Virus record (IMG/VR): IMGVR_UViG_3300045885_000475
Location: 1 to 53,027 of that record
From: a virus
Taxonomy: Duplodnaviria > Caudoviricetes
Reading direction: 5' to 3' (one strand)
DNA length: 53,027 bases
Under the pieces are notes generated by a model. That model had not been told where the DNA came from, made no database searches, and saw only the letters and a list, made by a program, of their open reading frames with translations. Every line of letters begins with the position of its first letter. Positions within the stretch are counted from its first letter, which is position 1. Below, one piece after another: positions 1-53,027 of this stretch. The position numbers and the translations under genes are program-made.

Positions 1-27
1 CTACGGCCTCGTGACGACGGCGGCGGG
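1..27. repeat. Terminal direct repeat (circular-assembly overlap), copy 1
   Basis: ctacggcctcgtgacgacggcggcggg is identical to 53001-53027. Confidence 0.95.
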
Positions 28-1378
28 GAGCGGCACCCATCGCAACCTCAGCATCGGAACGAGTGGCGGCAACAAGCACTTGTACTTCCAGGCGAACGGC
101 TCCCAATACTGGCTCGTGTCCGGTTTCGGCGGGCACATTCTCTCCAACTCCGACAACAACTTGGACGTCGGGGCATCGGGCGCGAACCGGGTGCGGACGC
201 TCTACTGTGGCACGTCCGTGGTGATCGGCACCAACCCGGCCACTTCCGGCAACATCCGGCTCGCCAACGGCGCCGGGATCTTCTGGCGCAACGCGGCGAA
301 CACTCAGAACATCCAGGGCATCGCGGTAGGCTCGTCGGATCAGGTGCAGATCGGTGACGGGACGAACGACGCGGGCGGCATCCACTTCTCCACGGCGGGC
401 AACCTTGTAGAGCAGCGGCGCACCACGAATGCCCAAGCCTTCCGCGTCTACAACACGTTCACCGACGCGAGTAATTACGAGCGTGCTATCTTCTCCTGGG
501 GTAGCAACGAGCTTAACATCGGCGTCGAGAAGGCTGGCACCGGAACCGCTCGCCAGATCAACATTGTCACGAATGGTACGGCGCGGTGGAATTACGGGGC
601 CACGTCAGGCCACTACATCGCGAACGCAGACAACACCTACGACATCGGGTTGAGTGGGAATAACCGGCCTCGCACCACCTACATTGCGACGTCGACCATC
701 ATCGGCACCGGCTCCAACTTCGTCACGATCGTTCCGGCGAACGGCGCGAACTCGGCCCTGGTGATTGAGACGGCGACCGCCACCAACAACCTCGGCCACA
801 TCCACATCGCCGGTTCCGCTTCCGCCCAGATCGGCTTCGACCAGACGAACGGCGCGGCTGACAATCAGGTGTGGGATATCCTCGTCTCGTCGGAGCAGTT
901 CAAGTTCCGAGCTGTAAATGACGCTGCATCCGTCGCAACGAACTGGCTGCTTGTCGAGCGCACGGGGACGACGATCGATTCGGTCCAGTTCCCGAACAGC
1001 AATGTCCTGATCGGGACCAGCACGAACCCGTCAGCCGGCGGAGGCAAGGTCCTCGTCCTCGGGGACAACGGCGGCAACCCGACCATGGGCTCGAATACCG
1101 CCGGGTTCTTTGCCAAAGACGTGGCGGGGACCGTAGAGGCGTTTGCCATCGACGAGGGCTCGGTCGCGAACCAGCTGACCTCGCACAACCCCAAGACAGG
1201 GGAGTGGTGGATCAACACCTACTTCCTCGCGGAGAACAAGCACAAGACTTTCCACGTCGAGCGGTTCCTGCGGGACCTGTGCGAGCTGGTCCCCGAGATC
1301 AAAAGCAGGATCAACATCGACAGCTACTGGGAGGTCACGGAGGCCTTCTCTCATCTTGATTCCGAGGTTCTTGTCTAA
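1..1378 (+). CDS. Tail fibre/receptor-binding protein, C-terminal part (gene starts at 51337 and wraps)
   Basis: G/S/T/N-rich beta-type sequence with internal repeats (TFTDASNY; DNxxDxGxSGxNRxRTxY); in frame with the stop-free ORF from 51337 across the junction. Confidence 0.85.
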   Translation, partial: YGLVTTAAGSGTHRNLSIGTSGGNKHLYFQANGSQYWLVSGFGGHILSNSDNNLDVGASGANRVRTLYCGTSVVIGTNPATSGNIRLANGAGIFWRNAANTQNIQGIAVGSSDQVQIGDGTNDAGGIHFSTAGNLVEQRRTTNAQAFRVYNTFTDASNYERAIFSWGSNELNIGVEKAGTGTARQINIVTNGTARWNYGATSGHYIANADNTYDIGLSGNNRPRTTYIATSTIIGTGSNFVTIVPANGANSALVIETATATNNLGHIHIAGSASAQIGFDQTNGAADNQVWDILVSSEQFKFRAVNDAASVATNWLLVERTGTTIDSVQFPNSNVLIGTSTNPSAGGGKVLVLGDNGGNPTMGSNTAGFFAKDVAGTVEAFAIDEGSVANQLTSHNPKTGEWWINTYFLAENKHKTFHVERFLRDLCELVPEIKSRINIDSYWEVTEAFSHLDSEVLV

Positions 1379-1398
1379 CTCTATTTCTTGGAGGAGCC

Positions 1399-1710
1399 AT
1401 GCTGACCGCGTCGGACATGCAGCCGGAAGGGGGCACGCTGGTGATCCAGTTCGGCCCGGATGGGAAAGTCGCCCGAAGCAACTTCAGCGGGAAGGCGCTG
1501 GTGAAGTTGCCCGAGGGCATCGACGCCGTGCGGGCGAAAGCGTACCAGGGGGCGGCGAAGTCGTCGGAATTCGCTCCGCCCTGGAGCGCGGAGTCCCTGG
1601 CGTTCCTGAACACGATCGGACCCAAGCTGAACGCGATCGCCTGCGGGGACGCCGCCAAGAAGCTGAACGCCGAGGCCCAGCAGCCTGAGAGCGGCGGGGA
1701 AACGGTCTAA
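1399..1710 (+). CDS. Hypothetical protein (possible fibre-associated protein)
   Basis: GGAGGAG RBS, phage-like codon usage, directly after the fibre gene. Confidence 0.6.
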   Translation: MLTASDMQPEGGTLVIQFGPDGKVARSNFSGKALVKLPEGIDAVRAKAYQGAAKSSEFAPPWSAESLAFLNTIGPKLNAIACGDAAKKLNAEAQQPESGGETV

Positions 1711-1748
1711 CGAGAGGATTCGAGGATCCCATTTTAGGAGACGGGGAC

Positions 1749-2408
1749 ATGGCCAAGACCGTGGAAGTGACTGCAACGGCGTACGTGTGGAACTGGATCT
1801 TCCCGCGCCTGGCGGCATTCGAGCTCCCGGAATCCCTGGGGGAGGGCGACGGGAAGGACTTCGATGAGATCCAGCGCGCAATCGTGAAGACCGAATGCGC
1901 GGAAGCGGTGAAGGAGTTCAAGGCCTTCTCGCACTACGCCCAGCAGCTCGGGGCGAAGAACAGGGTCATCTTTGGGCACAAGGAGGACTGGAAGGAGACC
2001 GAGTCCCTGCCGGAGGCCTTCGGGGAGGAGAAGTCCCGCAAGAAGAAGCGGAAGGACTTCGAGCACCTCAACCCCGAGAAGTCCTACACCCTCAAGTTCA
2101 ACAAGGATGCGCGCAGCGGCCTGACGTGGTTCTTCCTGACGCTGCTCTCCCCGCCCGTGATGATCGAGCGCATGATCGGGCGGAACGAGAAGCCCGTGCA
2201 GATCCCGTCCCACGACGCGGCCACGCCCATCCAGGCCGAGACTTTCATCTGGCCCATCGTGAAGCAGCTCGGCCGAGAGAAGGCCATGCGCGAAGCCCTC
2301 GGCCTGGACAACTCGCAGAAGAAGCGGGCCTGGGCGGACGACGAGGACGAAGGGGTGCCGGTCCCCACCAAGACCGGCAAGGGAGAGGAGAAGCTGGCCG
2401 AGGTCTAA
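1749..2408 (+). CDS. Hypothetical protein
   Basis: AGGAGACGGGG RBS, 219 aa, typical codon usage. Confidence 0.75.
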   Translation: MAKTVEVTATAYVWNWIFPRLAAFELPESLGEGDGKDFDEIQRAIVKTECAEAVKEFKAFSHYAQQLGAKNRVIFGHKEDWKETESLPEAFGEEKSRKKKRKDFEHLNPEKSYTLKFNKDARSGLTWFFLTLLSPPVMIERMIGRNEKPVQIPSHDAATPIQAETFIWPIVKQLGREKAMREALGLDNSQKKRAWADDEDEGVPVPTKTGKGEEKLAEV

Positions 2409-3083
2409 ATGCGCAACCCCAACATCGCCGGCCGCAAAGAGCTGGTCGCCCATCGCCGATTCGTCACCGGCGTGACGGCGAGCGTGCCGGCCTACAAGGA
2501 GGTCGACCAGGCCGAGAACAAGGAGTGGCTTGTCGACGTCTACATCGGCCCGCTCGAGGACGTCACGCAGAACATCATCCGGGACGTCCCGATCGCGCCC
2601 TACGCGCGCCAGCTGATCGGGGACGTCCGGCAGCCGGTCCTCCTCGAGCGCTCGAAGCAGGGGAAGTACTCGGTGATCGGCCGCTCGAAGGAGCTCCCCG
2701 CCGGCTTCCAGCTCCCGGAGGGATCCATCCTCGAGCCGACGTACCACCGGATCGAGTACAACTACTCGAAGCTCCGGCTCTCCTACGTCGCGGACCTTGA
2801 CTACGAGCTCGAGGCCTGGGGGGCGAAGGAGTGGGAAGATCCCGGCCTTCCCTGGCAGGCCGTCACCGTCTCGAACGCCTTCGGCCGCGCGATCATCGGC
2901 CCTGGGGTGGCCGCCGAGGACCTGGCCCCCTTGGTCGACCCCGTGCCAGTCACCACGACCACCACCAAGCACCTCCTCGTCAAGCCGTTTACCTGGGGGC
3001 CCGGAGGAGATCCGGACGCGCTCGTCTGGGGGACGACCCCCTGGGGGGCCATGAACCAGAAGACCCTCGAACTCGTGGAATAG
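2409..3083 (+). CDS. Hypothetical protein, probably a virion/baseplate component
   Basis: Abuts the upstream stop; 224 aa; lies in the tail gene cluster. Confidence 0.65.
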   Translation: MRNPNIAGRKELVAHRRFVTGVTASVPAYKEVDQAENKEWLVDVYIGPLEDVTQNIIRDVPIAPYARQLIGDVRQPVLLERSKQGKYSVIGRSKELPAGFQLPEGSILEPTYHRIEYNYSKLRLSYVADLDYELEAWGAKEWEDPGLPWQAVTVSNAFGRAIIGPGVAAEDLAPLVDPVPVTTTTTKHLLVKPFTWGPGGDPDALVWGTTPWGAMNQKTLELVE

Positions 3084-3093
3084 GAGACCGTCC

Positions 3094-4116
3094 ATGCCGC
3101 TCAGCCTGACGCCGATCCCCGCCGGAAGCACGAGCTACCCCGCGATCGTGCAGGCGAACTGGGACGCGATCGAGTCTTTCTGCAACCAGCTCGCCTCCCA
3201 GATCCTGGCGGCCGCCGGGGACGGCGCCGATCTCATCCTGGACGTCTTCGACCGGCCGGGCCTGGTCGGATCGACGAGCTACGTGCTCGACCTCGAGAAC
3301 TACGCGGGCGGCGCCGAGATCGACATCGGCCACCGTCCGACCGCCAACCCGGCGCTCGGGGAGCAGGACACGTCGATCGCGTGGGGGATCTTCGGGGGAC
3401 AGCGGGCCCGCGTGGTCCAGAACGAGGACGTCACCCTGAACGCCGGCGGGATCATCGCCGGCCTCCCGAAGACGATCTACGTCGGGATCCCGTCCGACGG
3501 CACCGCCCAGCTCTTCGAGGACAATACGACGCCGAACGTCCTCTACATCTACTCGATGTGCTGGAACGGGTTCTCGCTCACCGAGTTCAAGCGCCTGGCG
3601 CCCATCCTGCCGGGGTACTCGCTCCTGCAGCGGGTGGTTGCGGCGCCACGGGAGGTCCGGGCGAGCGATGAAGTGACCGACTTCCTCGAGCACGACGAGG
3701 CCCGCACGATCCTGGTCACCCCGGGCGACGCGGCCGACAACGAAATCGGGGTCCACGGCTCGCGCGAGATCCTGGGCTTCTTCGTCCACTTCCCGCAAGG
3801 GGACGAGGAGGGCGGGCTCTGGGCGCCGGCGGGCGAGGACAACAAGCTGACCCTCAAGATCCAGTGCGAGGGCGAGGACTGGACGGAGGAGTTCGAACTT
3901 GACGCCTCGATCGACGGTGGCAACTTCGTCCAGGTCGCCCTCCACGCCGACGTGGCCGACAAGCGGTACGCCACCGAGGCCATCCGGTTCAAGCTGGTCA
4001 AGGTCTCGATCGGCGGGGACGTCGTCTCCGCCGGCAGCTTCGACTGGGGCTACTACTGGCGGCCCATGATCGGGACGGAGATCCCGGTCGACACGAACGA
4101 GATGGACCTGATCTAG
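3094..4116 (+). CDS. Acidic putative virion structural protein
   Basis: AGGAGAC RBS; 340 aa, acidic and beta-rich; tail context. Confidence 0.65.
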   Translation: MPLSLTPIPAGSTSYPAIVQANWDAIESFCNQLASQILAAAGDGADLILDVFDRPGLVGSTSYVLDLENYAGGAEIDIGHRPTANPALGEQDTSIAWGIFGGQRARVVQNEDVTLNAGGIIAGLPKTIYVGIPSDGTAQLFEDNTTPNVLYIYSMCWNGFSLTEFKRLAPILPGYSLLQRVVAAPREVRASDEVTDFLEHDEARTILVTPGDAADNEIGVHGSREILGFFVHFPQGDEEGGLWAPAGEDNKLTLKIQCEGEDWTEEFELDASIDGGNFVQVALHADVADKRYATEAIRFKLVKVSIGGDVVSAGSFDWGYYWRPMIGTEIPVDTNEMDLI

Positions 4117-4147
4117 CGGACGGACTTCGGAGAGGAGGGTAGAGGCC

Positions 4148-4474
4148 GTGGACGAAGAGACCAAGAGGTACCTGGAGGCGACGCAGAAGTCCGTGGAGAC
4201 GGGATTCAGCCGTCTCGAGGGGAAGGTGGACGCCGTCGCCAAGCAGCTCCACGATCACGTCGTCGAGAGCGCGGTCCGCTGGAAGGAGGTGGACGCGCGG
4301 GCTCGCTCCGCGCATCACCGGATGGATGCCCACCTGACCGAACACCAGCGGACCGATGAGCGGCGGTTCCAATCTCGCCTCCAGGGAAGAGGCATGGTCA
4401 TCGCCGCCTGGGTCGCGATCGGGACGACGATCGTGACGCTCGTCGTGACGATCATCCTGGCCTTCTACAAGTAG
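4148..4474 (+). CDS. Coiled-coil protein with one C-terminal TM helix (holin/XhlA-like lysis candidate)
   Basis: Heptad-like N-terminal region, then MVIAAWVAIGTTIVTLVVTIILAFYK. Confidence 0.55.
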   Translation: MDEETKRYLEATQKSVETGFSRLEGKVDAVAKQLHDHVVESAVRWKEVDARARSAHHRMDAHLTEHQRTDERRFQSRLQGRGMVIAAWVAIGTTIVTLVVTIILAFYK

Positions 4475-4505
4475 CGGATTTCAGGGGAAGAAAGGAGACG
4501 AGGTT

Positions 4506-5006
4506 ATGGCAGCCACCGTCGAAATCGACGAGGCCAACGGCGCGGGAGAAACCCTCTCGCACAACGTGGCGAACTGGAACTTCGGGGCGAATGACGAGAA
4601 GGAGGTCGTCCCCGCCACCTATCCCATCGTTGCCGGACAGAACAGCTACACCAAGTACTGGAAGCTGCACGTCACCGCGATGGGCGGGTCGAACAAGATC
4701 GACAACCTCCAGGTCTGGAAGTCCGCCGGCGCCTACGTCACGGGCGAAGGAATCCAGTGCTCGCTCCGGACCTCGAGCTACGCGGCGCCGACCTACGCGA
4801 CGCCGACCCAGTCGACCTACACGGATCAGGCGATGCCGACGGCCGATCCCGCGGCCGCGAATTACGGCATCGGCGGGTCCCTCTCGGGCTCGCTTACCGG
4901 GGCTGGGTCGAGTGACTATCTCAAGGCGCAGCTGCAGACGACGGGCTCGACGCCTCCCGGCAACGTCAACCAGAAGACCTTCACGATCCAGTACGACGAG
5001 CAGTAG
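4506..5006 (+). CDS. Putative virion structural protein
   Basis: AAAGGAGACG RBS; G/T/S-rich beta protein ending ...FTIQYDEQ. Confidence 0.65.
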   Translation: MAATVEIDEANGAGETLSHNVANWNFGANDEKEVVPATYPIVAGQNSYTKYWKLHVTAMGGSNKIDNLQVWKSAGAYVTGEGIQCSLRTSSYAAPTYATPTQSTYTDQAMPTADPAAANYGIGGSLSGSLTGAGSSDYLKAQLQTTGSTPPGNVNQKTFTIQYDEQ

Positions 5007-5022
5007 GAGGGCCTCATGGCCA

Positions 5023-5520
5023 ATGACCATGACGGTCGCTGATCTTGCCTGGGCTGCTGGCCTCATAGACGGTGAGGGATGCTTCTCGGTCGGGGCCTCG
5101 CCAACTAGGTCCTCGATCAGCACTCGGCTGCGTCTCCGTGTTGTACTGTCGGAACTCCCGTCGAATCTCGATGCACTTAGAAAGCTTCAGTCGATGTTCG
5201 GAGGAACCATTCGCAGCAGACCGAGGCAAAAGTCCTGGAGGACAGGCGCTCGGGACCAGTGGGAATGGTGCCTGAGCGGTGATCGCTCAGTCGACGCAGC
5301 AGCACTTCTTTCCCGGTACCTGGTGATCAAGAAACAGACCGCAAGGCTGTACCTCCAGATCGCCACGCTCAGGAAACTTCCCGTCGTCGACCTCAGGGAA
5401 CTTCTAACCTTGAGAGACCAGCTCAATTATCGCCCAGCCACCCGCCATCCGAACTACTTGACGGCCGAGGTTCTCTTGAAAGGGAGGGCAATCCAATGCC
5501 CGAGATCGATCGGCATGTAG
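5023..5520 (+). CDS. Free-standing LAGLIDADG homing endonuclease
   Basis: LAWAAGLIDGEGCF motif, FGG and YLVIKK elements; atypical codon usage; overlaps the next gene. Confidence 0.85.
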   Translation: MTMTVADLAWAAGLIDGEGCFSVGASPTRSSISTRLRLRVVLSELPSNLDALRKLQSMFGGTIRSRPRQKSWRTGARDQWEWCLSGDRSVDAAALLSRYLVIKKQTARLYLQIATLRKLPVVDLRELLTLRDQLNYRPATRHPNYLTAEVLLKGRAIQCPRSIGM

Positions 5521-5948
5521 CTCCCAAAGAGCCCCGACCCTGGACCCCTCACTGGTGGGCCAAGATCGGGCCCGTCGTCCACGAGGGCGACGGGATCCTG
5601 GCGCCGGAGGTCTTCAAGCAGAAGGGGCTGCTCGAGAGCTTCGAGGCCTTCATCGAGCCTCGCCAGCTCCGGATCCGCGTCGACCTCCGGACCGGGAACA
5701 TCTACTTCAACAACCGCCTGGAGGTGCGGCCTGACCTGGCGCCGGGCACGCCGCTTCGGCTCATCTGGTTCCGGAGGATGCGGAAGGAAGTCCATCAATT
5801 CGACAAGAGCCTGACCATCCCCTTCGAGACTCGCTTCTACGGAATCGGATGGCAGGCGACTGTCGGCGGCCGAAATCTCAAGCTCGGCTTCATGATCTCG
5901 AGCGACGGCCGCCTCGAGCCGGGCCTGCCGGAGAACGCTCCGAGCTAG
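5496..5948 (+). CDS. Hypothetical protein
   Basis: GGGAGG RBS; 150 aa with LIWFRR and YGIGWQ motifs. Confidence 0.7.
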   Translation: MPEIDRHVAPKEPRPWTPHWWAKIGPVVHEGDGILAPEVFKQKGLLESFEAFIEPRQLRIRVDLRTGNIYFNNRLEVRPDLAPGTPLRLIWFRRMRKEVHQFDKSLTIPFETRFYGIGWQATVGGRNLKLGFMISSDGRLEPGLPENAPS

Positions 5949-5951
5949 ACG

Positions 5952-7733
5952 ATGGCCGTCTTCGGCTACGACACCATCGGCGGCTCGACCGCGTCGATCG
6001 CGGCCAACAACAAGCGCTTCTGGAAGTTCGTCGCGCCGGTGGGAATCGACCAGGTCGACGCGATCTCGGTCTACATGGACCGGAGCGCCACGGGCAGCGG
6101 TTACGCGATCGACGGCGCCATCTATGCCGACAGCTCCGGGTCGCCCGGCGCCCTGATCGCGAACAGCGCTATCCAGATCCACTCGAACATCGCCCGCAAC
6201 TCCCCTGCGTGGTACTCGGTGAACTACGGCACCAAGCCGACCCTCACTCCCGGAAACACCTATTGGATCGGCGTCCTCGCGACGAAGGCCGCCATCACCT
6301 ACCACGACGCGGGAGGCACGAACCAGCAAGCCTCGCGCGCCGATACTCTCCCCTTTGACGACCCATTCGGAGCCAGCCCCACCTTCGCCAACAACAAGGG
6401 CTCGTGCTACCTCACGTACACGATCGTCCCGCAATCCACCACCAAGAATTCTGATGCCCGGGTCAAGACCACCCAGTCCGTCACCAAGAATTCCGACGCG
6501 CGCGTTCTCACGACCCAGCAGACGAGCAAGACCTCGGACGCGCGAGTCAAGGTCACCCAGAGCCTCACGAAGACATCCGATGCCACGGTGGAGGCCGGCG
6601 CCCAGACCAACGAGATCCAGAAGCTCTCGGACGCCAGGATCCTCACGACGCAGTCCACCTCGAAAACCTCCGATGCCCGGGTGAAGATCACCCAATCGGC
6701 CGAGAAGGTCTCGGACGCGCGCGTCCTCAAGACGCAGGAGCTGACCAAATCCTCGGACGCCGCGGTCTTCGCGACAGTCGAGGCCTCGCGGCTCTCCGAC
6801 GCGAGGGTCCTCAAGACCGGGGAGCTCGCCGTCGCCTCCGACGCCCGGGTCCTCCTGACCCAGAGTGCGAGCAAGACTTCCGATGCGCGCGTCCTCACGA
6901 CCGCCACCCTGGCCCCCACTTCGGACGCGCGGATCCTGACGACGCAGCAGCTCGCCAAGCTGAGCGATGCAGCCGTGTTCCGGACCATGTCGCTCGAAGT
7001 CGCATCCGACGCTCGGGTCCAGGGCGATGTCGATACCTTCGAGATCCTCAAGACCTCCGACGCCCGAGTGCTACTGACCCAGGGGCTCTCGCGCACCTCC
7101 GAAGGTCGGATCCTAGCGGCTCAGGCCCTCGAGATCGATTCGGCCGCGCGGGTCAAGAAGACGGGCCAGCTCGCGCAGGTCTCCGACGCGGCCGTGAAAC
7201 TCGTAGGCAGCATCGAGATCTTCTCTCAGGCGCGCGTGATCCTGGAGGGCGGGGCCTGGCTGGTGAAGCGAACTCTCCTCGACGGCTCGATCGTCGAGGT
7301 GCCAATCCGATACCCGGTCGTCAACGTCCAGGTCCGGACCCGGCTGACCCGGCGCGAGATCTCGTCATTCCGGATCCGGAATTACATCCTGTCGGCCAAC
7401 TTCCACGATCTCCAGGAGCGCCGACGAAACCTGACAGTCCGTCTGCTCCTCGAGGACGGCTCGCCCGTCAACCTCGAGGGTGCCGCGGCCCAGTTCATCC
7501 TCGAGAACTACGATTTCACGCAGGTCTTGAGCGCGCCCGCCGAGGTCCTGAGCGCGGCCGCGGGGGCCGTGCGCTACTGGTACCGACCGGGAGACATCCC
7601 GAAGGAGGTGCGATACACGGCGAAGAGGAAGAAGTTGGGCCAGTGGCTGGCCGGCCACTTCCGCGTCGACTGGCCCGACCAGACGTTCCTGGAGTGGCCG
7701 CTCGATCGACGGTTCGACGTTCGGATCCATTAG
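5952..7733 (+). CDS. Fibre-like virion protein: N-terminal beta domain, 14-aa SDAR repeats, C-terminal BppU_N-like domain
   Basis: About 19 xxKxSDARVxxTQx repeats; C-terminal LLEDGSPVNLEG...GAVRYWY resembles BppU N-terminal anchor domains. Confidence 0.7.
   Translation: MAVFGYDTIGGSTASIAANNKRFWKFVAPVGIDQVDAISVYMDRSATGSGYAIDGAIYADSSGSPGALIANSAIQIHSNIARNSPAWYSVNYGTKPTLTPGNTYWIGVLATKAAITYHDAGGTNQQASRADTLPFDDPFGASPTFANNKGSCYLTYTIVPQSTTKNSDARVKTTQSVTKNSDARVLTTQQTSKTSDARVKVTQSLTKTSDATVEAGAQTNEIQKLSDARILTTQSTSKTSDARVKITQSAEKVSDARVLKTQELTKSSDAAVFATVEASRLSDARVLKTGELAVASDARVLLTQSASKTSDARVLTTATLAPTSDARILTTQQLAKLSDAAVFRTMSLEVASDARVQGDVDTFEILKTSDARVLLTQGLSRTSEGRILAAQALEIDSAARVKKTGQLAQVSDAAVKLVGSIEIFSQARVILEGGAWLVKRTLLDGSIVEVPIRYPVVNVQVRTRLTRREISSFRIRNYILSANFHDLQERRRNLTVRLLLEDGSPVNLEGAAAQFILENYDFTQVLSAPAEVLSAAAGAVRYWYRPGDIPKEVRYTAKRKKLGQWLAGHFRVDWPDQTFLEWPLDRRFDVRIH
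6436..7242 (+). repeat. Degenerate 42-bp tandem repeat encoding SDAR units
   Basis: Recurring TCx GAY GCx CGx GTC codons with a 14-aa period. Confidence 0.9.
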
Positions 7734-7755
7734 GGGAAGAAAGGAGAGTGGGAGT

Positions 7756-8466
7756 ATGCGCATTCTCATCGTGTTGTTAGGTGTAGTCGCCGGCGGCGCC
7801 GCCGGCTGCGTGACGTCGGGGACGCACACGGAGGGCGACCGCCAGGTCAACACGCAGACCTTCGGAGCCGCGGAGGTCGCAAGGTCCTCCATGGAGGAAG
7901 CCCAGAAGGCGCTCCCGGAGGGCTCGACCGGCTGGACCATGCTCGGCGTCGGGATCCGGGCCGCGGTCGACATCCAGAAGAACGCCCAGCAGCAGGAAGA
8001 GGTCCACGGCCCGCCGAAGGAGCCCAAGCCCTACACGGCCGAGAACGCGGCCGCGGCGCGGGATCTCTCGACAAAGGAGCACGCCGAAAGCGGCCTGACG
8101 AAGATCCTCGTCGGCGCCGGCGGGATCGTAGCCGGCTTGGCCGGCGCCTGGTTCGGGATGCCTTGGCTCGCCCAGTTCTTTCCCAAACTGGCGGGGAAGT
8201 GGGGCGTGATCGGGCAGACCGGGATCCAGATCGTCACCGCCCTGCGGAAGAAGTCCGAGGAATCGGGCGGAAGAATCGGAACGAAGGAGCTCCTGGCGAT
8301 CGCCAAGGAGTACAACGTCACCGCAGGCGTGCAGGACTTGGTGAAGAAGGAGGCGTCCGCCCTCGAGGCGAAGCTGGGCTACACGCCTACCGTGAAGCTC
8401 GAGGAGCCCGCCGCGGAGCCTGCGGCTTCGCCTCCAGCTCCACCCCCCGTTCCCGTCGGTACGTAG
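7756..8466 (+). CDS. Lipoprotein with an internal TM segment (spanin-like candidate)
   Basis: Signal peptide with lipobox-like AAG-C; hydrophobic ILVGAGGIVAGLAGAWFGMPWLAQFF; last gene of the late block. Confidence 0.55.
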   Translation: MRILIVLLGVVAGGAAGCVTSGTHTEGDRQVNTQTFGAAEVARSSMEEAQKALPEGSTGWTMLGVGIRAAVDIQKNAQQQEEVHGPPKEPKPYTAENAAAARDLSTKEHAESGLTKILVGAGGIVAGLAGAWFGMPWLAQFFPKLAGKWGVIGQTGIQIVTALRKKSEESGGRIGTKELLAIAKEYNVTAGVQDLVKKEASALEAKLGYTPTVKLEEPAAEPAASPPAPPPVPVGT

Positions 8467-8477
8467 ACCCGTCTCGG

Positions 8478-8522
8478 CGGCCCGTCCCGTGTGCAGACGT
8501 CTGCAGCGGGGCGGGCCGTTTC
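8478..8522. terminator. Long hairpin between convergent genes, containing palindrome site A
   Basis: cggcccgtcccg...cggggcgggccg stem enclosing TGCAGACGTCTGCA, followed by TTT. Confidence 0.6.
8491..8506. promoter_or_regulatory. 16-bp palindrome site A (GTGCAGACGTCTGCAG)
   Basis: Perfect 14-bp core; one of 7 dispersed copies. Confidence 0.75.
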
Positions 8523-8973
8523 ACTTCTGGAACCGCAGGCGCCAGATCGGGGCGTCGTCGACGGGCTGCCCCTCCGCGATCGCGAGCAGCTCGTAGTCCC
8601 CCGGCGCGTCGACCTCGAGGTGCCCCTCGACGAAGCCCGGGAAGGACTCCGAGCCGTCGCGGGGCTGCCCGGGCACCTTCCCCGAGATCTCGGCGACGAC
8701 GGCCCCCCGCGAGGAGAGCAGGCGGACCGCCACGCCGAACTCGTGCTGCCCCTCCTCAATGCCCTCCAGGAGGAAGACCGCGGCGATCGGGACGTGCGTC
8801 GCCGGCGGCCGCCAGGGGAGCGGATCCAGGTAGAGGTTCACGGCGTGGTGGGTGCCGTTGGCCTGGTGGACCAGCCGCTCGCAGGCCATGAGCCAGGTGA
8901 TCCGCACGCCGGCGGATGGTCGCTCGAGCCGGCGCCGGCTGTCAACGAAAGGGACGAATGGCAGAAATGGCAA
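8521..8973 (-). CDS. DUF6941-like small beta protein (true start probably at VRITWLMACE)
   Basis: RITWLMACE...DPLP...PGDYEL pattern; similar to 42693-43154. Confidence 0.55.
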   Translation of the reverse strand: MPFLPFVPFVDSRRRLERPSAGVRITWLMACERLVHQANGTHHAVNLYLDPLPWRPPATHVPIAAVFLLEGIEEGQHEFGVAVRLLSSRGAVVAEISGKVPGQPRDGSESFPGFVEGHLEVDAPGDYELLAIAEGQPVDDAPIWRLRFQK

Positions 8974-9008
8974 TCTGCCAGCATTTATCGCGAAATATGC
9001 AATCCATC

Positions 9009-9036
9009 TTGAATATTACACGTCACATTGTATACT
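9009..9036 (+). promoter_or_regulatory. Sigma70-type promoter of the toxin-antitoxin operon
   Basis: TTGAAT-N16-TATACT in an AT-rich island; imperfect palindrome GCATTTATCGCGAAATATGC at 8981-9000 could be an operator. Confidence 0.65.
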
Positions 9037-9077
9037 CTCGGGCGTCTTAAGGGGCAGAGGTAATAGGAGACAGACCC

Positions 9078-9467
9078 ATGGAAGTCGTCAGGCGCAAGAT
9101 CGAGGCCGGGGCGAAGTGGTCGTTGTCGTACCTCAAGGTGGCGGCCGAGGAAGGCCGAAAGATCCTCACGCAGGACGTGCAGTATGACCACGCGGTCGAC
9201 CAGGTGGAGCTGCTGGCCTGCGAGGACGACCCGACGCACCCCAAGGCCCTCCTCGAGGTGCAGCAGCACGGCGACTTCTACGAGCTTAAGGAAAAAGGCG
9301 GGGTGCTGCGGAAGATCAACCTCCGGGTCTACTTCATCCTGGTGGACAGGCCGACGAAGACCCTGTGGGTGATCGGGTGCTACAAGAAGGAAGACGAAGG
9401 GCAGACGCCCAGGCAGATCGTGATCAAGATGAAGACGCGCGCGAAATATGTGAGGGACAGGCTGTAA
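9078..9467 (+). CDS. RelE/HigB-like (Gp49-type) toxin
   Basis: FYELK...LRVYF...LWVIGCYKK...QTP pattern typical of the RelE/Gp49 fold; upstream of an HTH gene. Confidence 0.7.
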   Translation: MEVVRRKIEAGAKWSLSYLKVAAEEGRKILTQDVQYDHAVDQVELLACEDDPTHPKALLEVQQHGDFYELKEKGGVLRKINLRVYFILVDRPTKTLWVIGCYKKEDEGQTPRQIVIKMKTRAKYVRDRL

Positions 9468-9474
9468 GGGGGCG

Positions 9475-9975
9475 GTGGACCAAGTGCAGTACGTGGGAGG
9501 AGATATGAGCCTCATGAAGGTGGACTCGGAGCGAGTGGTGCAGCTCGCAAAGATGGAGGAGATGGTGCTCGCCATCCTCCTCGATAGGATCGCGAAGCTG
9601 CCGAAGGAGGGCCAGGAGGACCTCGCGGAGTTGATGGACCTCTTCAGCAAGAGCACCACGAAGAAGGAGAGGGAGGAGATCCTGGAGTCGATGAAAGAGC
9701 TGCTCCAGCCGTCGTTGATCGGCGAGCTGGTCCAGGGTCCGATGCCGAAGTCGGGCACGAAGGACCTGGAGAACCGCGCCGCGTACCTGGGGCAGAAGAT
9801 CAAGGAGCTGCGCGCGAAGAAGAGCATGACCCAGGAGGACCTGGCCGAGCTCTCGGGGATCCCGCAGAGCTACATCAGCCGGCTGGAGGCGGGCCAGCAC
9901 AGCCCGTCGCACGCGACGCTGGAGAAGATCGCCCAGGCGCTGGGCGTCGACGTCCACCAGATCGACTACGAATAG
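9475..9975 (+). CDS. XRE-family HTH protein (HigA-like antitoxin or repressor)
   Basis: IKELRAKKSMTQEDLAELSGIPQSYISRLEAG...LEKIAQALGV. Confidence 0.85.
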   Translation: MDQVQYVGGDMSLMKVDSERVVQLAKMEEMVLAILLDRIAKLPKEGQEDLAELMDLFSKSTTKKEREEILESMKELLQPSLIGELVQGPMPKSGTKDLENRAAYLGQKIKELRAKKSMTQEDLAELSGIPQSYISRLEAGQHSPSHATLEKIAQALGVDVHQIDYE

Positions 9976-9990
9976 TCGCACGAGGCGGGA

Positions 9991-10026
9991 AAGAAAGGCC
10001 CCGGTGATGAGCCGGGGCTTTTTTTA
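9991..10026. terminator. Bidirectional intrinsic terminator
   Basis: A-rich 5' flank, GCCCCGG-N7-CCGGGGC stem, T7 tail; between convergent genes. Confidence 0.85.
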
Positions 10027-10920
10027 TGCCCGCGGGTGCGCTCGCCGGAGGACCTCCCGGAGCCGGCCCAGGGCGACGTGCGTGTACCGCTGGGTGCTCG
10101 TGATCGACTTCTGCCCCAGGAACTCCTGGACCTCCCGGAGGTTGGCGCCCCGCTCCAGGAGGTGCGTCGCGATCGAGTGGCGGAACATGTGGGGGTGCGC
10201 CGGCCCCTCCACGCCGGCGCGCGCGGCCGCCTTCACCACGACGTCGCGGAAGGGCGTGTAGCTGATCCGCGTGCCGCGGCTCGAGATGAAGAGCGCCTGC
10301 TCGTGCTCGCGGCCGCGGCGGTGCAGGATCTTGGCGCGCTCGGGGAGCCAGGCGGCGATCGCGTCGAGCGCCGGCCGAGTGAGCTGGAGGAGGCCCTCCT
10401 TCCTTGGCTTCTGGACGACGGTGGCCAGCCCCGTCTCGAACGACAGGCGGTCGAGGTCGATCCGCCGAACCTCACGCTCGCGGCCGCCGGTCGCGTAGAG
10501 CGCCTCGAGGATGGCGCGGTTCCTCAGGTTGTGGGCGCCGCCGATCACGCGGGCGACCTGGTCCTCCGTCCAGTAGTCCGGGAGCTGCTCCTCGAGCTTG
10601 ATCGGATCCAGGTCGTCGCAGGGGTTCGCCGGCACGAGCCCCTCGCGCTTCAGGTGGTGATAGAAGCAGCGGACGGCGACGATCCCGTCCTTGATGGTCT
10701 TCGAGGTCTTCTCCTCCTGGCGCTGGTGCAGGATCCAGCGCTCAAGGAACCGGAAGTCCACGGCGAGCGTGTCGACGCCCGTGAAGGCGAGGTAGGCGCA
10801 GAACGCTTTCAGCTTGGACCCATAGACCCGGATGGTGTCCGGCGCGAAGTTGCGCGCCAAGAGGTACCGCCGCCAGCTCTCGACCAACGCCGAGAGCATG
10901 GCGGACCGAGCTTCCGCCAA
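10024..10920 (-). CDS. XerC/D-like tyrosine recombinase
   Basis: YATGGR, HPHMFRHSIATHLLERGANLREVQEFLGQ, TQRYTHV; 298 aa with no arm-binding domain. Confidence 0.9.
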   Translation of the reverse strand: MAEARSAMLSALVESWRRYLLARNFAPDTIRVYGSKLKAFCAYLAFTGVDTLAVDFRFLERWILHQRQEEKTSKTIKDGIVAVRCFYHHLKREGLVPANPCDDLDPIKLEEQLPDYWTEDQVARVIGGAHNLRNRAILEALYATGGREREVRRIDLDRLSFETGLATVVQKPRKEGLLQLTRPALDAIAAWLPERAKILHRRGREHEQALFISSRGTRISYTPFRDVVVKAAARAGVEGPAHPHMFRHSIATHLLERGANLREVQEFLGQKSITSTQRYTHVALGRLREVLRRAHPRA

Positions 10921-11059
10921 AAATCCCCAGCTGCTGCCCGCACCCTACCCTTTTCCCCTGCGGGCGAACCACTCTCCACGTTGCAAGCCACGGAAGCCCC
11001 GGTCGCCTGATCTACGTTCAACGCATTTTGGAAATTTCGGTTCGGGAAAATAATTTCTC

Positions 11060-11087
11060 TTGACACACTCGAGCCATGCGGTAGTCT
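11060..11087 (+). promoter_or_regulatory. Early-operon sigma70 promoter
   Basis: TTGACA-N16-TAGTCT, preceded by an AT-rich UP-like tract. Confidence 0.65.
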
Positions 11088-11094
11088 CATCACC

Positions 11095-11353
11095 GGAGAC
11101 AAGCGCGTGATGATTCAGAGCCCGGCGACTCCTGCCCGCCCACCGGTCGTAGCGCTTGTCTCCAACACGCCTGTGGCCGGTGGGGCAGGGCTCGGCGGGC
11201 TCGATTTGGCGGGTCAGGCTTCCCATCAGGCGCGGCCGGAATAGTTGAAAGTCTCGGACTTCGACTAGTCGGCCCCTGATGGTGAAGCCTCCCGCAACGG
11301 GAGGCAGCAGTGGTAGTGCGAGACGGGGAGGGGGCTTCCAAGAAATCCCCCTC
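11095..11353 (+). ncRNA. Structured leader / putative regulatory RNA
   Basis: 12-bp complementary pair 11095-11106/11152-11163; long stems 11118-11202 and 11209-11295; alternative hairpin 11287-11305; hairpin 11328-11353. Confidence 0.6.
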
Positions 11354-11696
11354 TGAGGGCCCATGTGACCTCCGACCCACGGAGGCCCTGGTCGGGCCCT
11401 TTCAATCTTCGGGCCCGGTCATCCGGGTGGTCTGCAGGCGCTGCGGCGCCGTCCTGAGCGAAGGGGAGCCCGGGGCGGTCGAGCAGCTCGTGGTGTGCGG
11501 CCGCTGCGACCGGGACACCAGGCCGGCGCAGCAGCGCGAGTACTTCCCGGCCGTCCCCCAGGAGCCCCGCCGGTCGATCGAGGAGCAGACGTTCCTCGCG
11601 TACCTCCGGGGCCTGGGCCTCGAGGCCCTGCCGGTGATCCTCCTCGTCCCCACGGCCCTCCTCTGGGCGGTCAGCGCCCGGGCGGTGCTGGCGTGA
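11310..11696 (+). CDS. Small Zn-ribbon protein with a C-terminal hydrophobic segment (start uncertain, likely downstream of the leader)
   Basis: CRRC...CGRC; LPVILLVPTALLWAV; stop overlaps the next start. Confidence 0.5.
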   Translation: MVVRDGEGASKKSPSEGPCDLRPTEALVGPFQSSGPVIRVVCRRCGAVLSEGEPGAVEQLVVCGRCDRDTRPAQQREYFPAVPQEPRRSIEEQTFLAYLRGLGLEALPVILLVPTALLWAVSARAVLA

Positions 11697-12061
11697 GCGA
11701 GCACACTCCTGGCCCCTGGACCTGGCAGCGCGGCGAGAAGTGGCACCGGCTCCACGGCAAGGGTCCCGACGGCAAGCCGGTGACGATTCTCCGGGCGGCT
11801 CAGAACAACGGGCCGGTCATGACTCCGGCCAGGCGGTCCGACCAGGACCTCATCGCGGCCGCGCCCGATCTCCTCGCCGCCCTCCAGAGGTACGTCGACG
11901 CCTACCAGGGCTACATGGATGGACGCGAGAACGCGAGCGAGATCGCCGCCGCCGAACTCCAGGCTCGGCGCGCGATCGCCAAGACGGCGCCCCCCCCCAC
12001 GGGCTCCCTGACCTCCGCGGGCCCCTCCTTCCTCCCCCGGCCGAGTGGAGGTGACGCGTGA
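11693..12061 (+). CDS. Hypothetical phage protein (HTPGPW family)
   Basis: HTPGPW...LIAAAPDLLAAL motif common in phage early genes. Confidence 0.75.
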   Translation: MSEHTPGPWTWQRGEKWHRLHGKGPDGKPVTILRAAQNNGPVMTPARRSDQDLIAAAPDLLAALQRYVDAYQGYMDGRENASEIAAAELQARRAIAKTAPPPTGSLTSAGPSFLPRPSGGDA

Positions 12062-12237
12062 AGAACGCCTTCGACTCCGGCTTCTGTACGGCGACCCGTT
12101 GCCGCACGTTCCTCGAGCCCGGCCAGGGCGAGCAGTTCCAGCGGCCTGACGGCACGATCGACCGCTTCTGTCGGCGCCACGCCCAGGAGGAGTACTCCAC
12201 CCCCGAGCTGCAGACGTCTGCGGAGGTGCGGTCGTGA
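12058..12237 (+). CDS. Small Cys/His protein, 59 aa (not in the ORF track)
   Basis: GGAGGTGA RBS; GTGA overlaps at both ends; translated by hand. Confidence 0.6.
   Translation: MKNAFDSGFCTATRCRTFLEPGQGEQFQRPDGTIDRFCRRHAQEEYSTPELQTSAEVRS
12208..12223. promoter_or_regulatory. Palindrome site B (CTGCAGACGTCTGCGG)
   Basis: 1 mismatch to the core; overlaps the RBS of the next gene. Confidence 0.7.
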
Positions 12238-12422
12238 GCAACCTCCCGCGCGAGATCCGGATCGTCTGGGACTGCCTCTGCGGCGCCCATTGGTCGACGA
12301 CCTTCGACCTCAAGGCGCGCCCGCATGGCCGGACCCACCAGTGCTCCCTCTGCAAGCGGACGCTCGAGATCCACCGGCCGCGCCTGGTCGACCTCACGCC
12401 GCCGGCGGGAGGTGCCCGGTGA
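12234..12422 (+). CDS. Small Zn-finger protein
   Basis: CLC...CSLC; coupled start and stop. Confidence 0.6.
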   Translation: MSNLPREIRIVWDCLCGAHWSTTFDLKARPHGRTHQCSLCKRTLEIHRPRLVDLTPPAGGAR

Positions 12423-13240
12423 CGGAGAAGCTGATCGAAGTCCGCCAGTCCGCGCTCAACGACTTCGAGCTCTGCGGCGAGATGTTCCGCCGGAAGCACA
12501 TCGAGAAGGAGGCGGCCCCGCCTGGGACAGCCGCGCTCCGCGGCGGCGCCGTCCACGTCGGCGCGCAGAAGAACCACGAGCACAAGAAGGCCCAGGGCGC
12601 CGACCTCCCGAAGAAGGAGATCATCGAGATCGCCGTCGCCGGCCTCGAGGAGAAGAAGGCGAAGGAGGGCTTCCGGCTCACGCCCGAGGAGATGGGCGCC
12701 GGCGTCCGGACCACCCTGGCGCGGACGGTCGAGTCGGTGACGACGCTCACCGGCCTCTACGCGGACAAGGTCGCGCCGGCGATGAAGCCCGACCTGATCG
12801 AGCAGGAGGCGAAGTTCATCCTGCCGAACGGCGTGGTCTTCGGCGGCCGTCTGGACCTCTCGACCTCCGACAACCGAGTGAAGGACCTCAAGACCTCCGG
12901 GCGATCGAAGAGCCAAAAGGACGCCGACGACTCGCTCCAGGGGACGCAGTACTGGCTGCTTTTCACGAAGCTCAAAGGTCACGAGCCCGCGGGCTTCGAC
13001 CTTGAGGTCCTGGTCGACCTCAAGACCCCCAAGCACCAGCACATCGAGACGCACCGGACCCGGAAGGACGTCGAGGTCCTCATCAACCGCGCCAACGTGA
13101 TGCTCAAGTCCAACCAGCTCGGGATCTTCGCGCCGGCCGCGGTCGGCTCCTGGATTTGCACGCCCAAGTGGTGCCCCTTCTGGGATTCCTGCCCCTTCGT
13201 GAACTCGGAGCGGATGAAGGCCGCGGAGGCGCAGGAATGA
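12419..13240 (+). CDS. PD-(D/E)xK exonuclease, Cas4/RecB/AddB-like with putative Fe-S cysteines
   Basis: SALNDFELC, GxAVH, GRLD...DLKTS, Q...Y, CxxxxCxFxxxC. Confidence 0.85.
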   Translation: MTEKLIEVRQSALNDFELCGEMFRRKHIEKEAAPPGTAALRGGAVHVGAQKNHEHKKAQGADLPKKEIIEIAVAGLEEKKAKEGFRLTPEEMGAGVRTTLARTVESVTTLTGLYADKVAPAMKPDLIEQEAKFILPNGVVFGGRLDLSTSDNRVKDLKTSGRSKSQKDADDSLQGTQYWLLFTKLKGHEPAGFDLEVLVDLKTPKHQHIETHRTRKDVEVLINRANVMLKSNQLGIFAPAAVGSWICTPKWCPFWDSCPFVNSERMKAAEAQE

Positions 13241-13704
13241 TCGGTCAACGCTTTGGCCGCTGGGAGGTCCTCGCCTTCGCCGGAGTGACGGCGTACCACG
13301 CGCGCGTCTGGGCGTGTCGCTGCGACTGCGGCCGCGAGGGAAAGGTCCTGGAGCAGAACCTGAAGCGAGGAAAGAGCGCCCGCTGCAAGGCGTGCCACAA
13401 CAAGGCGGCCGCGACTCGGCACGGCGGCTCGACCACACCCGAATACCTGATCTGGGGGACGATGATCCAGCGCTGCACGAACCCCAACGTGCGGCGCTGG
13501 GTCGACTACGGCGGCCGCGGCATCCAGGTCTGCGACCGCTGGCGCAACTCCTTCGAGGCTTTCTTCCAGGATCTCGGCCCCCGCCCGAGTCCCGAGTACT
13601 CCATCGACCGCATCGACAACGACGGGAACTACGAGCCCGGCAATGTGCGCTGGGCTACGGCAGAAGAACAGGCCAACAATCGCCGGCCTCGGCAGCCGGC
13701 CTGA
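13237..13704 (+). CDS. HNH homing endonuclease
   Basis: CRCDCG; YGGRGIQVCDRW; SIDRIDNDGNYEPGNVRWAT. Confidence 0.9.
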   Translation: MIGQRFGRWEVLAFAGVTAYHARVWACRCDCGREGKVLEQNLKRGKSARCKACHNKAAATRHGGSTTPEYLIWGTMIQRCTNPNVRRWVDYGGRGIQVCDRWRNSFEAFFQDLGPRPSPEYSIDRIDNDGNYEPGNVRWATAEEQANNRRPRQPA

Positions 13705-13718
13705 GAAAGGAGACGGAT

Positions 13719-14825
13719 GTGGCGAACGGAAAGACGGCGGTAGCGGGCCCGATGACCGACTCCGAGGAACTGCCCTCGATGCCGGCGGATCTCCTGGCGC
13801 AGGGGAAGTCCCTGATGAAGGCGGGGACGCCATTCGTGACGGCGATCTCCGTCCAGAAGCCCCGGGACCTGGACAAGGTGGTGGCGGCGATCGACCGCGA
13901 GGCCGAGTACGCCGGCGACTCCTTCTGGTATGGGTGGGTCGACAAGAAGGGCAACCGGATCGAAGGCCCGTCGATCGGCCTGGCCAACAGCCTCGCGCGC
14001 GAGTGGACGAACTGCGCGGTGACCTGCGCCCTCGAGGAGAACGAGGAGGCGTTCTACATCACCTCCCGGTTCATCGATCTCGAGAAGGGTTCGCAAATGG
14101 AGCGCATCTTCCGTCAGCGGAAGAACTCCGTCGCGGGCAACTTCGACCCCGACCGCAAGCTCGACATGGCGCTCCAGATCGGAAGCTCCAAGGCGATCCG
14201 GAACGTCGTGTGCAACTCGGTCCCGCGGTGGCTCGTCGAGCGCGCGATCGAGAAGGCGAAGCTGGCGGTCCAGAAGAAGATCGACCCCAAGAAGCTGGAC
14301 GAGCACAAGGCGAACGCGCTCGCTTTCTTCAAGAAGTACGGCGTGACCCAGGAGCAACTGGTCTTCAAGGCCGGGAAGCCCATGGCCGAGTGGACCACGC
14401 GCGAGATCGCCGACTTCCAGGCCGACGCCAAGGCGCTGCAGAACGGCGAGGCCTCGGTCGCCGACCTCTTCCCCTCCCCCGAGACGAAGGCCCCCGAGGG
14501 CCCGATCACGGGCAAGGCGGTCGCCGACGCCATCATGCCCGACAAGCCCGCGGAGGCCGCCCCGGAGGCGGGCCCGAGCGCCGAAGAGCAGGAGCGGATC
14601 CGGCTGCGCGAGATCGCGTCCACCAAGGCGATGCAGTGCAGCTGGTGCGGCGGCCTCTACGGCGCCGACACCGTCGAGGAGATGGACGCGCACATCGAGA
14701 AGGACCACCCGGGCAAGCCGACCTCCGGTCGTCCGAAACCCACCCCCTCGACTCAGAAGGCTCCGGCGGCGCCCTCCAAGGCCCCGCCGGCGAAGCCGGG
14801 AGGCCCTGGCCTCTTCGGCTCGTAG
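13719..14825 (+). CDS. Putative recombination/single-strand annealing protein with a C-terminal C2H2 finger
   Basis: IEGPSIGLANSLAREW motif; near the exonuclease; CSWC...HIEKDH; function inferred from context. Confidence 0.55.
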   Translation: MANGKTAVAGPMTDSEELPSMPADLLAQGKSLMKAGTPFVTAISVQKPRDLDKVVAAIDREAEYAGDSFWYGWVDKKGNRIEGPSIGLANSLAREWTNCAVTCALEENEEAFYITSRFIDLEKGSQMERIFRQRKNSVAGNFDPDRKLDMALQIGSSKAIRNVVCNSVPRWLVERAIEKAKLAVQKKIDPKKLDEHKANALAFFKKYGVTQEQLVFKAGKPMAEWTTREIADFQADAKALQNGEASVADLFPSPETKAPEGPITGKAVADAIMPDKPAEAAPEAGPSAEEQERIRLREIASTKAMQCSWCGGLYGADTVEEMDAHIEKDHPGKPTSGRPKPTPSTQKAPAAPSKAPPAKPGGPGLFGS

Positions 14826-14841
14826 GCCGAGCCTCAACGAA

Positions 14842-14871
14842 GGAGGGCTCCTCCACAGCGGGGAGCCCTCC
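14842..14871 (+). terminator. GC-rich intergenic hairpin without a U tract
   Basis: GGAGGGCTCC/GGAGCCCTCC 10-bp stem. Confidence 0.45.
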
Positions 14872-14886
14872 GGTGGAGGCTCGACC

Positions 14887-15222
14887 ATGACGAACATGCA
14901 GCAGCCGGGCCCGCGCGACCTGGAGCGCCGGCTCAAGGAGCAGGGGCTCATGCTGACCCGGCTCAAGCGCGAGCGCGAGCAGATCGAGGAGGACCTGGTC
15001 GCCGCGCAGCTCGACAGCCAGCTGACCGGAGACAAGTACCTCCGGGCCGATGACAAGCGCACCAAGGTCCGGATGGAGCTGGAGCGGCTCACCACCTTCA
15101 TCAAGCTCAGGCACTGGTCGACCCACCCGAAGCACAAGCGTCGGCCGGCCTACGGCTGCGACTTCTGCGCGCAGATCGCGTCGGCCGAGAAGGTTAAGCA
15201 CGAGACGGGTCCGGAATTTTGA
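14887..15222 (+). CDS. Hypothetical coiled-coil protein
   Basis: GGAGG RBS; 111 aa; ends with H/CDFC motif. Confidence 0.7.
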   Translation: MTNMQQPGPRDLERRLKEQGLMLTRLKREREQIEEDLVAAQLDSQLTGDKYLRADDKRTKVRMELERLTTFIKLRHWSTHPKHKRRPAYGCDFCAQIASAEKVKHETGPEF

Positions 15223-15233
15223 AGGAGACGGGC

Positions 15234-17498
15234 ATGCGCGTGACGACGAAAGGCTTCAAAGCGCACGACGCGGACCACGAGCTGGCCGCGCTTACGGTGC
15301 TCTCCGGGCCGAACGGCTCGGGCAAGTCCACGATCGCGGATGCGGTCCGCTTCGGCGCGCTGGGGTACATCCCCGCCCTGGGGAAGCGGCCGGTGGACAC
15401 GGCGGTCCTGATGGCGAACGGCGGGCTCCAGGTCGAGATCTCGCTCGACGACGGCCGCACGATCGCGCGCGGGCTGTCCCGGACCGACAAGGGCTACACG
15501 CAGACGGCCGAGGCCTCCTGGATCCGGAACGCGAAGCCCCAGGAGACGGGGAAGGCGATCCTCGGGCTCTTCGGCGCCGAGGAGCAGGACGTCGCCGAGT
15601 GCCTGGACATTCGCCAGCTGCTCGCCGCGACGCCCAACCAGCGGGCTTCCCGCCTCGAGCAGCTGCTCTCGGCCGGCCAGCGGCCCGCGGAGGAGAAGGC
15701 CGCGGCGGTCGCCCGCCTGGTCGTGATGCGCCTGGCCGACACGACCGAGGAACGGATGCCGGCGAACTACCTCCAGGCGATGCCCATGGTCCCCGAGCGC
15801 CAGCAGCAGGTCCTCCGGGAGATCGCCGGCATGCTCAAGGCGAAGATCTTCGAGGCCGGGATCCCGGGCGCGCTCGACTGGGCGAAGGAGGAGAAGAACC
15901 GGGCGGCCGACGGCCTGAAGAAGAAGACGGCCGCGGAGTACGAACTCAAGAAGCGGACGCTCGAGGTCGTCGAGCCCGACGAGCGCGAGATCTCCCGCCT
16001 CGAGGCCGAGCGCGGGAAGCTCCAGCGGGAGCTGGGGTCGCTCGACGCGCGACACGGCGCCTGGGCCACCCTCGCCCAGCGCCGGCGAGGCCTCGAGGAG
16101 TCGCTCGGGGGTGTGCGCGACTACGTCGACATGGCAGAACGGCAGCTGGTCGACGCCGAAGCCGTCCACGGGAAGGCGATCCAGGACCTCGAGGAGAGCC
16201 GGAAGACCATCGCCGGCGCCCAGGCGGCCCTCAAGCTGCCCGCCGCGGCCGACTACTCCAAGGCCGAGGCGATCGAGATGGAGTGCCGCGAGATCGCGGA
16301 GCAGGCCCGGGCGATCGAGTTCCCCGAGGTCCCCACCGTCGAAGCGGCCGCAGCGAAGGTCGAGGCCGCGCAGCGCGAGATCGAGCGCGCCAAGTCCTCG
16401 AGCTGGTCGGAGGTCCTGGAGATCGCCGAGAAGATCGCAGACGTCTGCACGACGAAGGGCGCGAAGGACGCGACGGCCAAGCCCCTCAAGCGCCTCCGGG
16501 AGCTGGCCCGCGCCGGCCTGGGGTCCGATCCCGAGGAGCTGAAGCACGCCCTCGACCTGGCCAAGCACGACCTCAGCACCCTCGAGACGAAGCGGTCGAA
16601 GGCGCAGAAGGAGCAGCTCCAGCTCTCGGCCCAGGTCGACGAGCTGAATGCCCGGGAGCGGAAGCGCTTCGCCGAGGCCCAGCAGATCCGAACCGCCGTC
16701 GCCGACGAGTGGCGGAAGGCGAGCGAAGCCTATGAGGCCAGGCGCCGCGAGCTGCTCGACATGAGCCAGCGCGCGGAGAACCAGATCGAGACGCACCGCC
16801 GCGCCCTGGCGGCCGCGCGGGAGCAGAAGGCCACGGTGGACCGCCGCCAAGCATCCCTCGTGGACCAGCTGCGCGGCATGGGCGAGGCCCAGGAGGCGCC
16901 GCCCGACCCGAAAAAGGTCCGGGAGGACCTGGCGGCCGTGAGCCAGCAGCTGCAGCGCCTGGTCGACGCCCGGGCGGTCCACAAGGAGATCCACGTCGTC
17001 CTCGACTCGATCGAGGAGGCGAAGGCCGAGCGCGACGTCTACGCCGGCGTCGAGTGGGCCCTCCAGCGCCAGCGCGAGGTCGAGATCTCGGAGGCCGGCG
17101 GGCCCCTCCTCCGGACCGCCCGCGAGTTCCTCCAGGCCGCCGGCCGGCGCGAGGAGCCCTTCATCCGGGCGGCCTCGGGCCTCTGCGCGATCGGGTGGAA
17201 GACCCCCGAGGGCCGCGAGGTCCAGATCCAGGCGCTCTCGGGCGGCGAGTGGTGCGTCTACGCGGCCGCGCTCACGGCCGGCGTGGTCCTCGCCCGCCCT
17301 TCGGCGGTCAAGGTCCTCCTGGTCGAGGCCGGCGAGTGCGACGAGGTCCACTTCGCGCAGCTGCTCGCCGGGATCCGCAAGGTCGCGGACGAGGGCCGGG
17401 CCCTCACCGCGGCGATCGTGATGACTCCCCGGGCCGTCAAGACGCGGCCCGAGGGCTGGAAGGTGATCGAGACGGAGCTTCAGAAGGCGACGGCATGA
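15234..17498 (+). CDS. SMC/Rad50/SbcC-like ABC ATPase
   Basis: N-terminal Walker A GPNGSGKST, long coiled coil, signature LSGGE, degenerate Walker B VLLVE. Confidence 0.85.
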   Translation: MRVTTKGFKAHDADHELAALTVLSGPNGSGKSTIADAVRFGALGYIPALGKRPVDTAVLMANGGLQVEISLDDGRTIARGLSRTDKGYTQTAEASWIRNAKPQETGKAILGLFGAEEQDVAECLDIRQLLAATPNQRASRLEQLLSAGQRPAEEKAAAVARLVVMRLADTTEERMPANYLQAMPMVPERQQQVLREIAGMLKAKIFEAGIPGALDWAKEEKNRAADGLKKKTAAEYELKKRTLEVVEPDEREISRLEAERGKLQRELGSLDARHGAWATLAQRRRGLEESLGGVRDYVDMAERQLVDAEAVHGKAIQDLEESRKTIAGAQAALKLPAAADYSKAEAIEMECREIAEQARAIEFPEVPTVEAAAAKVEAAQREIERAKSSSWSEVLEIAEKIADVCTTKGAKDATAKPLKRLRELARAGLGSDPEELKHALDLAKHDLSTLETKRSKAQKEQLQLSAQVDELNARERKRFAEAQQIRTAVADEWRKASEAYEARRRELLDMSQRAENQIETHRRALAAAREQKATVDRRQASLVDQLRGMGEAQEAPPDPKKVREDLAAVSQQLQRLVDARAVHKEIHVVLDSIEEAKAERDVYAGVEWALQRQREVEISEAGGPLLRTAREFLQAAGRREEPFIRAASGLCAIGWKTPEGREVQIQALSGGEWCVYAAALTAGVVLARPSAVKVLLVEAGECDEVHFAQLLAGIRKVADEGRALTAAIVMTPRAVKTRPEGWKVIETELQKATA
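16435..16450. promoter_or_regulatory. Palindrome site C (TCGCAGACGTCTGCAC)
   Basis: 1 mismatch to the core; inside the SMC-like gene (encodes ADVC). Confidence 0.65.
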
Positions 17499-17617
17499 CA
17501 ACCTGCGTTCGATGCGGCGCCGCCGAACACGGCGCCGCTTCATGTTGGGTTTGCCACGCGGCCTGGCGCCGGCAGGGGTGGCACTGGTGGTGCCCGATCT
17601 GTCCGTGCCTGAATTGA
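17495..17617 (+). CDS. 40-aa Cys-rich Zn-finger peptide
   Basis: MTTCVRC...CWVC...CPICPCLN; ATGA overlap. Confidence 0.55.
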   Translation: MTTCVRCGAAEHGAASCWVCHAAWRRQGWHWWCPICPCLN

Positions 17618-17633
17618 GAAAGGAGACGGGGAC

Positions 17634-19109
17634 ATGACCACGGAAATCGCCAAGGTGGAGTTCAAGCAGATCCAGCTCGAGGACCTCAAGGAGTCGCCCT
17701 ACAACCCGCGCCGGTCGTTCGACGACGACACCCTTAAGGAGCTGACCGACAGCATCAAGGCCAAGGGGATCCTGTCACCGCTCCTCGTCCGGGCGGTGAA
17801 CAACCACTTCGAGATCGTCGGCGGGGCCCGGCGCTACCGGGCGGCGAAGAAGGCCGGGCTCAAGTTCGTGCCCTGCACCGTCCGAAAGTTCACCGACGAC
17901 GAGGCCCTCGAAGCCGCGGTCATCGACAACCTTCAGCGCCAGGACGTCGCGCCTCTCGAGGAGGCCCGCGGCTATCAGGAGCTGCTCAAGCGCGGGCACA
18001 AGGTCGAGGACCTGGCCAAGAAGACCGGGAAGAGCGAGCGGTACATCTACGCGCGCCTCGAGCTGCAGAAGCTCGCTCCCGCGGTCCAGCGGGCGCTCGA
18101 CGACGGGAAGATCACGGCGAGCCACGCCCAGGAGATCGCGCGGCTCGACAACGAGGAGGACCAGAAGGAGGTCCTCGAGAAGGCGGTCGTCGAGGTCTAC
18201 GAGAACGACACCGGAGTGGGCGAGGGGCTGCTCGTCGAGCCGAAGTACGGCGACACCGGGGGCATGGGCGACCTCAAGGCGACGGTGAGCATCCGCGACT
18301 TCAAGAAGATCGTCGACGCCAAGAAGGTCGGCGCCGACCTGGTCGCCCAGCTCGACGCCCTCAAGGTCGCCGGTCACAAGGCCGCGCTCGTCACCGAGGA
18401 CAGCTGGTACCACCAGAGCAAGCAGGTCGTGACGAGCGGGAAGTGGAGGAGGCAGGGTCCCGGTCACTGCAAGTTTCCCGCGAAGGGCGTGCTCGTGGAC
18501 GACAAGAACCGCGGGAAGGTGATCGACATCTGCCTCACGACGAACTGCCAGAAGCACTTCAAGAACCACCCCGTCGGTGGACCGAGGTCGCCTCAGCAGG
18601 AGGCCCGCGAGAAGGCGGCCGCGGAGAAGCGCGCCCGGGAGGAAGCCGCACGGAAGGCCAGGGAGGAGCTCGAGAAGAAGATCAAGCTCGAAGCGTACCG
18701 CCAGATCTGCAACAAGGTGCGCGAGGTCCCCAAGCTCGCGCTGGCGCAGGTCCTGGCCGAGGCGATGCACCACGCGGCGCCGCACCTGGACGCGCTGTTC
18801 CCGGGGATCACGAACGGGACCACGCAGACCCAGGCGAAGAAGATCCTGACGTTCAAGCCGATCCAGCTCGCGCAGCTCGCGATCGGGATCGTCTGCACCG
18901 CCGACATCCAGGGCTGGACTTGGCAGCGAGACCTGCGCCTGGGCGACTTCACGAAGGAACTGGGCATCAACTACGCCGCCCTCGAGAAGGGCATCCGCGG
19001 GAAGTTCGCGGCCGAGAAGCGCGAGCAGGAGAAGCAGGCCAAGATCGCGCGCGACGCGCTCGGCGGCATCAAGGCGAAGAAGCTGAAGGCTCCCAAGAAG
19101 AAAAAGTAG
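17634..19109 (+). CDS. parB: ParB/Spo0J-family protein (CTPase domain, HTH, extended C-terminus)
   Basis: PYNPRRSF, SIKAKGILSPLLVR, GGARRYRAA, DNLQRQD, HTH VEDLAKKTGKSERYI. Confidence 0.9.
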   Translation: MTTEIAKVEFKQIQLEDLKESPYNPRRSFDDDTLKELTDSIKAKGILSPLLVRAVNNHFEIVGGARRYRAAKKAGLKFVPCTVRKFTDDEALEAAVIDNLQRQDVAPLEEARGYQELLKRGHKVEDLAKKTGKSERYIYARLELQKLAPAVQRALDDGKITASHAQEIARLDNEEDQKEVLEKAVVEVYENDTGVGEGLLVEPKYGDTGGMGDLKATVSIRDFKKIVDAKKVGADLVAQLDALKVAGHKAALVTEDSWYHQSKQVVTSGKWRRQGPGHCKFPAKGVLVDDKNRGKVIDICLTTNCQKHFKNHPVGGPRSPQQEAREKAAAEKRAREEAARKAREELEKKIKLEAYRQICNKVREVPKLALAQVLAEAMHHAAPHLDALFPGITNGTTQTQAKKILTFKPIQLAQLAIGIVCTADIQGWTWQRDLRLGDFTKELGINYAALEKGIRGKFAAEKREQEKQAKIARDALGGIKAKKLKAPKKKK

Positions 19110-19239
19110 GAGCCACCCGGGGGTACGGGTCTGGGTCTGGGGCAGAGAGGGACCGCGGGAGAGAGAACGGGAACGCGACCGGGGAGAGGGAAGAGGCCAG
19201 TACGGCTCTTCCCCGAAAAATTCGGCGAGAGGGATAGCA

Positions 19240-19902
19240 GTGGTCGGAGAGAGAGCGACAGCGGCCGCGAGCGCGGCCACGGCACCGGATCAGGAGAAGA
19301 AGCTCTTCCCCTGTTCCGAGTGCGACTTCATGACCGAGGACCTCGGCCAGCTCGGCGAGCACCTCGAGGCCCATCGGGAGGTCACCGCCCCCACGCCGCC
19401 CACAACTCGCGGCAAGCCCACGTCGGCACCTTGCTCCAAGGGCTGCGGCCGCCACTTCCCCTTCAAGCACGGGCGCGCGGACCGCGAGCAGCGCCAGCAC
19501 GAGCAGATCTGCGACGGCCGGCCGCCCATCGTAGCGGCGCCGCCGGCCAAGAAGGACGAGACGGGGACGAACCCCAAGGAGGAGGCGGTGGCGAAGAAGG
19601 CGAAGTGTTCGAACTGCGGCGAGATGGTCTCGATGCACCCGCCGGCCAGGGCGCGGCACCTTAAGCGATGCACGCGCGGCGCGGGCGCCGGCGAGAAGAG
19701 CCGCGAGGAGAAGGAGCCCCTCGTCGTGGTCGACAAGGACCAGCCGACGCTCCCGATCCGCGATCGCGTGATCGCGATGCTGGAGCTTGAGGAGGAGCGG
19801 CTCTCGCAGGAGCTGGGCCGCACGAAAGCGATGCTGCGCGCGGTCCGCGACGCGGCGCCCGATGAGGGGGGGGGTGATACCCGCCCTACGAACCGGAAGT
19901 AG
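19240..19902 (+). CDS. Multi-Zn-finger protein
   Basis: CSEC...HLEAH; CSKGC...HEQIC; CSNC...HLKRC. Confidence 0.65.
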   Translation: MVGERATAAASAATAPDQEKKLFPCSECDFMTEDLGQLGEHLEAHREVTAPTPPTTRGKPTSAPCSKGCGRHFPFKHGRADREQRQHEQICDGRPPIVAAPPAKKDETGTNPKEEAVAKKAKCSNCGEMVSMHPPARARHLKRCTRGAGAGEKSREEKEPLVVVDKDQPTLPIRDRVIAMLELEEERLSQELGRTKAMLRAVRDAAPDEGGGDTRPTNRK

Positions 19903-19952
19903 CCGCACCTTTCGCCAGGCGGCCTGAACCCCGAGAGACCGAAGAGGAGCGC

Positions 19953-20507
19953 GTGATTCGAGAGTTGACGCCCAGGATCCGGAAGCTCGCGGCCCGCGTG
20001 GGCGCGAAAGGCGCCGTCGACGCCGACGACTTGGTCCAGGCGGCGCTCATCCAGGTCCTCCGCGCGCGCCGGCGGTTCGACCCCGCGAGGGGCACGAGCT
20101 GGCGGACGTTCGCCCTCACGCGCGCCCGCTTCGCCATGCTCGACGAGCTCCGGGAGGTGGACCACGTCCCTCGCCTCGAGCGGATCCGCGCCAAGCGCGA
20201 GGGCCGGAAGCTTCCCCGGATGCTCTCCATGCAGACGTCGGACACCCGCCTCGTCCCTCGAGATCTCCCGGACCTCGTCCCCTGTGGTCCGGTAAGCGCG
20301 GCCGTCGCCGGCGACCTGTGGGCGACCCTCCCCACCCTGGTCGGCCGGCGGCGGGCCCGCGTCCTCGAGGCGTACTACCGCCACGGCTTCAACCTGAAGA
20401 AGCTCGGGCGGATCCTCGGCATGAGCGAGTCCCGCGCGTGCCAGCTGCGCCAGCAGGGCATCGAGCGCCTGCGCGCCCACCTCGAGAAGAAGGAGTCCAC
20501 GTCATGA
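19953..20507 (+). CDS. FliA/WhiG-like (sigma-28 type) sigma factor with shortened region 3
   Basis: DDLVQAA...FDPARG...F...R.RFAMLDELREVDHVPR; region 4 LKKLGRILGMSESRACQL. Confidence 0.85.
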   Translation: MIRELTPRIRKLAARVGAKGAVDADDLVQAALIQVLRARRRFDPARGTSWRTFALTRARFAMLDELREVDHVPRLERIRAKREGRKLPRMLSMQTSDTRLVPRDLPDLVPCGPVSAAVAGDLWATLPTLVGRRRARVLEAYYRHGFNLKKLGRILGMSESRACQLRQQGIERLRAHLEKKESTS

Positions 20508-21172
20508 TCTCGCACAGCGGCATCTGGCTCACGCCCGACACGGGCCTTGTCCCCTCCCCGCACGACATCGCGGTCCACATGGGCCGGATCACGCGCTACG
20601 CCGGCGCGATCTGGTGCCCGCTCCTCTGCCATTCGGTCTTCGTGGGCGAGCTCGCGTGGGGCACGCTCCTCCTCGAGGCCCAGGGGAAGCCGTTCGACTA
20701 CCAGACCTGGGCGTGGGCCCTTCTCCACGACGCCCACGAGACGTTCATGGCCGACATCCCCCGGCGATGGAAGATCCCGGAGCGGAAGGCTCAGGAACAC
20801 GAGGCGGACCTGCGCCTCATGGCGGCGTACGGCCTGGTCGACCGGGAGATCAACCACGTCCTCATCAAAGCCTGCGACGAGATCGCACTCATGGCCGAGG
20901 CCGTGGTCCTGGACCTCCCCGGCTTCCGGGAGAAGTACTGCATCGAGCAGAAGCTCGCGGAGTTCCCGGAGCCGACCGAAGCCGAGACGGACCTCATGCA
21001 GGCGCTCATCGGCTCGGACTTCTACCGCGCGCCGGCCTGCCTCGATTCACGATCGACGGCTGTCGTCGGGTTCGCCCTGGTCCTCGAGCTGGTCCGCAAG
21101 CGCGAGCTAGAAGGGGCACTCCACGCCTTCCGCTCGCTCCTCAACCGCGTCCTCCCGGAGGTGCCGGCATGA
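20504..21172 (+). CDS. HD-domain phosphohydrolase (YfbR-like nucleotidase)
   Basis: DIAVHM...RYAG...HS...ALLHDAHETFMADIP. Confidence 0.85.
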   Translation: MISHSGIWLTPDTGLVPSPHDIAVHMGRITRYAGAIWCPLLCHSVFVGELAWGTLLLEAQGKPFDYQTWAWALLHDAHETFMADIPRRWKIPERKAQEHEADLRLMAAYGLVDREINHVLIKACDEIALMAEAVVLDLPGFREKYCIEQKLAEFPEPTEAETDLMQALIGSDFYRAPACLDSRSTAVVGFALVLELVRKRELEGALHAFRSLLNRVLPEVPA

Positions 21173-21318
21173 GGTGGACGTGGGAAGAGATCGAGCTCTG
21201 GAAGCGGGCGCTGTACGCCTTGGCGACGACGAATCAGCCCGTCGATTACGACCTCTATCACTTCTGCGGCGAGTGGCTCGCCTCCTTGACCCTCGACGCC
21301 CCCGAGGTGCTGGCATGA
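21169..21318 (+). CDS. Hypothetical protein, 49 aa
   Basis: GGAGGTG RBS; ATGA coupling at both ends. Confidence 0.55.
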   Translation: MRWTWEEIELWKRALYALATTNQPVDYDLYHFCGEWLASLTLDAPEVLA

Positions 21319-21611
21319 GCGCGCCCAACCCGTCGAAGGCCGGCCGCGGGATCTGCAAGGGCTGCGGCGCCGCCATCATCTGGATCAAGAACGAGCGCGG
21401 CAAGCCCGAGCCGTTCGACGCGAAGCCCACCCGAGTACTCCATCTGGAGGGCGACAAGCAGATTGACCCGCGCGTCACGTTCACGGTCGGTAACTTCCCT
21501 CTCGAGCCTTGGGCGGGCCAGGACTGGGAGCTCGACGTCGCCCACCTGCCCCACTTCGTGAGCTGCCCCGTCGCCGATCGCTTCCGCAAGCCCAAGGAGC
21601 CGCGGCCATGA
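21315..21611 (+). CDS. Zn-binding hypothetical phage protein
   Basis: CKGCGAAIIW...HFVSCP motif. Confidence 0.7.
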   Translation: MSAPNPSKAGRGICKGCGAAIIWIKNERGKPEPFDAKPTRVLHLEGDKQIDPRVTFTVGNFPLEPWAGQDWELDVAHLPHFVSCPVADRFRKPKEPRP

Positions 21612-21889
21612 AGCCCCTCGAGTGGCTCCGATCGATTTACCGCCGCGTCACCCGGGTGGAGTACCCGCCGGTGGCGGCCTCCTTCCACTGCTCGGCCTGT
21701 GGTCGGCTGAGCAGCACTGACAAGGTCGACGCAGAGGGCCGCTGTTACCGCTGCCGGCCCCACGACCACGAGTGCTCGCGCTGCGGCGCCGCCTGGCACC
21801 ACGTGCCCGGTGCCTTTCCGTGTCGGACCCATCACCGCGCGCCGTGCGGCGGATGCGCCGGCGCTGAATTCCCGGAGGCGCATCCATGA
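21608..21889 (+). CDS. Cys-rich hypothetical protein
   Basis: Several CxxC pairs; coupled. Confidence 0.6.
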   Translation: MKPLEWLRSIYRRVTRVEYPPVAASFHCSACGRLSSTDKVDAEGRCYRCRPHDHECSRCGAAWHHVPGAFPCRTHHRAPCGGCAGAEFPEAHP

Positions 21890-22332
21890 TGAGTCACGAA
21901 CGCTTCAACGAGCTGCTCGCGGGGCCGCTCCACCACCCGCTGCCGCACTTCATCGTCTCGCGCCTGGTGCTGGCGCTCAAGCACGTCGTCGACGCGACGG
22001 GCGACGCCGGCGAGAAGGCCCTCGAGGAGTACTGCGCGGCGCGCGAGGGTGAGCCGCACGGCGAGATGGTCGACGACGGAGACGGGGACCCCTTCATCAA
22101 CGGCGCCGCGGACATCACGCCGCTGCCCACGGACCGCGTGTTCGACGACAGCCCCGACGCGGGGCACCCCGACTGCCTTTGCTCGCGCTGCGGGAATCTG
22201 ATTGACGAGAAGACGCTCGCGATCCGCGCCTGGCCCGAGGGAGGCAAGGAGTACCGGTACCACCCCGCCTGCGTGGGTCTGGGGCAGGTCCCGCACGAGG
22301 AGGTCGAGAGCGAGCCGGAGGACCTGCCGTGA
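21886..22332 (+). CDS. Hypothetical protein with a C-terminal Zn finger
   Basis: CSRC...HPAC. Confidence 0.65.
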   Translation: MMSHERFNELLAGPLHHPLPHFIVSRLVLALKHVVDATGDAGEKALEEYCAAREGEPHGEMVDDGDGDPFINGAADITPLPTDRVFDDSPDAGHPDCLCSRCGNLIDEKTLAIRAWPEGGKEYRYHPACVGLGQVPHEEVESEPEDLP

Positions 22333-22637
22333 GCAGAAGCCAGCCCCTCGACCCAAGGAAGCGCGGCCGCCTCGAGCCCTACCGCATGGCCTCGACTCGT
22401 GCGGCGCTCCTCAAGCTCGGCTGCACGGTGACTCCCGGCCCGGACGGGTTCCGCTCCTTCAGCGTGGTCTTCCCGAGCGGCCGGCGCTTCAACTTCTGGC
22501 CCTACTCGGGCTGGTTCGCCGGCAAGACGCAGGGCCGTGGCTTCGAGAACTTGGTGAAGGCGGGGGCCGCGGCCGTGGAGATCTCGCCGGCGACCTGGCC
22601 GCCCCCCCCCCAAGCCGTTCCCAGGAATCTCGAGTGA
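22329..22637 (+). CDS. Hypothetical protein
   Basis: FWPYSGWF...GRGFENL motif; coupled. Confidence 0.65.
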   Translation: MSRSQPLDPRKRGRLEPYRMASTRAALLKLGCTVTPGPDGFRSFSVVFPSGRRFNFWPYSGWFAGKTQGRGFENLVKAGAAAVEISPATWPPPPQAVPRNLE

Positions 22638-22700
22638 CGAACGTCCGCCGGCGGTCGGCGGGCTGGAGATAGAGGACCTGCACTGAAAGGAGACGGGGCC

Positions 22701-23003
22701 ATGGCGCAGAAGAAGCTGCCCGGGTTCACGGAGATCGAGGACGACGTGGTCGAGGACCTCGCGAAGGACTACCGGGACATGACCGACAAGTGGCTCGCCG
22801 CCCAGAAGCCGGCGCTCGAGAAGGAGAAGGAGCTCCAGGCCGCGATCGCGAAGAACAAGAAGATCCTCGAGGCCGCCCGCAAGCACCCCAAGGGCAAGGT
22901 CAAGGTGGGCGGCGTCCTCCTCACGATCGCCCCGCCGACCGACACGCCGAAGGTGCGCGTCAAGATCCTGAGCGAGGAGGAGGAAGAGGAGGCGGCGGAG
23001 TAG
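22701..23003 (+). CDS. Hypothetical protein
   Basis: AAAGGAGACGGGG RBS; 100 aa. Confidence 0.75.
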   Translation: MAQKKLPGFTEIEDDVVEDLAKDYRDMTDKWLAAQKPALEKEKELQAAIAKNKKILEAARKHPKGKVKVGGVLLTIAPPTDTPKVRVKILSEEEEEEAAE

Positions 23004-23006
23004 TCG

Positions 23007-23492
23007 ATGGACGCAGCCGCTCACAACAAGAAAACCCCCGGGGCCCGCGCCGATCGTCTCTGGATGGTCGGCGCGGGCGTCATCCACGGTCTGATCCACG
23101 GGCCTCTGCCGAACAAGTCGAACGCGAAGCGCATCGGCAAGATCCGCGGCCGCTGGATGCTCTTCCAGGACGAGACGGTCCGGGACTACATCGAGCAGTT
23201 CGAGACCGCGGTGTGGTCGAGCTTGGGCAAGATCGAGCCGCTCCCGCCGGACGCGAAGCTCTACTTCAAGGCCACGGTCCACCAGCAGAACATGCTTCGG
23301 GACCTCGACTGCGAGCTCCTGCCGGACCTCCTCCAGCGGTTCAACCTGATCGCGAACGACCGTGCGATCTGGCGCAAGGAGTACGAGCGCCGCCTGGACA
23401 AGGAGAACCCGCGCGTCGAGTTCGAGCTCGGGCCCTGGCGGCTGCCGGGCGAGGTGGACCTGTTCGATTCAACGAGAGAGGGCGACCGATGA
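23007..23492 (+). CDS. rusA: RusA-like Holliday junction resolvase
   Basis: PNKSN...RDLD...DLLQ...IANDRAI...DKENPRVE. Confidence 0.75.
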   Translation: MDAAAHNKKTPGARADRLWMVGAGVIHGLIHGPLPNKSNAKRIGKIRGRWMLFQDETVRDYIEQFETAVWSSLGKIEPLPPDAKLYFKATVHQQNMLRDLDCELLPDLLQRFNLIANDRAIWRKEYERRLDKENPRVEFELGPWRLPGEVDLFDSTREGDR

Positions 23493-24523
23493 GCCGAGGC
23501 ATGAAGGTCATGGTGGATCCCGCGTTCCCGGACCACCGCAAGGTCCGCGCGCTCGGTCGAGCCCTCGGCGTCGACCCGATGCAGGCCCTCGGCCACGTCG
23601 TCGCGCTCTGGTGCCGCGTGATGAAGGAGTGCCCAAGCGGGGACATCCGGGCCTGGGACGACCACGACATCGCCGACGCGGCGCACTGGAGGGGCGACGC
23701 CAAGAAGCTGGTGACGGCCCTCCGCTCGAAGCCCATCCGCTTCCTCGAACGCGACGAGGTGCACGACTGGGTCGACGAGCAAGGAGACCTGGTCGCGCAG
23801 CGGGAGTCGTGGCGAAAGGAAAAGGCGCGCCAGCGTGCGGCGGCAAGGGCGAAGGCTGTCCACGAAGACAGCCCCGGTTGTCCACCCCAGACAGATGCCT
23901 GTGGAAACCCTGTGGAAGTGTCCGGAAAGACAGGGGGGGGTGTCCTACCGGAGTCCGGTCTCTCCGTTCCCTTCCCTTCCCGTACAACAACAAGCCCTTC
24001 CGTGCCTGTTGTCGGACATCGACGCGCGCGGGCGTCTACGTCTACGCACGTAGAGGGGACCCCCCTTGCGGGGGGTACGGGGGACGCGGACAGGCTTGTT
24101 GTTGCTGGGGACGGGGGGGCACCAGTATTGGACGGCCTGCTCGCCCAGGTTTCCCACCCCCATTCCCTGCAGCTCCTCAAGGACGCCGGGGTCCGCGGGG
24201 ACGTCGCCGACCGCTTCGCCCGCACCAAGCCCGTGGGCTACGTGCTGGCCGTCGTCCAGGCCGCGCGCGAGAAGGAGAACCCCGGGGGGTACGCGGTCAC
24301 CGTGCTCGAGAAGGACTACCCGGCGCCGGCGATGAACGGACCGGCGAACGCCCTGGAACGGGAGGCCCTGGTGAAGGCGCTCGCGGCGGCGGACGGGGAG
24401 CGCCGCACCCGCCTGGCCAAGCACTTTGCGGCGGGGCGACCGGCGCCCGAGCGGCGCCCGGACGAGAGCGAGGACGAGTACTTGCGGCGGATCCAGCGCG
24501 AGAAGTCGGAGGGCTCGAAGTGA
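23489..24523 (+). CDS. Putative replication initiator (N-terminal wHTH, low-complexity linker)
   Basis: HRKVRAL...ALGHVVALW...HDW...Q...RKEKARQR pattern of phage O-like initiators; internal repeat-rich linker. Confidence 0.65.
   Translation: MSRGMKVMVDPAFPDHRKVRALGRALGVDPMQALGHVVALWCRVMKECPSGDIRAWDDHDIADAAHWRGDAKKLVTALRSKPIRFLERDEVHDWVDEQGDLVAQRESWRKEKARQRAAARAKAVHEDSPGCPPQTDACGNPVEVSGKTGGGVLPESGLSVPFPSRTTTSPSVPVVGHRRARASTSTHVEGTPLAGGTGDADRLVVAGDGGAPVLDGLLAQVSHPHSLQLLKDAGVRGDVADRFARTKPVGYVLAVVQAAREKENPGGYAVTVLEKDYPAPAMNGPANALEREALVKALAAADGERRTRLAKHFAAGRPAPERRPDESEDEYLRRIQREKSEGSK
23875..24125. other. Candidate replication origin inside the initiator gene
   Basis: CCTGTGGAA x2, GTCC repeats, 12-bp inverted repeat 23985-23996/24093-24104, atypical composition. 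Confidence 0.5.
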
Positions 24524-24774
24524 AGAAGCGACGCGCGACGCCTGTCTATCTGAACCCGCGGCGCGACTGCCCGGACTGCCAGGGTGCCGGGTGGGTGGTC
24601 AGCAAGGACGCGCCGGTCCGGATCCCGGAGGGCGCGAAGGCCTCGAGCTACTCGCCGCCGCTCGTCCGGTGTCGCTGCACGATCCCGGGAGTGCAGACGC
24701 CTGCGGAGCCGATGCCGCCGGCCGAAGTCGTCGACCAAGCGCGGCGCGCGAGCGGAGAGCGGGAGGAAGCCTGA
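24520..24774 (+). CDS. Zn-finger protein (CxxCxGxGW...CxC)
   Basis: CPDCQGAGW...RCRC; follows the initiator. Confidence 0.65.
   Translation: MKKRRATPVYLNPRRDCPDCQGAGWVVSKDAPVRIPEGAKASSYSPPLVRCRCTIPGVQTPAEPMPPAEVVDQARRASGEREEA
24691..24706. promoter_or_regulatory. Palindrome site D (GTGCAGACGCCTGCGG)
   Basis: 2 mismatches to the core. Confidence 0.5.
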
Positions 24775-25043
24775 TGCCGCACTGCGAGCCATTCGTGGAC
24801 CCGAAGAGCGGCGCCCGGGGCTTCATCTGCGGCCGGCGACGGGGGAAGCGCGAGCCGTGCTTCGTCCGGGACTGCCGACGCCCGGGCGAGGTCCTCTGCG
24901 ACTGGCTCCTGGTGCCCAACCGGCCGGGCCGCGGCGAGGTGACCTGCAGTCGGCTCTGCTGCCGGATCCACGCCCGCCACCTGGGCGAGGACAAGGACTA
25001 CTGCCTCGAGCACGCGCTGCGGAAAAGGAGGGAGGAGGCTTGA
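24774..25043 (+). CDS. Cys-rich hypothetical protein
   Basis: GFICG...LCDW...TC...C..H...DYC..H. Confidence 0.7.
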   Translation: MPHCEPFVDPKSGARGFICGRRRGKREPCFVRDCRRPGEVLCDWLLVPNRPGRGEVTCSRLCCRIHARHLGEDKDYCLEHALRKRREEA

Positions 25044-25279
25044 TGGTCGAGATCCTGATCGGCGTAGTCGTCGTGGCCGTGATCCCCCTCCTGCAGTGGC
25101 TGGCCTGCAAGGGGGCGGAGGCCATGGAGCGGGCCCGCTGCGCCGCGATCGTGGCGAACCAGATCTGCGTCGGGCATCAGAGGTTCCCCAACCTGGTCGA
25201 GCGGACGCTGGGCCGGTGCTCTTCCTGCGACCGGCTCCACGACGCGCTGCGCGAGATCACGCGGAGGAAGGACGAATGA
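25043..25279 (+). CDS. Small membrane-anchored Cys protein
   Basis: N-terminal hydrophobic helix; GGAGGAGG RBS. Confidence 0.6.
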   Translation: MVEILIGVVVVAVIPLLQWLACKGAEAMERARCAAIVANQICVGHQRFPNLVERTLGRCSSCDRLHDALREITRRKDE

Positions 25280-25509
25280 AACCGCCACCGAAGCCCCACC
25301 CCGAGCAGCTCGAGGAGCTGGACCTCGAGCGCTGTCCCTTCTGCAACAGCGGCGGTCCCTTGGTCTCGGCGATGTGCTCGACGGCGATTCGGGAGTGCTG
25401 GGGCTTCTGTTCGGTCTGCCGTGCGACGGGCCCGGTGCAGCAGACCCTCGAGGCCGCGGCGGAGGCGTGGAACAGGCGGGCGAGAATCGGAAAGGAGACG
25501 GGGAAGTGA
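25276..25509 (+). CDS. Lar-family restriction-alleviation-like protein
   Basis: CPFC...CSVCRATGP...AAEAWNRR. Confidence 0.7.
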   Translation: MKPPPKPHPEQLEELDLERCPFCNSGGPLVSAMCSTAIRECWGFCSVCRATGPVQQTLEAAAEAWNRRARIGKETGK

Positions 25510-26966
25510 ACAAGCTCACGATCGGCACGCTGGCGGACGGCAAGCCCTTCACGCTGCCGGCGGACCTGGGCGACAAGAAGTTCGCGTTTCTGGCCCAGTC
25601 GAAGAAGGGCAAGACGTACGGCCTGGGGGACATCCTTGAGGAGCTGACCGACGCGCACCGGCCGTGGTCTGCCTTCGACCCGGGGAGCAACCTGTGGGGC
25701 CTGCGGGTCATGCCCGACGGGAAGCCGAGCGGCCTCCCGATCGTGGTCATGGGCGGGGACCATGGGGACCTTCCGCTTGAGAAGGACGCCGGCGAGCGGG
25801 TGGCCGAGGCCTTCATCGCCACGCCGACGTGCCTCGTGATCGACGTGTCCTTCGAGTCGAAGACGACCGTCCGCAAGTTCGTGACGGACTACTGCAACGG
25901 GCTCATGCGGACCAGGGCGCCAGGCGGCCGCGTTGTCTTCTTCGAGGAGGCGCCCGAATTCGTCCCCCAGAGGGCGAACTACCCGGGGATCCAGGTCTGC
26001 AAGGCCGCGGTCGACCGCCTGGTCCGGATCGGCGGCAACTTCGGCTACGGGACCTGGCTGATCTCGCAGCGCTCGGCCACGATCGACAAGGACGTCCTCA
26101 GCCAGTGCGAGGCCCTGATCGTCATGGGCCTCACCGACACGCGCGACCGGAAGGCCGTGAAGGAGTGGATGGTCGCGAAGGACATCGACCAGCGGATGGC
26201 GCAGTGCTTCGAGGAGCTCGGCTCCCTCAAGCCGGGCGAGGCCTGGCTCTGGTGGCCCGGCGAGGACCGCTTCGAACGATTCACCTTCCGGAAGCGTCGG
26301 ACCCTGCACCCGCGGGAGATGCAGAAGCTCGGCCTCAAGCCCGCCGCGGTGGAGCTCGGGGACGCGCGGCTGTTCGTCGAGCGGCTCAAGAAGGAGCTGA
26401 CGAAGACCGTCGCCACGGTCTCCGAGTCGAAGATCGTCAAGAGCGCACGCGCGATCGCCGAAATGGCGAAGAACCCCGAGCTCAAGCAGGTCCTCGTCGA
26501 GGCGAACGCCGGCGTATCCAAGGCTTTGGGCGAGGCCTCCGCGCAGATGAAGGAGCTCCGTGACCAGGTCGCCGAGCTCGCGCTCGAGAACGGGAGACTC
26601 AAGAGCGAGGTATCGCAGCAGCGCGGCCGCGCCGACGCCGCCGAGCGCCGCCTCGAGGCCGTCCGCAAGCACCTGCGGCCGCAGTACGACGCGCTCGCGG
26701 CGCTGTTCCAGGACCTGGGCGAGGCCTCGCCGGCGGGCGTGGTCGACCGCGGGCCCTACCAGCTGCTGCTCGAGAAGGCTCGGGCGCGGGGCTGCGGGAA
26801 GATGCTCGAGGTCCTTCTCGATCGCCCGCAGCTCACGAAAAACCAGCTCGGGATCCTCGCCGGCGTGCCGGCGGCCAAGTCCACGTTCCGCGCGTACATG
26901 GCCTGGCTCAAGCGGGCCGGCCTGGTGGAAGTCGAGGGGGACAGCGTGAAGCTGAGGGCGGTATGA
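25506..26966 (+). CDS. HerA/FtsK-family (DUF87-like) ATPase with coiled coil and C-terminal wHTH
   Basis: AQSKKGKT, FFEEAPEFVPQ, ISQRSATIDKDVLSQC, LKPGEA. Confidence 0.85.
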   Translation: MNKLTIGTLADGKPFTLPADLGDKKFAFLAQSKKGKTYGLGDILEELTDAHRPWSAFDPGSNLWGLRVMPDGKPSGLPIVVMGGDHGDLPLEKDAGERVAEAFIATPTCLVIDVSFESKTTVRKFVTDYCNGLMRTRAPGGRVVFFEEAPEFVPQRANYPGIQVCKAAVDRLVRIGGNFGYGTWLISQRSATIDKDVLSQCEALIVMGLTDTRDRKAVKEWMVAKDIDQRMAQCFEELGSLKPGEAWLWWPGEDRFERFTFRKRRTLHPREMQKLGLKPAAVELGDARLFVERLKKELTKTVATVSESKIVKSARAIAEMAKNPELKQVLVEANAGVSKALGEASAQMKELRDQVAELALENGRLKSEVSQQRGRADAAERRLEAVRKHLRPQYDALAALFQDLGEASPAGVVDRGPYQLLLEKARARGCGKMLEVLLDRPQLTKNQLGILAGVPAAKSTFRAYMAWLKRAGLVEVEGDSVKLRAV

Positions 26967-27154
26967 GCACCGAAGCCGACTTCAAGGACCTGCAGATCCG
27001 GTGCAAGGACTGCGAGCAGTACTTCGAGCACACGGCCGGAGCCCAGAAGTTCTTCGCCGACCGCGGCCTCGAGCAGCCGAAGCGGTGCGCTCGGTGTCGC
27101 GAGGCCCGGCGCCGGTGGAAGGATGAGCAGAAGGCGAGGGAGGGCGGAGCATGA
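26963..27154 (+). CDS. Zinc-ribbon protein (zf-trcl-like)
   Basis: CKDC..F..TAG.QKFF..RGL..PKRC..CR. Confidence 0.8.
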   Translation: MSTEADFKDLQIRCKDCEQYFEHTAGAQKFFADRGLEQPKRCARCREARRRWKDEQKAREGGA

Positions 27155-27402
27155 AGCTGATCGAGACGGCCTGGCAGGACTACCTGGCGCGCGTGATCCC
27201 GCCGGATGCGCCCCCCGTTCAGGTCCAGGAGTCCAAGCGCGCGTTCTTCGCGGGCGCGAACGCGGTGTGGAAGACGCTCGAGGCCTCGTTCCAAGCGGGC
27301 GACCCGAACAAGGAGCCCACCGACGCGGATTGCGCGATCCTCGAGTCGATCGACAAGGAGCTCCAGGAATTCTGCGACGCCGTGCTCCGGGGTGACGCGT
27401 GA
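27151..27402 (+). CDS. Hypothetical protein
   Basis: Q..E.KRAFFAGA motif; coupled. Confidence 0.7.
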   Translation: MKLIETAWQDYLARVIPPDAPPVQVQESKRAFFAGANAVWKTLEASFQAGDPNKEPTDADCAILESIDKELQEFCDAVLRGDA

Positions 27403-27875
27403 AGCGCTGGGCCACGTTCGACCCCGACCGCCGCTTCCGCTACGTCCTTGGGCGCGAGTGGATCCCGGAGAAGCCCGCGTGCGCCATGGTCGGGCTCAAC
27501 CCGTCGATCGCGGATGACCAGGCCGACGACCCGACGATCCGGCGCGCGATCGCGTTCTGCGATCGCTGGGGCTACGGCCGGCTCCTGGTGGTCAACCTCT
27601 TCGCTCTCGTCTCCACCGACCCCAAGCGCCTGGTCCAGGTGCCGGATCCTGTCGGGCCGGAGAACGACCGCTTCCTCCTCGGGGCGGCCGACGAGGCCTC
27701 GCTCGTCGTGGCGGTGTGGGGCGCCGGCGGCGAGCTCTACGGCCGGGCCCAGGCGGTGACCGAGCTCCTCGCGAAGCACCCCCTCAAGTGCCTCGGCCGG
27801 ACGAAGGAGGGCCACCCGCGCCACCCGCTCTACCTGCGCGGAGACACGGCGCTCGAGGACTGGAGGAGAGCGTGA
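27399..27875 (+). CDS. DUF1643-family protein
   Basis: RY.L.R.W...GLNPSIAD...DDPTIRR...VNLFA...TDP...WG...GHPRHPLY. Confidence 0.85.
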   Translation: MKRWATFDPDRRFRYVLGREWIPEKPACAMVGLNPSIADDQADDPTIRRAIAFCDRWGYGRLLVVNLFALVSTDPKRLVQVPDPVGPENDRFLLGAADEASLVVAVWGAGGELYGRAQAVTELLAKHPLKCLGRTKEGHPRHPLYLRGDTALEDWRRA

Positions 27876-28024
27876 AGCGGCGCCGGCGTCGGACCCTCTG
27901 CCCCTGCGGCTGCGGCCAGGCCAAGCGATTCGCCCAAGGCCATGGCCATCGCATCTACCGCCCGGGGGGATGGAATGCCCACGAGCCGAGCTGGTATCGG
28001 GAGCGGGAGAGGAGGCGCGCGTGA
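27872..28024 (+). CDS. Small CxCGCG protein
   Basis: CPCGCG...F..GH; coupled. Confidence 0.55.
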   Translation: MKRRRRRTLCPCGCGQAKRFAQGHGHRIYRPGGWNAHEPSWYRERERRRA

Positions 28025-28212
28025 AGCCCCTCGATGTCTTCTGCCGCACCTGCCTTGCCAGCCCGGGACAGGCCTGCCGCTCGATCGTGCCCTGGATGCA
28101 GGGGATCAAGCACGGCTCGGGATCAGTCTGCCAACCGCACGTCGCCCGCCGCGCGGCCGCGTCGGGCCTTCGCACCGTCGGGTCTAGTGAACGAAAGGAG
28201 ACGAGATGCTGA
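28021..28212 (+). CDS. Small Zn-finger protein
   Basis: CRTC.A.PG..C...H..R. Confidence 0.55.
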   Translation: MKPLDVFCRTCLASPGQACRSIVPWMQGIKHGSGSVCQPHVARRAAASGLRTVGSSERKETRC

Positions 28213-28391
28213 CCCACCTGGAGTTCGAGCAGTTCAAGCGCGCGCTCAACCATCTCCGCAGCGAGAAGGAGAGCAGCTACGAGAGAGGGCCGGTGAAGCG
28301 CGAGGACGTCCTCGAGGTCCTCTTGCCCTACGTCGAAGGCTTCAAGCCGCCCAACCCGCACCCGGAGCCGAAGGCAGAGACGCCGGCGTGA
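28206..28391 (+). CDS. Hypothetical protein
   Basis: AAAGGAGACG RBS. Confidence 0.65.
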   Translation: MLTHLEFEQFKRALNHLRSEKESSYERGPVKREDVLEVLLPYVEGFKPPNPHPEPKAETPA

Positions 28392-28792
28392 GCACGGGGG
28401 AGAGGATGATTGACATGACCGCGAACCCGGCGCACGACGGGAACCCGTTCGCCTGGACGAAGTGCGGGCACTACGTCCAGCCTAAGGGCCCCGAGGACTG
28501 CGCGACATGCCTCCGTGAGCAGCTGGCCAGGGCGCAGGACCTCCTCCTCGAGCGGGCCCGCCAGGCTGAGGAGCTGCTCCGGGAGCGGGATCAGGCGCGT
28601 GCCGCCCTGTTCGGAACGAACGAAGACTTCCTGGACCGGGCGGTCCTCTGCTGCGCCATCGACGCCTTCCTCGCCGGCGCCGACGCTCAGTTTCAGCTGC
28701 TCAAGCGGTGGCAGGAGAACGGCACGAGCGCTGGCCTCTCTGGCAACGTCCTCGAGGTCGCGCGCCAGATCGTGCGGAGAGGCACGCCGTGA
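28388..28792 (+). CDS. Hypothetical protein
   Basis: Coupled; Cys motif followed by a coiled coil. Confidence 0.6.
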   Translation: MSTGERMIDMTANPAHDGNPFAWTKCGHYVQPKGPEDCATCLREQLARAQDLLLERARQAEELLRERDQARAALFGTNEDFLDRAVLCCAIDAFLAGADAQFQLLKRWQENGTSAGLSGNVLEVARQIVRRGTP

Positions 28793-29172
28793 GGTACTGC
28801 GCCTGCACCCACCCCGAGGAGCTCCACGCCGAGGACGGCGCGGGCTACTGTTTCGCCGAGCAGCTCAACGGGCAGCCGTGCCCGTGCGAGCGCTTCCGGC
28901 CGCAGTCCAGCGAGGCACGAGGCCTGGCCGAAGCGGTGGGCGATGACGTCCGCCGCGACGTCGAGCGACGAGTGGTCTGGTTCGCGAGGACCTGCGCGAG
29001 CCGCGAGGGGTCTCTGCCTTTCGTGATCCTCGCGTGGACGCCCGAGGGCCCGGTCGCCTTCGAGCTGATCTTCGACAACGGGACGTGGCTCTACCAGTCG
29101 GTCTTCGTGATCGAGCTAGCCGGCGTGCCGGCGCAGACGTGGCGTGTGGAGATCGCGAGGAGGAAGGCATGA
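28789..29172 (+). CDS. Hypothetical protein with an N-terminal C/H finger
   Basis: CAC.H...H...C...CPC..F. Confidence 0.6.
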   Translation: MRYCACTHPEELHAEDGAGYCFAEQLNGQPCPCERFRPQSSEARGLAEAVGDDVRRDVERRVVWFARTCASREGSLPFVILAWTPEGPVAFELIFDNGTWLYQSVFVIELAGVPAQTWRVEIARRKA

Positions 29173-29471
29173 GCGCCCCGAAGCTGAGCGCCGCCCAGCG
29201 CGCACGCCTGATCCACCAGCAATCAAAGGACCTGGCTCTCCGCATGAAGGAGGAGCTCCAGGCCCGCCTCAAGTACCAGATCCGGCAGCGGATCCAGGAC
29301 GTGCTCAACGCCCTCGAGCTCGAACGGCAGCTCGACGAGCAGCTCGCGCGGACGAGGACCTGGTCGCCCGCCTGGTGGAGCCTGCTCAAGCAGATCGACC
29401 GCGTGCGGACTCAGCTCTGCGAGTGGAAGGGGATCCAGGTCCTGCAGCGGATGAAGAGCGGCGGTTTATGA
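29169..29471 (+). CDS. Hypothetical coiled-coil protein
   Basis: Coupled ATGA. Confidence 0.6.
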   Translation: MSAPKLSAAQRARLIHQQSKDLALRMKEELQARLKYQIRQRIQDVLNALELERQLDEQLARTRTWSPAWWSLLKQIDRVRTQLCEWKGIQVLQRMKSGGL

Positions 29472-29490
29472 CACCGGAGAGGGGGGAGGC

Positions 29491-29625
29491 ATGTCGGACG
29501 ACGAGCGTGAACCCTGGAGCCACAGCGGCAAGCAGAAGGTGATCGAGATCCTCGTCGCGATCCTCTTGGTGGTCGGCATCGTCGCCGGCCTGATGGTGCT
29601 GTCGTGGGCGATCTCCCCGCGATGA
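29491..29625 (+). CDS. 44-aa single-TM peptide (not in the ORF track)
   Basis: GGGAGG RBS; IEILVAILLVVGIVAGLMVLSWAI. Confidence 0.55.
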   Translation: MSDDEREPWSHSGKQKVIEILVAILLVVGIVAGLMVLSWAISPR

Positions 29626-29876
29626 ACCGCGGGGCGGAGGCGGTCATGGGGGAGAGGGCAGTAGGACCGGAGGACGATTACCTGGTGGGGTGGAAGACGA
29701 TCGCGTGCTTCCTCCTCGAGATTCCGCCGGACCGGGAGCTGACCGACTCGCAGCTCGAGAGGCTCAAGAAAAGGCTCTATCGGACGGGCCTGCGCTTCGC
29801 CCGCCTGGGCGGGGACGTGTACGCCACAAGGGCCGTTTTGATCGCTCTTCGAGATCGTCTTATCGGGACACGCTGA
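29622..29876 (+). CDS. Small HTH-like DNA-binding protein
   Basis: LVGWKTIACFL motif resembles excisionase/MerR-like HTHs; last gene before the late promoter. Confidence 0.55.
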   Translation: MNRGAEAVMGERAVGPEDDYLVGWKTIACFLLEIPPDRELTDSQLERLKKRLYRTGLRFARLGGDVYATRAVLIALRDRLIGTR

Positions 29877-29893
29877 CCGAGGCCCAATCGGCC

Positions 29894-29920
29894 GTTCTGC
29901 CCGTGTAAACGGGGAGATTT
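29894..29920. repeat. 27-bp dispersed repeat, copy 1 (hairpin with GTAA loop)
   Basis: GTTCTGCCCGTGTAAACGGGGAGATTT matches 41863-41889 at 26/27 positions. Confidence 0.85.
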
Positions 29921-29956
29921 TCATTTCTGTCGGGACACGCCGCAGGCCCTCCCAAT

Positions 29957-29985
29957 TTGACCGCCCGCTCTCCATGCCCCATAAC
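29957..29985 (+). promoter_or_regulatory. Putative late promoter (possibly a leaderless terS transcript)
   Basis: TTGACC-N17-CATAAC, 8 nt before ATG 29994, which has no SD. Confidence 0.45.
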
Positions 29986-29993
29986 CCGTGTGC

Positions 29994-30518
29994 ATGGACG
30001 TGAGCGACGGCCACACCAAGAACGGGAACGGCCACGCCGAATCCCAGCCGCAGTCGCTGCCGTCCGCCGTTGCGCCCCCGGCAGGGGGCCCGGTCGGGGA
30101 TCCCGCCGAGGGACCTCCGGCCGGACCTCTCGCCGTCAGGAACGAGAAGGGCCAGTTCCTCCCCGGTGTCTCCGGCAACCCCGCGGGCTCAAACGGCGGC
30201 CGCCGCGACGAGCTCCGGACCAAGTTCTTCGAGGGCTTCGTCGCCTGGTTCAACGGGGAGTTCAAGCAGTACCCGTCCCGGCGCGCGATGCAGATCGCGC
30301 ACCAGCACTACGCGCAGCTGTGGAAGGCGGCGTGCAAGGATGGCTCGCGGTTCAACCACCTCCTCGACAAGCTCATGGAGTGCGCGACGCCGCCGGCGGC
30401 CGGCAAGGGCGACGGCGTGACGATCAACAACACCTTCGAGTCCACGATCGCGATGCTCCGCGCCGAGCGCCAGGCGGCCGCGGCCCGCCGCCCGGGCCTG
30501 GAGGACCTCGAGGAGTGA
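29994..30518 (+). CDS. terS: Terminase small subunit (putative)
   Basis: RNEKGQFLPGVSGNPAG motif; immediately upstream of terL. Confidence 0.65.
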   Translation: MDVSDGHTKNGNGHAESQPQSLPSAVAPPAGGPVGDPAEGPPAGPLAVRNEKGQFLPGVSGNPAGSNGGRRDELRTKFFEGFVAWFNGEFKQYPSRRAMQIAHQHYAQLWKAACKDGSRFNHLLDKLMECATPPAAGKGDGVTINNTFESTIAMLRAERQAAAARRPGLEDLEE

Positions 30519-32152
30519 TCGTCTTGACCGCTCTCGCCCTCGGCTCGGTCTTCTTCAACCCGGGCGAGTTCATCGAGACCTTCCTGTGGATCCGCAACAA
30601 GCGCGACGCGATCGTGCCGCTCCAGCTGAACCCGACCCAGAGGAAGACCCTCGAGATCCGCCGGCAGACGATCCGCTCGGGGAAGCCGCGGCGCTGGATC
30701 ATCCTCAAGGCCAGGCGCCAGGGCCAGACGACGCTCTGGCAGGCGCTCAACTTCCACACCGTGTGCACGAAGCCGAACACGCGCTGCGTCACGCTCGGGC
30801 ACGAGACCGAGGCGACGGAGCAGATCTTCCAGATCGCGGACCTCTTCTGGAAGCGGATGCCCAAGGAGTTCCGGCCCGCGCGCCTGACGGAGCACGACAA
30901 GCGCGACCTCGAGTTCCCGGGCCTCAACTCGATGTTCTACATCGGCACCGCGGGGAAGAAGGGCTTCGGCCGCGGCACGAACGTCACACGGTACCAGGTG
31001 ACGGAGCTCCCGCACGCGGGCGGCACGCGCGCGGACCACGAGAGCCTGATGGCCGGCCTCGACGAAGCGGCGCAGGAGGGGGAGGGAGTACTCGAATCGA
31101 CCCCGGCCGGCGTCGGGGATCTCTTCCACGAGACCTACCAGGGCGCGAAGGACGGCGCGAACGACTGGACGCCGATCTTCTTCCGCTGGTTCGACGACCC
31201 GACGTATCGCAAGATCCTGGACGCGGCCGCCCGCCGCGAGCTCCTCGCCTCCTACACCGACGAGGAGAAGGACCTCGTCCGGAAGCACGCCCTCGAGCCC
31301 GAGCAGATCGCCTGGCGCCGGCAGATGCAGCGGAAGCGCGGCCGCCTGGCGCCGCAGGAGTACCCCGAGGACGACGTCACCTGCTTCCTCCTCTCCGGGC
31401 ACTGCTTCTTCGATCGACTGCTCCTGGCCGCCATGAAGCTCCGCGCGCCCGAGCCTGTCGAGAACGCCTGGCCCGACGAGGAGGGAACCGCCCAGCTCCG
31501 GATCTGGAAGCGGCCGCTCGGGGGCCACGAGTACGCCGCCGGCGGGGACGTGGCCGAGGGGATCCGCGGTGGGAACTACAGCTCCCTCATCGTGCGCGAC
31601 GTGAAGACCCTGGAGCCGATGGCCACACTCCGCGGGCACTGGAAGCCCGAGGAGTTCGGGAAGCGGTGTGCGGACGTCTGCACGAAGTTCAACGGGGCCC
31701 TCCTCGCGATCGAGCGGAACAACCACGGCCATTCGGCGCTCAATACGCTCCAGAACCAGGTCGACTACCGGAATCTCTACTGGCACGCCGAGTATGACGC
31801 GAAGGGCGGCGGCCGGAGCCAGGTGATCGGCTGGGCCACCACGCCGAAGTCCCGCCCGATCATGCTCGACCACTACCGGGAGCTCGTCGAGAGCGGCCAG
31901 GCGCCGCTGTGGGATCCCCGCGTGATCGACGAGTGCTCGACCTTCGTGAAGCAGGAGGGGAAGCGCGAGACCTACGCCGCGGAGGACGGCTGCCAGGACG
32001 ACTTGGTCATCGCCGACGCGATCTGCCTGCAGGCGCGCGAGTCGGCGCTCGGTGAGCGGAGCGAGGTCGGCGCCGGCTACGACCCGGCGGCTTACCTCGA
32101 GGCGACGGGAGGCCCCATGTTCCCGTCCGGCGGGGGGAACCTCTTCCCATGA
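30515..32152 (+). CDS. terL: Terminase large subunit
   Basis: LNPTQ, ILKARRQGQTT, ESTPAG, QEYP, GGDVAEG, IERNNHG, QDDLVIA. Confidence 0.92.
   Translation: MIVLTALALGSVFFNPGEFIETFLWIRNKRDAIVPLQLNPTQRKTLEIRRQTIRSGKPRRWIILKARRQGQTTLWQALNFHTVCTKPNTRCVTLGHETEATEQIFQIADLFWKRMPKEFRPARLTEHDKRDLEFPGLNSMFYIGTAGKKGFGRGTNVTRYQVTELPHAGGTRADHESLMAGLDEAAQEGEGVLESTPAGVGDLFHETYQGAKDGANDWTPIFFRWFDDPTYRKILDAAARRELLASYTDEEKDLVRKHALEPEQIAWRRQMQRKRGRLAPQEYPEDDVTCFLLSGHCFFDRLLLAAMKLRAPEPVENAWPDEEGTAQLRIWKRPLGGHEYAAGGDVAEGIRGGNYSSLIVRDVKTLEPMATLRGHWKPEEFGKRCADVCTKFNGALLAIERNNHGHSALNTLQNQVDYRNLYWHAEYDAKGGGRSQVIGWATTPKSRPIMLDHYRELVESGQAPLWDPRVIDECSTFVKQEGKRETYAAEDGCQDDLVIADAICLQARESALGERSEVGAGYDPAAYLEATGGPMFPSGGGNLFP
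31668..31683. promoter_or_regulatory. Palindrome site E (GTGCGGACGTCTGCAC)
   Basis: 1 mismatch to the core; inside terL (encodes ADVC). Confidence 0.65.
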
Positions 32153-33618
32153 GGAGGAAGCGCCCCGTCGCCCTGGCCTCGAACGCCGGTCCCGGCAGCG
32201 CCGGCGAGCCGATCACCGAGAGCCTGCTCCGGCAGTACCTCTTCGGCGAGACGAAGGTCTCGGCCGACATCGCCGACCTGGTCGGCAACTTCAACCCGAA
32301 GTACATCAACACGAAGACCCGCCTCCTCATGCGCGAGGATCCCGTCGTCGCTTTCGGCATGGCCATCCAGGAGTCCGTGATCCTGAACATGAACTGGACG
32401 GTCGAGTCGAAGGACCCGGAGATCACGGCCTTCGTCGACGCGCTCATGAAGCCGATCTACCGCGCGCTGGCCGTCGCGTCGGTGAACGCGATGGGGCTCG
32501 GCCGCCAGGTGGTCGAGAAGCTCTGGGACGTCCAGCCCCTCGAGTTCGAGGTGAAGGACGGCGGGATGAAGCGCCTTCCGAACGCCTGGATCTACCGCGG
32601 GTTCAAGGCGATCGACCCGCAGACCTGCACCCTCCTCGTCGACCACGAGCGGGACGAGTGGGCCGGCGTCGAGCAGATCGTCGCGACGAACAGCGCCGAC
32701 CGCAAGGCCGTCGGACCGGACCAGGTCGCCCTCTGGAGCTTCCGGAAGGAACGTGTCTTCGGGAAGCTGCAGGGCTGGCCGCTGCTCAACCAGGTCTACG
32801 AGCCCTGGTGGTTCAAGGTCGCGCTCTCGCTCCTCGCGAACCGCTACTTCGAGCGCCGTGCGGATCCGCAGGCGGTCGGCCGCGGGCAGAAGACGATCGA
32901 CGTGGGCGGGAAGCCCGTCGACGGCTTCGCCTGGCTGATCCGGCAGATGCTCGCGATGCGGTCCGGCGGGAGCGTCGTCCTCCCGAACGACCTGGTCAAG
33001 GGCACCAACGACAAGTTCGCCTGGGCCCTCGATTACCTGATGGACGACAAGCGCGGCGACATGTTCCAGGACCGGATCGACGCGCAGGACCTCCAGATCA
33101 CCCGCGGCCTTCTCCTGACCGACGAGGCGGGCACGTCCCAAGAGATGGGCGGCCGGGCGCGGAGCGAGACGCACCTCAAGACGCTCGGCGGGGTCCAGGA
33201 GGGCTTCCAGAAGGAGTTCCTCGAGGACTTCGTCAACCCGCAGATCGTGACGCCGGCCGTGATCTTCAACTACGGGGAGGAGCGGGCCCGGAAGGCACAG
33301 GCGAAGCTCACGACCGGCGGCCTCACCGTCGAGCAGAAGACGCTGCTCGGCGAGGTCCTGAAGGCCATCCTCCTCGCGGACCAGCTGAACAAGCAGGGCA
33401 AGCGCGTCTCCGTCCTGCAGCTCCTCAACGTCCGCGCGATCCTGGAGCACCTGAACATCCCCGCGCAGAGCGAGGAGGACGTCCAGGAGGCCGTCGACAA
33501 CGCGCCCGAGGAGCCGGCCCTGGGCGTGCCCGGAGACAAGCCGATCGAGATCGACGAGGAGACCGAGCGCGGCGCCACGAAGGAGCTCGTCAAGGTCGGC
33601 GCGGCGGATCCCGAATGA
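32149..33618 (+). CDS. Portal protein (Mu gp29/DUF935-like)
   Basis: Position after terL; E..W, FG...L...Y..WWFK...FER...P motifs. Confidence 0.85.
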   Translation: MRRKRPVALASNAGPGSAGEPITESLLRQYLFGETKVSADIADLVGNFNPKYINTKTRLLMREDPVVAFGMAIQESVILNMNWTVESKDPEITAFVDALMKPIYRALAVASVNAMGLGRQVVEKLWDVQPLEFEVKDGGMKRLPNAWIYRGFKAIDPQTCTLLVDHERDEWAGVEQIVATNSADRKAVGPDQVALWSFRKERVFGKLQGWPLLNQVYEPWWFKVALSLLANRYFERRADPQAVGRGQKTIDVGGKPVDGFAWLIRQMLAMRSGGSVVLPNDLVKGTNDKFAWALDYLMDDKRGDMFQDRIDAQDLQITRGLLLTDEAGTSQEMGGRARSETHLKTLGGVQEGFQKEFLEDFVNPQIVTPAVIFNYGEERARKAQAKLTTGGLTVEQKTLLGEVLKAILLADQLNKQGKRVSVLQLLNVRAILEHLNIPAQSEEDVQEAVDNAPEEPALGVPGDKPIEIDEETERGATKELVKVGAADPE

Positions 33619-33713
33619 CGAAAGATTCGCCGGCGGTTTGCCGGCAGCGGGCGGGGCGCGTTCCCCGCGGGCGGGGGCATCGCCCCTAGCCTCCTGGAAG
33701 AGAGGAGCCCAGC

Positions 33714-34340
33714 ATGGCGCGAGTTCGGTTCAAGGGTGGGAAGGCGGTCGGGGCCATCCACCTGGCCAACAACACGATCGTGGACGGGGACTTCTTCACG
33801 ATCGGGAACAAGGTCTACGAGTTCGACGACAACGCGTCGGTCACGGCGGGCCGTGTCGCGATCACGATCGGTGGCTCGGCGGCCCTGACCCGCGACGCCA
33901 TCATCGCCGCGATCAACGCGAACAAGCCCTCGAAGCCCGTGACGGCGGTCATCGACCCGAAGAACGCCTCGGGCGAGAAGATCAACCTGTTCGCCGACCA
34001 GGTCGGCGCGGCGGGCAACATCGTCCTCACCGAGAACGTGGCCGACGCGGGCTTCACCGTCCGGGCGGCCACCCTCGAGGGCGGCGAGAACGGCGGCGAG
34101 CAGACCATGGCGCGGGGCGAGTACACCGTGAAGACCATGGACGTCACGGCCGACAACGTGATGATCGAGACCGGCCTCACGTCGCCCCGGTTCGCCATCG
34201 TCCAGGCCCGGTCGTCCGCCGGCGTCCCCAAGGCGCACACCGCCGAGATCTCGATCTCGGGGTCGAAGATCCGGCTCAACTTCGCCGGCGCCACGGATCT
34301 CGCGGCGACCGACGTGGTGACCTGGATCGCCTGGGAGTAG
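33714..34340 (+). CDS. Putative head fibre/decoration structural protein
   Basis: DGDFFTIG.KVYEFD; beta-rich; ends VTWIAWE. Confidence 0.6.
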   Translation: MARVRFKGGKAVGAIHLANNTIVDGDFFTIGNKVYEFDDNASVTAGRVAITIGGSAALTRDAIIAAINANKPSKPVTAVIDPKNASGEKINLFADQVGAAGNIVLTENVADAGFTVRAATLEGGENGGEQTMARGEYTVKTMDVTADNVMIETGLTSPRFAIVQARSSAGVPKAHTAEISISGSKIRLNFAGATDLAATDVVTWIAWE

Positions 34341-34419
34341 CCCAGACGGCCGCACTGCGGTCATTCGAGGCCCCCGGGCTCCACCCCGGGGCCTCCTGTG
34401 AAGGCAGAAGGAGACGCGC

Positions 34420-34617
34420 ATGCAGCAGGTGGCGGACCTGACGGAGCTCCGGGCCCTCGTGGGCCACGGGGAGAACGAGCTCGTCTTCGTACGGGATCTG
34501 GGCTCGACCTATCGGTACGACCCTGCGTCCCTCGAGGAGGACGACTCGGACCAGTTCGTGAAGCCGACCAACGTGGGCCCGGCCGTGCATCCCGGGCGCT
34601 GGGTTCTCGCCTCGTAA
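34420..34617 (+). CDS. 65-aa stand-alone domain similar to the tail-fibre N-terminus
   Basis: YRYDPASLEEDDSD...GRW versus YLFDPASTEEDDGD...GRW in the gene starting at 51337. Confidence 0.7.
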   Translation: MQQVADLTELRALVGHGENELVFVRDLGSTYRYDPASLEEDDSDQFVKPTNVGPAVHPGRWVLAS

Positions 34618-34632
34618 CCGAAGGAGATCGCC

Positions 34633-34986
34633 GTGAACAACGCGCTCTTCCCCGTCCTGGCAGACCCCGGGGACGCTCTCACGCCGGACGCCGGCGCCGA
34701 CATCCTCGAGACGGCGATCACGCCCGGCGCCAAGGGGTACTCCTGGCTCCTCGTCCAGATCGAGGTCGACACGCCGACGATCATCACCATGACCAGCAAG
34801 AAGGTGAACACCGGCGAGACGCCGGTCGAGAGCGAGATCTGGAGTGGCGACTCCGGGCCCGACATCGAGGCGAACCGGGTCCATACGTTCCGCGTCCTCG
34901 CTCACTCGGACTACCAGTACAACTTCCGCCTGGCCGACGCGGTGGGCGTGAAGCGGTTCCTGGTGGCGGGGCACAAGGAGGGATAG
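34633..34986 (+). CDS. Hypothetical structural protein
   Basis: AAGGAG RBS; 117 aa, beta-rich. Confidence 0.65.
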   Translation: MNNALFPVLADPGDALTPDAGADILETAITPGAKGYSWLLVQIEVDTPTIITMTSKKVNTGETPVESEIWSGDSGPDIEANRVHTFRVLAHSDYQYNFRLADAVGVKRFLVAGHKEG

Positions 34987-36122
34987 TGGCCGCTTCGCGC
35001 GAACTCCAGGCCTTCCTCTCCTCCGACGGGGTCGTCGCGGCGCTCGATCGCCACTACGCCCGCGTCATCGAGCGGATCCTGCAGGAGCTCGCCGCCGGCA
35101 TTTCCCGCCCTGGCGCCTCGCGCGCGCGCGACCTCCTCATCACGCTCCGGGACCTGGTCGCCCAGCTGGACCCGAAGAAGGACTCGTTCGTCCGGACCTG
35201 GATCCGCGAGCGGCTGCCGCAGGCCTTCATCCTGGGCGACAAATCCGCCGTCCGCCAGGTCCGGGAGGAGCTCGAGAAGGTGACCGCGGAGAAGCGGGCC
35301 CTGGTCGGCGACCTGAACCGCTCCTTCACGGCGGTGAACACGCTCGCCCTCCGCGCGATCGTGGCGGCCATGGAGGACCGCCTGGTCGACGCCGCGCGCC
35401 AGGTCCTCACCACCTCGAGCTTCGCGATCCGGCGCACGCAGCTCATCCTCCACCAGGACCAGGCCGTGCGCGAAGCCGTGACCGGGGGCATCATCCGCGG
35501 CGCCGCCGGCCGCGAGATCTCGGACGACATCGCCCGGATCATCCTGACCGGAGAGGCCGACCGGGAAGCGCTCCAGCGCCTGCGCGCGCGGGGGTTCCAG
35601 AGCGACTCGATCGCGCTCTACAAGCGCCTGTCCGAGGGCCAGTTCATCAAGGTCGGCGACCGCAATTTCAACGTCCGCGCCTACGCCAACCTGGTCGCGC
35701 GGACCATGCCGCGGGAGGCCCACCGGGTGGGCACCGTCGTCAGGCTGCAGCAGAACGGCATCGACCACGTCCGGATCTCGCAGCACAAGCAGGTCGAGAT
35801 CGACGAGTGCACGCCGTTCGCCGGCCGGGTGTACTACATCGGACCGCTGCCCCAGGATCCGCTCGGCTTCCCGCACCTCAAGCAGGTGACGAACGGCGGG
35901 CCGCCTTGGCATCCGCACTGCATCCACGTCGTGGAGCCGTTCGTCGCGGTGCTCAAGCCGCAGTCGGCGATCGACGCCGCGCGCGCGGACGCGGAGCTCC
36001 TCCCCCGCCGGTTCCTGGGGAAGACCGCCGCGGAGGTCCGCGATCTGGTCCACGCGCTCGACGAGAACGAGCTCAAGGCGATCGCGCCGAAGGGCATGGG
36101 CGACATCAAACCCGCTGCGTAG
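34986..36122 (+). CDS. Minor capsid/head morphogenesis protein (MuF-like)
   Basis: YANLVART, ECTPFAGRVY, PPWHPHCIH. Confidence 0.8.
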   Translation: MAASRELQAFLSSDGVVAALDRHYARVIERILQELAAGISRPGASRARDLLITLRDLVAQLDPKKDSFVRTWIRERLPQAFILGDKSAVRQVREELEKVTAEKRALVGDLNRSFTAVNTLALRAIVAAMEDRLVDAARQVLTTSSFAIRRTQLILHQDQAVREAVTGGIIRGAAGREISDDIARIILTGEADREALQRLRARGFQSDSIALYKRLSEGQFIKVGDRNFNVRAYANLVARTMPREAHRVGTVVRLQQNGIDHVRISQHKQVEIDECTPFAGRVYYIGPLPQDPLGFPHLKQVTNGGPPWHPHCIHVVEPFVAVLKPQSAIDAARADAELLPRRFLGKTAAEVRDLVHALDENELKAIAPKGMGDIKPAA

Positions 36123-36132
36123 GAGACGAACC

Positions 36133-37332
36133 GTGAAGAAGCAGCTCCTGGTCCTGGCGAAGGGGGACTTCCTGTCCCAGGGGTCCGGCCGGTTCGCGAA
36201 GGAGATCGCGCACGTCGGAACGTGGATCCACCCGGGGACCGGCCAGACGATCACGTTCACGCCCGAGCGGATCGAGAAGCTGGCCGCGGCAAACGAGCGG
36301 TACGTGAAGAACGGGAACAAGATTCCTTTCCCCGACGGCCACAGCTTCAAGAGCGTCGACAACCTCGGCCACTGGCCCGGCCCCTTCATGCTCGAGAAGG
36401 CGGCCGGGAAGTTCATGGGCGTCGTCGACGTGAAGGACGCGAAGGCGCTCGAGAAGCTGTCCGCGAAGGCGATCACGGGCGTCTCAGCGCTGATCGAGTT
36501 CAACGTCACCGACCCCACAGGCGCGACCTACGAAGAGGTCTGCACGCACATCTGCGCGACCGAGTACCCGGTCATCACCGGGCAGGAGGGCTTCATCGAG
36601 CTCGCGGCGAAGGACGCAGCTCACGACCTTTACATCCCCGAGGAACTTGCGGGCGGTTCGCCCGAGAAAGGAGACCAGATGGATCCCAAAAAGCTGGCGC
36701 TGGCGCTCGGGCTGGACCCGGAGAAGGCCACCGCCGACCAGGTCCTCGAGGCCGCCACCAAGGCGGGCCAGGACCTCAAGCTGAGCCGCGAGAGCATGAC
36801 GGCCCTGTCGGCCGAGCTTTCGAAGCACGGCCTCAAGCTGGACGGCGGAAAGCTCCTCAAGGTGGAGCCCGTCTCAGCCGACACGCTCGACCTCTCCGTG
36901 AAGCCGGAGGACGACGCACAGACGATCGCGATGAAGACGGAGCTCCTCTCGCACCGCGTGGGCGCCGCGAAGGGCCGCGTGGAGAACGCCAAGTCCGAGG
37001 CCGACCGCCTGGTGAAGGAGGGCCTGGTCCCGCCCGCCATGCAGGGCGAGCTCGCGGAGCTCCTCTCGATCGGGAACGAGGCGTCGGCCGTGGCGCTCTC
37101 GTCGGACGGGAAGGCGATCATCCAGAAGACCGTCCGGGCTTCCGAGATCCTGGGCAAGATCTTCAAGGCCATCCCTGGGATCCTCAAGCCCGGCCTCCAG
37201 CGCCTGTCCACGGACCCCGCGGAGCAGGGCGGGGACAACAAGGACCCCGAGGCCCTGGCCGCCAAGGGCGCCGAGATCGCGCGGAAGGCGCTCGGCAAGC
37301 CTGCCAAGAAGGAGACCGCCGGGGCGAAGTAG
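36133..37332 (+). CDS. Prohead protease/scaffold (Mu gpI-like)
   Basis: GTWIHP, P.PDGH, GVSA, TEYPVITG; helical C-terminal half. Confidence 0.75.
   Translation: MKKQLLVLAKGDFLSQGSGRFAKEIAHVGTWIHPGTGQTITFTPERIEKLAAANERYVKNGNKIPFPDGHSFKSVDNLGHWPGPFMLEKAAGKFMGVVDVKDAKALEKLSAKAITGVSALIEFNVTDPTGATYEEVCTHICATEYPVITGQEGFIELAAKDAAHDLYIPEELAGGSPEKGDQMDPKKLALALGLDPEKATADQVLEAATKAGQDLKLSRESMTALSAELSKHGLKLDGGKLLKVEPVSADTLDLSVKPEDDAQTIAMKTELLSHRVGAAKGRVENAKSEADRLVKEGLVPPAMQGELAELLSIGNEASAVALSSDGKAIIQKTVRASEILGKIFKAIPGILKPGLQRLSTDPAEQGGDNKDPEALAAKGAEIARKALGKPAKKETAGAK
36679..37332 (+). CDS. Nested in-frame scaffold protein
   Basis: Internal AAAGGAGACCAG-ATG giving MDPKKLALALGL..., as in Mu gpI/gpZ. Confidence 0.6.
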   Translation: MDPKKLALALGLDPEKATADQVLEAATKAGQDLKLSRESMTALSAELSKHGLKLDGGKLLKVEPVSADTLDLSVKPEDDAQTIAMKTELLSHRVGAAKGRVENAKSEADRLVKEGLVPPAMQGELAELLSIGNEASAVALSSDGKAIIQKTVRASEILGKIFKAIPGILKPGLQRLSTDPAEQGGDNKDPEALAAKGAEIARKALGKPAKKETAGAK

Positions 37333-37405
37333 CCCCGTCATGGAGACGCTCGAGGGGTGGTCCCTCGGCGGTTGAGAAAGCTCGAATGACCGAAGGAGGT
37401 CACGC

Positions 37406-37852
37406 ATGAACCCGGAACTGGGCCAGGACGCGATCCCCGGCATGGGGCCGCGGGTGGACGGCACCTCGCGCACCTTCCTCGCGCACTCGCACTACGAGAC
37501 GCGCGGCATCATCATCGACGCCGACACGGAGGACGACGGCAACGACCCCACGACCAAGCTCCGCGCGGGCCTGGTCCTCGTCAAGGTGGTCGCCGGCCCC
37601 AACGTCAACAAGTTCGTCCACTCCGAGCACGCCGACGCGCCGGCCGACGCCGACATCACCGAGGCGGTGATCCTGAACGGCAAGGACGTGAACCTCCTCG
37701 ACAAGGCGAGCGAGCCCGAGGACAAGGTCGCGACGGGCGTCTTCCACGGCCTCGCCGACGAGGACAAGGTGTTCTTCGGGACGGCCGTCGGCGCGCGGAT
37801 CGCCGCGATGAAGGCGGCGATGCCGCTCGTGGCCTTCGTCAAGAAGGACTAG
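37406..37852 (+). CDS. Head decoration protein
   Basis: LRAGLVL motif; between protease and major capsid genes. Confidence 0.7.
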   Translation: MNPELGQDAIPGMGPRVDGTSRTFLAHSHYETRGIIIDADTEDDGNDPTTKLRAGLVLVKVVAGPNVNKFVHSEHADAPADADITEAVILNGKDVNLLDKASEPEDKVATGVFHGLADEDKVFFGTAVGARIAAMKAAMPLVAFVKKD

Positions 37853-37932
37853 GCCTCGCGCGCGGGCACGGGCCTGTCGCCCGGGCGCCCTGACCTTGGG
37901 GGAACGGAAGACCTGACGGAGGACCGACAACC

Positions 37933-38949
37933 ATGGACCTCGACCTTCTGACCTACGAATCCCTGATGGGGATGATCAACGAGTTCGAGCAGGAGGAGCT
38001 GACGCTCCTCAACTCCGGGATCTGCCCGGACGAGAGCGACCTGACCCAGAGCTTCGTGTGGGACATCCTGGGGATCCCGCGCGACGTCTTCAAGTTCCAG
38101 AGCAAGCACTCGGCGTCCGACGAGCGGAAGCTGGTCGTGATCGGGCAGCAGACCGCCCGGCCGGCCACGACCTTCCTGAACAAGAAGCTCACGGCGTCGC
38201 AGTGGCAAGACCTGCGGAGCCCGGGCAGCAACGCGCGGCAGGCCGCGGCCGCGAGGCAGATCGCCCTCGACCTCAAGGACCTGGACGACGCGATCGCGCG
38301 CCAGGACGAGTTCATGATCGCCGGCGCCCTGCAGGGCCAGCTGGACATCACGATCCACGACATCGCCGTCTCGATCGACTACGGCATCCCCGTCGCGAAC
38401 GTCTTCGGGCTGGCCCTCGGCGGCGATCAGCAGATCGCGGTCGACTGGTCGGACGAGTCGGCCAAGATCGGCGACGATGTGCGTCGGATGATCCTCGCCG
38501 GCTCGCACAGCTCCGGCCGTACCATGCGTCACGCCTGGACCTCGGGCAAGATCCTGGAGCACATCCAGGCGAGCCAGGAATTCCAGGAGAAGGTCGGGAA
38601 CACCGAGAGCGGCGCCCAGGTCTTCCGCGAGGGCACGATCGGCCGCTTCAAGGGCCTCGACTGGCACCGCCTCGACCACTCCTTCCTCGACGGCGCGACT
38701 CCGACGCCATACTGGGACGAGAACACGGTCGTCCTCACCCCGAACCCCGACCGCGCGTGGCTCTCGATGCTGCGCGGCGGCCAGATGATCCCGACGAACG
38801 ACGGCCGGGGCCTCCAGGAGGTCCTGGGCAAGGCGGCCTGGGCGGGGATGATGAAGGATCCCCCGGCGATCGCGCTCTACCTGCGCGACGTCCGGATCCC
38901 CGCGCTCAAGCTCCCCGGCGCCGTGGTCAAGGCGACGGTGACCGCGTAA
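37933..38949 (+). CDS. Major capsid protein (lambda E-like HK97 fold)
   Basis: 338 aa; R..E.M...AL.G...IDYGIP...W; ends IP...P..VVKATV. Confidence 0.85.
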   Translation: MDLDLLTYESLMGMINEFEQEELTLLNSGICPDESDLTQSFVWDILGIPRDVFKFQSKHSASDERKLVVIGQQTARPATTFLNKKLTASQWQDLRSPGSNARQAAAARQIALDLKDLDDAIARQDEFMIAGALQGQLDITIHDIAVSIDYGIPVANVFGLALGGDQQIAVDWSDESAKIGDDVRRMILAGSHSSGRTMRHAWTSGKILEHIQASQEFQEKVGNTESGAQVFREGTIGRFKGLDWHRLDHSFLDGATPTPYWDENTVVLTPNPDRAWLSMLRGGQMIPTNDGRGLQEVLGKAAWAGMMKDPPAIALYLRDVRIPALKLPGAVVKATVTA

Positions 38950-38980
38950 CGCGAGGCTCTATCCATTGCGCTACGGCCGC

Positions 38981-39009
38981 GCCCGGGGGAGCTAGCAACT
39001 CCCCCGGGC
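38981..39009 (+). terminator. Strong hairpin after the major capsid gene (attenuator or stabiliser)
   Basis: GCCCGGGGGAG/CTCCCCCGGGC 11-bp stem, no U tail. Confidence 0.55.
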
Positions 39010-39034
39010 TGGCGTGGCGGTGAACGAGGAATAG

Positions 39035-39535
39035 ATGGACATCATCGCGACCCCCTCCGACCCCGAGGCGAATTCGTACCTCGACCTCGAGGAGGCGGAC
39101 GAGCTGATGTCGGCCTTCCTGCACGCCGACGAGTGGGACGCCTTCGAGGAGGAGCAGACGAAGCGGCTCCTCATGACGGGGACGCGCCTGATCGACGCGT
39201 ACACGGTCTGGGGCGCGCCCAAGATCGCCGGCCAGGCGCTCGCCTTCCCGCGCGAGGTGGACCTGGTGGACGAGATCCCGAAGGCCGTCAAGCTTGCCCT
39301 CTGCGAGTACCTCGACTACATGTCCGACGGGACCATGGTCGCGGTGAAGAAGCTGCAGGCGGAGGGCGTGACGTCGGCCTCGATGCTGGGACAGTCCTCG
39401 AGCATGGAGAAGGATCCCTCGCAGCTCCCCGCGGGCGCGCGGAACATCCTCGACAAGCTCCTCCAGCAGGGCAACGTGCCCGCCTTCGGGAACCCCGAGT
39501 ACTGCGGCGACGATCCGAACCAGCTTTTCACGTAG
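39035..39535 (+). CDS. Head-tail adaptor
   Basis: ANSY...EAD...ID...QALAFPR...IP.AVK.A.CE. Confidence 0.8.
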   Translation: MDIIATPSDPEANSYLDLEEADELMSAFLHADEWDAFEEEQTKRLLMTGTRLIDAYTVWGAPKIAGQALAFPREVDLVDEIPKAVKLALCEYLDYMSDGTMVAVKKLQAEGVTSASMLGQSSSMEKDPSQLPAGARNILDKLLQQGNVPAFGNPEYCGDDPNQLFT

Positions 39536-39541
39536 GCCTAC

Positions 39542-39925
39542 ATGCTCGACGCACTCTTCCGGGAGACGGTGACGCTGAGGCGTCTCGCGGTCGGCACGCG
39601 CCAGACCGACGGCGCGGCCGGCTACGAGATCGTCGTCGACGACGCCGAGGTGCCCGTGCAGATCCGGTGCCGCATCGAGCGCCGGCGCCGCCGCCTCATC
39701 ACGAAGGAAGGCGTCGAGCTCGAGGGCGACGCCACGATGGTCCTCAAGCGGCCGGCGTCGATCGAGATCTCGGAGGAGGACGTCGTGGTCGACCGGAACG
39801 GCCAGGCCTGGAAGATCCTCCGGAAGGAGAGCTCCGACTCGTTCTTCGGCGCCGGCGAGTACTTCCGGCTCGATCTCCAGGAGACCACGATTGAGGTGCC
39901 GGCGAACGACGGGGAGGGCGATTAG
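39542..39925 (+). CDS. Head closure protein
   Basis: Position and size; beta-rich. Confidence 0.65.
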   Translation: MLDALFRETVTLRRLAVGTRQTDGAAGYEIVVDDAEVPVQIRCRIERRRRRLITKEGVELEGDATMVLKRPASIEISEEDVVVDRNGQAWKILRKESSDSFFGAGEYFRLDLQETTIEVPANDGEGD

Positions 39926-40540
39926 GTGGCCGCGCCCTTCGTCGTCCTGAACGCCGGCGCCGTCCGCGGGATGGTGCAGAAGGTGAACGGCGCGCTCGAC
40001 CAGGCCCAGGCGCGGGTCCTCGAGGCCACGAAGCAGGCGATGAACGAGATCTCGCACGACATCATCGCGGACGCGCAGAGCCGGATCAACAACCGCTCCG
40101 GCGGGACATCAGAGCGCGCCACCGTCGAGGAGGTGGTCGTCAGCGGGGAGGAGATCTCGCAGCGGTTCGGCTTCAACGTCCGTCACGGCCGGCAGCTCGA
40201 CCAGGGCGGCGAGATCCTGCCCGTGAAGGGCAAGCTCCTGGCGATCCCGCTCGACCCGGTCCTGACGGCCGCCGGCGTCGCGCGCTACTCCAGCCCCCTC
40301 GAGGAGCCGGACCTGGTCCTGGTCAAGATCAACGGGAAGCTCTTCCTCGTGAAGCGGGACGAGCGCGGCGGCCGCTTCAAGGGCCGCGACCTCCTCCGGT
40401 TCCACTGGCAGCTCGTCCCGAGCGTGGAGCAGCCCGGGACGAAGTTCTTCTCCGGCGCCGTCGACGCTCGCAAGGCCGACGTCCCGCGCGTGATTGGCGA
40501 TCGGGTGGGCCAGCTGCTGGGCGGCGGGGGTGCCCGATGA
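39926..40540 (+). CDS. Neck/tail completion protein
   Basis: GGEILPVKGKLLAIPL motif; position. Confidence 0.65.
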   Translation: MAAPFVVLNAGAVRGMVQKVNGALDQAQARVLEATKQAMNEISHDIIADAQSRINNRSGGTSERATVEEVVVSGEEISQRFGFNVRHGRQLDQGGEILPVKGKLLAIPLDPVLTAAGVARYSSPLEEPDLVLVKINGKLFLVKRDERGGRFKGRDLLRFHWQLVPSVEQPGTKFFSGAVDARKADVPRVIGDRVGQLLGGGGAR

Positions 40541-41049
40541 CGGCGGAACTCCAGATCGAGCTGACCGGCTTCGAGAAGGCCCTGGTCGAATGGCTGGGCC
40601 AGACCTTCAGGTTCTCGAACCCATCTCTCAAGGACATCCCTCTCGCGGCCGGCCGTCACTTCTTCGTGAACTACCTCCCCACGGCCGACGCGATCGCCAG
40701 GACCGCCGCGGCCGACTCCTTCCCGCCGATCGGGCCCAAGGAGCCCGCGATCGCGCTCTACACGAGCGCGGGCCCGGGCTTCCGGCAGTCCTCGAGCCGC
40801 GGTGGAAAGCACGACAACGCGGTCCAGTTTGTCCTTCGCGTCTCGGTCTCGTTCGAGCATGCCAAGGAGCTGCTCGAGGAGCTCTTCGAGCACCTGGTCG
40901 CTCACGCGCGCGGCAAGCGGATGGGGAGCTTCATCGTGAAGGCCACAGTCCCCGTCCAGCGCCCGACCGCCTTCCAGCGCCAGGGCGACGACCGCTACTT
41001 CGCCTCGTCTTCGATCCGCTTTCTCTACGTCTCTTTGCCTGAAGCATAG
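40537..41049 (+). CDS. Tail terminator protein
   Basis: Position before the tail tube gene; VQFVLR. Confidence 0.6.
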   Translation: MTAELQIELTGFEKALVEWLGQTFRFSNPSLKDIPLAAGRHFFVNYLPTADAIARTAAADSFPPIGPKEPAIALYTSAGPGFRQSSSRGGKHDNAVQFVLRVSVSFEHAKELLEELFEHLVAHARGKRMGSFIVKATVPVQRPTAFQRQGDDRYFASSSIRFLYVSLPEA

Positions 41050-41061
41050 GAGGAGCCTTCC

Positions 41062-41859
41062 ATGGTCGACCAGAACGTCCGCGCCGCCGACCCGAGGAAC
41101 TACGGCGTCCCCGAGAAGGTCAGCCTCTGGATCCGGAACAAGGGTTCGACCGATCCGGCCGACTGGAAGGACCTGGGGAGCGTGATCGACGTCTCGATCA
41201 CCCCGGAGATCGAGCGTCTGGAGCACTTCGCCAACCGCCGCGGCGCCCGGGCGAAGGACCGCGAGGTCATCAGCTCCCGGAAGATGACGATCGACTTCTC
41301 GATCGAGGAAGTCAACCTCCACAACCTCCAGCACGCCTTCCAGGACGGCGAGGAGTCCGACTCGGCCACGAAGGACTACAAGGACGGCCGGATGTACCCG
41401 AACCCCGGGACGGCCGGCACGATCGAGCTCGGGGACACGAACGTCAAGAACGTGGTCGTCCGGGACGGCAACCTGGACGGGGACGTCGAGGCCGTCTTCA
41501 CCGAGGGGGTCGAGTACTCCGTCGACCTGGCGAACGGCATCGTGACCATCCTGGGCGGCGGTCTGGCGGACGAGGAGGTCGTGCCCGAGGTCCACATCTT
41601 CTACGAGAAGGAGGTCACCGTCACGACCTTCCAGCTCTTCCCGGGCACGGAGATCGAGGTCGAGGCCCAGTTCCAAATCGTGGGCGCCGGCGTCGTGAAG
41701 CAGATCTACACCCTGCCGAACGCCGTGCTCCGGAACAACGGCGCGATCTCGATCGGCGACGGGTCGACCTGGCAGTCGATCCCGCTCACCCTCGAGGCAC
41801 TGGTGGACGCCACGGGCGAGCTCGGGCAGGGCGCGATCGTGAACGAGGGCGAGCTGTAA
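41062..41859 (+). CDS. Major tail tube protein
   Basis: WKDLG.V...ITPE.E...H...R.G; EE.N..NL; acidic, 265 aa. Confidence 0.8.
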   Translation: MVDQNVRAADPRNYGVPEKVSLWIRNKGSTDPADWKDLGSVIDVSITPEIERLEHFANRRGARAKDREVISSRKMTIDFSIEEVNLHNLQHAFQDGEESDSATKDYKDGRMYPNPGTAGTIELGDTNVKNVVVRDGNLDGDVEAVFTEGVEYSVDLANGIVTILGGGLADEEVVPEVHIFYEKEVTVTTFQLFPGTEIEVEAQFQIVGAGVVKQIYTLPNAVLRNNGAISIGDGSTWQSIPLTLEALVDATGELGQGAIVNEGEL

Positions 41860-41862
41860 CGG

Positions 41863-41889
41863 GTTCTCCCCGTGTAAACGGGGAGATTT
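41863..41889. repeat. 27-bp dispersed repeat, copy 2 (perfect hairpin TCTCCCCGT-GTAA-ACGGGGAGA)
   Basis: Matches 29894-29920. Confidence 0.85.
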
Positions 41890-41905
41890 CTGCAGGCGTC
41901 TGCAG
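41890..41905. promoter_or_regulatory. Palindrome site F (CTGCAGGCGTCTGCAG)
   Basis: 1 mismatch to the core; intergenic. Confidence 0.75.
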
Positions 41906-41923
41906 GTGGGAAAGGAGACGGGG

Positions 41924-42343
41924 ATGAGTGAGACGGGCGGCGAGCTCCCGGGGGCCCTGGCGAAACGGGAGCGGGTGGTCCAGCTCGAGGACGGCGGCTC
42001 GGTCGTCGTCCGGCGCTGGAACTGGGCGCGCGAGCAGGCGGCGCTAGATCTCGTGATGAGCCTGATCGGGAAGGTCGACTGGAAGGAGCTCTCGGGCGGC
42101 GACCCCTTCGCGTCGGCCGCTTCCATGATGCGCGTGGTCGGGAGGCACCTTGCGGACCTGGTGAAGCTCTCGATGAGCCCCGACGACTTCGCCGGCTGGG
42201 ACGACATGGCCCCGATCGATCGCGCCACGATCTTCGAGGCGATCTTCGACCTGAATCGGATCGGGGATTACGCAAAAAAAGTCAAGGGGGCCCTGAGCAA
42301 GTTCAAGTCCGGCCCGGCCAACGGACAGAACGGCTCTCCATAG
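41924..42343 (+). CDS. Tail assembly chaperone (G-like)
   Basis: Between tail tube and tape measure genes; AAAGGAGACGGGG RBS; slippery site near the end. Confidence 0.75.
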   Translation: MSETGGELPGALAKRERVVQLEDGGSVVVRRWNWAREQAALDLVMSLIGKVDWKELSGGDPFASAASMMRVVGRHLADLVKLSMSPDDFAGWDDMAPIDRATIFEAIFDLNRIGDYAKKVKGALSKFKSGPANGQNGSP

Positions 42344-42690
42344 AGAGCGCCCTGGGCCTCCTGGCATCCCGTGGTATCTGCAGCCTGGCCGAGGTCCTCG
42401 ACTGGAATGGATCCTGGACGAGGGAGTTGATCGAGCTCATGGTTCCCGTGGCGATCGAGCAGCAGGCGGAGGAAGCCCGCCTCCAGTTCGCCGCCGTGCA
42501 GGCGGCCGCAGGGAGCCTCTTCTCCAAGGAGGCGCCCAAGGCCTTCCTCGACAGCATCGAGAAGATCCGCGACGCCGCGCGCAGCTCGCAGGCGGGCGCG
42601 CGCGGGCCCGCGAGCCGGGGCGCCGCGGCCGCGGAAACTCTGATCTCCGGCTTCGCCCAGGCGGGCATCAGGCTCGGGAGGAAGAGGTGA
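42274..42690 (+). CDS. -1 frameshift extension of the tail assembly chaperone (GT-like)
   Basis: GCA AAA AAA GTC (A AAA AAA heptamer at 42274-42280); the -1 frame is open to TGA 42690. Confidence 0.75.
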   Translation, partial: KKSQGGPEQVQVRPGQRTERLSIESALGLLASRGICSLAEVLDWNGSWTRELIELMVPVAIEQQAEEARLQFAAVQAAAGSLFSKEAPKAFLDSIEKIRDAARSSQAGARGPASRGAAAAETLISGFAQAGIRLGRKR

Positions 42691-42692
42691 GA

Positions 42693-43154
42693 CTAGCGTT
42701 CATCATCGCCTCTGTCGTCTTCAACGTCTGTTCGGGCTTCCAGGACTCGGATGATCCAATGTGGCGCAAGCCCCGGAGTGAATGCGGGGCCTACTGGCTG
42801 CAGGATGTAATCGCCGGGGGCGGGCGGCTGGAAGGACAGATGCGAAGTCAACATGAGTGGGGCGGAAAGGTCTGTCCCAAGCGCGGGGCGCAGAATGGGA
42901 GGGGAAAAGAACGTCTCAGCTCGGATGAACTGGCCGGAGCGGATCTCGTCAGCCATTTCATTGAGGATCAAGATCCGGTTGTCCTTGGTGAAGTTGTAGT
43001 CCGCGGAGGTCCAGGCCCGGATGTAGACGGTAATCGGGATTCCATATTTTGCATCCGGAAATGGCAGTGGATCCGCCAGGATGGCTTCGGCGTTCAACTC
43101 CCGGTTCTCACCGCGCGAGATCTTTCGAGCCACAACCATCCAGTCGATTCGCAC
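42693..43154 (-). CDS. DUF6941-like protein (moron)
   Basis: MRIDWMVVA...DPLPF...PGDYIL; lower GC; antisense within the tail operon. Confidence 0.6.
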   Translation of the reverse strand: MRIDWMVVARKISRGENRELNAEAILADPLPFPDAKYGIPITVYIRAWTSADYNFTKDNRILILNEMADEIRSGQFIRAETFFSPPILRPALGTDLSAPLMLTSHLSFQPPAPGDYILQPVGPAFTPGLAPHWIIRVLEARTDVEDDRGDDER

Positions 43155-43187
43155 GCCTGGAATGGTCGCTCGAGTGGCGAGCTCGAG

Positions 43188-43556
43188 TCAACGGTCGCGC
43201 TTGTCGCGCAATTCTTCGATCTTGCGACGCGCAGCCTCGTCCGCTTCCTTTTTGGCGGCGGCCCTGCGCGCCTTTCCCTCCGGCGTATTCCACTCGGCTC
43301 GAACCTTCCGCATCTCCTCCATGTGCTTCGGGATGCAGGTCTCCATGTCACACCAAGCTGGATCCGTGGACTGGTCGGCGAAATCTCGATGCCACCGGAA
43401 GGACTCCATCCATCGGATCTGCTCGAGGAGCGCGCGGGAGTCGTCCGCAGGCTTCTCGGATTGCAGGGCCGAGGTAGTGGTTGGAATGGCGATCGCGAGC
43501 ACCAGAAGTCCAAGGGTACCGATTACCGCTTTCATCCCACGCCTCCTTTCGAGCAC
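43188..43556 (-). CDS. Secreted/exported protein (moron; likely start MKAVIG)
   Basis: GGAGG RBS before MKAVIGTLGLLVLAIAIPTTTSA signal peptide; TATACT upstream. Confidence 0.65.
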   Translation of the reverse strand: MLERRRGMKAVIGTLGLLVLAIAIPTTTSALQSEKPADDSRALLEQIRWMESFRWHRDFADQSTDPAWCDMETCIPKHMEEMRKVRAEWNTPEGKARRAAAKKEADEAARRKIEELRDKRDR

Positions 43557-43593
43557 TGCGAAGTATACGACTGTTTGAACTTCATGGTGACCC

Positions 43594-45180
43594 GTGGCTG
43601 AAGAATTTCAAGCCGGTTCCGTCGTCGTCGAGCTCAAGGCTCAAATCGAGAGCCTCCGGAAAGGTGTCACCGAGGCCAAGTCGGTCATGGAGCGGCTTGG
43701 GCGGGGCGTCCAGACCGCTGCCGGCACCATCAACCGGGCCGGTCAGCAAATGACCCAGACCTTCGACGTGGTCGAAAAGAGGACCCTCAGGTTTGCCGCT
43801 CGAGTGGCGACGCTCACCAATCGACTCCTCGGTCTCCAGGTCGTCATGAACAACTTCGGCAGCCGAATCCAAGGCGGGGCCTTCGGACGTCCGTTACAGG
43901 TCGCCACCGATGCGCTTACCACTTTCGCCGGCATCGTGTCAGTCTTCCCCAATAAGATCGGTGTCGCGGTCGGCGTGCTCGCAGCGTTGGGCACCGTTCT
44001 GGCAAATCTCCTTGGTCCGACGGAGGCTCAGCGGAAGGAGATCGAGCGACTGGGGCAGGAGATTGAGGATCTCGCCAAGGCGCGTCGGGCTCTCGAAACG
44101 GCCGCCACCCGAGGGGCTGAGGACAAGAAACTGCGCGATGAATTCCGCATCGGCAACTTCGGAGAGCGTTTCGAGAAGGAGAACCGAGACCTTGAGGCCA
44201 CCCTCAAGGAACGTGAGCGCCTGATTCAGAAGATGATCCTCCTTACGGAGGAGATCGACAAGCGAGCGGCGGCGGCCGGAACGTTAGAGGGCGCGGAGGC
44301 GCTAATTCTCCAGCTTGGTCAGGAGCGAGTCGAGACCGTCAGCGCCCTCGCCGAAATCAACCGCATCGCTCAGGACCAGCAGCTCGCGAAAGCGCTCCGG
44401 GACGCGCGCACCGAGCTCGCTGACCTGAACAAGGAGCTCGGTGCGGGTCGCTCCACGGCGGACCTCTTCTTCCGGACCGGACTGCTCGATCCGATCTCCC
44501 GCCTGCGCGCGGAAGTCAGCATCACCGAGAAGGAGCTGACCACACTGATCGAACTGCAGCGCAAGCTGGAGGCGATCAAGCCCGGCGCCGGCGCAGAGCT
44601 CTCCACCAGCATCGGAACCGCCACGGACGCGGTTCGGCGGGCCCGCGCGGAGGTCGTGCGCGCGGAAGAGGTCGACCGCATGGCGACGAACTTCTCCTCC
44701 GCCATCGGCCAGGGCATCGTCGACGGGATCCTGGCGGGCGAGTCCGCCCTAGAGACGCTCGCCGGTGTGGGCAAGAACCTCTTCGAGAACTTCCTGCGCG
44801 ACAGCGTGAACCAGTTCCAGACGTGGATGACCGACGCCTTCAAGGCAATCACGGGCGTCGCCGGTGCCGAGTTCGGGGCCCTCTTCGGGGCGCTCGCCGG
44901 CGTCGCCGGGTTCTTCCTCTCAAAGAAGGGGGAGGAGAGCGCGCGGGAAACCTTCAACAACGTGCGGTCCAACATCGAGAGCTCACAGCAGGTCCGCGGC
45001 GTGGTCGCGGGTCCGACGAACGTGGCGATCGCGGCCGTCGGCGAGAACATCTCCCGCGCGTTCGAGCCCTCGAGGCAGCTGCTCGCGGCGATCCTCGAGC
45101 AGATCCGGCAGATCAACCAGAAGACCGGCCGCGGCGGCGGCATCGGCGGATTCCCCGCGGTGACGGCCCCCACGACATAG
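43594..45180 (+). CDS. Tape measure protein
   Basis: AGSVVVELKA N-terminus; helical and Ala-rich with hydrophobic segments; after the chaperones. Confidence 0.8.
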   Translation: MAEEFQAGSVVVELKAQIESLRKGVTEAKSVMERLGRGVQTAAGTINRAGQQMTQTFDVVEKRTLRFAARVATLTNRLLGLQVVMNNFGSRIQGGAFGRPLQVATDALTTFAGIVSVFPNKIGVAVGVLAALGTVLANLLGPTEAQRKEIERLGQEIEDLAKARRALETAATRGAEDKKLRDEFRIGNFGERFEKENRDLEATLKERERLIQKMILLTEEIDKRAAAAGTLEGAEALILQLGQERVETVSALAEINRIAQDQQLAKALRDARTELADLNKELGAGRSTADLFFRTGLLDPISRLRAEVSITEKELTTLIELQRKLEAIKPGAGAELSTSIGTATDAVRRARAEVVRAEEVDRMATNFSSAIGQGIVDGILAGESALETLAGVGKNLFENFLRDSVNQFQTWMTDAFKAITGVAGAEFGALFGALAGVAGFFLSKKGEESARETFNNVRSNIESSQQVRGVVAGPTNVAIAAVGENISRAFEPSRQLLAAILEQIRQINQKTGRGGGIGGFPAVTAPTT

Positions 45181-45189
45181 GAGAGAGCG

Positions 45190-46011
45190 ATGAGCACCTA
45201 CAGCTTAGTGCGTCGGGGAGTGATCAGCCTGACCTCGGCCGATGCCGGCACGTCTAAGGACGTCGACATTTCCGGCGCCGTCAAGACCGGATCGGCGATC
45301 GTGGTCTCGAGCATCCGCTCGAATCGGAAGCCGGTCAAGGTCCAGCGCGGCCAGATCGCCGTGACGGAGGCCGCGACCTCCCCCGCAAACGCCGCAATCA
45401 CCGCCGTCGCGGCGCTCGCCCAGGCCTACGTCGTCGCCACCGTGCGCGAGAAGCGAGCGGGAGGGATCGGCGCGACCGTGAAGCTCTCCGCGGTCGACCA
45501 GGTGCGCCTCGAGTGGCTGGGGGGCGCCCTGGGCGCCGGCGAGGACATCGTGGCGGAATTCGAGGTGGTCGAACATCTCCTGACGCGCCAGGCCGCGACG
45601 ATCCGGCTGCTCGACGTCGACACGGTCCGGGTCGAATGGGACACGGCGCTCGAGGCGGGCGAGACGATCACCGTCTCATACGAAGTCTATGACGTGGAGG
45701 ACCTGGGCGACAGCCTCCAGGAGATCCTCTTCCGGCTCCAGAAGATGCTCGCCATCCAGGGCGAGAATTCCATCACCGACCTGCACACCTACGATGACGC
45801 CGGCAACCCCACGCAGTTCCGCGTCCGGGCGTTCGACACCAAGGACGACGCCGAGGCCGCGACGATTGACCTTCCCGCCGGCGACGCCCTCCAGGGCGGC
45901 GAACTCTCCCGGTACCTGGTCACCTTGGACTGGAGCACGGCGAAGAACCGGCCGCTCTCCATTCTATCGGTCCGCACGCATCTCCTGACACCCACGCCGG
46001 GGGTGAGCTAG
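45190..46011 (+). CDS. Tail-associated protein with an internally duplicated beta domain
   Basis: VRRG/VQRG and two AT..L...D.VR.EW...L.AGE.I....EV repeats. Confidence 0.65.
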   Translation: MSTYSLVRRGVISLTSADAGTSKDVDISGAVKTGSAIVVSSIRSNRKPVKVQRGQIAVTEAATSPANAAITAVAALAQAYVVATVREKRAGGIGATVKLSAVDQVRLEWLGGALGAGEDIVAEFEVVEHLLTRQAATIRLLDVDTVRVEWDTALEAGETITVSYEVYDVEDLGDSLQEILFRLQKMLAIQGENSITDLHTYDDAGNPTQFRVRAFDTKDDAEAATIDLPAGDALQGGELSRYLVTLDWSTAKNRPLSILSVRTHLLTPTPGVS

Positions 46012-46013
46012 GC

Positions 46014-46610
46014 ATGTGGCGTCCGAACACCCTCCTGGGATTCCGCCCGGCCGGCTGGCCGCAGCTGGTCAATCCCCGCGTGCCGTTCTCGCGGCCGACA
46101 CGGAATGCGGATCCCCGCCTGAACCCGGAGACGGGCGGCGGCCGTCGGATGACGCACCCGTACCTCGACGACATCGTCTACCCGGAGAACCCCACCCGGA
46201 TCACGAACTTCGACTACGACCGGATCCGGAAGGTGCCCACGGTCCTGACCAAGACGGCCGGCGGGACGGCGGTCGCGCAGTTCCCCGAGTTCGCGGACGA
46301 CGTCCCGATCACCGAGATCTGGGAGGCGAAGGACCTCTCCACGATCGTGGACCTCTACCGGCTCTTCCGGGAGTACCTGACGTCGACGCTGCCGACCGGG
46401 CGGTACATCGGCTGGCAGCCGCGGGACCTCTCTCCCTACAACTACTTCGTGGAGCTCCTGGACGTGCGCCTGGGCCAGGGCGAGGAGCACGTCGTCGAGG
46501 AGCTCGGCCACCGGGAGCCCTACATGATGCGCGAGTCGCTCCAGGTCCAGTTCAAGCTGATCCAGGAGGCCAAGGCGCCCGCCGGCGCCATGGTGTTCCT
46601 CGGGCTCTGA
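46014..46610 (+). CDS. Putative distal tail protein (start may be 46149)
   Basis: Position and size. Confidence 0.55.
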   Translation: MWRPNTLLGFRPAGWPQLVNPRVPFSRPTRNADPRLNPETGGGRRMTHPYLDDIVYPENPTRITNFDYDRIRKVPTVLTKTAGGTAVAQFPEFADDVPITEIWEAKDLSTIVDLYRLFREYLTSTLPTGRYIGWQPRDLSPYNYFVELLDVRLGQGEEHVVEELGHREPYMMRESLQVQFKLIQEAKAPAGAMVFLGL

Positions 46611-46616
46611 AAGCTT

Positions 46617-46632
46617 CTGCAGTCGTCTGCAC
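46617..46632. promoter_or_regulatory. Palindrome site G (CTGCAGTCGTCTGCAC)
   Basis: 1 mismatch to the core; intergenic, just before an RBS. Confidence 0.7.
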
Positions 46633-46651
46633 TCGAGAGGAGGTGATCGGA

Positions 46652-46927
46652 ATGGTGCAGGTGAAGTTGGGCCAGCAGGTCACGTACGTGGATCCGTCGG
46701 GCAAGGCGTGCCCGGCGATCGTGACCGCCGCCTGGTCGTGGACGACCGTGAACGTCGTCTTCGTGAGCCCGGAGGCCTCGAAGACGGACAGCTACGGCCG
46801 CCAGATCGAGCGGGCCACGTCGGTGGCGCACGCCTCGACGCCGGGGCGCGCGTTCGGGAACTACTGGTACGCCGAAAGCGCCGACGAGAAAGTCGACGCG
46901 GGCTATCAGCCCGACCCCAAGATGTAG
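46652..46927 (+). CDS. Hypothetical protein, 91 aa
   Basis: Perfect GGAGGTGAT SD; G..V.Y......PAIVT.....VN.VF. Confidence 0.7.
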   Translation: MVQVKLGQQVTYVDPSGKACPAIVTAAWSWTTVNVVFVSPEASKTDSYGRQIERATSVAHASTPGRAFGNYWYAESADEKVDAGYQPDPKM

Positions 46928-46990
46928 GCGCCGGCCCCTCACGCGGGAACCGATGAGGGACCTGCCGCGGGGCCCCTTGGAGAGAGACGG

Positions 46991-48382
46991 ATGATTATTC
47001 AGTCGCATGGCGGCCAGCCCACCCCGGACCACGCTCGGATCCACCGCGCCGGCGAGCCGCGGCTCCGGCATCCGATCCCCGCCCTGGTCAACGCCGTCGA
47101 GAACGCGAACCTCGTCGTCAACAAGCAGGCGGGGACGCTCAACCGCGGGGGCTCGCACCCGGGGAACCCGATCCTCTCGGGTCTCGGGGTTCGCGCCCAG
47201 CTGGGCATCGGAACCGCCGATCGGCTCCTGGGTGTCTACCTCTTCCAGGACCGCGGCCAGCTCGGCAACAACCTGATCAGCCAGGTCGCCCACGGGCCCC
47301 TCTTCGCGACGCTCGACTTCCAGGCGGGAAGCGGCCAGACGGTCGCCGGCACGCCGGCTACGGGAGCGAAGAAGAACTTCCTCCGCTGGCAGACGAAGGC
47401 CGGCGCCGCGGAGCGCGAGTTCTGGATCAAGTCCTACGACTACGACGTCGTGGCGGTAAAGCAGCTCCCCTGCCTCGATCCGGAGACGCTCGACCCGGTC
47501 GAGATCGAGGCGGAGATCATGAACCCGGGCAACCCCTGGCTCGATCTCCCGATCGACTTCATGGTGTCGTGGAACGACGAGTTCCAAGTCCTCCACCGGC
47601 GCGCCGACGGGGACGAGGAGGTCGGGTTCCTCAAGGCCTACGGCGGGGCGAAGTTCGTCTCGTTCTTCGACACCACGCCCGGGACGGAAGGCGTGGGGGT
47701 CGAGGTCAACCCCGTCACGCAGGACGTCATCTACAACCGCCACAAGATCCAGGTCCAGAACACGGTCGGCCTGAAGGAGATCACCGTCCGGTTCCGGTCG
47801 AAGGAGGGCTCGCTCTACTTCGTCGACGTCAATATTCTTGTGCGAGTTGTGGACCAGGAAGAAACCTGCGTCAAGCCATCAGTAGAGGGCTGCACTGCGC
47901 TCTATCTTAAGGCCGGGACTGCGCTCCCGGCCGGTCTCCCAAATGCGCCGAGTGTCCCGGACGTCCAGGTTACGGAAGGGACCGAGGATGAGCCCCTCGA
48001 CCAGGACCTGCTCTTCGTCACAATCAGGTCGGCGACGGCCGGGGGGGCTCCCAAGCTGCGCGTCCGGAAGTGGAAGTACGTCCAGTCCGCGGCCGCGCTC
48101 GCTGGCGCGGTAATGGTCCAGGTGGGCAACGACGAGGACTATCTCCCGCTCAGCTCGGGCTCTTCGACCCCGGATGAGGATCCGCCCTACCAGGCGCCGA
48201 AGCGTTTGACGGTTGCGTTCTCGGTTAGCCAGCTCTCTGCGGACTTGGTCGCCTTCCTTACCGTGCAGGCCTTGGACGCCCCGTCGCTCTCGGAGCCAAT
48301 CCTAATCGCAGCCGCACGGGCGCGGGATATTTCATACCTGCCTGCCGGCTCAGTTGGGGGAGGTCCAGTATGCGGCTATTGA
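46991..48382 (+). CDS. Putative tail/baseplate protein
   Basis: 463 aa, beta-rich; tail context. Confidence 0.6.
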   Translation: MIIQSHGGQPTPDHARIHRAGEPRLRHPIPALVNAVENANLVVNKQAGTLNRGGSHPGNPILSGLGVRAQLGIGTADRLLGVYLFQDRGQLGNNLISQVAHGPLFATLDFQAGSGQTVAGTPATGAKKNFLRWQTKAGAAEREFWIKSYDYDVVAVKQLPCLDPETLDPVEIEAEIMNPGNPWLDLPIDFMVSWNDEFQVLHRRADGDEEVGFLKAYGGAKFVSFFDTTPGTEGVGVEVNPVTQDVIYNRHKIQVQNTVGLKEITVRFRSKEGSLYFVDVNILVRVVDQEETCVKPSVEGCTALYLKAGTALPAGLPNAPSVPDVQVTEGTEDEPLDQDLLFVTIRSATAGGAPKLRVRKWKYVQSAAALAGAVMVQVGNDEDYLPLSSGSSTPDEDPPYQAPKRLTVAFSVSQLSADLVAFLTVQALDAPSLSEPILIAAARARDISYLPAGSVGGGPVCGY

Positions 48383-48918
48383 TTTTTCGGGCGGCGGTTG
48401 TTGCGTCGATTATTGGCTTGCTGTTTCGGAGTGGCCCAGCGGACATTCCCAGGCTCGTAATGGCGTTCGTTATCGATCCGATCGATCTGATGGCGGCGAG
48501 ACGGCCTCAGTCCGACGTGGCGGAAGAAGCAAGCGAAGGACTTGCGCCACGCCACATGTATTCTGATTCCGGCAGCGCCATATCGGGCGAAGCTGCGATG
48601 CTCCGGATTCTCGCAACGCTGGATGATTCCCCTCCAAACCCTGTATTCCGCCTTTCTGGACCTACCGTGCGTTCGGTTGGCGAATCCCCGCTTGCGAGCG
48701 ATTCCTCTTCTGATGCAGCCACAGCTACGCGTTCTCCGGCCGATGAGGTTTGCAGAGAGCGCGTGGATCTTTCTGCCGCATCGGCATCGGCACAGGTAGT
48801 AGGTTCCATTCACCGTCGGTCTCGAGCCGAGCGCCTTCACAACAGTCAGTCTAGACATCCTTGCGCCAGGGGAGAGCTTGAGTCGACTCGGAAACCTAAC
48901 CGGCCGGTAGGTGATCAT
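48376..48918 (-). CDS. HNH homing endonuclease (antisense insertion)
   Basis: CRCRCG, SCGC, THG, IDRIDNERHYEPGNVRWAT; lower GC. Confidence 0.88.
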   Translation of the reverse strand: MITYRPVRFPSRLKLSPGARMSRLTVVKALGSRPTVNGTYYLCRCRCGRKIHALSANLIGRRTRSCGCIRRGIARKRGFANRTHGRSRKAEYRVWRGIIQRCENPEHRSFARYGAAGIRIHVAWRKSFACFFRHVGLRPSRRHQIDRIDNERHYEPGNVRWATPKQQANNRRNNRRPKNQ

Positions 48919-48950
48919 CGACTCCTCAATATATCACGAAGAGACTGCCG

Positions 48951-49685
48951 ATGGTAGTTGGCGGTCGTCCCCTCGTCACGGTCGTCTGCCCGACCTACGG
49001 CCGGCCGCAGTTCGTCGAGCAGGCGGTCCGCCTGTTCCTCGCGCAGACGTGGACGCGGTCGGAGCTGATCGTTATCGACGACTCGCCCAAGGACCTCCAG
49101 TGCTCGATTGCCTCGAGCCCGCGCGTCAAGGTCGTCCGCCTCGACCACAAGGTGACCCTGGGGGAAAAGCACAACCTGGGGCACGAGCTCGGCCAGGGCG
49201 ACGTCTTCGCCTACCAGGATGACGACGATTTCTTCGGGCCGCGGCGTTTGGTGAAGCAGCTCGAGCCGATCGTCCTCGAGGAGGTCGAGGTCGTGGGGAT
49301 GCTCCGGGACTACGTCCTGGTCCTCCCGACCTGCAGCTGGTTCAAGTTCAACTACGCGCCCCTGCCGGCGAAGGCCTGGATCGGGAACGGCCTGGCCAAC
49401 TTCAAGCTCCCGTTCCACGACGGGACCGCGATGTACACCCGGCACGCCGCAGAGCTCGGCGTGGTCCACCCCGCGCTCGACATGAACCAGAAGGTCCAGT
49501 TTCTCAACGGCCTTGCGGACCTGGGCGTGCGGTGGAAGGCGATCCCCACGGAGCAGCATTTCGTCTACGTGCGCCACGGCAGGAACACCTGGCAGTTCAA
49601 CGAACAGCGGCGCCTGGTGCCCACCGGCCGGCCGCACTGGTTCACCACGACGATGCAGGCCTGGTACGAGGGGAGGGCCGCCTGA
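48951..49685 (+). CDS. Glycosyltransferase family 2
   Basis: VTVVCPTYGR, ELIVIDDS, LGEKHN.G, QDDDD. Confidence 0.88.
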   Translation: MVVGGRPLVTVVCPTYGRPQFVEQAVRLFLAQTWTRSELIVIDDSPKDLQCSIASSPRVKVVRLDHKVTLGEKHNLGHELGQGDVFAYQDDDDFFGPRRLVKQLEPIVLEEVEVVGMLRDYVLVLPTCSWFKFNYAPLPAKAWIGNGLANFKLPFHDGTAMYTRHAAELGVVHPALDMNQKVQFLNGLADLGVRWKAIPTEQHFVYVRHGRNTWQFNEQRRLVPTGRPHWFTTTMQAWYEGRAA

Positions 49686-51340
49686 TGGCTCGCGCGCTCC
49701 TGCCCGGCTCCAGGCTGAACGAGATCTCGGGCTCCCTCAAGCGCTACCCGGGCTTCCAGGTCCTCGTCTGGGATCCCGATTTCGTCAGCATCAACGAGGT
49801 GGCCGCCGGGACCGTCCAGGAGGCTCCGCTTGACATCACGGATTGGGTCCTGTCCGTGCGGTACCAGGAGAACATCGGATTCGAGAATGGCGACGACCCC
49901 ACTTTCCCGAGTGTGACGATCACGTTCCGCCGCGTGCCCGGGCGGATCTTCCGGGAGGGGTGGATCGCAGACCGAGTCATCGTCCGGGTCCTGCAGGGGG
50001 ACCTCCGGGTGAAGCGGGACGAATGGCTCCCGATCTTCACGGGCACCTTCCGCGGCCGCGCCGGCAACAACCCGGGGACGCGGGCGGACCTGTCCGAAGG
50101 CCTCGAGGCGACCGCCTACGGCCGGGAGGAACGGTACCTCAACCTCCAGGTCACCACGGAGAAGTTCCCCCAGAACACCGACGTGGGCGAGATCGCCTTC
50201 GAGATCGCCCGGACCCACATGGACCTCGGCCAGGACGAAATCCTTTTCGGCGCGCAGGGCTACCGCTCGCAGCACGTCTCGAACCAGATTGTGGAGCTCC
50301 CCGCCCTTGAGGCGCTCTACCAGTGCCTGTTCCCGGTGGGGAAGAAGCCGAAGTTCGACTCCACGGGGCGCCTGGTCGCCGTCGACGTGAACCTCGACAA
50401 GCCGGCCGCGCGGATCTTCTCCGCCGGCGACCTGACGATCGCCTCCAAGGTGGCCAGTCCGAACGACGTCGAGGTGGCGAACCACGTCATCCTCCGAGGC
50501 CTCGACCACACGCTCTCGAAGGTGATCCAGGAGGCGCAACTCCTGGTCGAGCTCGACGTCACGACGGGCTTCTTCGACAGCGAGTTCGAGCGCCGTGTTT
50601 TCTACTCGCAGGACCACAGTCAGCGGGCCCAGGACACGTACGTGGTCGAGAAGAAGCGGATCCGGTGGAGCGATTCCACCTGGACGGAGAAGGATGAGTT
50701 CTCCGGGGTCCTCGAGATCGACACGAGGTACCTGCGGAACGTCCGGGCGATCATCTTCGTGGCCTGGCTCGCGACCCAGATCTTCGTCGCGATCATCGAC
50801 CTCTTCTTCCAGGGCGAGGGCGCGGCTTCGATCATCACGACCATCTTCGGCATCAACGTCACCCTGGCGACGCTGCGCTTCATCCTGCAGATGGCCTCGA
50901 TCGTGACGCTCGCCCTGCTCCTTTGGGCCATGAACTTCATCGGCCGAGGCCACTATCAGGTCTGGGGCAAGCGCTTCGAGTTCGTCTACCAGGAGCTCGT
51001 CAGCGATGCCCGCCTGGTCGGCCTCCTGCCGGAGGAGCTGCGCCTGGTCGAGTACCGGAACGACTTCCTCTCGACGATGGAGGTCCTCGACGCGCGCGCG
51101 AAGGACCTGCTCCGCCGCGAGCTCGTGAAGAACCAGCTCCACGAGATCACGCTGGTCGACGACCTCCTCCTCGAGGTCGACGACATCATCGAGGACCAGG
51201 CCGGCAGCCGGTACTACATCCTCTCGGTGGACAAGGAGCTCCGGCGCGGCGCCGCGCCGCTCATGACCCTGACCACCTGGAAGGTGTGGGATGCAGAGAC
51301 GGCCGCGATCGAGGCCGCGGCCACGGGGGCGGAAGCATGA
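49685..51340 (+). CDS. Tail hub/tip protein with an inserted hydrophobic hairpin
   Basis: LDITDWV, PIFTGTF, PKFDSTGRLV, LEVDDII..., typical of hub proteins; TM-like segment at 50745-50943. Confidence 0.65.
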   Translation: MARALLPGSRLNEISGSLKRYPGFQVLVWDPDFVSINEVAAGTVQEAPLDITDWVLSVRYQENIGFENGDDPTFPSVTITFRRVPGRIFREGWIADRVIVRVLQGDLRVKRDEWLPIFTGTFRGRAGNNPGTRADLSEGLEATAYGREERYLNLQVTTEKFPQNTDVGEIAFEIARTHMDLGQDEILFGAQGYRSQHVSNQIVELPALEALYQCLFPVGKKPKFDSTGRLVAVDVNLDKPAARIFSAGDLTIASKVASPNDVEVANHVILRGLDHTLSKVIQEAQLLVELDVTTGFFDSEFERRVFYSQDHSQRAQDTYVVEKKRIRWSDSTWTEKDEFSGVLEIDTRYLRNVRAIIFVAWLATQIFVAIIDLFFQGEGAASIITTIFGINVTLATLRFILQMASIVTLALLLWAMNFIGRGHYQVWGKRFEFVYQELVSDARLVGLLPEELRLVEYRNDFLSTMEVLDARAKDLLRRELVKNQLHEITLVDDLLLEVDDIIEDQAGSRYYILSVDKELRRGAAPLMTLTTWKVWDAETAAIEAAATGAEA

Positions 51341-53027
51341 GCCTGCTCGTCATGCGTCTCGTCTCGGCCTACTCGATCGACGAGATCCGGGCCATCCCCC
51401 ATGAGGATCGCCGACGGACCGAGGTGATCCTGCGGCCCTCCAACGAGCGGTACCTCTTCGACCCCGCCAGCACGGAAGAGGATGACGGGGACGAAGTCCT
51501 CGAGCCTGACGACGCCGGCTGCACCTGCTGCGCGGAACAAGGCCGCTGGATCAAGGACTTCGACGAGGAGCCTGTCGGTTTCCCCACCGCCGATCTCCTC
51601 GGAACCCCGAACCAGGTCAGCCTCTCCGCGAGCGGCGAAGACGTCCTCGTGGGGGATACGGACATCACTCTCTCGCTCCCTCAGGACATCCACTCCGGAG
51701 CGAGCCCCACGTTCGCATCGCTCAGTCTGACGGCCGCGACGAACCAGATCGTCCTCGACAGCGACGCGATCCTGACCGGCACGATCACGATCGCCACCCT
51801 CACGGCTTCGAGAATCTGGACCTTGCCGGATGCGGACGGAACGCTTCTGATCGGATCAGGAGTCGCCGGCCAGGTCGCCTATTGGAGCGACGCGAACACG
51901 CTCGCGGGCGATGCGGGCCACACCTTCAACTCTGCGACCGGGCTAATGACTCTCGGCAAGAGCGGCGTGTCGGCAATCTTCCGCGTGTTTGCGTCCGACG
52001 GGGTGAAGTACACGCAGTTCTACGCGGACGGGATCAACAACAACGCGAGCAGGTCGTTCCAGTTCGGAGCGCAGGTCAGCGCGGTCGAGCCCTTGAACAG
52101 CGGCGGCGCGAACCTCGGCGGGTCCGGAGCCGAGTGGAAGGACATCTACGCCGTCGACGGCCTAGGGACGGCTTCGCTCACCTGGGCAAGCTCCAAATTG
52201 ACGATCACGGCGACCCCTGGCGCTCAGCTCCGGCTGGCCTACGACGGGAGCAACTATACCGAGATCACGACGAACTCCTCTGGCCGGACCACCTTCACCA
52301 ACACCGGCAACATCATGTTCTTCGATCAGACTTCCGCCGGTGGAACGACGACCTGGGGGGCGCTCAATCGAAGCACTGCGGCAGGCTCCAACTGCATGCT
52401 CCAGGTGTCCACGAACAGCGGGACGGCGGGCGACCCGTTCATTCTCTTCGAGATCGACGGCGTTTCCAACTGGACCATCGGCCCAAGAAACAGCGTCGGC
52501 GACGAGTTTAGGATCAGCCCTGGCGCGACTCTGGCGACGGCCCCGCATTTCACCATCGCCACGACCGGAGCCACCACGATCCACCAGTGGCTCAACGCCG
52601 GCACCGCCACCGCCGCGACCGCGCAGGGTCAGATTGCCTTCAGCGCGCAGACCTTTGGGCCGACGGGCGCTCTTGCTGCCACACCCACCTACAGCTTCGT
52701 GGGGAATACGAATACCGGCATTTACGGAATTGCTAGCGGCTTCCGCGCTAGCACGGCGGGTACGGGCCGTTTCCAGTGGAGCACGGCGGCTTACGTGGTT
52801 TCCTCGGACATCTACCTGGGGTGGATTGACACCACGTCCATGGAAACGGCCACGGTGCACGATGTCCGTCTCTACAGAGACGCCGCTGCGCAGCTCGCTC
52901 TTCGGAACGGCACCACGGCGGCGCAAAGTTTCTTCATCTACGAAACCTTTACCGACGCCTCCAACTACGCCCGCCTTCAGCTGACCACCCAGGCAGGGGA
53001 CTACGGCCTCGTGACGACGGCGGCGGG
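51337..53027 (+). CDS. Tail fibre, N-terminal part (MSLLVMRLVS...; about 1013 aa including 1-1378)
   Basis: ATGA overlap with the hub gene; no stop through the window end by hand translation; PTYSFVGNTNTGIY fibre motif; missed by the ORF track. Confidence 0.85.
   Translation, partial: MSLLVMRLVSAYSIDEIRAIPHEDRRRTEVILRPSNERYLFDPASTEEDDGDEVLEPDDAGCTCCAEQGRWIKDFDEEPVGFPTADLLGTPNQVSLSASGEDVLVGDTDITLSLPQDIHSGASPTFASLSLTAATNQIVLDSDAILTGTITIATLTASRIWTLPDADGTLLIGSGVAGQVAYWSDANTLAGDAGHTFNSATGLMTLGKSGVSAIFRVFASDGVKYTQFYADGINNNASRSFQFGAQVSAVEPLNSGGANLGGSGAEWKDIYAVDGLGTASLTWASSKLTITATPGAQLRLAYDGSNYTEITTNSSGRTTFTNTGNIMFFDQTSAGGTTTWGALNRSTAAGSNCMLQVSTNSGTAGDPFILFEIDGVSNWTIGPRNSVGDEFRISPGATLATAPHFTIATTGATTIHQWLNAGTATAATAQGQIAFSAQTFGPTGALAATPTYSFVGNTNTGIYGIASGFRASTAGTGRFQWSTAAYVVSSDIYLGWIDTTSMETATVHDVRLYRDAAAQLALRNGTTAAQSFFIYETFTDASNYARLQLTTQAGDYGLVTTAA
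53001..53027. repeat. Terminal direct repeat, copy 2
   Basis: Identical to nt 1-27. Confidence 0.95.

Follow-up and report, generated by a model that had tools for sequence, protein, structure and literature searches.

The ParB-family protein KorB of the IncP plasmid RK2 is a CTP-dependent sliding clamp that acts up to 1.5 kb away (PMC11790492; reviewed in PMC13768133); it also takes part in partition together with a ParA partner and depends on the clamp-locking proteins KorA/TrbA. The core of the KorB OB oligonucleotide is TTTAGCGGCTAAA (PMC11790492). BisD of ICEclc (PMC12409273) is an orphan ParB-like clamp with bisS sites in inrR and ssb that spreads approximately 50 kb, carries an extra domain absent from canonical ParB, acts in the active phase of the element and not in its maintenance, and has two functional sites of the 23-bp type GAGCTATCCCCnGGGGATAGCTC together with a defined partner, BisC, at promoters. 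The same source gives the Pseudomonas parS consensus as TGTTCCACGTGGAACN (PMC12409273). Orphan ParB-like proteins abound on prophages and plasmids, and in the portion of a 2025 survey (10.1101/2025.10.10.680097) that we consulted their DNA targets are not given.

In the literature that we searched, no description of the palindrome and ParB pair presented below was found. Among phages, the stoperators of Cluster A mycobacteriophages are many dispersed 13-14-bp sites, some of them inside genes, which lack symmetry, follow the direction of transcription and serve as binding sites for the immunity repressor. The genome analysed here, recorded as a complete virus with terminal repeats (53,027 bp; "the window" denotes this whole stretch), carries seven short palindromes which, judged from sequence and co-occurrence, are probably parS-like sites recognised by the orphan ParB that the phage itself encodes.

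Number, placement and composition of the palindromes

Exactly seven matches to the 14-bp core TGCAGACGTCTGCA were found in the window at up to two mismatches (Table 1), compared with 0.15 expected from dinucleotide-preserving shuffles, of which the largest count was one and none of 100 reached seven. Taken in full, the element is a 16-bp palindrome, GTGCAGACGTCTGCAC, and searching for it with up to three mismatches returned the same seven places against an expectation of 0.22. The window copies are degenerate, with a single perfect 14-mer and no perfect 16-mer, and at least one perfect half-site is retained at every one of the seven. Isolated half-sites numbered six, which is the chance level (approximately 5.9), so the enrichment concerns the dyad and not the half-site.

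Table 1. Positions of the seven palindromes and of the ParB gene in the window
Feature	Sequence	Position	Strand	Core start (mismatches)	Description
Site 1	GTGCAGACGTCTGCAG	8491..8506	.	8492 (0)	14-bp core without mismatch; intergenic, with convergent genes 7756-8466(+) and 8521-8907(-) on either side
Site 2	CTGCAGACGTCTGCGG	12208..12223	.	12209 (1)	Last codons of 59-aa ORF 12058-12237; overlaps ribosome-binding site (GGAGG) of ORF starting at 12234
Site 3	TCGCAGACGTCTGCAC	16435..16450	.	16436 (1)	Within SMC/Rad50-like gene 15219-17498, encodes ADVC
Orphan ParB, 491 aa		17634..19109	+		Candidate binder of the seven sites
Site 4	GTGCAGACGCCTGCGG	24691..24706	.	24692 (2)	Weakest copy, left half perfect; within small ORF 24520-24774
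Site 5	GTGCGGACGTCTGCAC	31668..31683	.	31669 (1)	Within terL 30515-32152, encodes ADVC
Site 6	CTGCAGGCGTCTGCAG	41890..41905	.	41891 (1)	Intergenic; after small hairpin 3' of major tail gene 41062-41859, before ribosome-binding site of next gene
Site 7	CTGCAGTCGTCTGCAC	46617..46632	.	46618 (1)	Intergenic, between tail-region genes 46014-46610 and 46643-46927; directly upstream of ribosome-binding site

The seven sites span 38 kb with gaps of 3.7-14.9 kb, and the coefficient of variation (CV) of their spacing was 0.49 as against 0.84 for random placement (P = 0.05); in 7/7 genomes the spacing CV was below random, an effect that is weak in each genome individually. Using gene coordinates from GC3-based calls made in this analysis (75 window proteins), three of the seven sites were intergenic, compared with 6.9% non-coding DNA. 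The site nearest parB lies about 1.2 kb upstream of it, and none lies inside the gene. The window sites are confirmed as real and non-random.

These results bear out the first-pass annotation, which had listed seven genome-wide copies (at positions one lower than the core starts given here, since it counted from the first base of the 16-mer frame), six of them with at most one core mismatch (here one perfect and five with one mismatch), and had judged them to be in excess of chance on a rough estimate of 0.01 expected at up to one mismatch, with which the shuffles agree in sense (0.15 expected against seven at up to two mismatches). Its description of their surroundings also held: the cores at 8492, 41891 and 46618 are intergenic by the GC3-based calls, that at 12209 overlies the GGAGG before the start at 12234, and a codon check agreed that the SMC-like and terL copies both encode ADVC.

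That the palindromes are nonetheless a by-product of chance, codon usage or restriction-site composition is scarcely credible. GAC-GTC (Asp-Val) is a common codon pair, and GACGTC occurs 51 times in the window for a Markov expectation of 52, but no shuffle reached seven copies, three copies are non-coding, the ADVC peptide of terL is not conserved in the homologue from G068, and the 16-mer turns up in phages with a local G+C of 43-75%. The explanation by chance is already contradicted by the shuffles and by the multi-copy counts and control palindromes given below. Restriction-site avoidance or selection was dropped, because GACGTC stands at its Markov expectation.

The motif and ParB in other phages and in bacterial genomes

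An exact 14-mer scan of IMG/VR returned at least 135 loci on at least 110 contigs, with many temperate phages carrying several copies, whereas a control palindrome obtained by swapping the two halves yielded 29 loci, every one of them single-copy. From the contigs with an exact match, 50 records of at least 15 kb were picked as a motif-bearing sample, and these held 191 sites at up to one mismatch compared with seven for the reversed pattern, at least two sites being present in 43 records and at least three in 36. Twenty of the 50 were classed as integrated proviruses. The motif was also present, with six sites, in the cultured Variovorax phage VarioGold, for which an attP and an integrase are annotated. 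A flanking G..C extended the core to the 16-bp dyad at 88 of 137 sites, and the variants GTGCACACGTGTGCAC (ParB phages Aval and G086) and TTGCGGACGTCCGCAA (ParB phage G055) each had both halves changed symmetrically, which fits a dimeric binder. In four high-G+C genomes, 9 of 19 sites were intergenic for about 1.3 expected; only these four and the GenBank annotation of VarioGold were used, since the gene caller was unreliable below approximately 62% G+C, where at least 30% of the sequence was left as non-coding. No close relative of the window was found: megablast with 20 kb of it against cultured phages gave no match, terL and ParB each used alone in locus searches gave none either, and tblastn matches in cultured phages were all below 60% identity.

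In phages that are otherwise unrelated, and in bacterial genomes too, the motif is found together with ParB. ParB_N was encoded in 41 of the 50 motif-bearing records as opposed to 1 of 25 control-palindrome records (Fisher p = 3e-11), a figure affected by the bias of the exact-match scan towards ParB phages, as a copy is often present within the parB gene; in many relatives the ADVC codons of a Cys4 ribbon encoded by parB form such a copy. This bias does not affect the multi-copy counts, the bacterial-genome count or retrieval by ParB similarity alone, in which the motif was found in 21 of 50 records, with at least two copies in 12, compared with 1 of 50 for the control. Among motif-bearing records at least 90% complete, 17 of 19 encoded ParB_N. 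Of the 75 window proteins, ParB alone matched all seven fully fetched motif phages, while the integrase matched one; in the 25 fetched genomes, ParB matched 24 and the next best window protein, the integrase, four. The closest ParB, from G051 (two exact sites), was 53% identical over its full length, and G052, a distant whole-genome relative, had four sites. Co-occurrence of the motif with this ParB clade had been set beforehand as a check on the proposal, made in the first-pass annotation, of a parS- or KorB-like site set for ParB with the XRE protein as alternative binder, and these counts speak for ParB.

The ParB family is not tied one-to-one to the motif, as 29 of the 50 records with a related ParB carried no such site, and in eight fully fetched ParB phages without the motif no palindrome family was detected by searches for exact 12-mers, near-palindromic 16-mers or a relaxed core. 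Conversely, nine of the 50 motif-bearing records were without ParB_N, seven of them being less than 90% complete; the other two were G032 (100% complete, one site), in which no ParB_N was found, and G011 (95% complete by estimate, four sites), in which neither Pfam nor tblastn found a ParB.

The case of G011 would suit an operator recognised by some other regulator, with ParB as a passenger, and two window genes offer themselves: the XRE gene (9475-9975), whose product is clearly a helix-turn-helix protein, and the ORF at 19240-19902, which directly follows parB and is kept in that position in G051 and G053. Against XRE, it had a marginal match in only one of the seven motif phages and none at E <= 1e-5 in the 25 genomes, and no copy of the palindrome lies within the XRE/integrase region (8907-11427); against the downstream ORF, it was shared with those two genomes only, out of 25. 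A host factor predicts sites in host chromosomes, but 401 unselected bacterial genomes held only six exact copies, five of which were in or beside a phage-type parB: four clustered within 16.7 kb, 1.4 kb from one such gene, and one inside another. We therefore regard an operator of another regulator, whether XRE, the ORF product or a host factor, as unlikely. The first-pass annotation had named equal frequency in host DNA as the observation that would speak against its proposal, and the bacterial background instead makes the site essentially phage-private. Some of these background genomes were reused from a ParB-alignment scan of the genome collection, in which matches were mostly to the N-terminal third of the query and largely in alphaproteobacterial genomes; such matches were taken as chromosomal ParBs and were thus of no use for prophage context.

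A further possibility is that the element works at the RNA level or as a structural hairpin (a terminator apex or intercistronic stem-loop) and not as protein-binding DNA. Site 1 sits at the tip of a long GC-rich hairpin with a T-rich run behind it, as do its G051 counterpart and an exact VarioGold copy after the capsid gene, and several IMG/VR copies have a terminator T-run on one side and a ribosome-binding site on the other. Site 1 keeps its place just past the g11 homologue in G051 and G052, although the flanking stems differ between the window and these relatives, which counts in favour of ParB sites. A hairpin role is, however, very improbable, given that four of the seven window copies and about half of those in relatives lie inside genes without an extended stem, that the short stem alone is weak (5 bp with a 4-nt loop), and that an RNA role leaves unexplained both the co-occurrence with one DNA-binding protein family and the dyad-symmetric variants.

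The orphan ParB and its neighbourhood

By its domains and predicted fold, the window ParB is a member of the ParB/Spo0J superfamily. It matched Pfam ParB_N (PF02195, the CTPase fold) at 2.5e-29, above the cut-off, and the ParB-type helix-turn-helix HTH_ParB (PF17762) at 4e-18, and it carries a Cys3His cluster (C279, C300, C305, H308) that Pfam assigns to no ParB-family domain and that is invariant in the homologue alignment. Invariant in 24 full-length homologues were G64, R66, R67, R69, A70, N99, Q101 and R102, which belong to the arginine-rich nucleotide-binding motif and the NLQR motif; in place of the GERR and ENLQR seen in most relatives, the window protein has GARR and DNLQR. The AF2 model (mean pLDDT 80) found as its top Foldseek matches ParB-CTP, Noc, Spo0J, ParB-parS and KorB, with CTP/CDP-bound ParBs uppermost; it aligned to the ParB-parS complex 6t1f (TMt 0.73) and to Noc-NBS complexes, and matched the KorB-KorA-DNA structure 8qa9 (TMt 0.69). 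Residues 320-361 form a long helix in the model, the C-terminal region is helical too, and the protein has a lysine-rich tail; a Pfam search of it gave no C-terminal ParB domain, whereas PF23552 is present in some short homologues. Just beyond the helix-turn-helix, in the next helix, the residue after a conserved Ser was R in two CAC-type phages and K, T or H in most GAC-type phages.

No ParA-like family was found by Pfam among the 75 window proteins, and the profiles AAA_31 (PF13614) and CbiA (PF01656) matched in none of 54 related or motif-bearing records including the window, while both were positive in 14 of 14 control genomes. The designation of the protein as an orphan ParB in the first-pass annotation is therefore sustained, for the window and for the 53 other records. 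The window parB lies within an early operon with recombination and replication genes, and in VarioGold, where parB is VG_p35, and in Aval the gene is in a leftward operon between a cI-like repressor gene and the integrase gene.

These observations bear on whether ParB may bind the sites as dispersed centromeres, for the stable inheritance of a plasmid-like prophage. Scattered centromere sites with a partition function are known from the linear plasmid-prophage N15, the window sites are likewise dispersed and not clustered, a replication-initiator-like gene is present at 23501-24523 (phrog_9474), and the small tyrosine recombinase is similar to enzymes of the XerC/D type, so that its task could be dimer resolution and not integration. 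Against this stand the ParA-type ATPase found in 0/54 records, the 20 of 50 motif-bearing records that are integrated proviruses, the attP and integrase of VarioGold, and the positions of parB in VarioGold, Aval and the window, which read as early lytic and not as maintenance. Centromere sites of ParABS systems are clustered at or beside the par locus, and those of the window are spread over 38 kb. Partition is, on this evidence, an improbable role for the sites.

Across 25 ParB loci no gene neighbour was conserved family-wide, and no KorA- or BisC-type partner was identified among these neighbours. The SMC/Rad50-like gene beside parB had a weak match in one of 25 genomes; as it is not conserved with ParB in relatives, its presence provides no evidence for a ParB-SMC link, and the loading of this neighbouring SMC-like protein by ParB was dropped as a candidate. 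Also dropped was a ParB-dependent thymine dioxygenase system, as no such dioxygenase family was found in the window; the ParBs of these systems are described as being without a DNA-binding domain (PMC13229309). The phage has a sigma factor of its own.

Proposed action of ParB and comparison with known systems

Recognition of the seven palindromes by the phage's own ParB is the explanation that we favour and consider likely; from the sequences, we infer binding, clamp behaviour, timing and downstream effect as follows. A ParB dimer would recognise the 16-bp dyad by means of the helix-turn-helix domain, with each monomer contacting one half-site, and nucleotide binding by the N-terminal domain would then turn the dimer into a closed clamp, as happens in ParB, KorB and BisD. 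The closed clamp may then leave the site and slide along neighbouring DNA, and with seven loading sites around a 53-kb genome such clamps would cover the whole phage chromosome. The location of parB in an early operon with recombination and replication genes would place this action early in lytic growth. As to the downstream effect, genome-wide transcription control in the manner of KorB and BisD, suggested by analogy, is the one we put first, with somewhat less than even confidence; marking or organising the replicating phage DNA is a serious possibility in second place, and some other effect is rather less likely. Of the uses proposed in the first-pass annotation, ParA-driven segregation is disfavoured by the lack of a ParA, and compaction and long-range regulation both stand, not being separable here.

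More broadly, and tentatively, the ParBs of these temperate tailed phages may represent a large and ancient family of clamps that work without a partner, with a 16-bp parS-like dyad conserved genome-wide and even in parB, which would mark and control the whole genome in lytic development and whose specificity variants would co-evolve with the protein. If this is true, the system would be the phage counterpart of KorB/BisD long-range control, and the dyad would be a phage-specific, self-recognising DNA address absent from host chromosomes. A precise candidate site is now assigned to one widespread phage ParB family, VarioGold, carried as a lysogen by Variovorax sp. ZS18.2.2, provides a cultured, non-pathogenic system for direct study of the idea, and the natural specificity variants (GAC, CAC and CGGAC types) provide a ready system for the evolution of ParB-site recognition. 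Should the clamps govern or organise the phage genome as a whole, control of the KorB/BisD type would reach beyond plasmids and ICEs into tailed phages.

Compared with the described systems, the phage sites resemble chromosomal parS in being a 16-bp dyad with a central ACGT common to both, the outer positions differing, and resemble chromosomal ParB-parS pairs in the site copy inside parB of many relatives and in the structural matches of the protein to ParB-CTP, Noc, Spo0J and ParB-parS; they differ in being phage-borne, in having no ParA and in lying replicon-wide instead of clustered near the origin. With the stoperators they share the use of one short site in many copies across a phage genome, including inside genes, but the phage site is a perfect dyad, and no association with the repressor-like XRE is seen, this protein being absent from six of seven motif phages. 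As with BisD, an orphan ParB is found on a mobile element with parS-like palindromes partly inside genes, although the phage has seven dispersed 16-bp sites and no BisC-like partner among conserved neighbours. Unlike KorB, the phage protein has no ParA (0/54 records) and no KorA/TrbA-type partner identified among conserved neighbours, its candidate site is GTGCAGACGTCTGCAC and not TTTAGCGGCTAAA, and its carrier is a tailed temperate phage and not a plasmid; the Cys3His cluster of the window ParB, outside the Pfam ParB-family domains, may be a further difference. What the window has in common with KorB and RK2 is a short palindrome in many copies dispersed over the whole element.

Seven dyads and their gene setting

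The window is a complete virus record, 53,027 bp long and carrying direct terminal repeats. Searched over its whole length with at most two mismatches, it contained exactly seven matches to the 14-bp core palindrome TGCAGACGTCTGCA, whereas 100 dinucleotide-preserving shuffles gave a mean of 0.15 matches and never more than one. The first-pass annotation had proposed seven copies and a comparison with shuffled sequence; its count was borne out and its positions, given as starts of the 16-mer frame, were right. The full 16-bp dyad GTGCAGACGTCTGCAC, with up to three mismatches, was found at the same seven positions and at no others (0.22 expected), and in every copy at least one half-site was perfect. 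Outside these copies the window had six lone half-sites, with about 5.9 expected by chance, so it is the dyad and not the half-site that is enriched. The sequence GACGTC was present 51 times where a Markov model predicts 52, and thus no restriction-site effect was visible.

Genes were called with a simple GC3 log-odds caller, which gave 75 genes, and the proteins were scanned against Pfam and PHROGs. Three of the seven sites were intergenic, compared with 6.9% non-coding DNA in the window, one overlapped a ribosome-binding site, and the remaining three were within genes; the placements first described therefore hold on our own gene calls. The peptide ADVC is encoded both by the terL copy and by that of the SMC-like gene. 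It was not kept in the terL homologue of another phage record, G068, indicating that the DNA sequence is not dictated by the protein. Lar-like, DUF1643 and glycosyltransferase genes were also found, with possible anti-defence or surface-modification roles not connected with the palindromes.

Features of the window and hairpins carrying the palindrome (sites are given as starts of the 14-bp core)
Feature	Position	Strand	Remarks
Tail and late region	across record ends, up to 8466		
Hairpin with apex palindrome	8466-8520		between convergent genes
Site	8492		perfect; intergenic
Small convergent gene	8521-8907	minus	
XRE-type HTH protein	9475-9975		
Small tyrosine recombinase (integrase)	10024-10899	minus	
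Long early operon		rightward	includes exonuclease-like gene and HNH endonuclease
Site	12209		1 mismatch; overlaps ribosome-binding site
SMC/Rad50-like ATPase	15219-17498		early operon; 759 aa; AAA_23 above Pfam cut-off, SMC_N below
Site	16436		1 mismatch; within SMC-like gene
ParB	17634-19109		early operon; 491 aa; ParB_N 2.5e-29, HTH_ParB 4e-18
Cys3His cluster of ParB	18468-18560		
ORF directly after parB	19240-19902		220 aa; weak C2H2-like zinc-finger match
Small sigma factor, phage-encoded	19965-20507		early operon, two genes downstream of parB; Sigma70_r2 and r4
Replication-initiator-like gene	23501-24523		early operon
Site	24692		2 mismatches; within a gene
Lar-like restriction-alleviation protein	25276-25509		
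DUF1643 protein	27399-27875		
terL	30515-32152		
Site	31669		1 mismatch; within terL
Portal and tape measure genes			
Capsid	37933-38949		
Major tail	41062-41859		
Site	41891		1 mismatch; intergenic
Site	46618		1 mismatch; intergenic
Family-2 glycosyltransferase	48951-49685		
Hairpin with apex palindrome, G051	about 1770-1840 (L371)		
Hairpin with apex palindrome, VarioGold	5740-5790 (L349)		

The perfect copy sits at the tip of a long GC-rich hairpin with a T-rich run after it, and the same arrangement was found at a late-gene end in three different phages, the window, the record G051 and Variovorax phage VarioGold. The stems differed in sequence between phages while the apex dyad was constant. 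These structures look like terminators; they may be terminators that took up the site, or terminators that arose around it.

Spread of the dyad and association with ParB

The exact 14-mer was present in IMG/VR at no fewer than 135 loci on at least 110 contigs, many with multiple copies, compared with only 29 loci, all single copies, for a control palindrome with the same two halves swapped. Among 137 exact sites, G preceded the core in 103 and C followed it in 102, with the paired flanks G..C in 88 and T..A in 10, which defines the element as a 16-bp dyad. Whole records were then searched with at most one mismatch for 50 of the 110 contigs, each at least 15 kb long. They yielded 191 sites, and the reversed pattern 7; 43 records had at least two sites, 36 at least three, and one had eight in about 40 kb. 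Twenty of the 50 were classed as integrated proviruses. The spacing of sites was somewhat more even than random in 7/7 genomes, with each test weak (P 0.015 to 0.38).

Two relatives, G052 (54.3 kb, complete; four sites) and G051 (a 30.7-kb fragment; two sites), had a structural module in common with the window at 25-56% amino-acid identity. In all three, one site directly followed the homologue of gene 7756-8466, and in the window and G051 this site capped the long hairpin; there was no synteny of the other sites between the window and these two records. The SMC-like gene, which lies directly upstream of parB, is not a conserved neighbour of ParB, its only match being a weak one of 83 aa in G068. 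The ORF directly after parB had a counterpart at this place only in G051 and G053 and is a clade-specific candidate ParB partner. Close full-length ParB homologues (P0004, P0013) came from sources named as Vicinamibacteria (Acidobacteriota) and Planctomycetota MAGs, which is only a lead to the host range of this clade.

ParB_N (PF02195) was encoded in 41/50 motif-bearing records, and in 17/19 of those at least 90% complete, compared with 1/25 of the control-palindrome records searched (of 29; Fisher p = 3e-11), a figure inflated because many of these phages carry a copy within parB, where it supplies the ADVC codons in the conserved Cys4 ribbon CxxCPKRxGNQP...ADVCTDPxCF. Three tests were free of this bias: protein sharing, retrieval by ParB alone and a scan of bacterial genomes. 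By tblastn of the 75 window proteins, ParB alone matched every one of the seven motif phages fetched in full (35-49% identity, roughly residues 10-190), with the XRE protein and the integrase matching one each; across all fetched genomes ParB matched 24/25 and the next best, the integrase, 4/25. Retrieval by ParB similarity gave 593 pattern stretches and 543 confirmed relatives, with the best 80 retained; among the best 50 of the 543, 21 had the motif and 12 had at least two copies, compared with 1/50 for the reversed control. Finally, 401 evenly drawn Pseudomonadota genomes held six exact copies in three genomes, four of them on a single contig in a 16.7-kb stretch that lies 1.4 kb from a phage-type parB (match to the ParB profile at E = 4e-120), a fifth inside another phage-type parB and the sixth alone; any rarity in host DNA is rarity in the genomes searched. 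Five large alphaproteobacterial genomes (27.2 Mb) gave two matches with at most one mismatch, equal to the reversed control. The assignment of the sites to ParB, as first proposed, has strong but indirect comparative support.

Two results spoke most clearly against strict one-to-one pairing: eight fetched ParB phages had no detectable palindrome family, and G011 (L383-L385), a 40.7-kb linear record of estimated 95% completeness, had four motif copies while neither Pfam nor tblastn revealed a ParB in it. This contig may lack the parB end, or sites may persist or function without ParB.

ParB architecture and site variants

ParB_N and the HTH are the regions over which the window ParB aligns with its family (KSERYIYARLEL against KSRSYIYGRLKL). 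A Cys3His cluster (C279, C300, C305, H308) was invariant in 24 full-length homologues, as were G64, R66, R67, R69, A70, N99, Q101 and R102. The first Cys4 ribbon, missing from the window protein, occurs in most other members (for example, those of L140, L143, L147, L148 and L151), many of which have a conserved AAWPFP-like motif at the C terminus; Pfam recognised neither cluster nor ribbon nor this motif. The best PDB matches of an AlphaFold2 model (mean pLDDT 80.1) were CTP/CDP-bound ParB, Noc, Spo0J, ParB-parS (6t1f, TMt 0.73) and KorB-KorA-DNA (8qa9, TMt 0.69), with no informative match after residue 220.

Two cultured temperate phages, VarioGold and Acidovorax phage Aval, encode this type of ParB. 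VarioGold has six sites: an exact 16-mer at the hairpin apex after the capsid gene, four copies that differ by one mismatch, and a sixth, with two mismatches, inside parB. Aval (L350) has three copies of GTGCACACGTGTGCAC in place of the window-type site, plus related copies; the record G086 (L365-L367) has the same variant, which occurs three to four times in these phages, and G055 (L351-L352) has TTGCGGACGTCCGCAA four times. Both variants depart from the window type on both halves at once, which fits the prediction for a dimeric sequence-specific binder. The helix after the HTH reads SRAL in the two CAC-type phages and SKAL, STAL or SHA in most window-type phages. In a 25-row ParB tree, window-type sites fell on both main branches (13 rows), and the site label required 5 changes against 8.6 in shuffles (5/500 as low), a clustering that is descriptive only because rows were partly chosen by motif.

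A putative ParB clamp system

Read most simply, the dyads are putative loading sites of the phage's orphan ParB. A ParB dimer would dock on the dyad, shut into a clamp once nucleotide is bound and then slide off, and from seven sites 3.7-14.9 kb apart such clamps could populate the whole genome and may serve transcriptional control or DNA organisation. The position of parB, in the early operon of the window and in a leftward operon between a cI-like gene and int in VarioGold and Aval, suggests that it acts early in lytic growth. Segregation had also been offered as a use, but ParA-driven partition is disfavoured: no ParA-like family was found among the 75 window proteins with Pfam and PHROGs, and PF13614 and PF01656 were found in 0/54 records, including the window, while both were positive in 14/14 control genomes.

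In the literature searched, the exact 14-mer had no match and two 12-mer cores matched only unrelated oligonucleotides; such sites were not described in the titles and abstracts listed on phage ParB, genome-wide ParB sites or VarioGold. A term search of the VarioGold paper showed a ParB domain only, with neither 'palindrom' nor 'repeat' (PMC9658991), and the Aval paper contains neither 'ParB' nor 'palindrom' (PMC11619371). A 2025 survey reports orphan ParBs as frequent on prophages and plasmids and, in the portions available, names no DNA targets for them (10.1101/2025.10.10.680097). A conserved, phage-private 16-bp site set of a widespread orphan ParB in temperate tailed phages thus appears undescribed in this literature. 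Plasmids and ICEs are already known to have this kind of system, in which a clamp of the ParB family is paired with dispersed palindromes, and the bind-close-slide behaviour of ParB, KorB and BisD, as described in three papers (PMC11790492, PMC13768133, PMC12409273), offers a model for the window ParB.

Follow-up and report, generated by a model that had tools for sequence, protein, structure and literature searches.

What does the non-coding stretch between the integrase gene and the early operon of this phage do? The window, i.e. the whole stretch of 53,027 nt that was analysed, holds a complete temperate phage of 53 kb from soil, nearly all genes of which lie in one rightward operon; a leader of ~215 nt (11095-11309) separates this operon from the leftward integrase gene. 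An earlier note, made from the letters of the window, had taken the region for a structured leader RNA with switch-like folding at the head of the early operon. Third-position GC showed no coding frame from ~10920 to ~11310, which contradicts the alternative of an ordinary coding sequence and, together with the competing helices and the compensatory tail-loop changes described below, bears out a structured, non-coding leader. The 45-residue open reading frame at 11107-11244 was rejected as a gene, for it has no third-position GC signal and indels are found there among relatives.

The gene on the other side of the leader (10024-10920, minus strand) encodes a tyrosine integrase of the XerC/D type (Pfam Phage_integrase, E = 1.9e-34; Phage_int_SAM_1, E = 3.3e-11; phrog_1 integrase). 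Its open reading frame as listed starts at TTG 10920 and has 298 residues, the database copy P0001 has 291 residues, and the true start is likely ATG 10899. A blastn search against GenBank phages gave no match, tblastn of the terminase and integrase retrieved distant phages only (all below 60% identity), and single-protein scans of viral_contigs retrieved nothing. A scan of genome_contigs with an integrase alignment returned only chromosomal XerC/D-like genes of at most 42% identity, and an ESM Atlas lookup of the capsid gave the taxon only as 'Viruses'. Neither tRNA nor tmRNA genes were found in the window or, by ARAGORN, in the phage loci; likewise, no repeat family or mobile element was found, the hairpins and the 12-mer described below being single-copy in the window. 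The stretch is present, whole or in part, in six soil-metagenome DNA runs and in no RNA run listed; among the contigs of four of those DNA runs, the ones that cover the leader are identical to the window and thus give no variants, ends or strand information. Closer relatives of the integrase (P0002-P0007) and relatives of the exonuclease (P0124-P0138) lie on short metagenome contigs.

A 5' tail complementary to the loop of a long hairpin

Directly upstream of the leader lies a putative early promoter read from the sequence, TTGACA-N16-TAGTCT (11060-11087, plus strand), with TTGACA at 11060-11065 and TAGTCT at 11082-11087. A consensus promoter scan made no call at 11060-11087, because TAGTCT agrees with TATAAT at only three of six positions. 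The same promoter geometry is found in three related phage records, L087, L106 (TTGACA-N16-TATACT) and L108 (TTGACT-N16-CATAAT), and in the prophage of genome G654 (TTGATA-N16-TAGTCT). The 12-nt tail A, GGAGACAAGCGC (11095-11106, plus strand), begins 7 nt past the -10 hexamer and is predicted to coincide with the transcript start or to lie only a few bases from it. Its perfect reverse complement A', GCGCTTGTCTCC (11152-11163, plus strand), occupies the upper part of a hairpin termed H1. Both the TTGACA-N16-TAGTCT stretch and the 12-nt complement had been described in the earlier note, and both were found at these positions.

The A:A' duplex has an energy of -22.6 kcal/mol, and all 12 bases of A are paired to A' in a prefix fold of the window leader. 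Between the transcript head and the next 120 nt, no complement is longer than these 12 nt, a length reached by none of 5000 shuffles. At gaps of 25-110, two perfect 12-nt inverted repeats occur in the 53-kb window; the repeat alone is therefore not unique, and the weight rests on the conserved tail/loop complement of the relatives. Moreover, the stretch 11088-11360 folds at -146.5 kcal/mol with a z-score of -5.12, and none of 200 shuffles folded as well.

H1 is a terminator-like hairpin of 85 nt (11118-11202, plus strand) with an MFE of -58.9 kcal/mol and a z-score of -5.77, the base of which, GAGCCCG/CGGGCTC, is followed by GATTTGG. The two 20-nt arms are 85% complementary, in agreement with the long stem with A' in its loop that had been noticed before. 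The z-scores of six H1 hairpins, those of the window and five other records, range from -5.2 to -6.9. On the minus strand, the window H1 folds at -52.1 kcal/mol (z = -3.87) and that of L087 at -50.9 kcal/mol, compared to -61.1 kcal/mol for its plus strand; the two strands differ by no more than 1.3 kcal/mol in L106, L108 and L126. The plus strand is thus favoured as the functional strand, but this preference is weak.

The terminator feature, a GC hairpin followed by a U run, varies among these hairpins. It is clear in L122, where H1, a GC stem of 15 bp, precedes TTTTTTGTT and then a Shine-Dalgarno sequence and ATG, and in L106, where GATTTTTTG follows H1. It is absent in L087, which has no T run after H1; in the window only GATTTGG follows, and a terminator scan did not call the hairpin.

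In prefix folds ending at A', every base of A is paired to A' in all six elements. Compared to a nested A:A' fold, the finished RNA favours H1 by 5-11 kcal/mol in five of the six. The A:A' helix and the H1 stem have no bases in common and are interleaved, so that the arrangement is not a classical antiterminator; from topology, we infer that the 12-bp A:A' helix hinders the ~26-bp H1 stem.

Tail and loop in related phages

The junction between integrase and early genes is readable in five sequences. The tail-loop helix is present in the window and the three phage records, whereas the G654 prophage is without it. At the same position, each of the four carries a different pair of 12-13-mers: the tails of L087 (CGTGCCCCAAGCG), L106 (GATGAGCAAGGGC) and L108 (GTGACACACGCGA) are complementary to the top of their own H1, with one G.U pair on the plus strand in L106. 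The same layout recurs at other genome places in two more distant records, L126 and L122 (identical in L128). In a shuffle control run for each element, the observed complement was reached by none of 5000 shuffles in five of the six elements and by 14 of 5000 in L106. The tail starts 5-8 nt past the -10 hexamer in five of six elements, and the centre-to-centre distance between A and A' ranges from 55 to 69 bp.

The 12-13-mers differ at all positions, compared to 61-85% identity for the neighbouring proteins and an H1 base that is unchanged in three of the four sequences. L087 and L108 share this base stem letter for letter with the window, and L106 has changes on both of its sides. Judged from these sequences, the tail-loop helix is maintained by fully compensatory changes. 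MAFFT/RNAalifold applied to the four H1 sequences yielded only 13 pairs, four of them with changes on both sides, a weak result owing to the poor MAFFT alignment. The G654 prophage is a close relative (exonuclease 74% identical) with the promoter present and the A/H1 module absent, which indicates that the module is dispensable. Beyond these relatives, the element is present and a tyrosine integrase absent in the L126 record (94% complete), and the L122 module precedes a replication-type gene.

The window's own record was excluded from the pattern scans of viral_contigs. The pattern AGAGCCCG...GCGCTTG...CGGGCTC retrieved 18 stretches, one of which is a true relative; 12 represent one unrelated hairpin of another phage group in nearly identical copies, and the other five are singles taken as chance, most of them in coding-looking DNA. 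A tolerant tail/loop scanner was noisy, with many 10-nt chance matches, and missed known cases, and only its L122 match was used.

The earlier note had also suggested kinship with the C4 antisense RNA family, which we take to be Rfam RF01695. At the gathering score, Rfam gave no match in the whole window, C4 included, and at E up to 10 the region 10900-11450 gave only chance matches to miRNA, IRES and snoRNA families. Nothing was found in the relatives' loci or in the L126 and L122 elements, the best sub-threshold match being Leu_leader on L126 (E = 0.099, 19.3 bits vs a cut-off of 50). The leader is thus not a member of the C4/CI family. The suggested C4-like pairing of the loop with its own transcript holds for the upstream complement, but no second target copy was found: the window has no other copy at 0 or 1 mismatch, and 10 matches at up to 2 mismatches vs 10.7 expected. 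Pairing of the loop with GGAGAC ribosome sites, a further suggestion, is not conserved, as the loops of the relatives are unrelated and that of L087 is G-rich.

The ribosome-site hairpin and the attachment site

Downstream of H1, fold prediction yields a hairpin of 87 nt, H2 (11209-11295, plus strand), whose 3' strand contains the anti-Shine-Dalgarno segment 11287-11294. A Shine-Dalgarno-sequestering hairpin, GCCTCCCG-CAA-CGGGAGGC (11287-11305, plus strand), can be read from the same stretch, with the Shine-Dalgarno sequence GGGAGG at 11299-11304. The two hairpins are mutually exclusive because 11287-11295 is common to both; the competition between them proposed earlier is therefore real. Its meaning, which had been left unstated, is that the Shine-Dalgarno sequence of the first gene falls within 11298-11305. 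In the predicted folds, 11298-11305 and the 5' strand of H2 are the two alternative partners of 11287-11294, and likewise in L087. The window is thus predicted to combine a paired Shine-Dalgarno sequence with an anti-strand that has an alternative partner, as in a translational switch. The mean unpaired probability of the Shine-Dalgarno bases is 0.59 in the full window leader vs 0.00 in its 3' half alone, and 0.77 with vs 0.20 without the 5' half in L087. The corresponding values are 0.23 vs 0.20 in L106 and 0.99 vs 1.00 in L108, for which no switch is predicted, leaving two of the four leaders (window and L087) with a predicted ribosome-site switch. Similar hairpins stand ahead of the start codon in L087, L106, L108 and G654, and the H2 part varies in length from 36 to ~150 nt among relatives.

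The first early gene (11310-11696, plus strand), which starts at GTG 11310 and is coding by third-position GC, encodes a small protein that is rich in Cys and hydrophobic at its C-terminus; its 11427-11696 part matched no Pfam or PHROG family. The Shine-Dalgarno sequence and a GTG or ATG start are kept in five sequences, and the protein is homologous to that of an L106 open reading frame (E = 4e-9), residue 39 being aligned to residue 39. A third hairpin (11328-11353, plus strand), taken from the inverted-repeat listing and similar to one in L106, is present as noted before. It was counted as part of the leader, but lies within the 5' portion of the first gene's coding sequence if GTG 11310 is the start, and is probably coding sequence. 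On the minus strand this hairpin resembles a terminator, and a terminator scan reported such a site at 11359-11347 there.

In a sister lineage, the leader is also the place of integration. The prophage of G654, a Planctomycetota genome, is bounded on either side by a direct repeat of 34 bp. The ribosome-site hairpin of its early genes is adjoined by a complete tRNA-Val(gac) gene, and the integrase gene and promoter lie ~50 kb off at the opposite prophage end. In the free phage L106, whose integrase is 54% identical to that of G654, all 36 bases of the G654 core are found at 4781-4816, between H1 and the ribosome-site hairpin and thus in the counterpart of the H2 region. Hence attP lies inside the leader in the L106/G654 lineage, and integration parts the promoter side from the early genes: the promoter-proximal leader ends up beside the integrase gene, and the early genes are stranded at the other prophage end. 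As read from the sequence of the G654 lysogen, the promoter region of the host tRNA-Val gene is oriented across the 34-bp repeat, facing the integrase gene. The attP arms share a complement of at most 9 nt, a length that 47 of 3000 shuffles reached. This position of attP had been missed by the earlier note.

The integrase of the window is only 33% identical to that of L106. For this integrase type, a 21-nt block at the tip of H2 (11242-11262, plus strand) is a candidate attP core, as suggested by its position and its conservation (17 of 21 bases identical to L087, in a surrounding fold that differs). A pattern scan of viral_contigs with this block retrieved two stretches, L087 and a low-GC coding stretch taken as chance. 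Among 401 genomes, the core pattern matched twice in a single genome, both times in coding DNA, a frequency close to that of the control pattern. No attB for the window's integrase type and no such integrase at E 1e-75 or better were found in the 401 genomes, and no prophage of this type in the genomes searched. A Myxococcota-side sample gave one weak exonuclease match in 401 genomes.

A proposed leader RNA switch, its alternatives and comparable systems

We propose that the leader acts as a plus-strand RNA switch, in which the tail-loop helix would control the terminator-like H1 and the attP-spanning hairpin would control translation; we give this reading about an even chance. During transcription, A would pair with A' while the 3' strand of H1 is still to be transcribed, and the interleaved helix would hinder or reshape H1, letting the polymerase read on. 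Were A occupied or removed, H1 would fold and the transcript would be stopped or destabilised. The formation of H2 would in turn withdraw the anti-Shine-Dalgarno strand and open the ribosome-binding site; with H2 split by integration, this strand would close the site again. In addition, free H1 RNA of the same specificity from a resident prophage could occupy A, as in P4-type RNA immunity, and by this analogy a P4-like immunity in trans is possible. If the reading is true, the leader represents an uncatalogued RNA motif defined by a helix between 5' tail and apical loop with phage-specific letters, and such letters are the signature expected of a specificity determinant, e.g. an immunity or incompatibility code.

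A more far-reaching version, which we regard as unlikely, is lysogeny without a classical repressor switch. Here, integration at an attP in the leader would separate the whole lytic operon from the one strong promoter it has, and its ribosome-binding site would be locked. The promoter-proximal remnant (A plus H1) would still be made beside int and serve as a phage-specific immunity RNA, its loop capturing incoming leaders of the same type by their 5' tail, so that these would be forced to terminate at H1, with the variable 12-mer as the immunity code.

The strongest alternative, although unlikely, is that the leader works in cis only. The tail-loop helix would bury the 5' end and yield a compact, nuclease-resistant or correctly folding 5' UTR, with neither termination control nor action in trans, and its letters would drift neutrally. 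This agrees with the place of A at the very 5' end in five of six elements, with a pseudoknot strand order that lets both helices coexist, with the weak T run after H1 in the window and L087, with the missing second target in the window, and with the G654 prophage, which manages without the module. However, the L122 hairpin is an unmistakable intrinsic terminator between promoter and gene, which makes a means of read-through necessary. Neutral drift is also hard to reconcile with tails that differ at all 12-13 positions next to neighbours still 61-85% identical and an H1 base unchanged in three of four.

It is quite unlikely that the minus strand is the functional one. In that case, H1 in the 5' UTR of the integrase mRNA would attenuate transcription entering from beyond attP, or form a two-way insulator, and the A/A' match would serve that RNA. 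The incoming promoter would be the phage's in the free state and the host's in the lysogen, as the orientation of the tRNA-Val promoter region toward the G654 integrase gene suggests, which would resemble what is described for ICEKp1 (PMC13023037). The minus strand also folds well (z = -3.0 to -7.9), and T-rich runs, the reverse of A-rich linkers, follow H1 in L106, L108 and L087. By contrast, A starts at the predicted plus-strand transcript start, the G.U pair of L106 would become C.A, and H1 is weaker by 7-10 kcal/mol on this strand in the window and L087. Moreover, the L122 module stands before a replication-type gene, and in the L126 record no tyrosine integrase accompanies the module.

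Very unlikely, finally, is a role of the repeats at the DNA level, with A/A' as inverted sites of a phage-specific repressor or recombination protein and the H2 palindrome as core-type sites of the integrase: A does overlap +1, a usual operator position, operators of hetero-immune phages likewise change together, the tip of H2 is conserved with L087 and forms an imperfect inverted repeat with a short spacer in its centre, and L123 has a 14-bp inverted repeat spanning a promoter, but all six elements place A' at the top of a conserved hairpin, none of the 12-13-mers is palindromic, the A-A' distance of 55 to 69 bp is without helical phasing, the genome has no further copies, and the XRE-type gene cassette of the window is missing from the same place in L087. 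Two other candidates were set aside: a retron ncRNA (the inverted repeat is not flanking, and none of the 10 downstream genes scanned matched a reverse-transcriptase family), and an integron attC or CTX-type folded attP (the 298-residue integrase is short, and an R/L box pattern was not apparent on reading).

The proposed plus-strand switch has counterparts in several known systems. The P4 CI, P1/P7 C4 and N15 CA RNAs are hairpins derived from the leaders of early or anti-repressor operons, with a loop that is the complement of a site further 5' in their own transcript. RNAs of the C4 type are processed from the leader by RNase P and others and confer immunity in trans, their loop pairing with upstream and downstream sites (a1/b1, a2/b2; seqA, seqC). 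The present leader likewise possesses a stable hairpin with a loop complementary to a 5' site of its transcript, with pairing letters that vary between relatives (hetero-immune in the known systems) and a proposed control on termination or translation of the downstream genes. It differs in having one complement only, at the very 5' end, with no downstream target like seqC of P4 found; the matching letters lie in the loop of a hairpin that is terminator-like.

In the plasmids pT181 and pIP501, a complementary RNA on the 5' part of the nascent leader decides whether a downstream terminator forms. RNA binding at the 5' part would set terminator formation here as well, but their regulator comes from the opposite strand and their pre-emptor overlaps a terminator arm, unlike here. 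A single promoter of the IsrK system (Gifsy-1 prophage) yields both an mRNA formed by read-through and a short, terminated RNA; the latter pairs in trans with the former and alters its translation via alternative structures (PMC4825925). Here, such a pair of transcripts and their pairing in trans would be the likeness; there is no relation in sequence or structure, and the short RNA of IsrK activates.

In Tn916, transcription reads through across the joined ends. For ICEKp1, ICEclc and ICEEc1, state-dependent transcription across the attachment site and stem-loops in the int 5' UTR that attenuate read-through from the tRNA promoter are described (PMC13023037). As in these elements and Tn916, excision or integration sets which promoter joins which genes; as in the ICEKp1 group, the integrase gene of the integrated form is faced by a tRNA promoter of the host, and stem-loops lie in the UTR beside attP. 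The regulated gene of the ICEKp1 group is int, in conjugative elements, whereas the promoter cut off in L106/G654, the only lineage concerned here, is that of the lytic operon. Integration-dependent immunity is described for mycobacteriophages such as BPs (PMC3694055, PMC4557955). In both cases, attP lies within a control element beside int and integration itself alters the switch; in BPs, attP is inside the repressor gene and the protein is changed, compared to a non-coding RNA leader here.

The position of attP in the leader of the sister lineage ties the physical state of the genome to the transcription and translation of the lytic operon, and extends to tailed phages a logic earlier described for conjugative elements and mycobacteriophage repressor genes. 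The host of the sister prophage belongs to the Planctomycetota, a phylum for which almost no phage regulation is known. In addition, the sister lineage inserts into the 5' part of the tRNA gene, unlike what is described for the ICEKp1 group. It seems to bring a substitute promoter for its target tRNA gene, an unusual way to keep the target alive.

The early leader and its tail-loop element

The virus record is complete, spanning 53,027 bp bounded by direct terminal repeats, with a G+C content of 61-73%. As judged by third-position GC, the plus strand holds nearly all genes, except the tyrosine integrase gene (10024-10920) and one gene at 8521-8973, both on the minus strand. The leader (11095-11309, plus strand) lies between the leftward integrase gene and the rightward genes, the first of which encode, all on the plus strand, a small Cys-rich protein (likely start GTG 11310), a phrog_1273 protein (11693-12061), two small ORFs, a PD-(D/E)XK exonuclease (12419-13240) and an HNH endonuclease (13237-13704). 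Because nearly all genes (11310-53027 and 1-8466) run rightward from the putative promoter TTGACA-N16-TAGTCT at 11060-11087, the leader could act as a gate for the entire lytic programme. A two-gene cassette (9078-9975) to the left of the integrase gene codes for a no-family protein and an XRE-type HTH protein whose N-terminal part is long. As it is missing from the equivalent place in the related locus L087, this cassette is unlikely to be the core repressor of the lineage.

The earlier note described a switch-like structured leader RNA, and all of its elements were recovered in place: a 12-nt tail A (11095-11106), its complement A' (11152-11163) in the top of hairpin H1 (11118-11202), a second hairpin H2 (11209-11295) and a short hairpin at 11287-11305. 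The stretch 11088-11360 folds strongly on the plus strand (-146.5 kcal/mol, z -5.12; minus strand, -129.6 kcal/mol, z -4.61), and third-position GC marks the leader as non-coding rather than an ordinary CDS. Consensus scans gave no promoter call at 11060-11087 and no terminator call at H1. The observation is real, and covariation strengthens it far beyond what the note could know; its interpretation holds in part, the leader being a switch-like RNA, possibly with a role in immunity. Phages P4, P1/P7 and N15 encode immunity RNAs in leaders, and by analogy the present element would come closest to these in its working. However, it matched no Rfam family and is not a C4/CI relative, and a search of the window gave no downstream second target.

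No close cultured phage relative was found. A search with an alignment of close integrase homologues yielded IMG/VR record L002 (also read as L087, L109 and L119), whose integrase shares 54% identity with the window's. Exonuclease alignments recovered four further records, and a wider one gave 13 loci, eight of them new and five known before. Among the new ones, the stretches read show no difference between L122 and L128 or between L123 and L124. The integrase/early-gene junction is readable in L087, L108 and L106, a free phage of a sister lineage; it is missing in L107, a record 30% complete, and in L110, a provirus whose ends were trimmed to gene borders. Between the integrase start and the early promoter, the window (10947-10980) and L106 (4461-4492) share a 33-nt block at 85% identity, despite integrases of only 33% identity, and L087 has a related block.

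Each of the three readable relatives has a sigma-70-like promoter and, 5-7 bases past its -10 hexamer, a stretch of 13 nt that is complementary to the upper region of a long hairpin ~20 bases further on, with tail-loop letters that are different in every phage. The window, L087 and L108 share the H1 base GAGCCCG/CGGGCTC, compared to GAACCCC/GGGGTTC in L106, where two pairs are altered on both sides. A search for perfect inverted repeats found the layout again in two records that are more distant, L126, with a 12-mer, a 12-bp stem and a loop filled by A', and L122 (identical in L128), with a 13-mer within a 15-bp stem followed by a six-T run, a Shine-Dalgarno sequence and ATG; it was not found in L121, L123/L124, L125 and L127. 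Upon shuffling of the downstream 120 nt, the observed complement was matched in 0/5000 trials for five elements and in 14/5000 for L106, and the H1 z-scores of all six elements range from -5.2 to -6.9. A separate sequence-pattern scan surfaced, in another phage group, twelve IMG/VR loci that are near-identical to one another (L089-L092, L094, L095, L097, L100-L103 and L105), in which a ~100-nt hairpin, AGAGCCCGC...GCGGGCTCT, adjoins a leftward gene start. Surfacing only through its fit to this pattern, it is probably unrelated to the leader element.

Folding and strand of the element

When the RNA is cut just after A', the minimum-energy fold pairs all A bases with A' in 6/6 elements; once the whole H1 is present, the nested A:A' alternative is less favourable than H1 by 5-11 kcal/mol in five of them. 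A:A' and the H1 stem have no common bases and interleave in pseudoknot order, an arrangement beyond scoring by the folding program. An early-made helix of 12-13 bp would hinder or reshape H1. The resemblance of H1 to an intrinsic terminator is plain in L122 and L106, smaller in L108 and L126 and slight in the window (GATTTGG); L087 shows none. In L126 (1670-1725, 5072-5332), H1 is directly followed by a "half tRNA" composed of an acceptor stem and a T-arm, called by neither ARAGORN nor Rfam. L126 also has a gene for a CsrA-like protein, and its H1 loop contains an ACGGAUG motif that resembles a CsrA binding site.

The case for a leader switch on the plus strand is evenly balanced. Granted that reading, the tail-loop helix is quite probably an RNA helix of the plus strand: A begins at the predicted transcript start, the single G.U of the L106 helix, C.A on the opposite strand, is compatible with this strand, H1 is more stable on it in the window and L087, the L122 module is placed ahead of a replication-type gene, and the record that holds the L126 module has no tyrosine integrase. 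That the helix governs read-through of H1 is a tentative model, and the predicted action in trans seems rather unlikely. Alternatively, the functional RNA might lie on the minus strand, where T-rich runs follow H1 in three relatives and for which PMC13023037 offers a precedent in ICEKp1, where stem-loops in the 5' UTR of int damp read-through from the tRNA promoter. A role of the A/A' repeats at the DNA level agrees with the overlap of A with +1, but A' lies in the hairpin top in 6/6 elements, the A-to-A' distance ranges between 55 and 69 bp, and the window genome has no additional copies elsewhere. Unlike the tail-loop elements, a perfect 14-bp inverted repeat in L123 (3903-4040; also in L124), with copies 110 bp apart and the right copy filling the spacer in a promoter of the form TTGACA-N17-TACAAA, has the look of a pair of DNA operators.

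Start of the first gene

The first gene most likely starts at GTG 11310 rather than further down. A GGGAGG Shine-Dalgarno sequence lies six bases 5' of this GTG, a Shine-Dalgarno sequence with GTG or ATG occupies the equivalent spot in L087, L106, L108 and a prophage of the Planctomycetota genome G654, and residue 39 of the first-gene protein aligns to residue 39 in L106. With this start, the hairpin 11287-11305 would sequester the Shine-Dalgarno sequence, and the third hairpin of the earlier note (11328-11353), although present, would fall inside the coding sequence and not in the leader. A hairpin 20-45 nt into the gene is kept in L106 (about 4918-4955); that of the window is terminator-like on the minus strand.

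The 3' strand of H2 (11284-11295) contains an anti-Shine-Dalgarno sequence. The mean unpaired probability of the Shine-Dalgarno bases is 0.59 in the full leader vs 0.00 in an RNA starting at the H2 tip, and 0.77 vs 0.20 in L087; predicted accessibility did not differ between full and shortened leaders in L106 and L108.

Attachment site and leader

Among 401 genomes from the phylum of the Gemmataceae bacterium G006 (which carries locus L033), one close prophage was found, in G654, with an exonuclease 74% identical to that of the window (E 1e-149). In the early-gene direction, the reverse complement of a complete tRNA-Val(gac) directly precedes the Shine-Dalgarno hairpin and the first gene, with no promoter, A or H1 ahead of that hairpin. 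The integrase gene, ~50 kb away, has a TTGATA-N16-TAGTCT promoter pointing away from it, and ~45 nt past this promoter a 34-bp repeat, spanning the initial part of the tRNA, occurs for the second time. The sister lineage inserts into the 5' part of tRNA-Val(gac), with the repeat at both prophage ends (L134, G654:C3 minus strand; L135; L136 1503-1577). Since the core of this repeat recurs in free phage L106 at 36/36 bases (4781-4816) between H1 and the Shine-Dalgarno hairpin, attP almost certainly lies inside the leader in this lineage, where the L106 and G654 integrases are 54% identical. Integration thereby separates the promoter and 5' leader, in L106 also A and H1, from the early genes. On the phage side beside the G654 tRNA start, the tRNA strand carries a TATAAT box that may serve the tRNA as a substitute promoter, and the displaced host tRNA promoter region faces the integrase gene.

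This layout falls into line with two known kinds of control, the state-dependent one of conjugative elements (PMC13023037) and the integration-dependent immunity of mycobacteriophages (PMC3694055, PMC4557955); unlike in both, a non-coding leader of a lytic operon is concerned here. A literature search gave no direct report of attP in a leader in phages, and a published case could still exist.

The target site of the window's integrase, only 33% identical to that of L106, was not found in the genomes searched, and attP of the window could equally well lie inside the leader or elsewhere. The equivalent position and a conserved 21-nt block at the H2 tip suggest a location in H2; this block is kept in L087 at 17/21 bases, though the surrounding fold differs.
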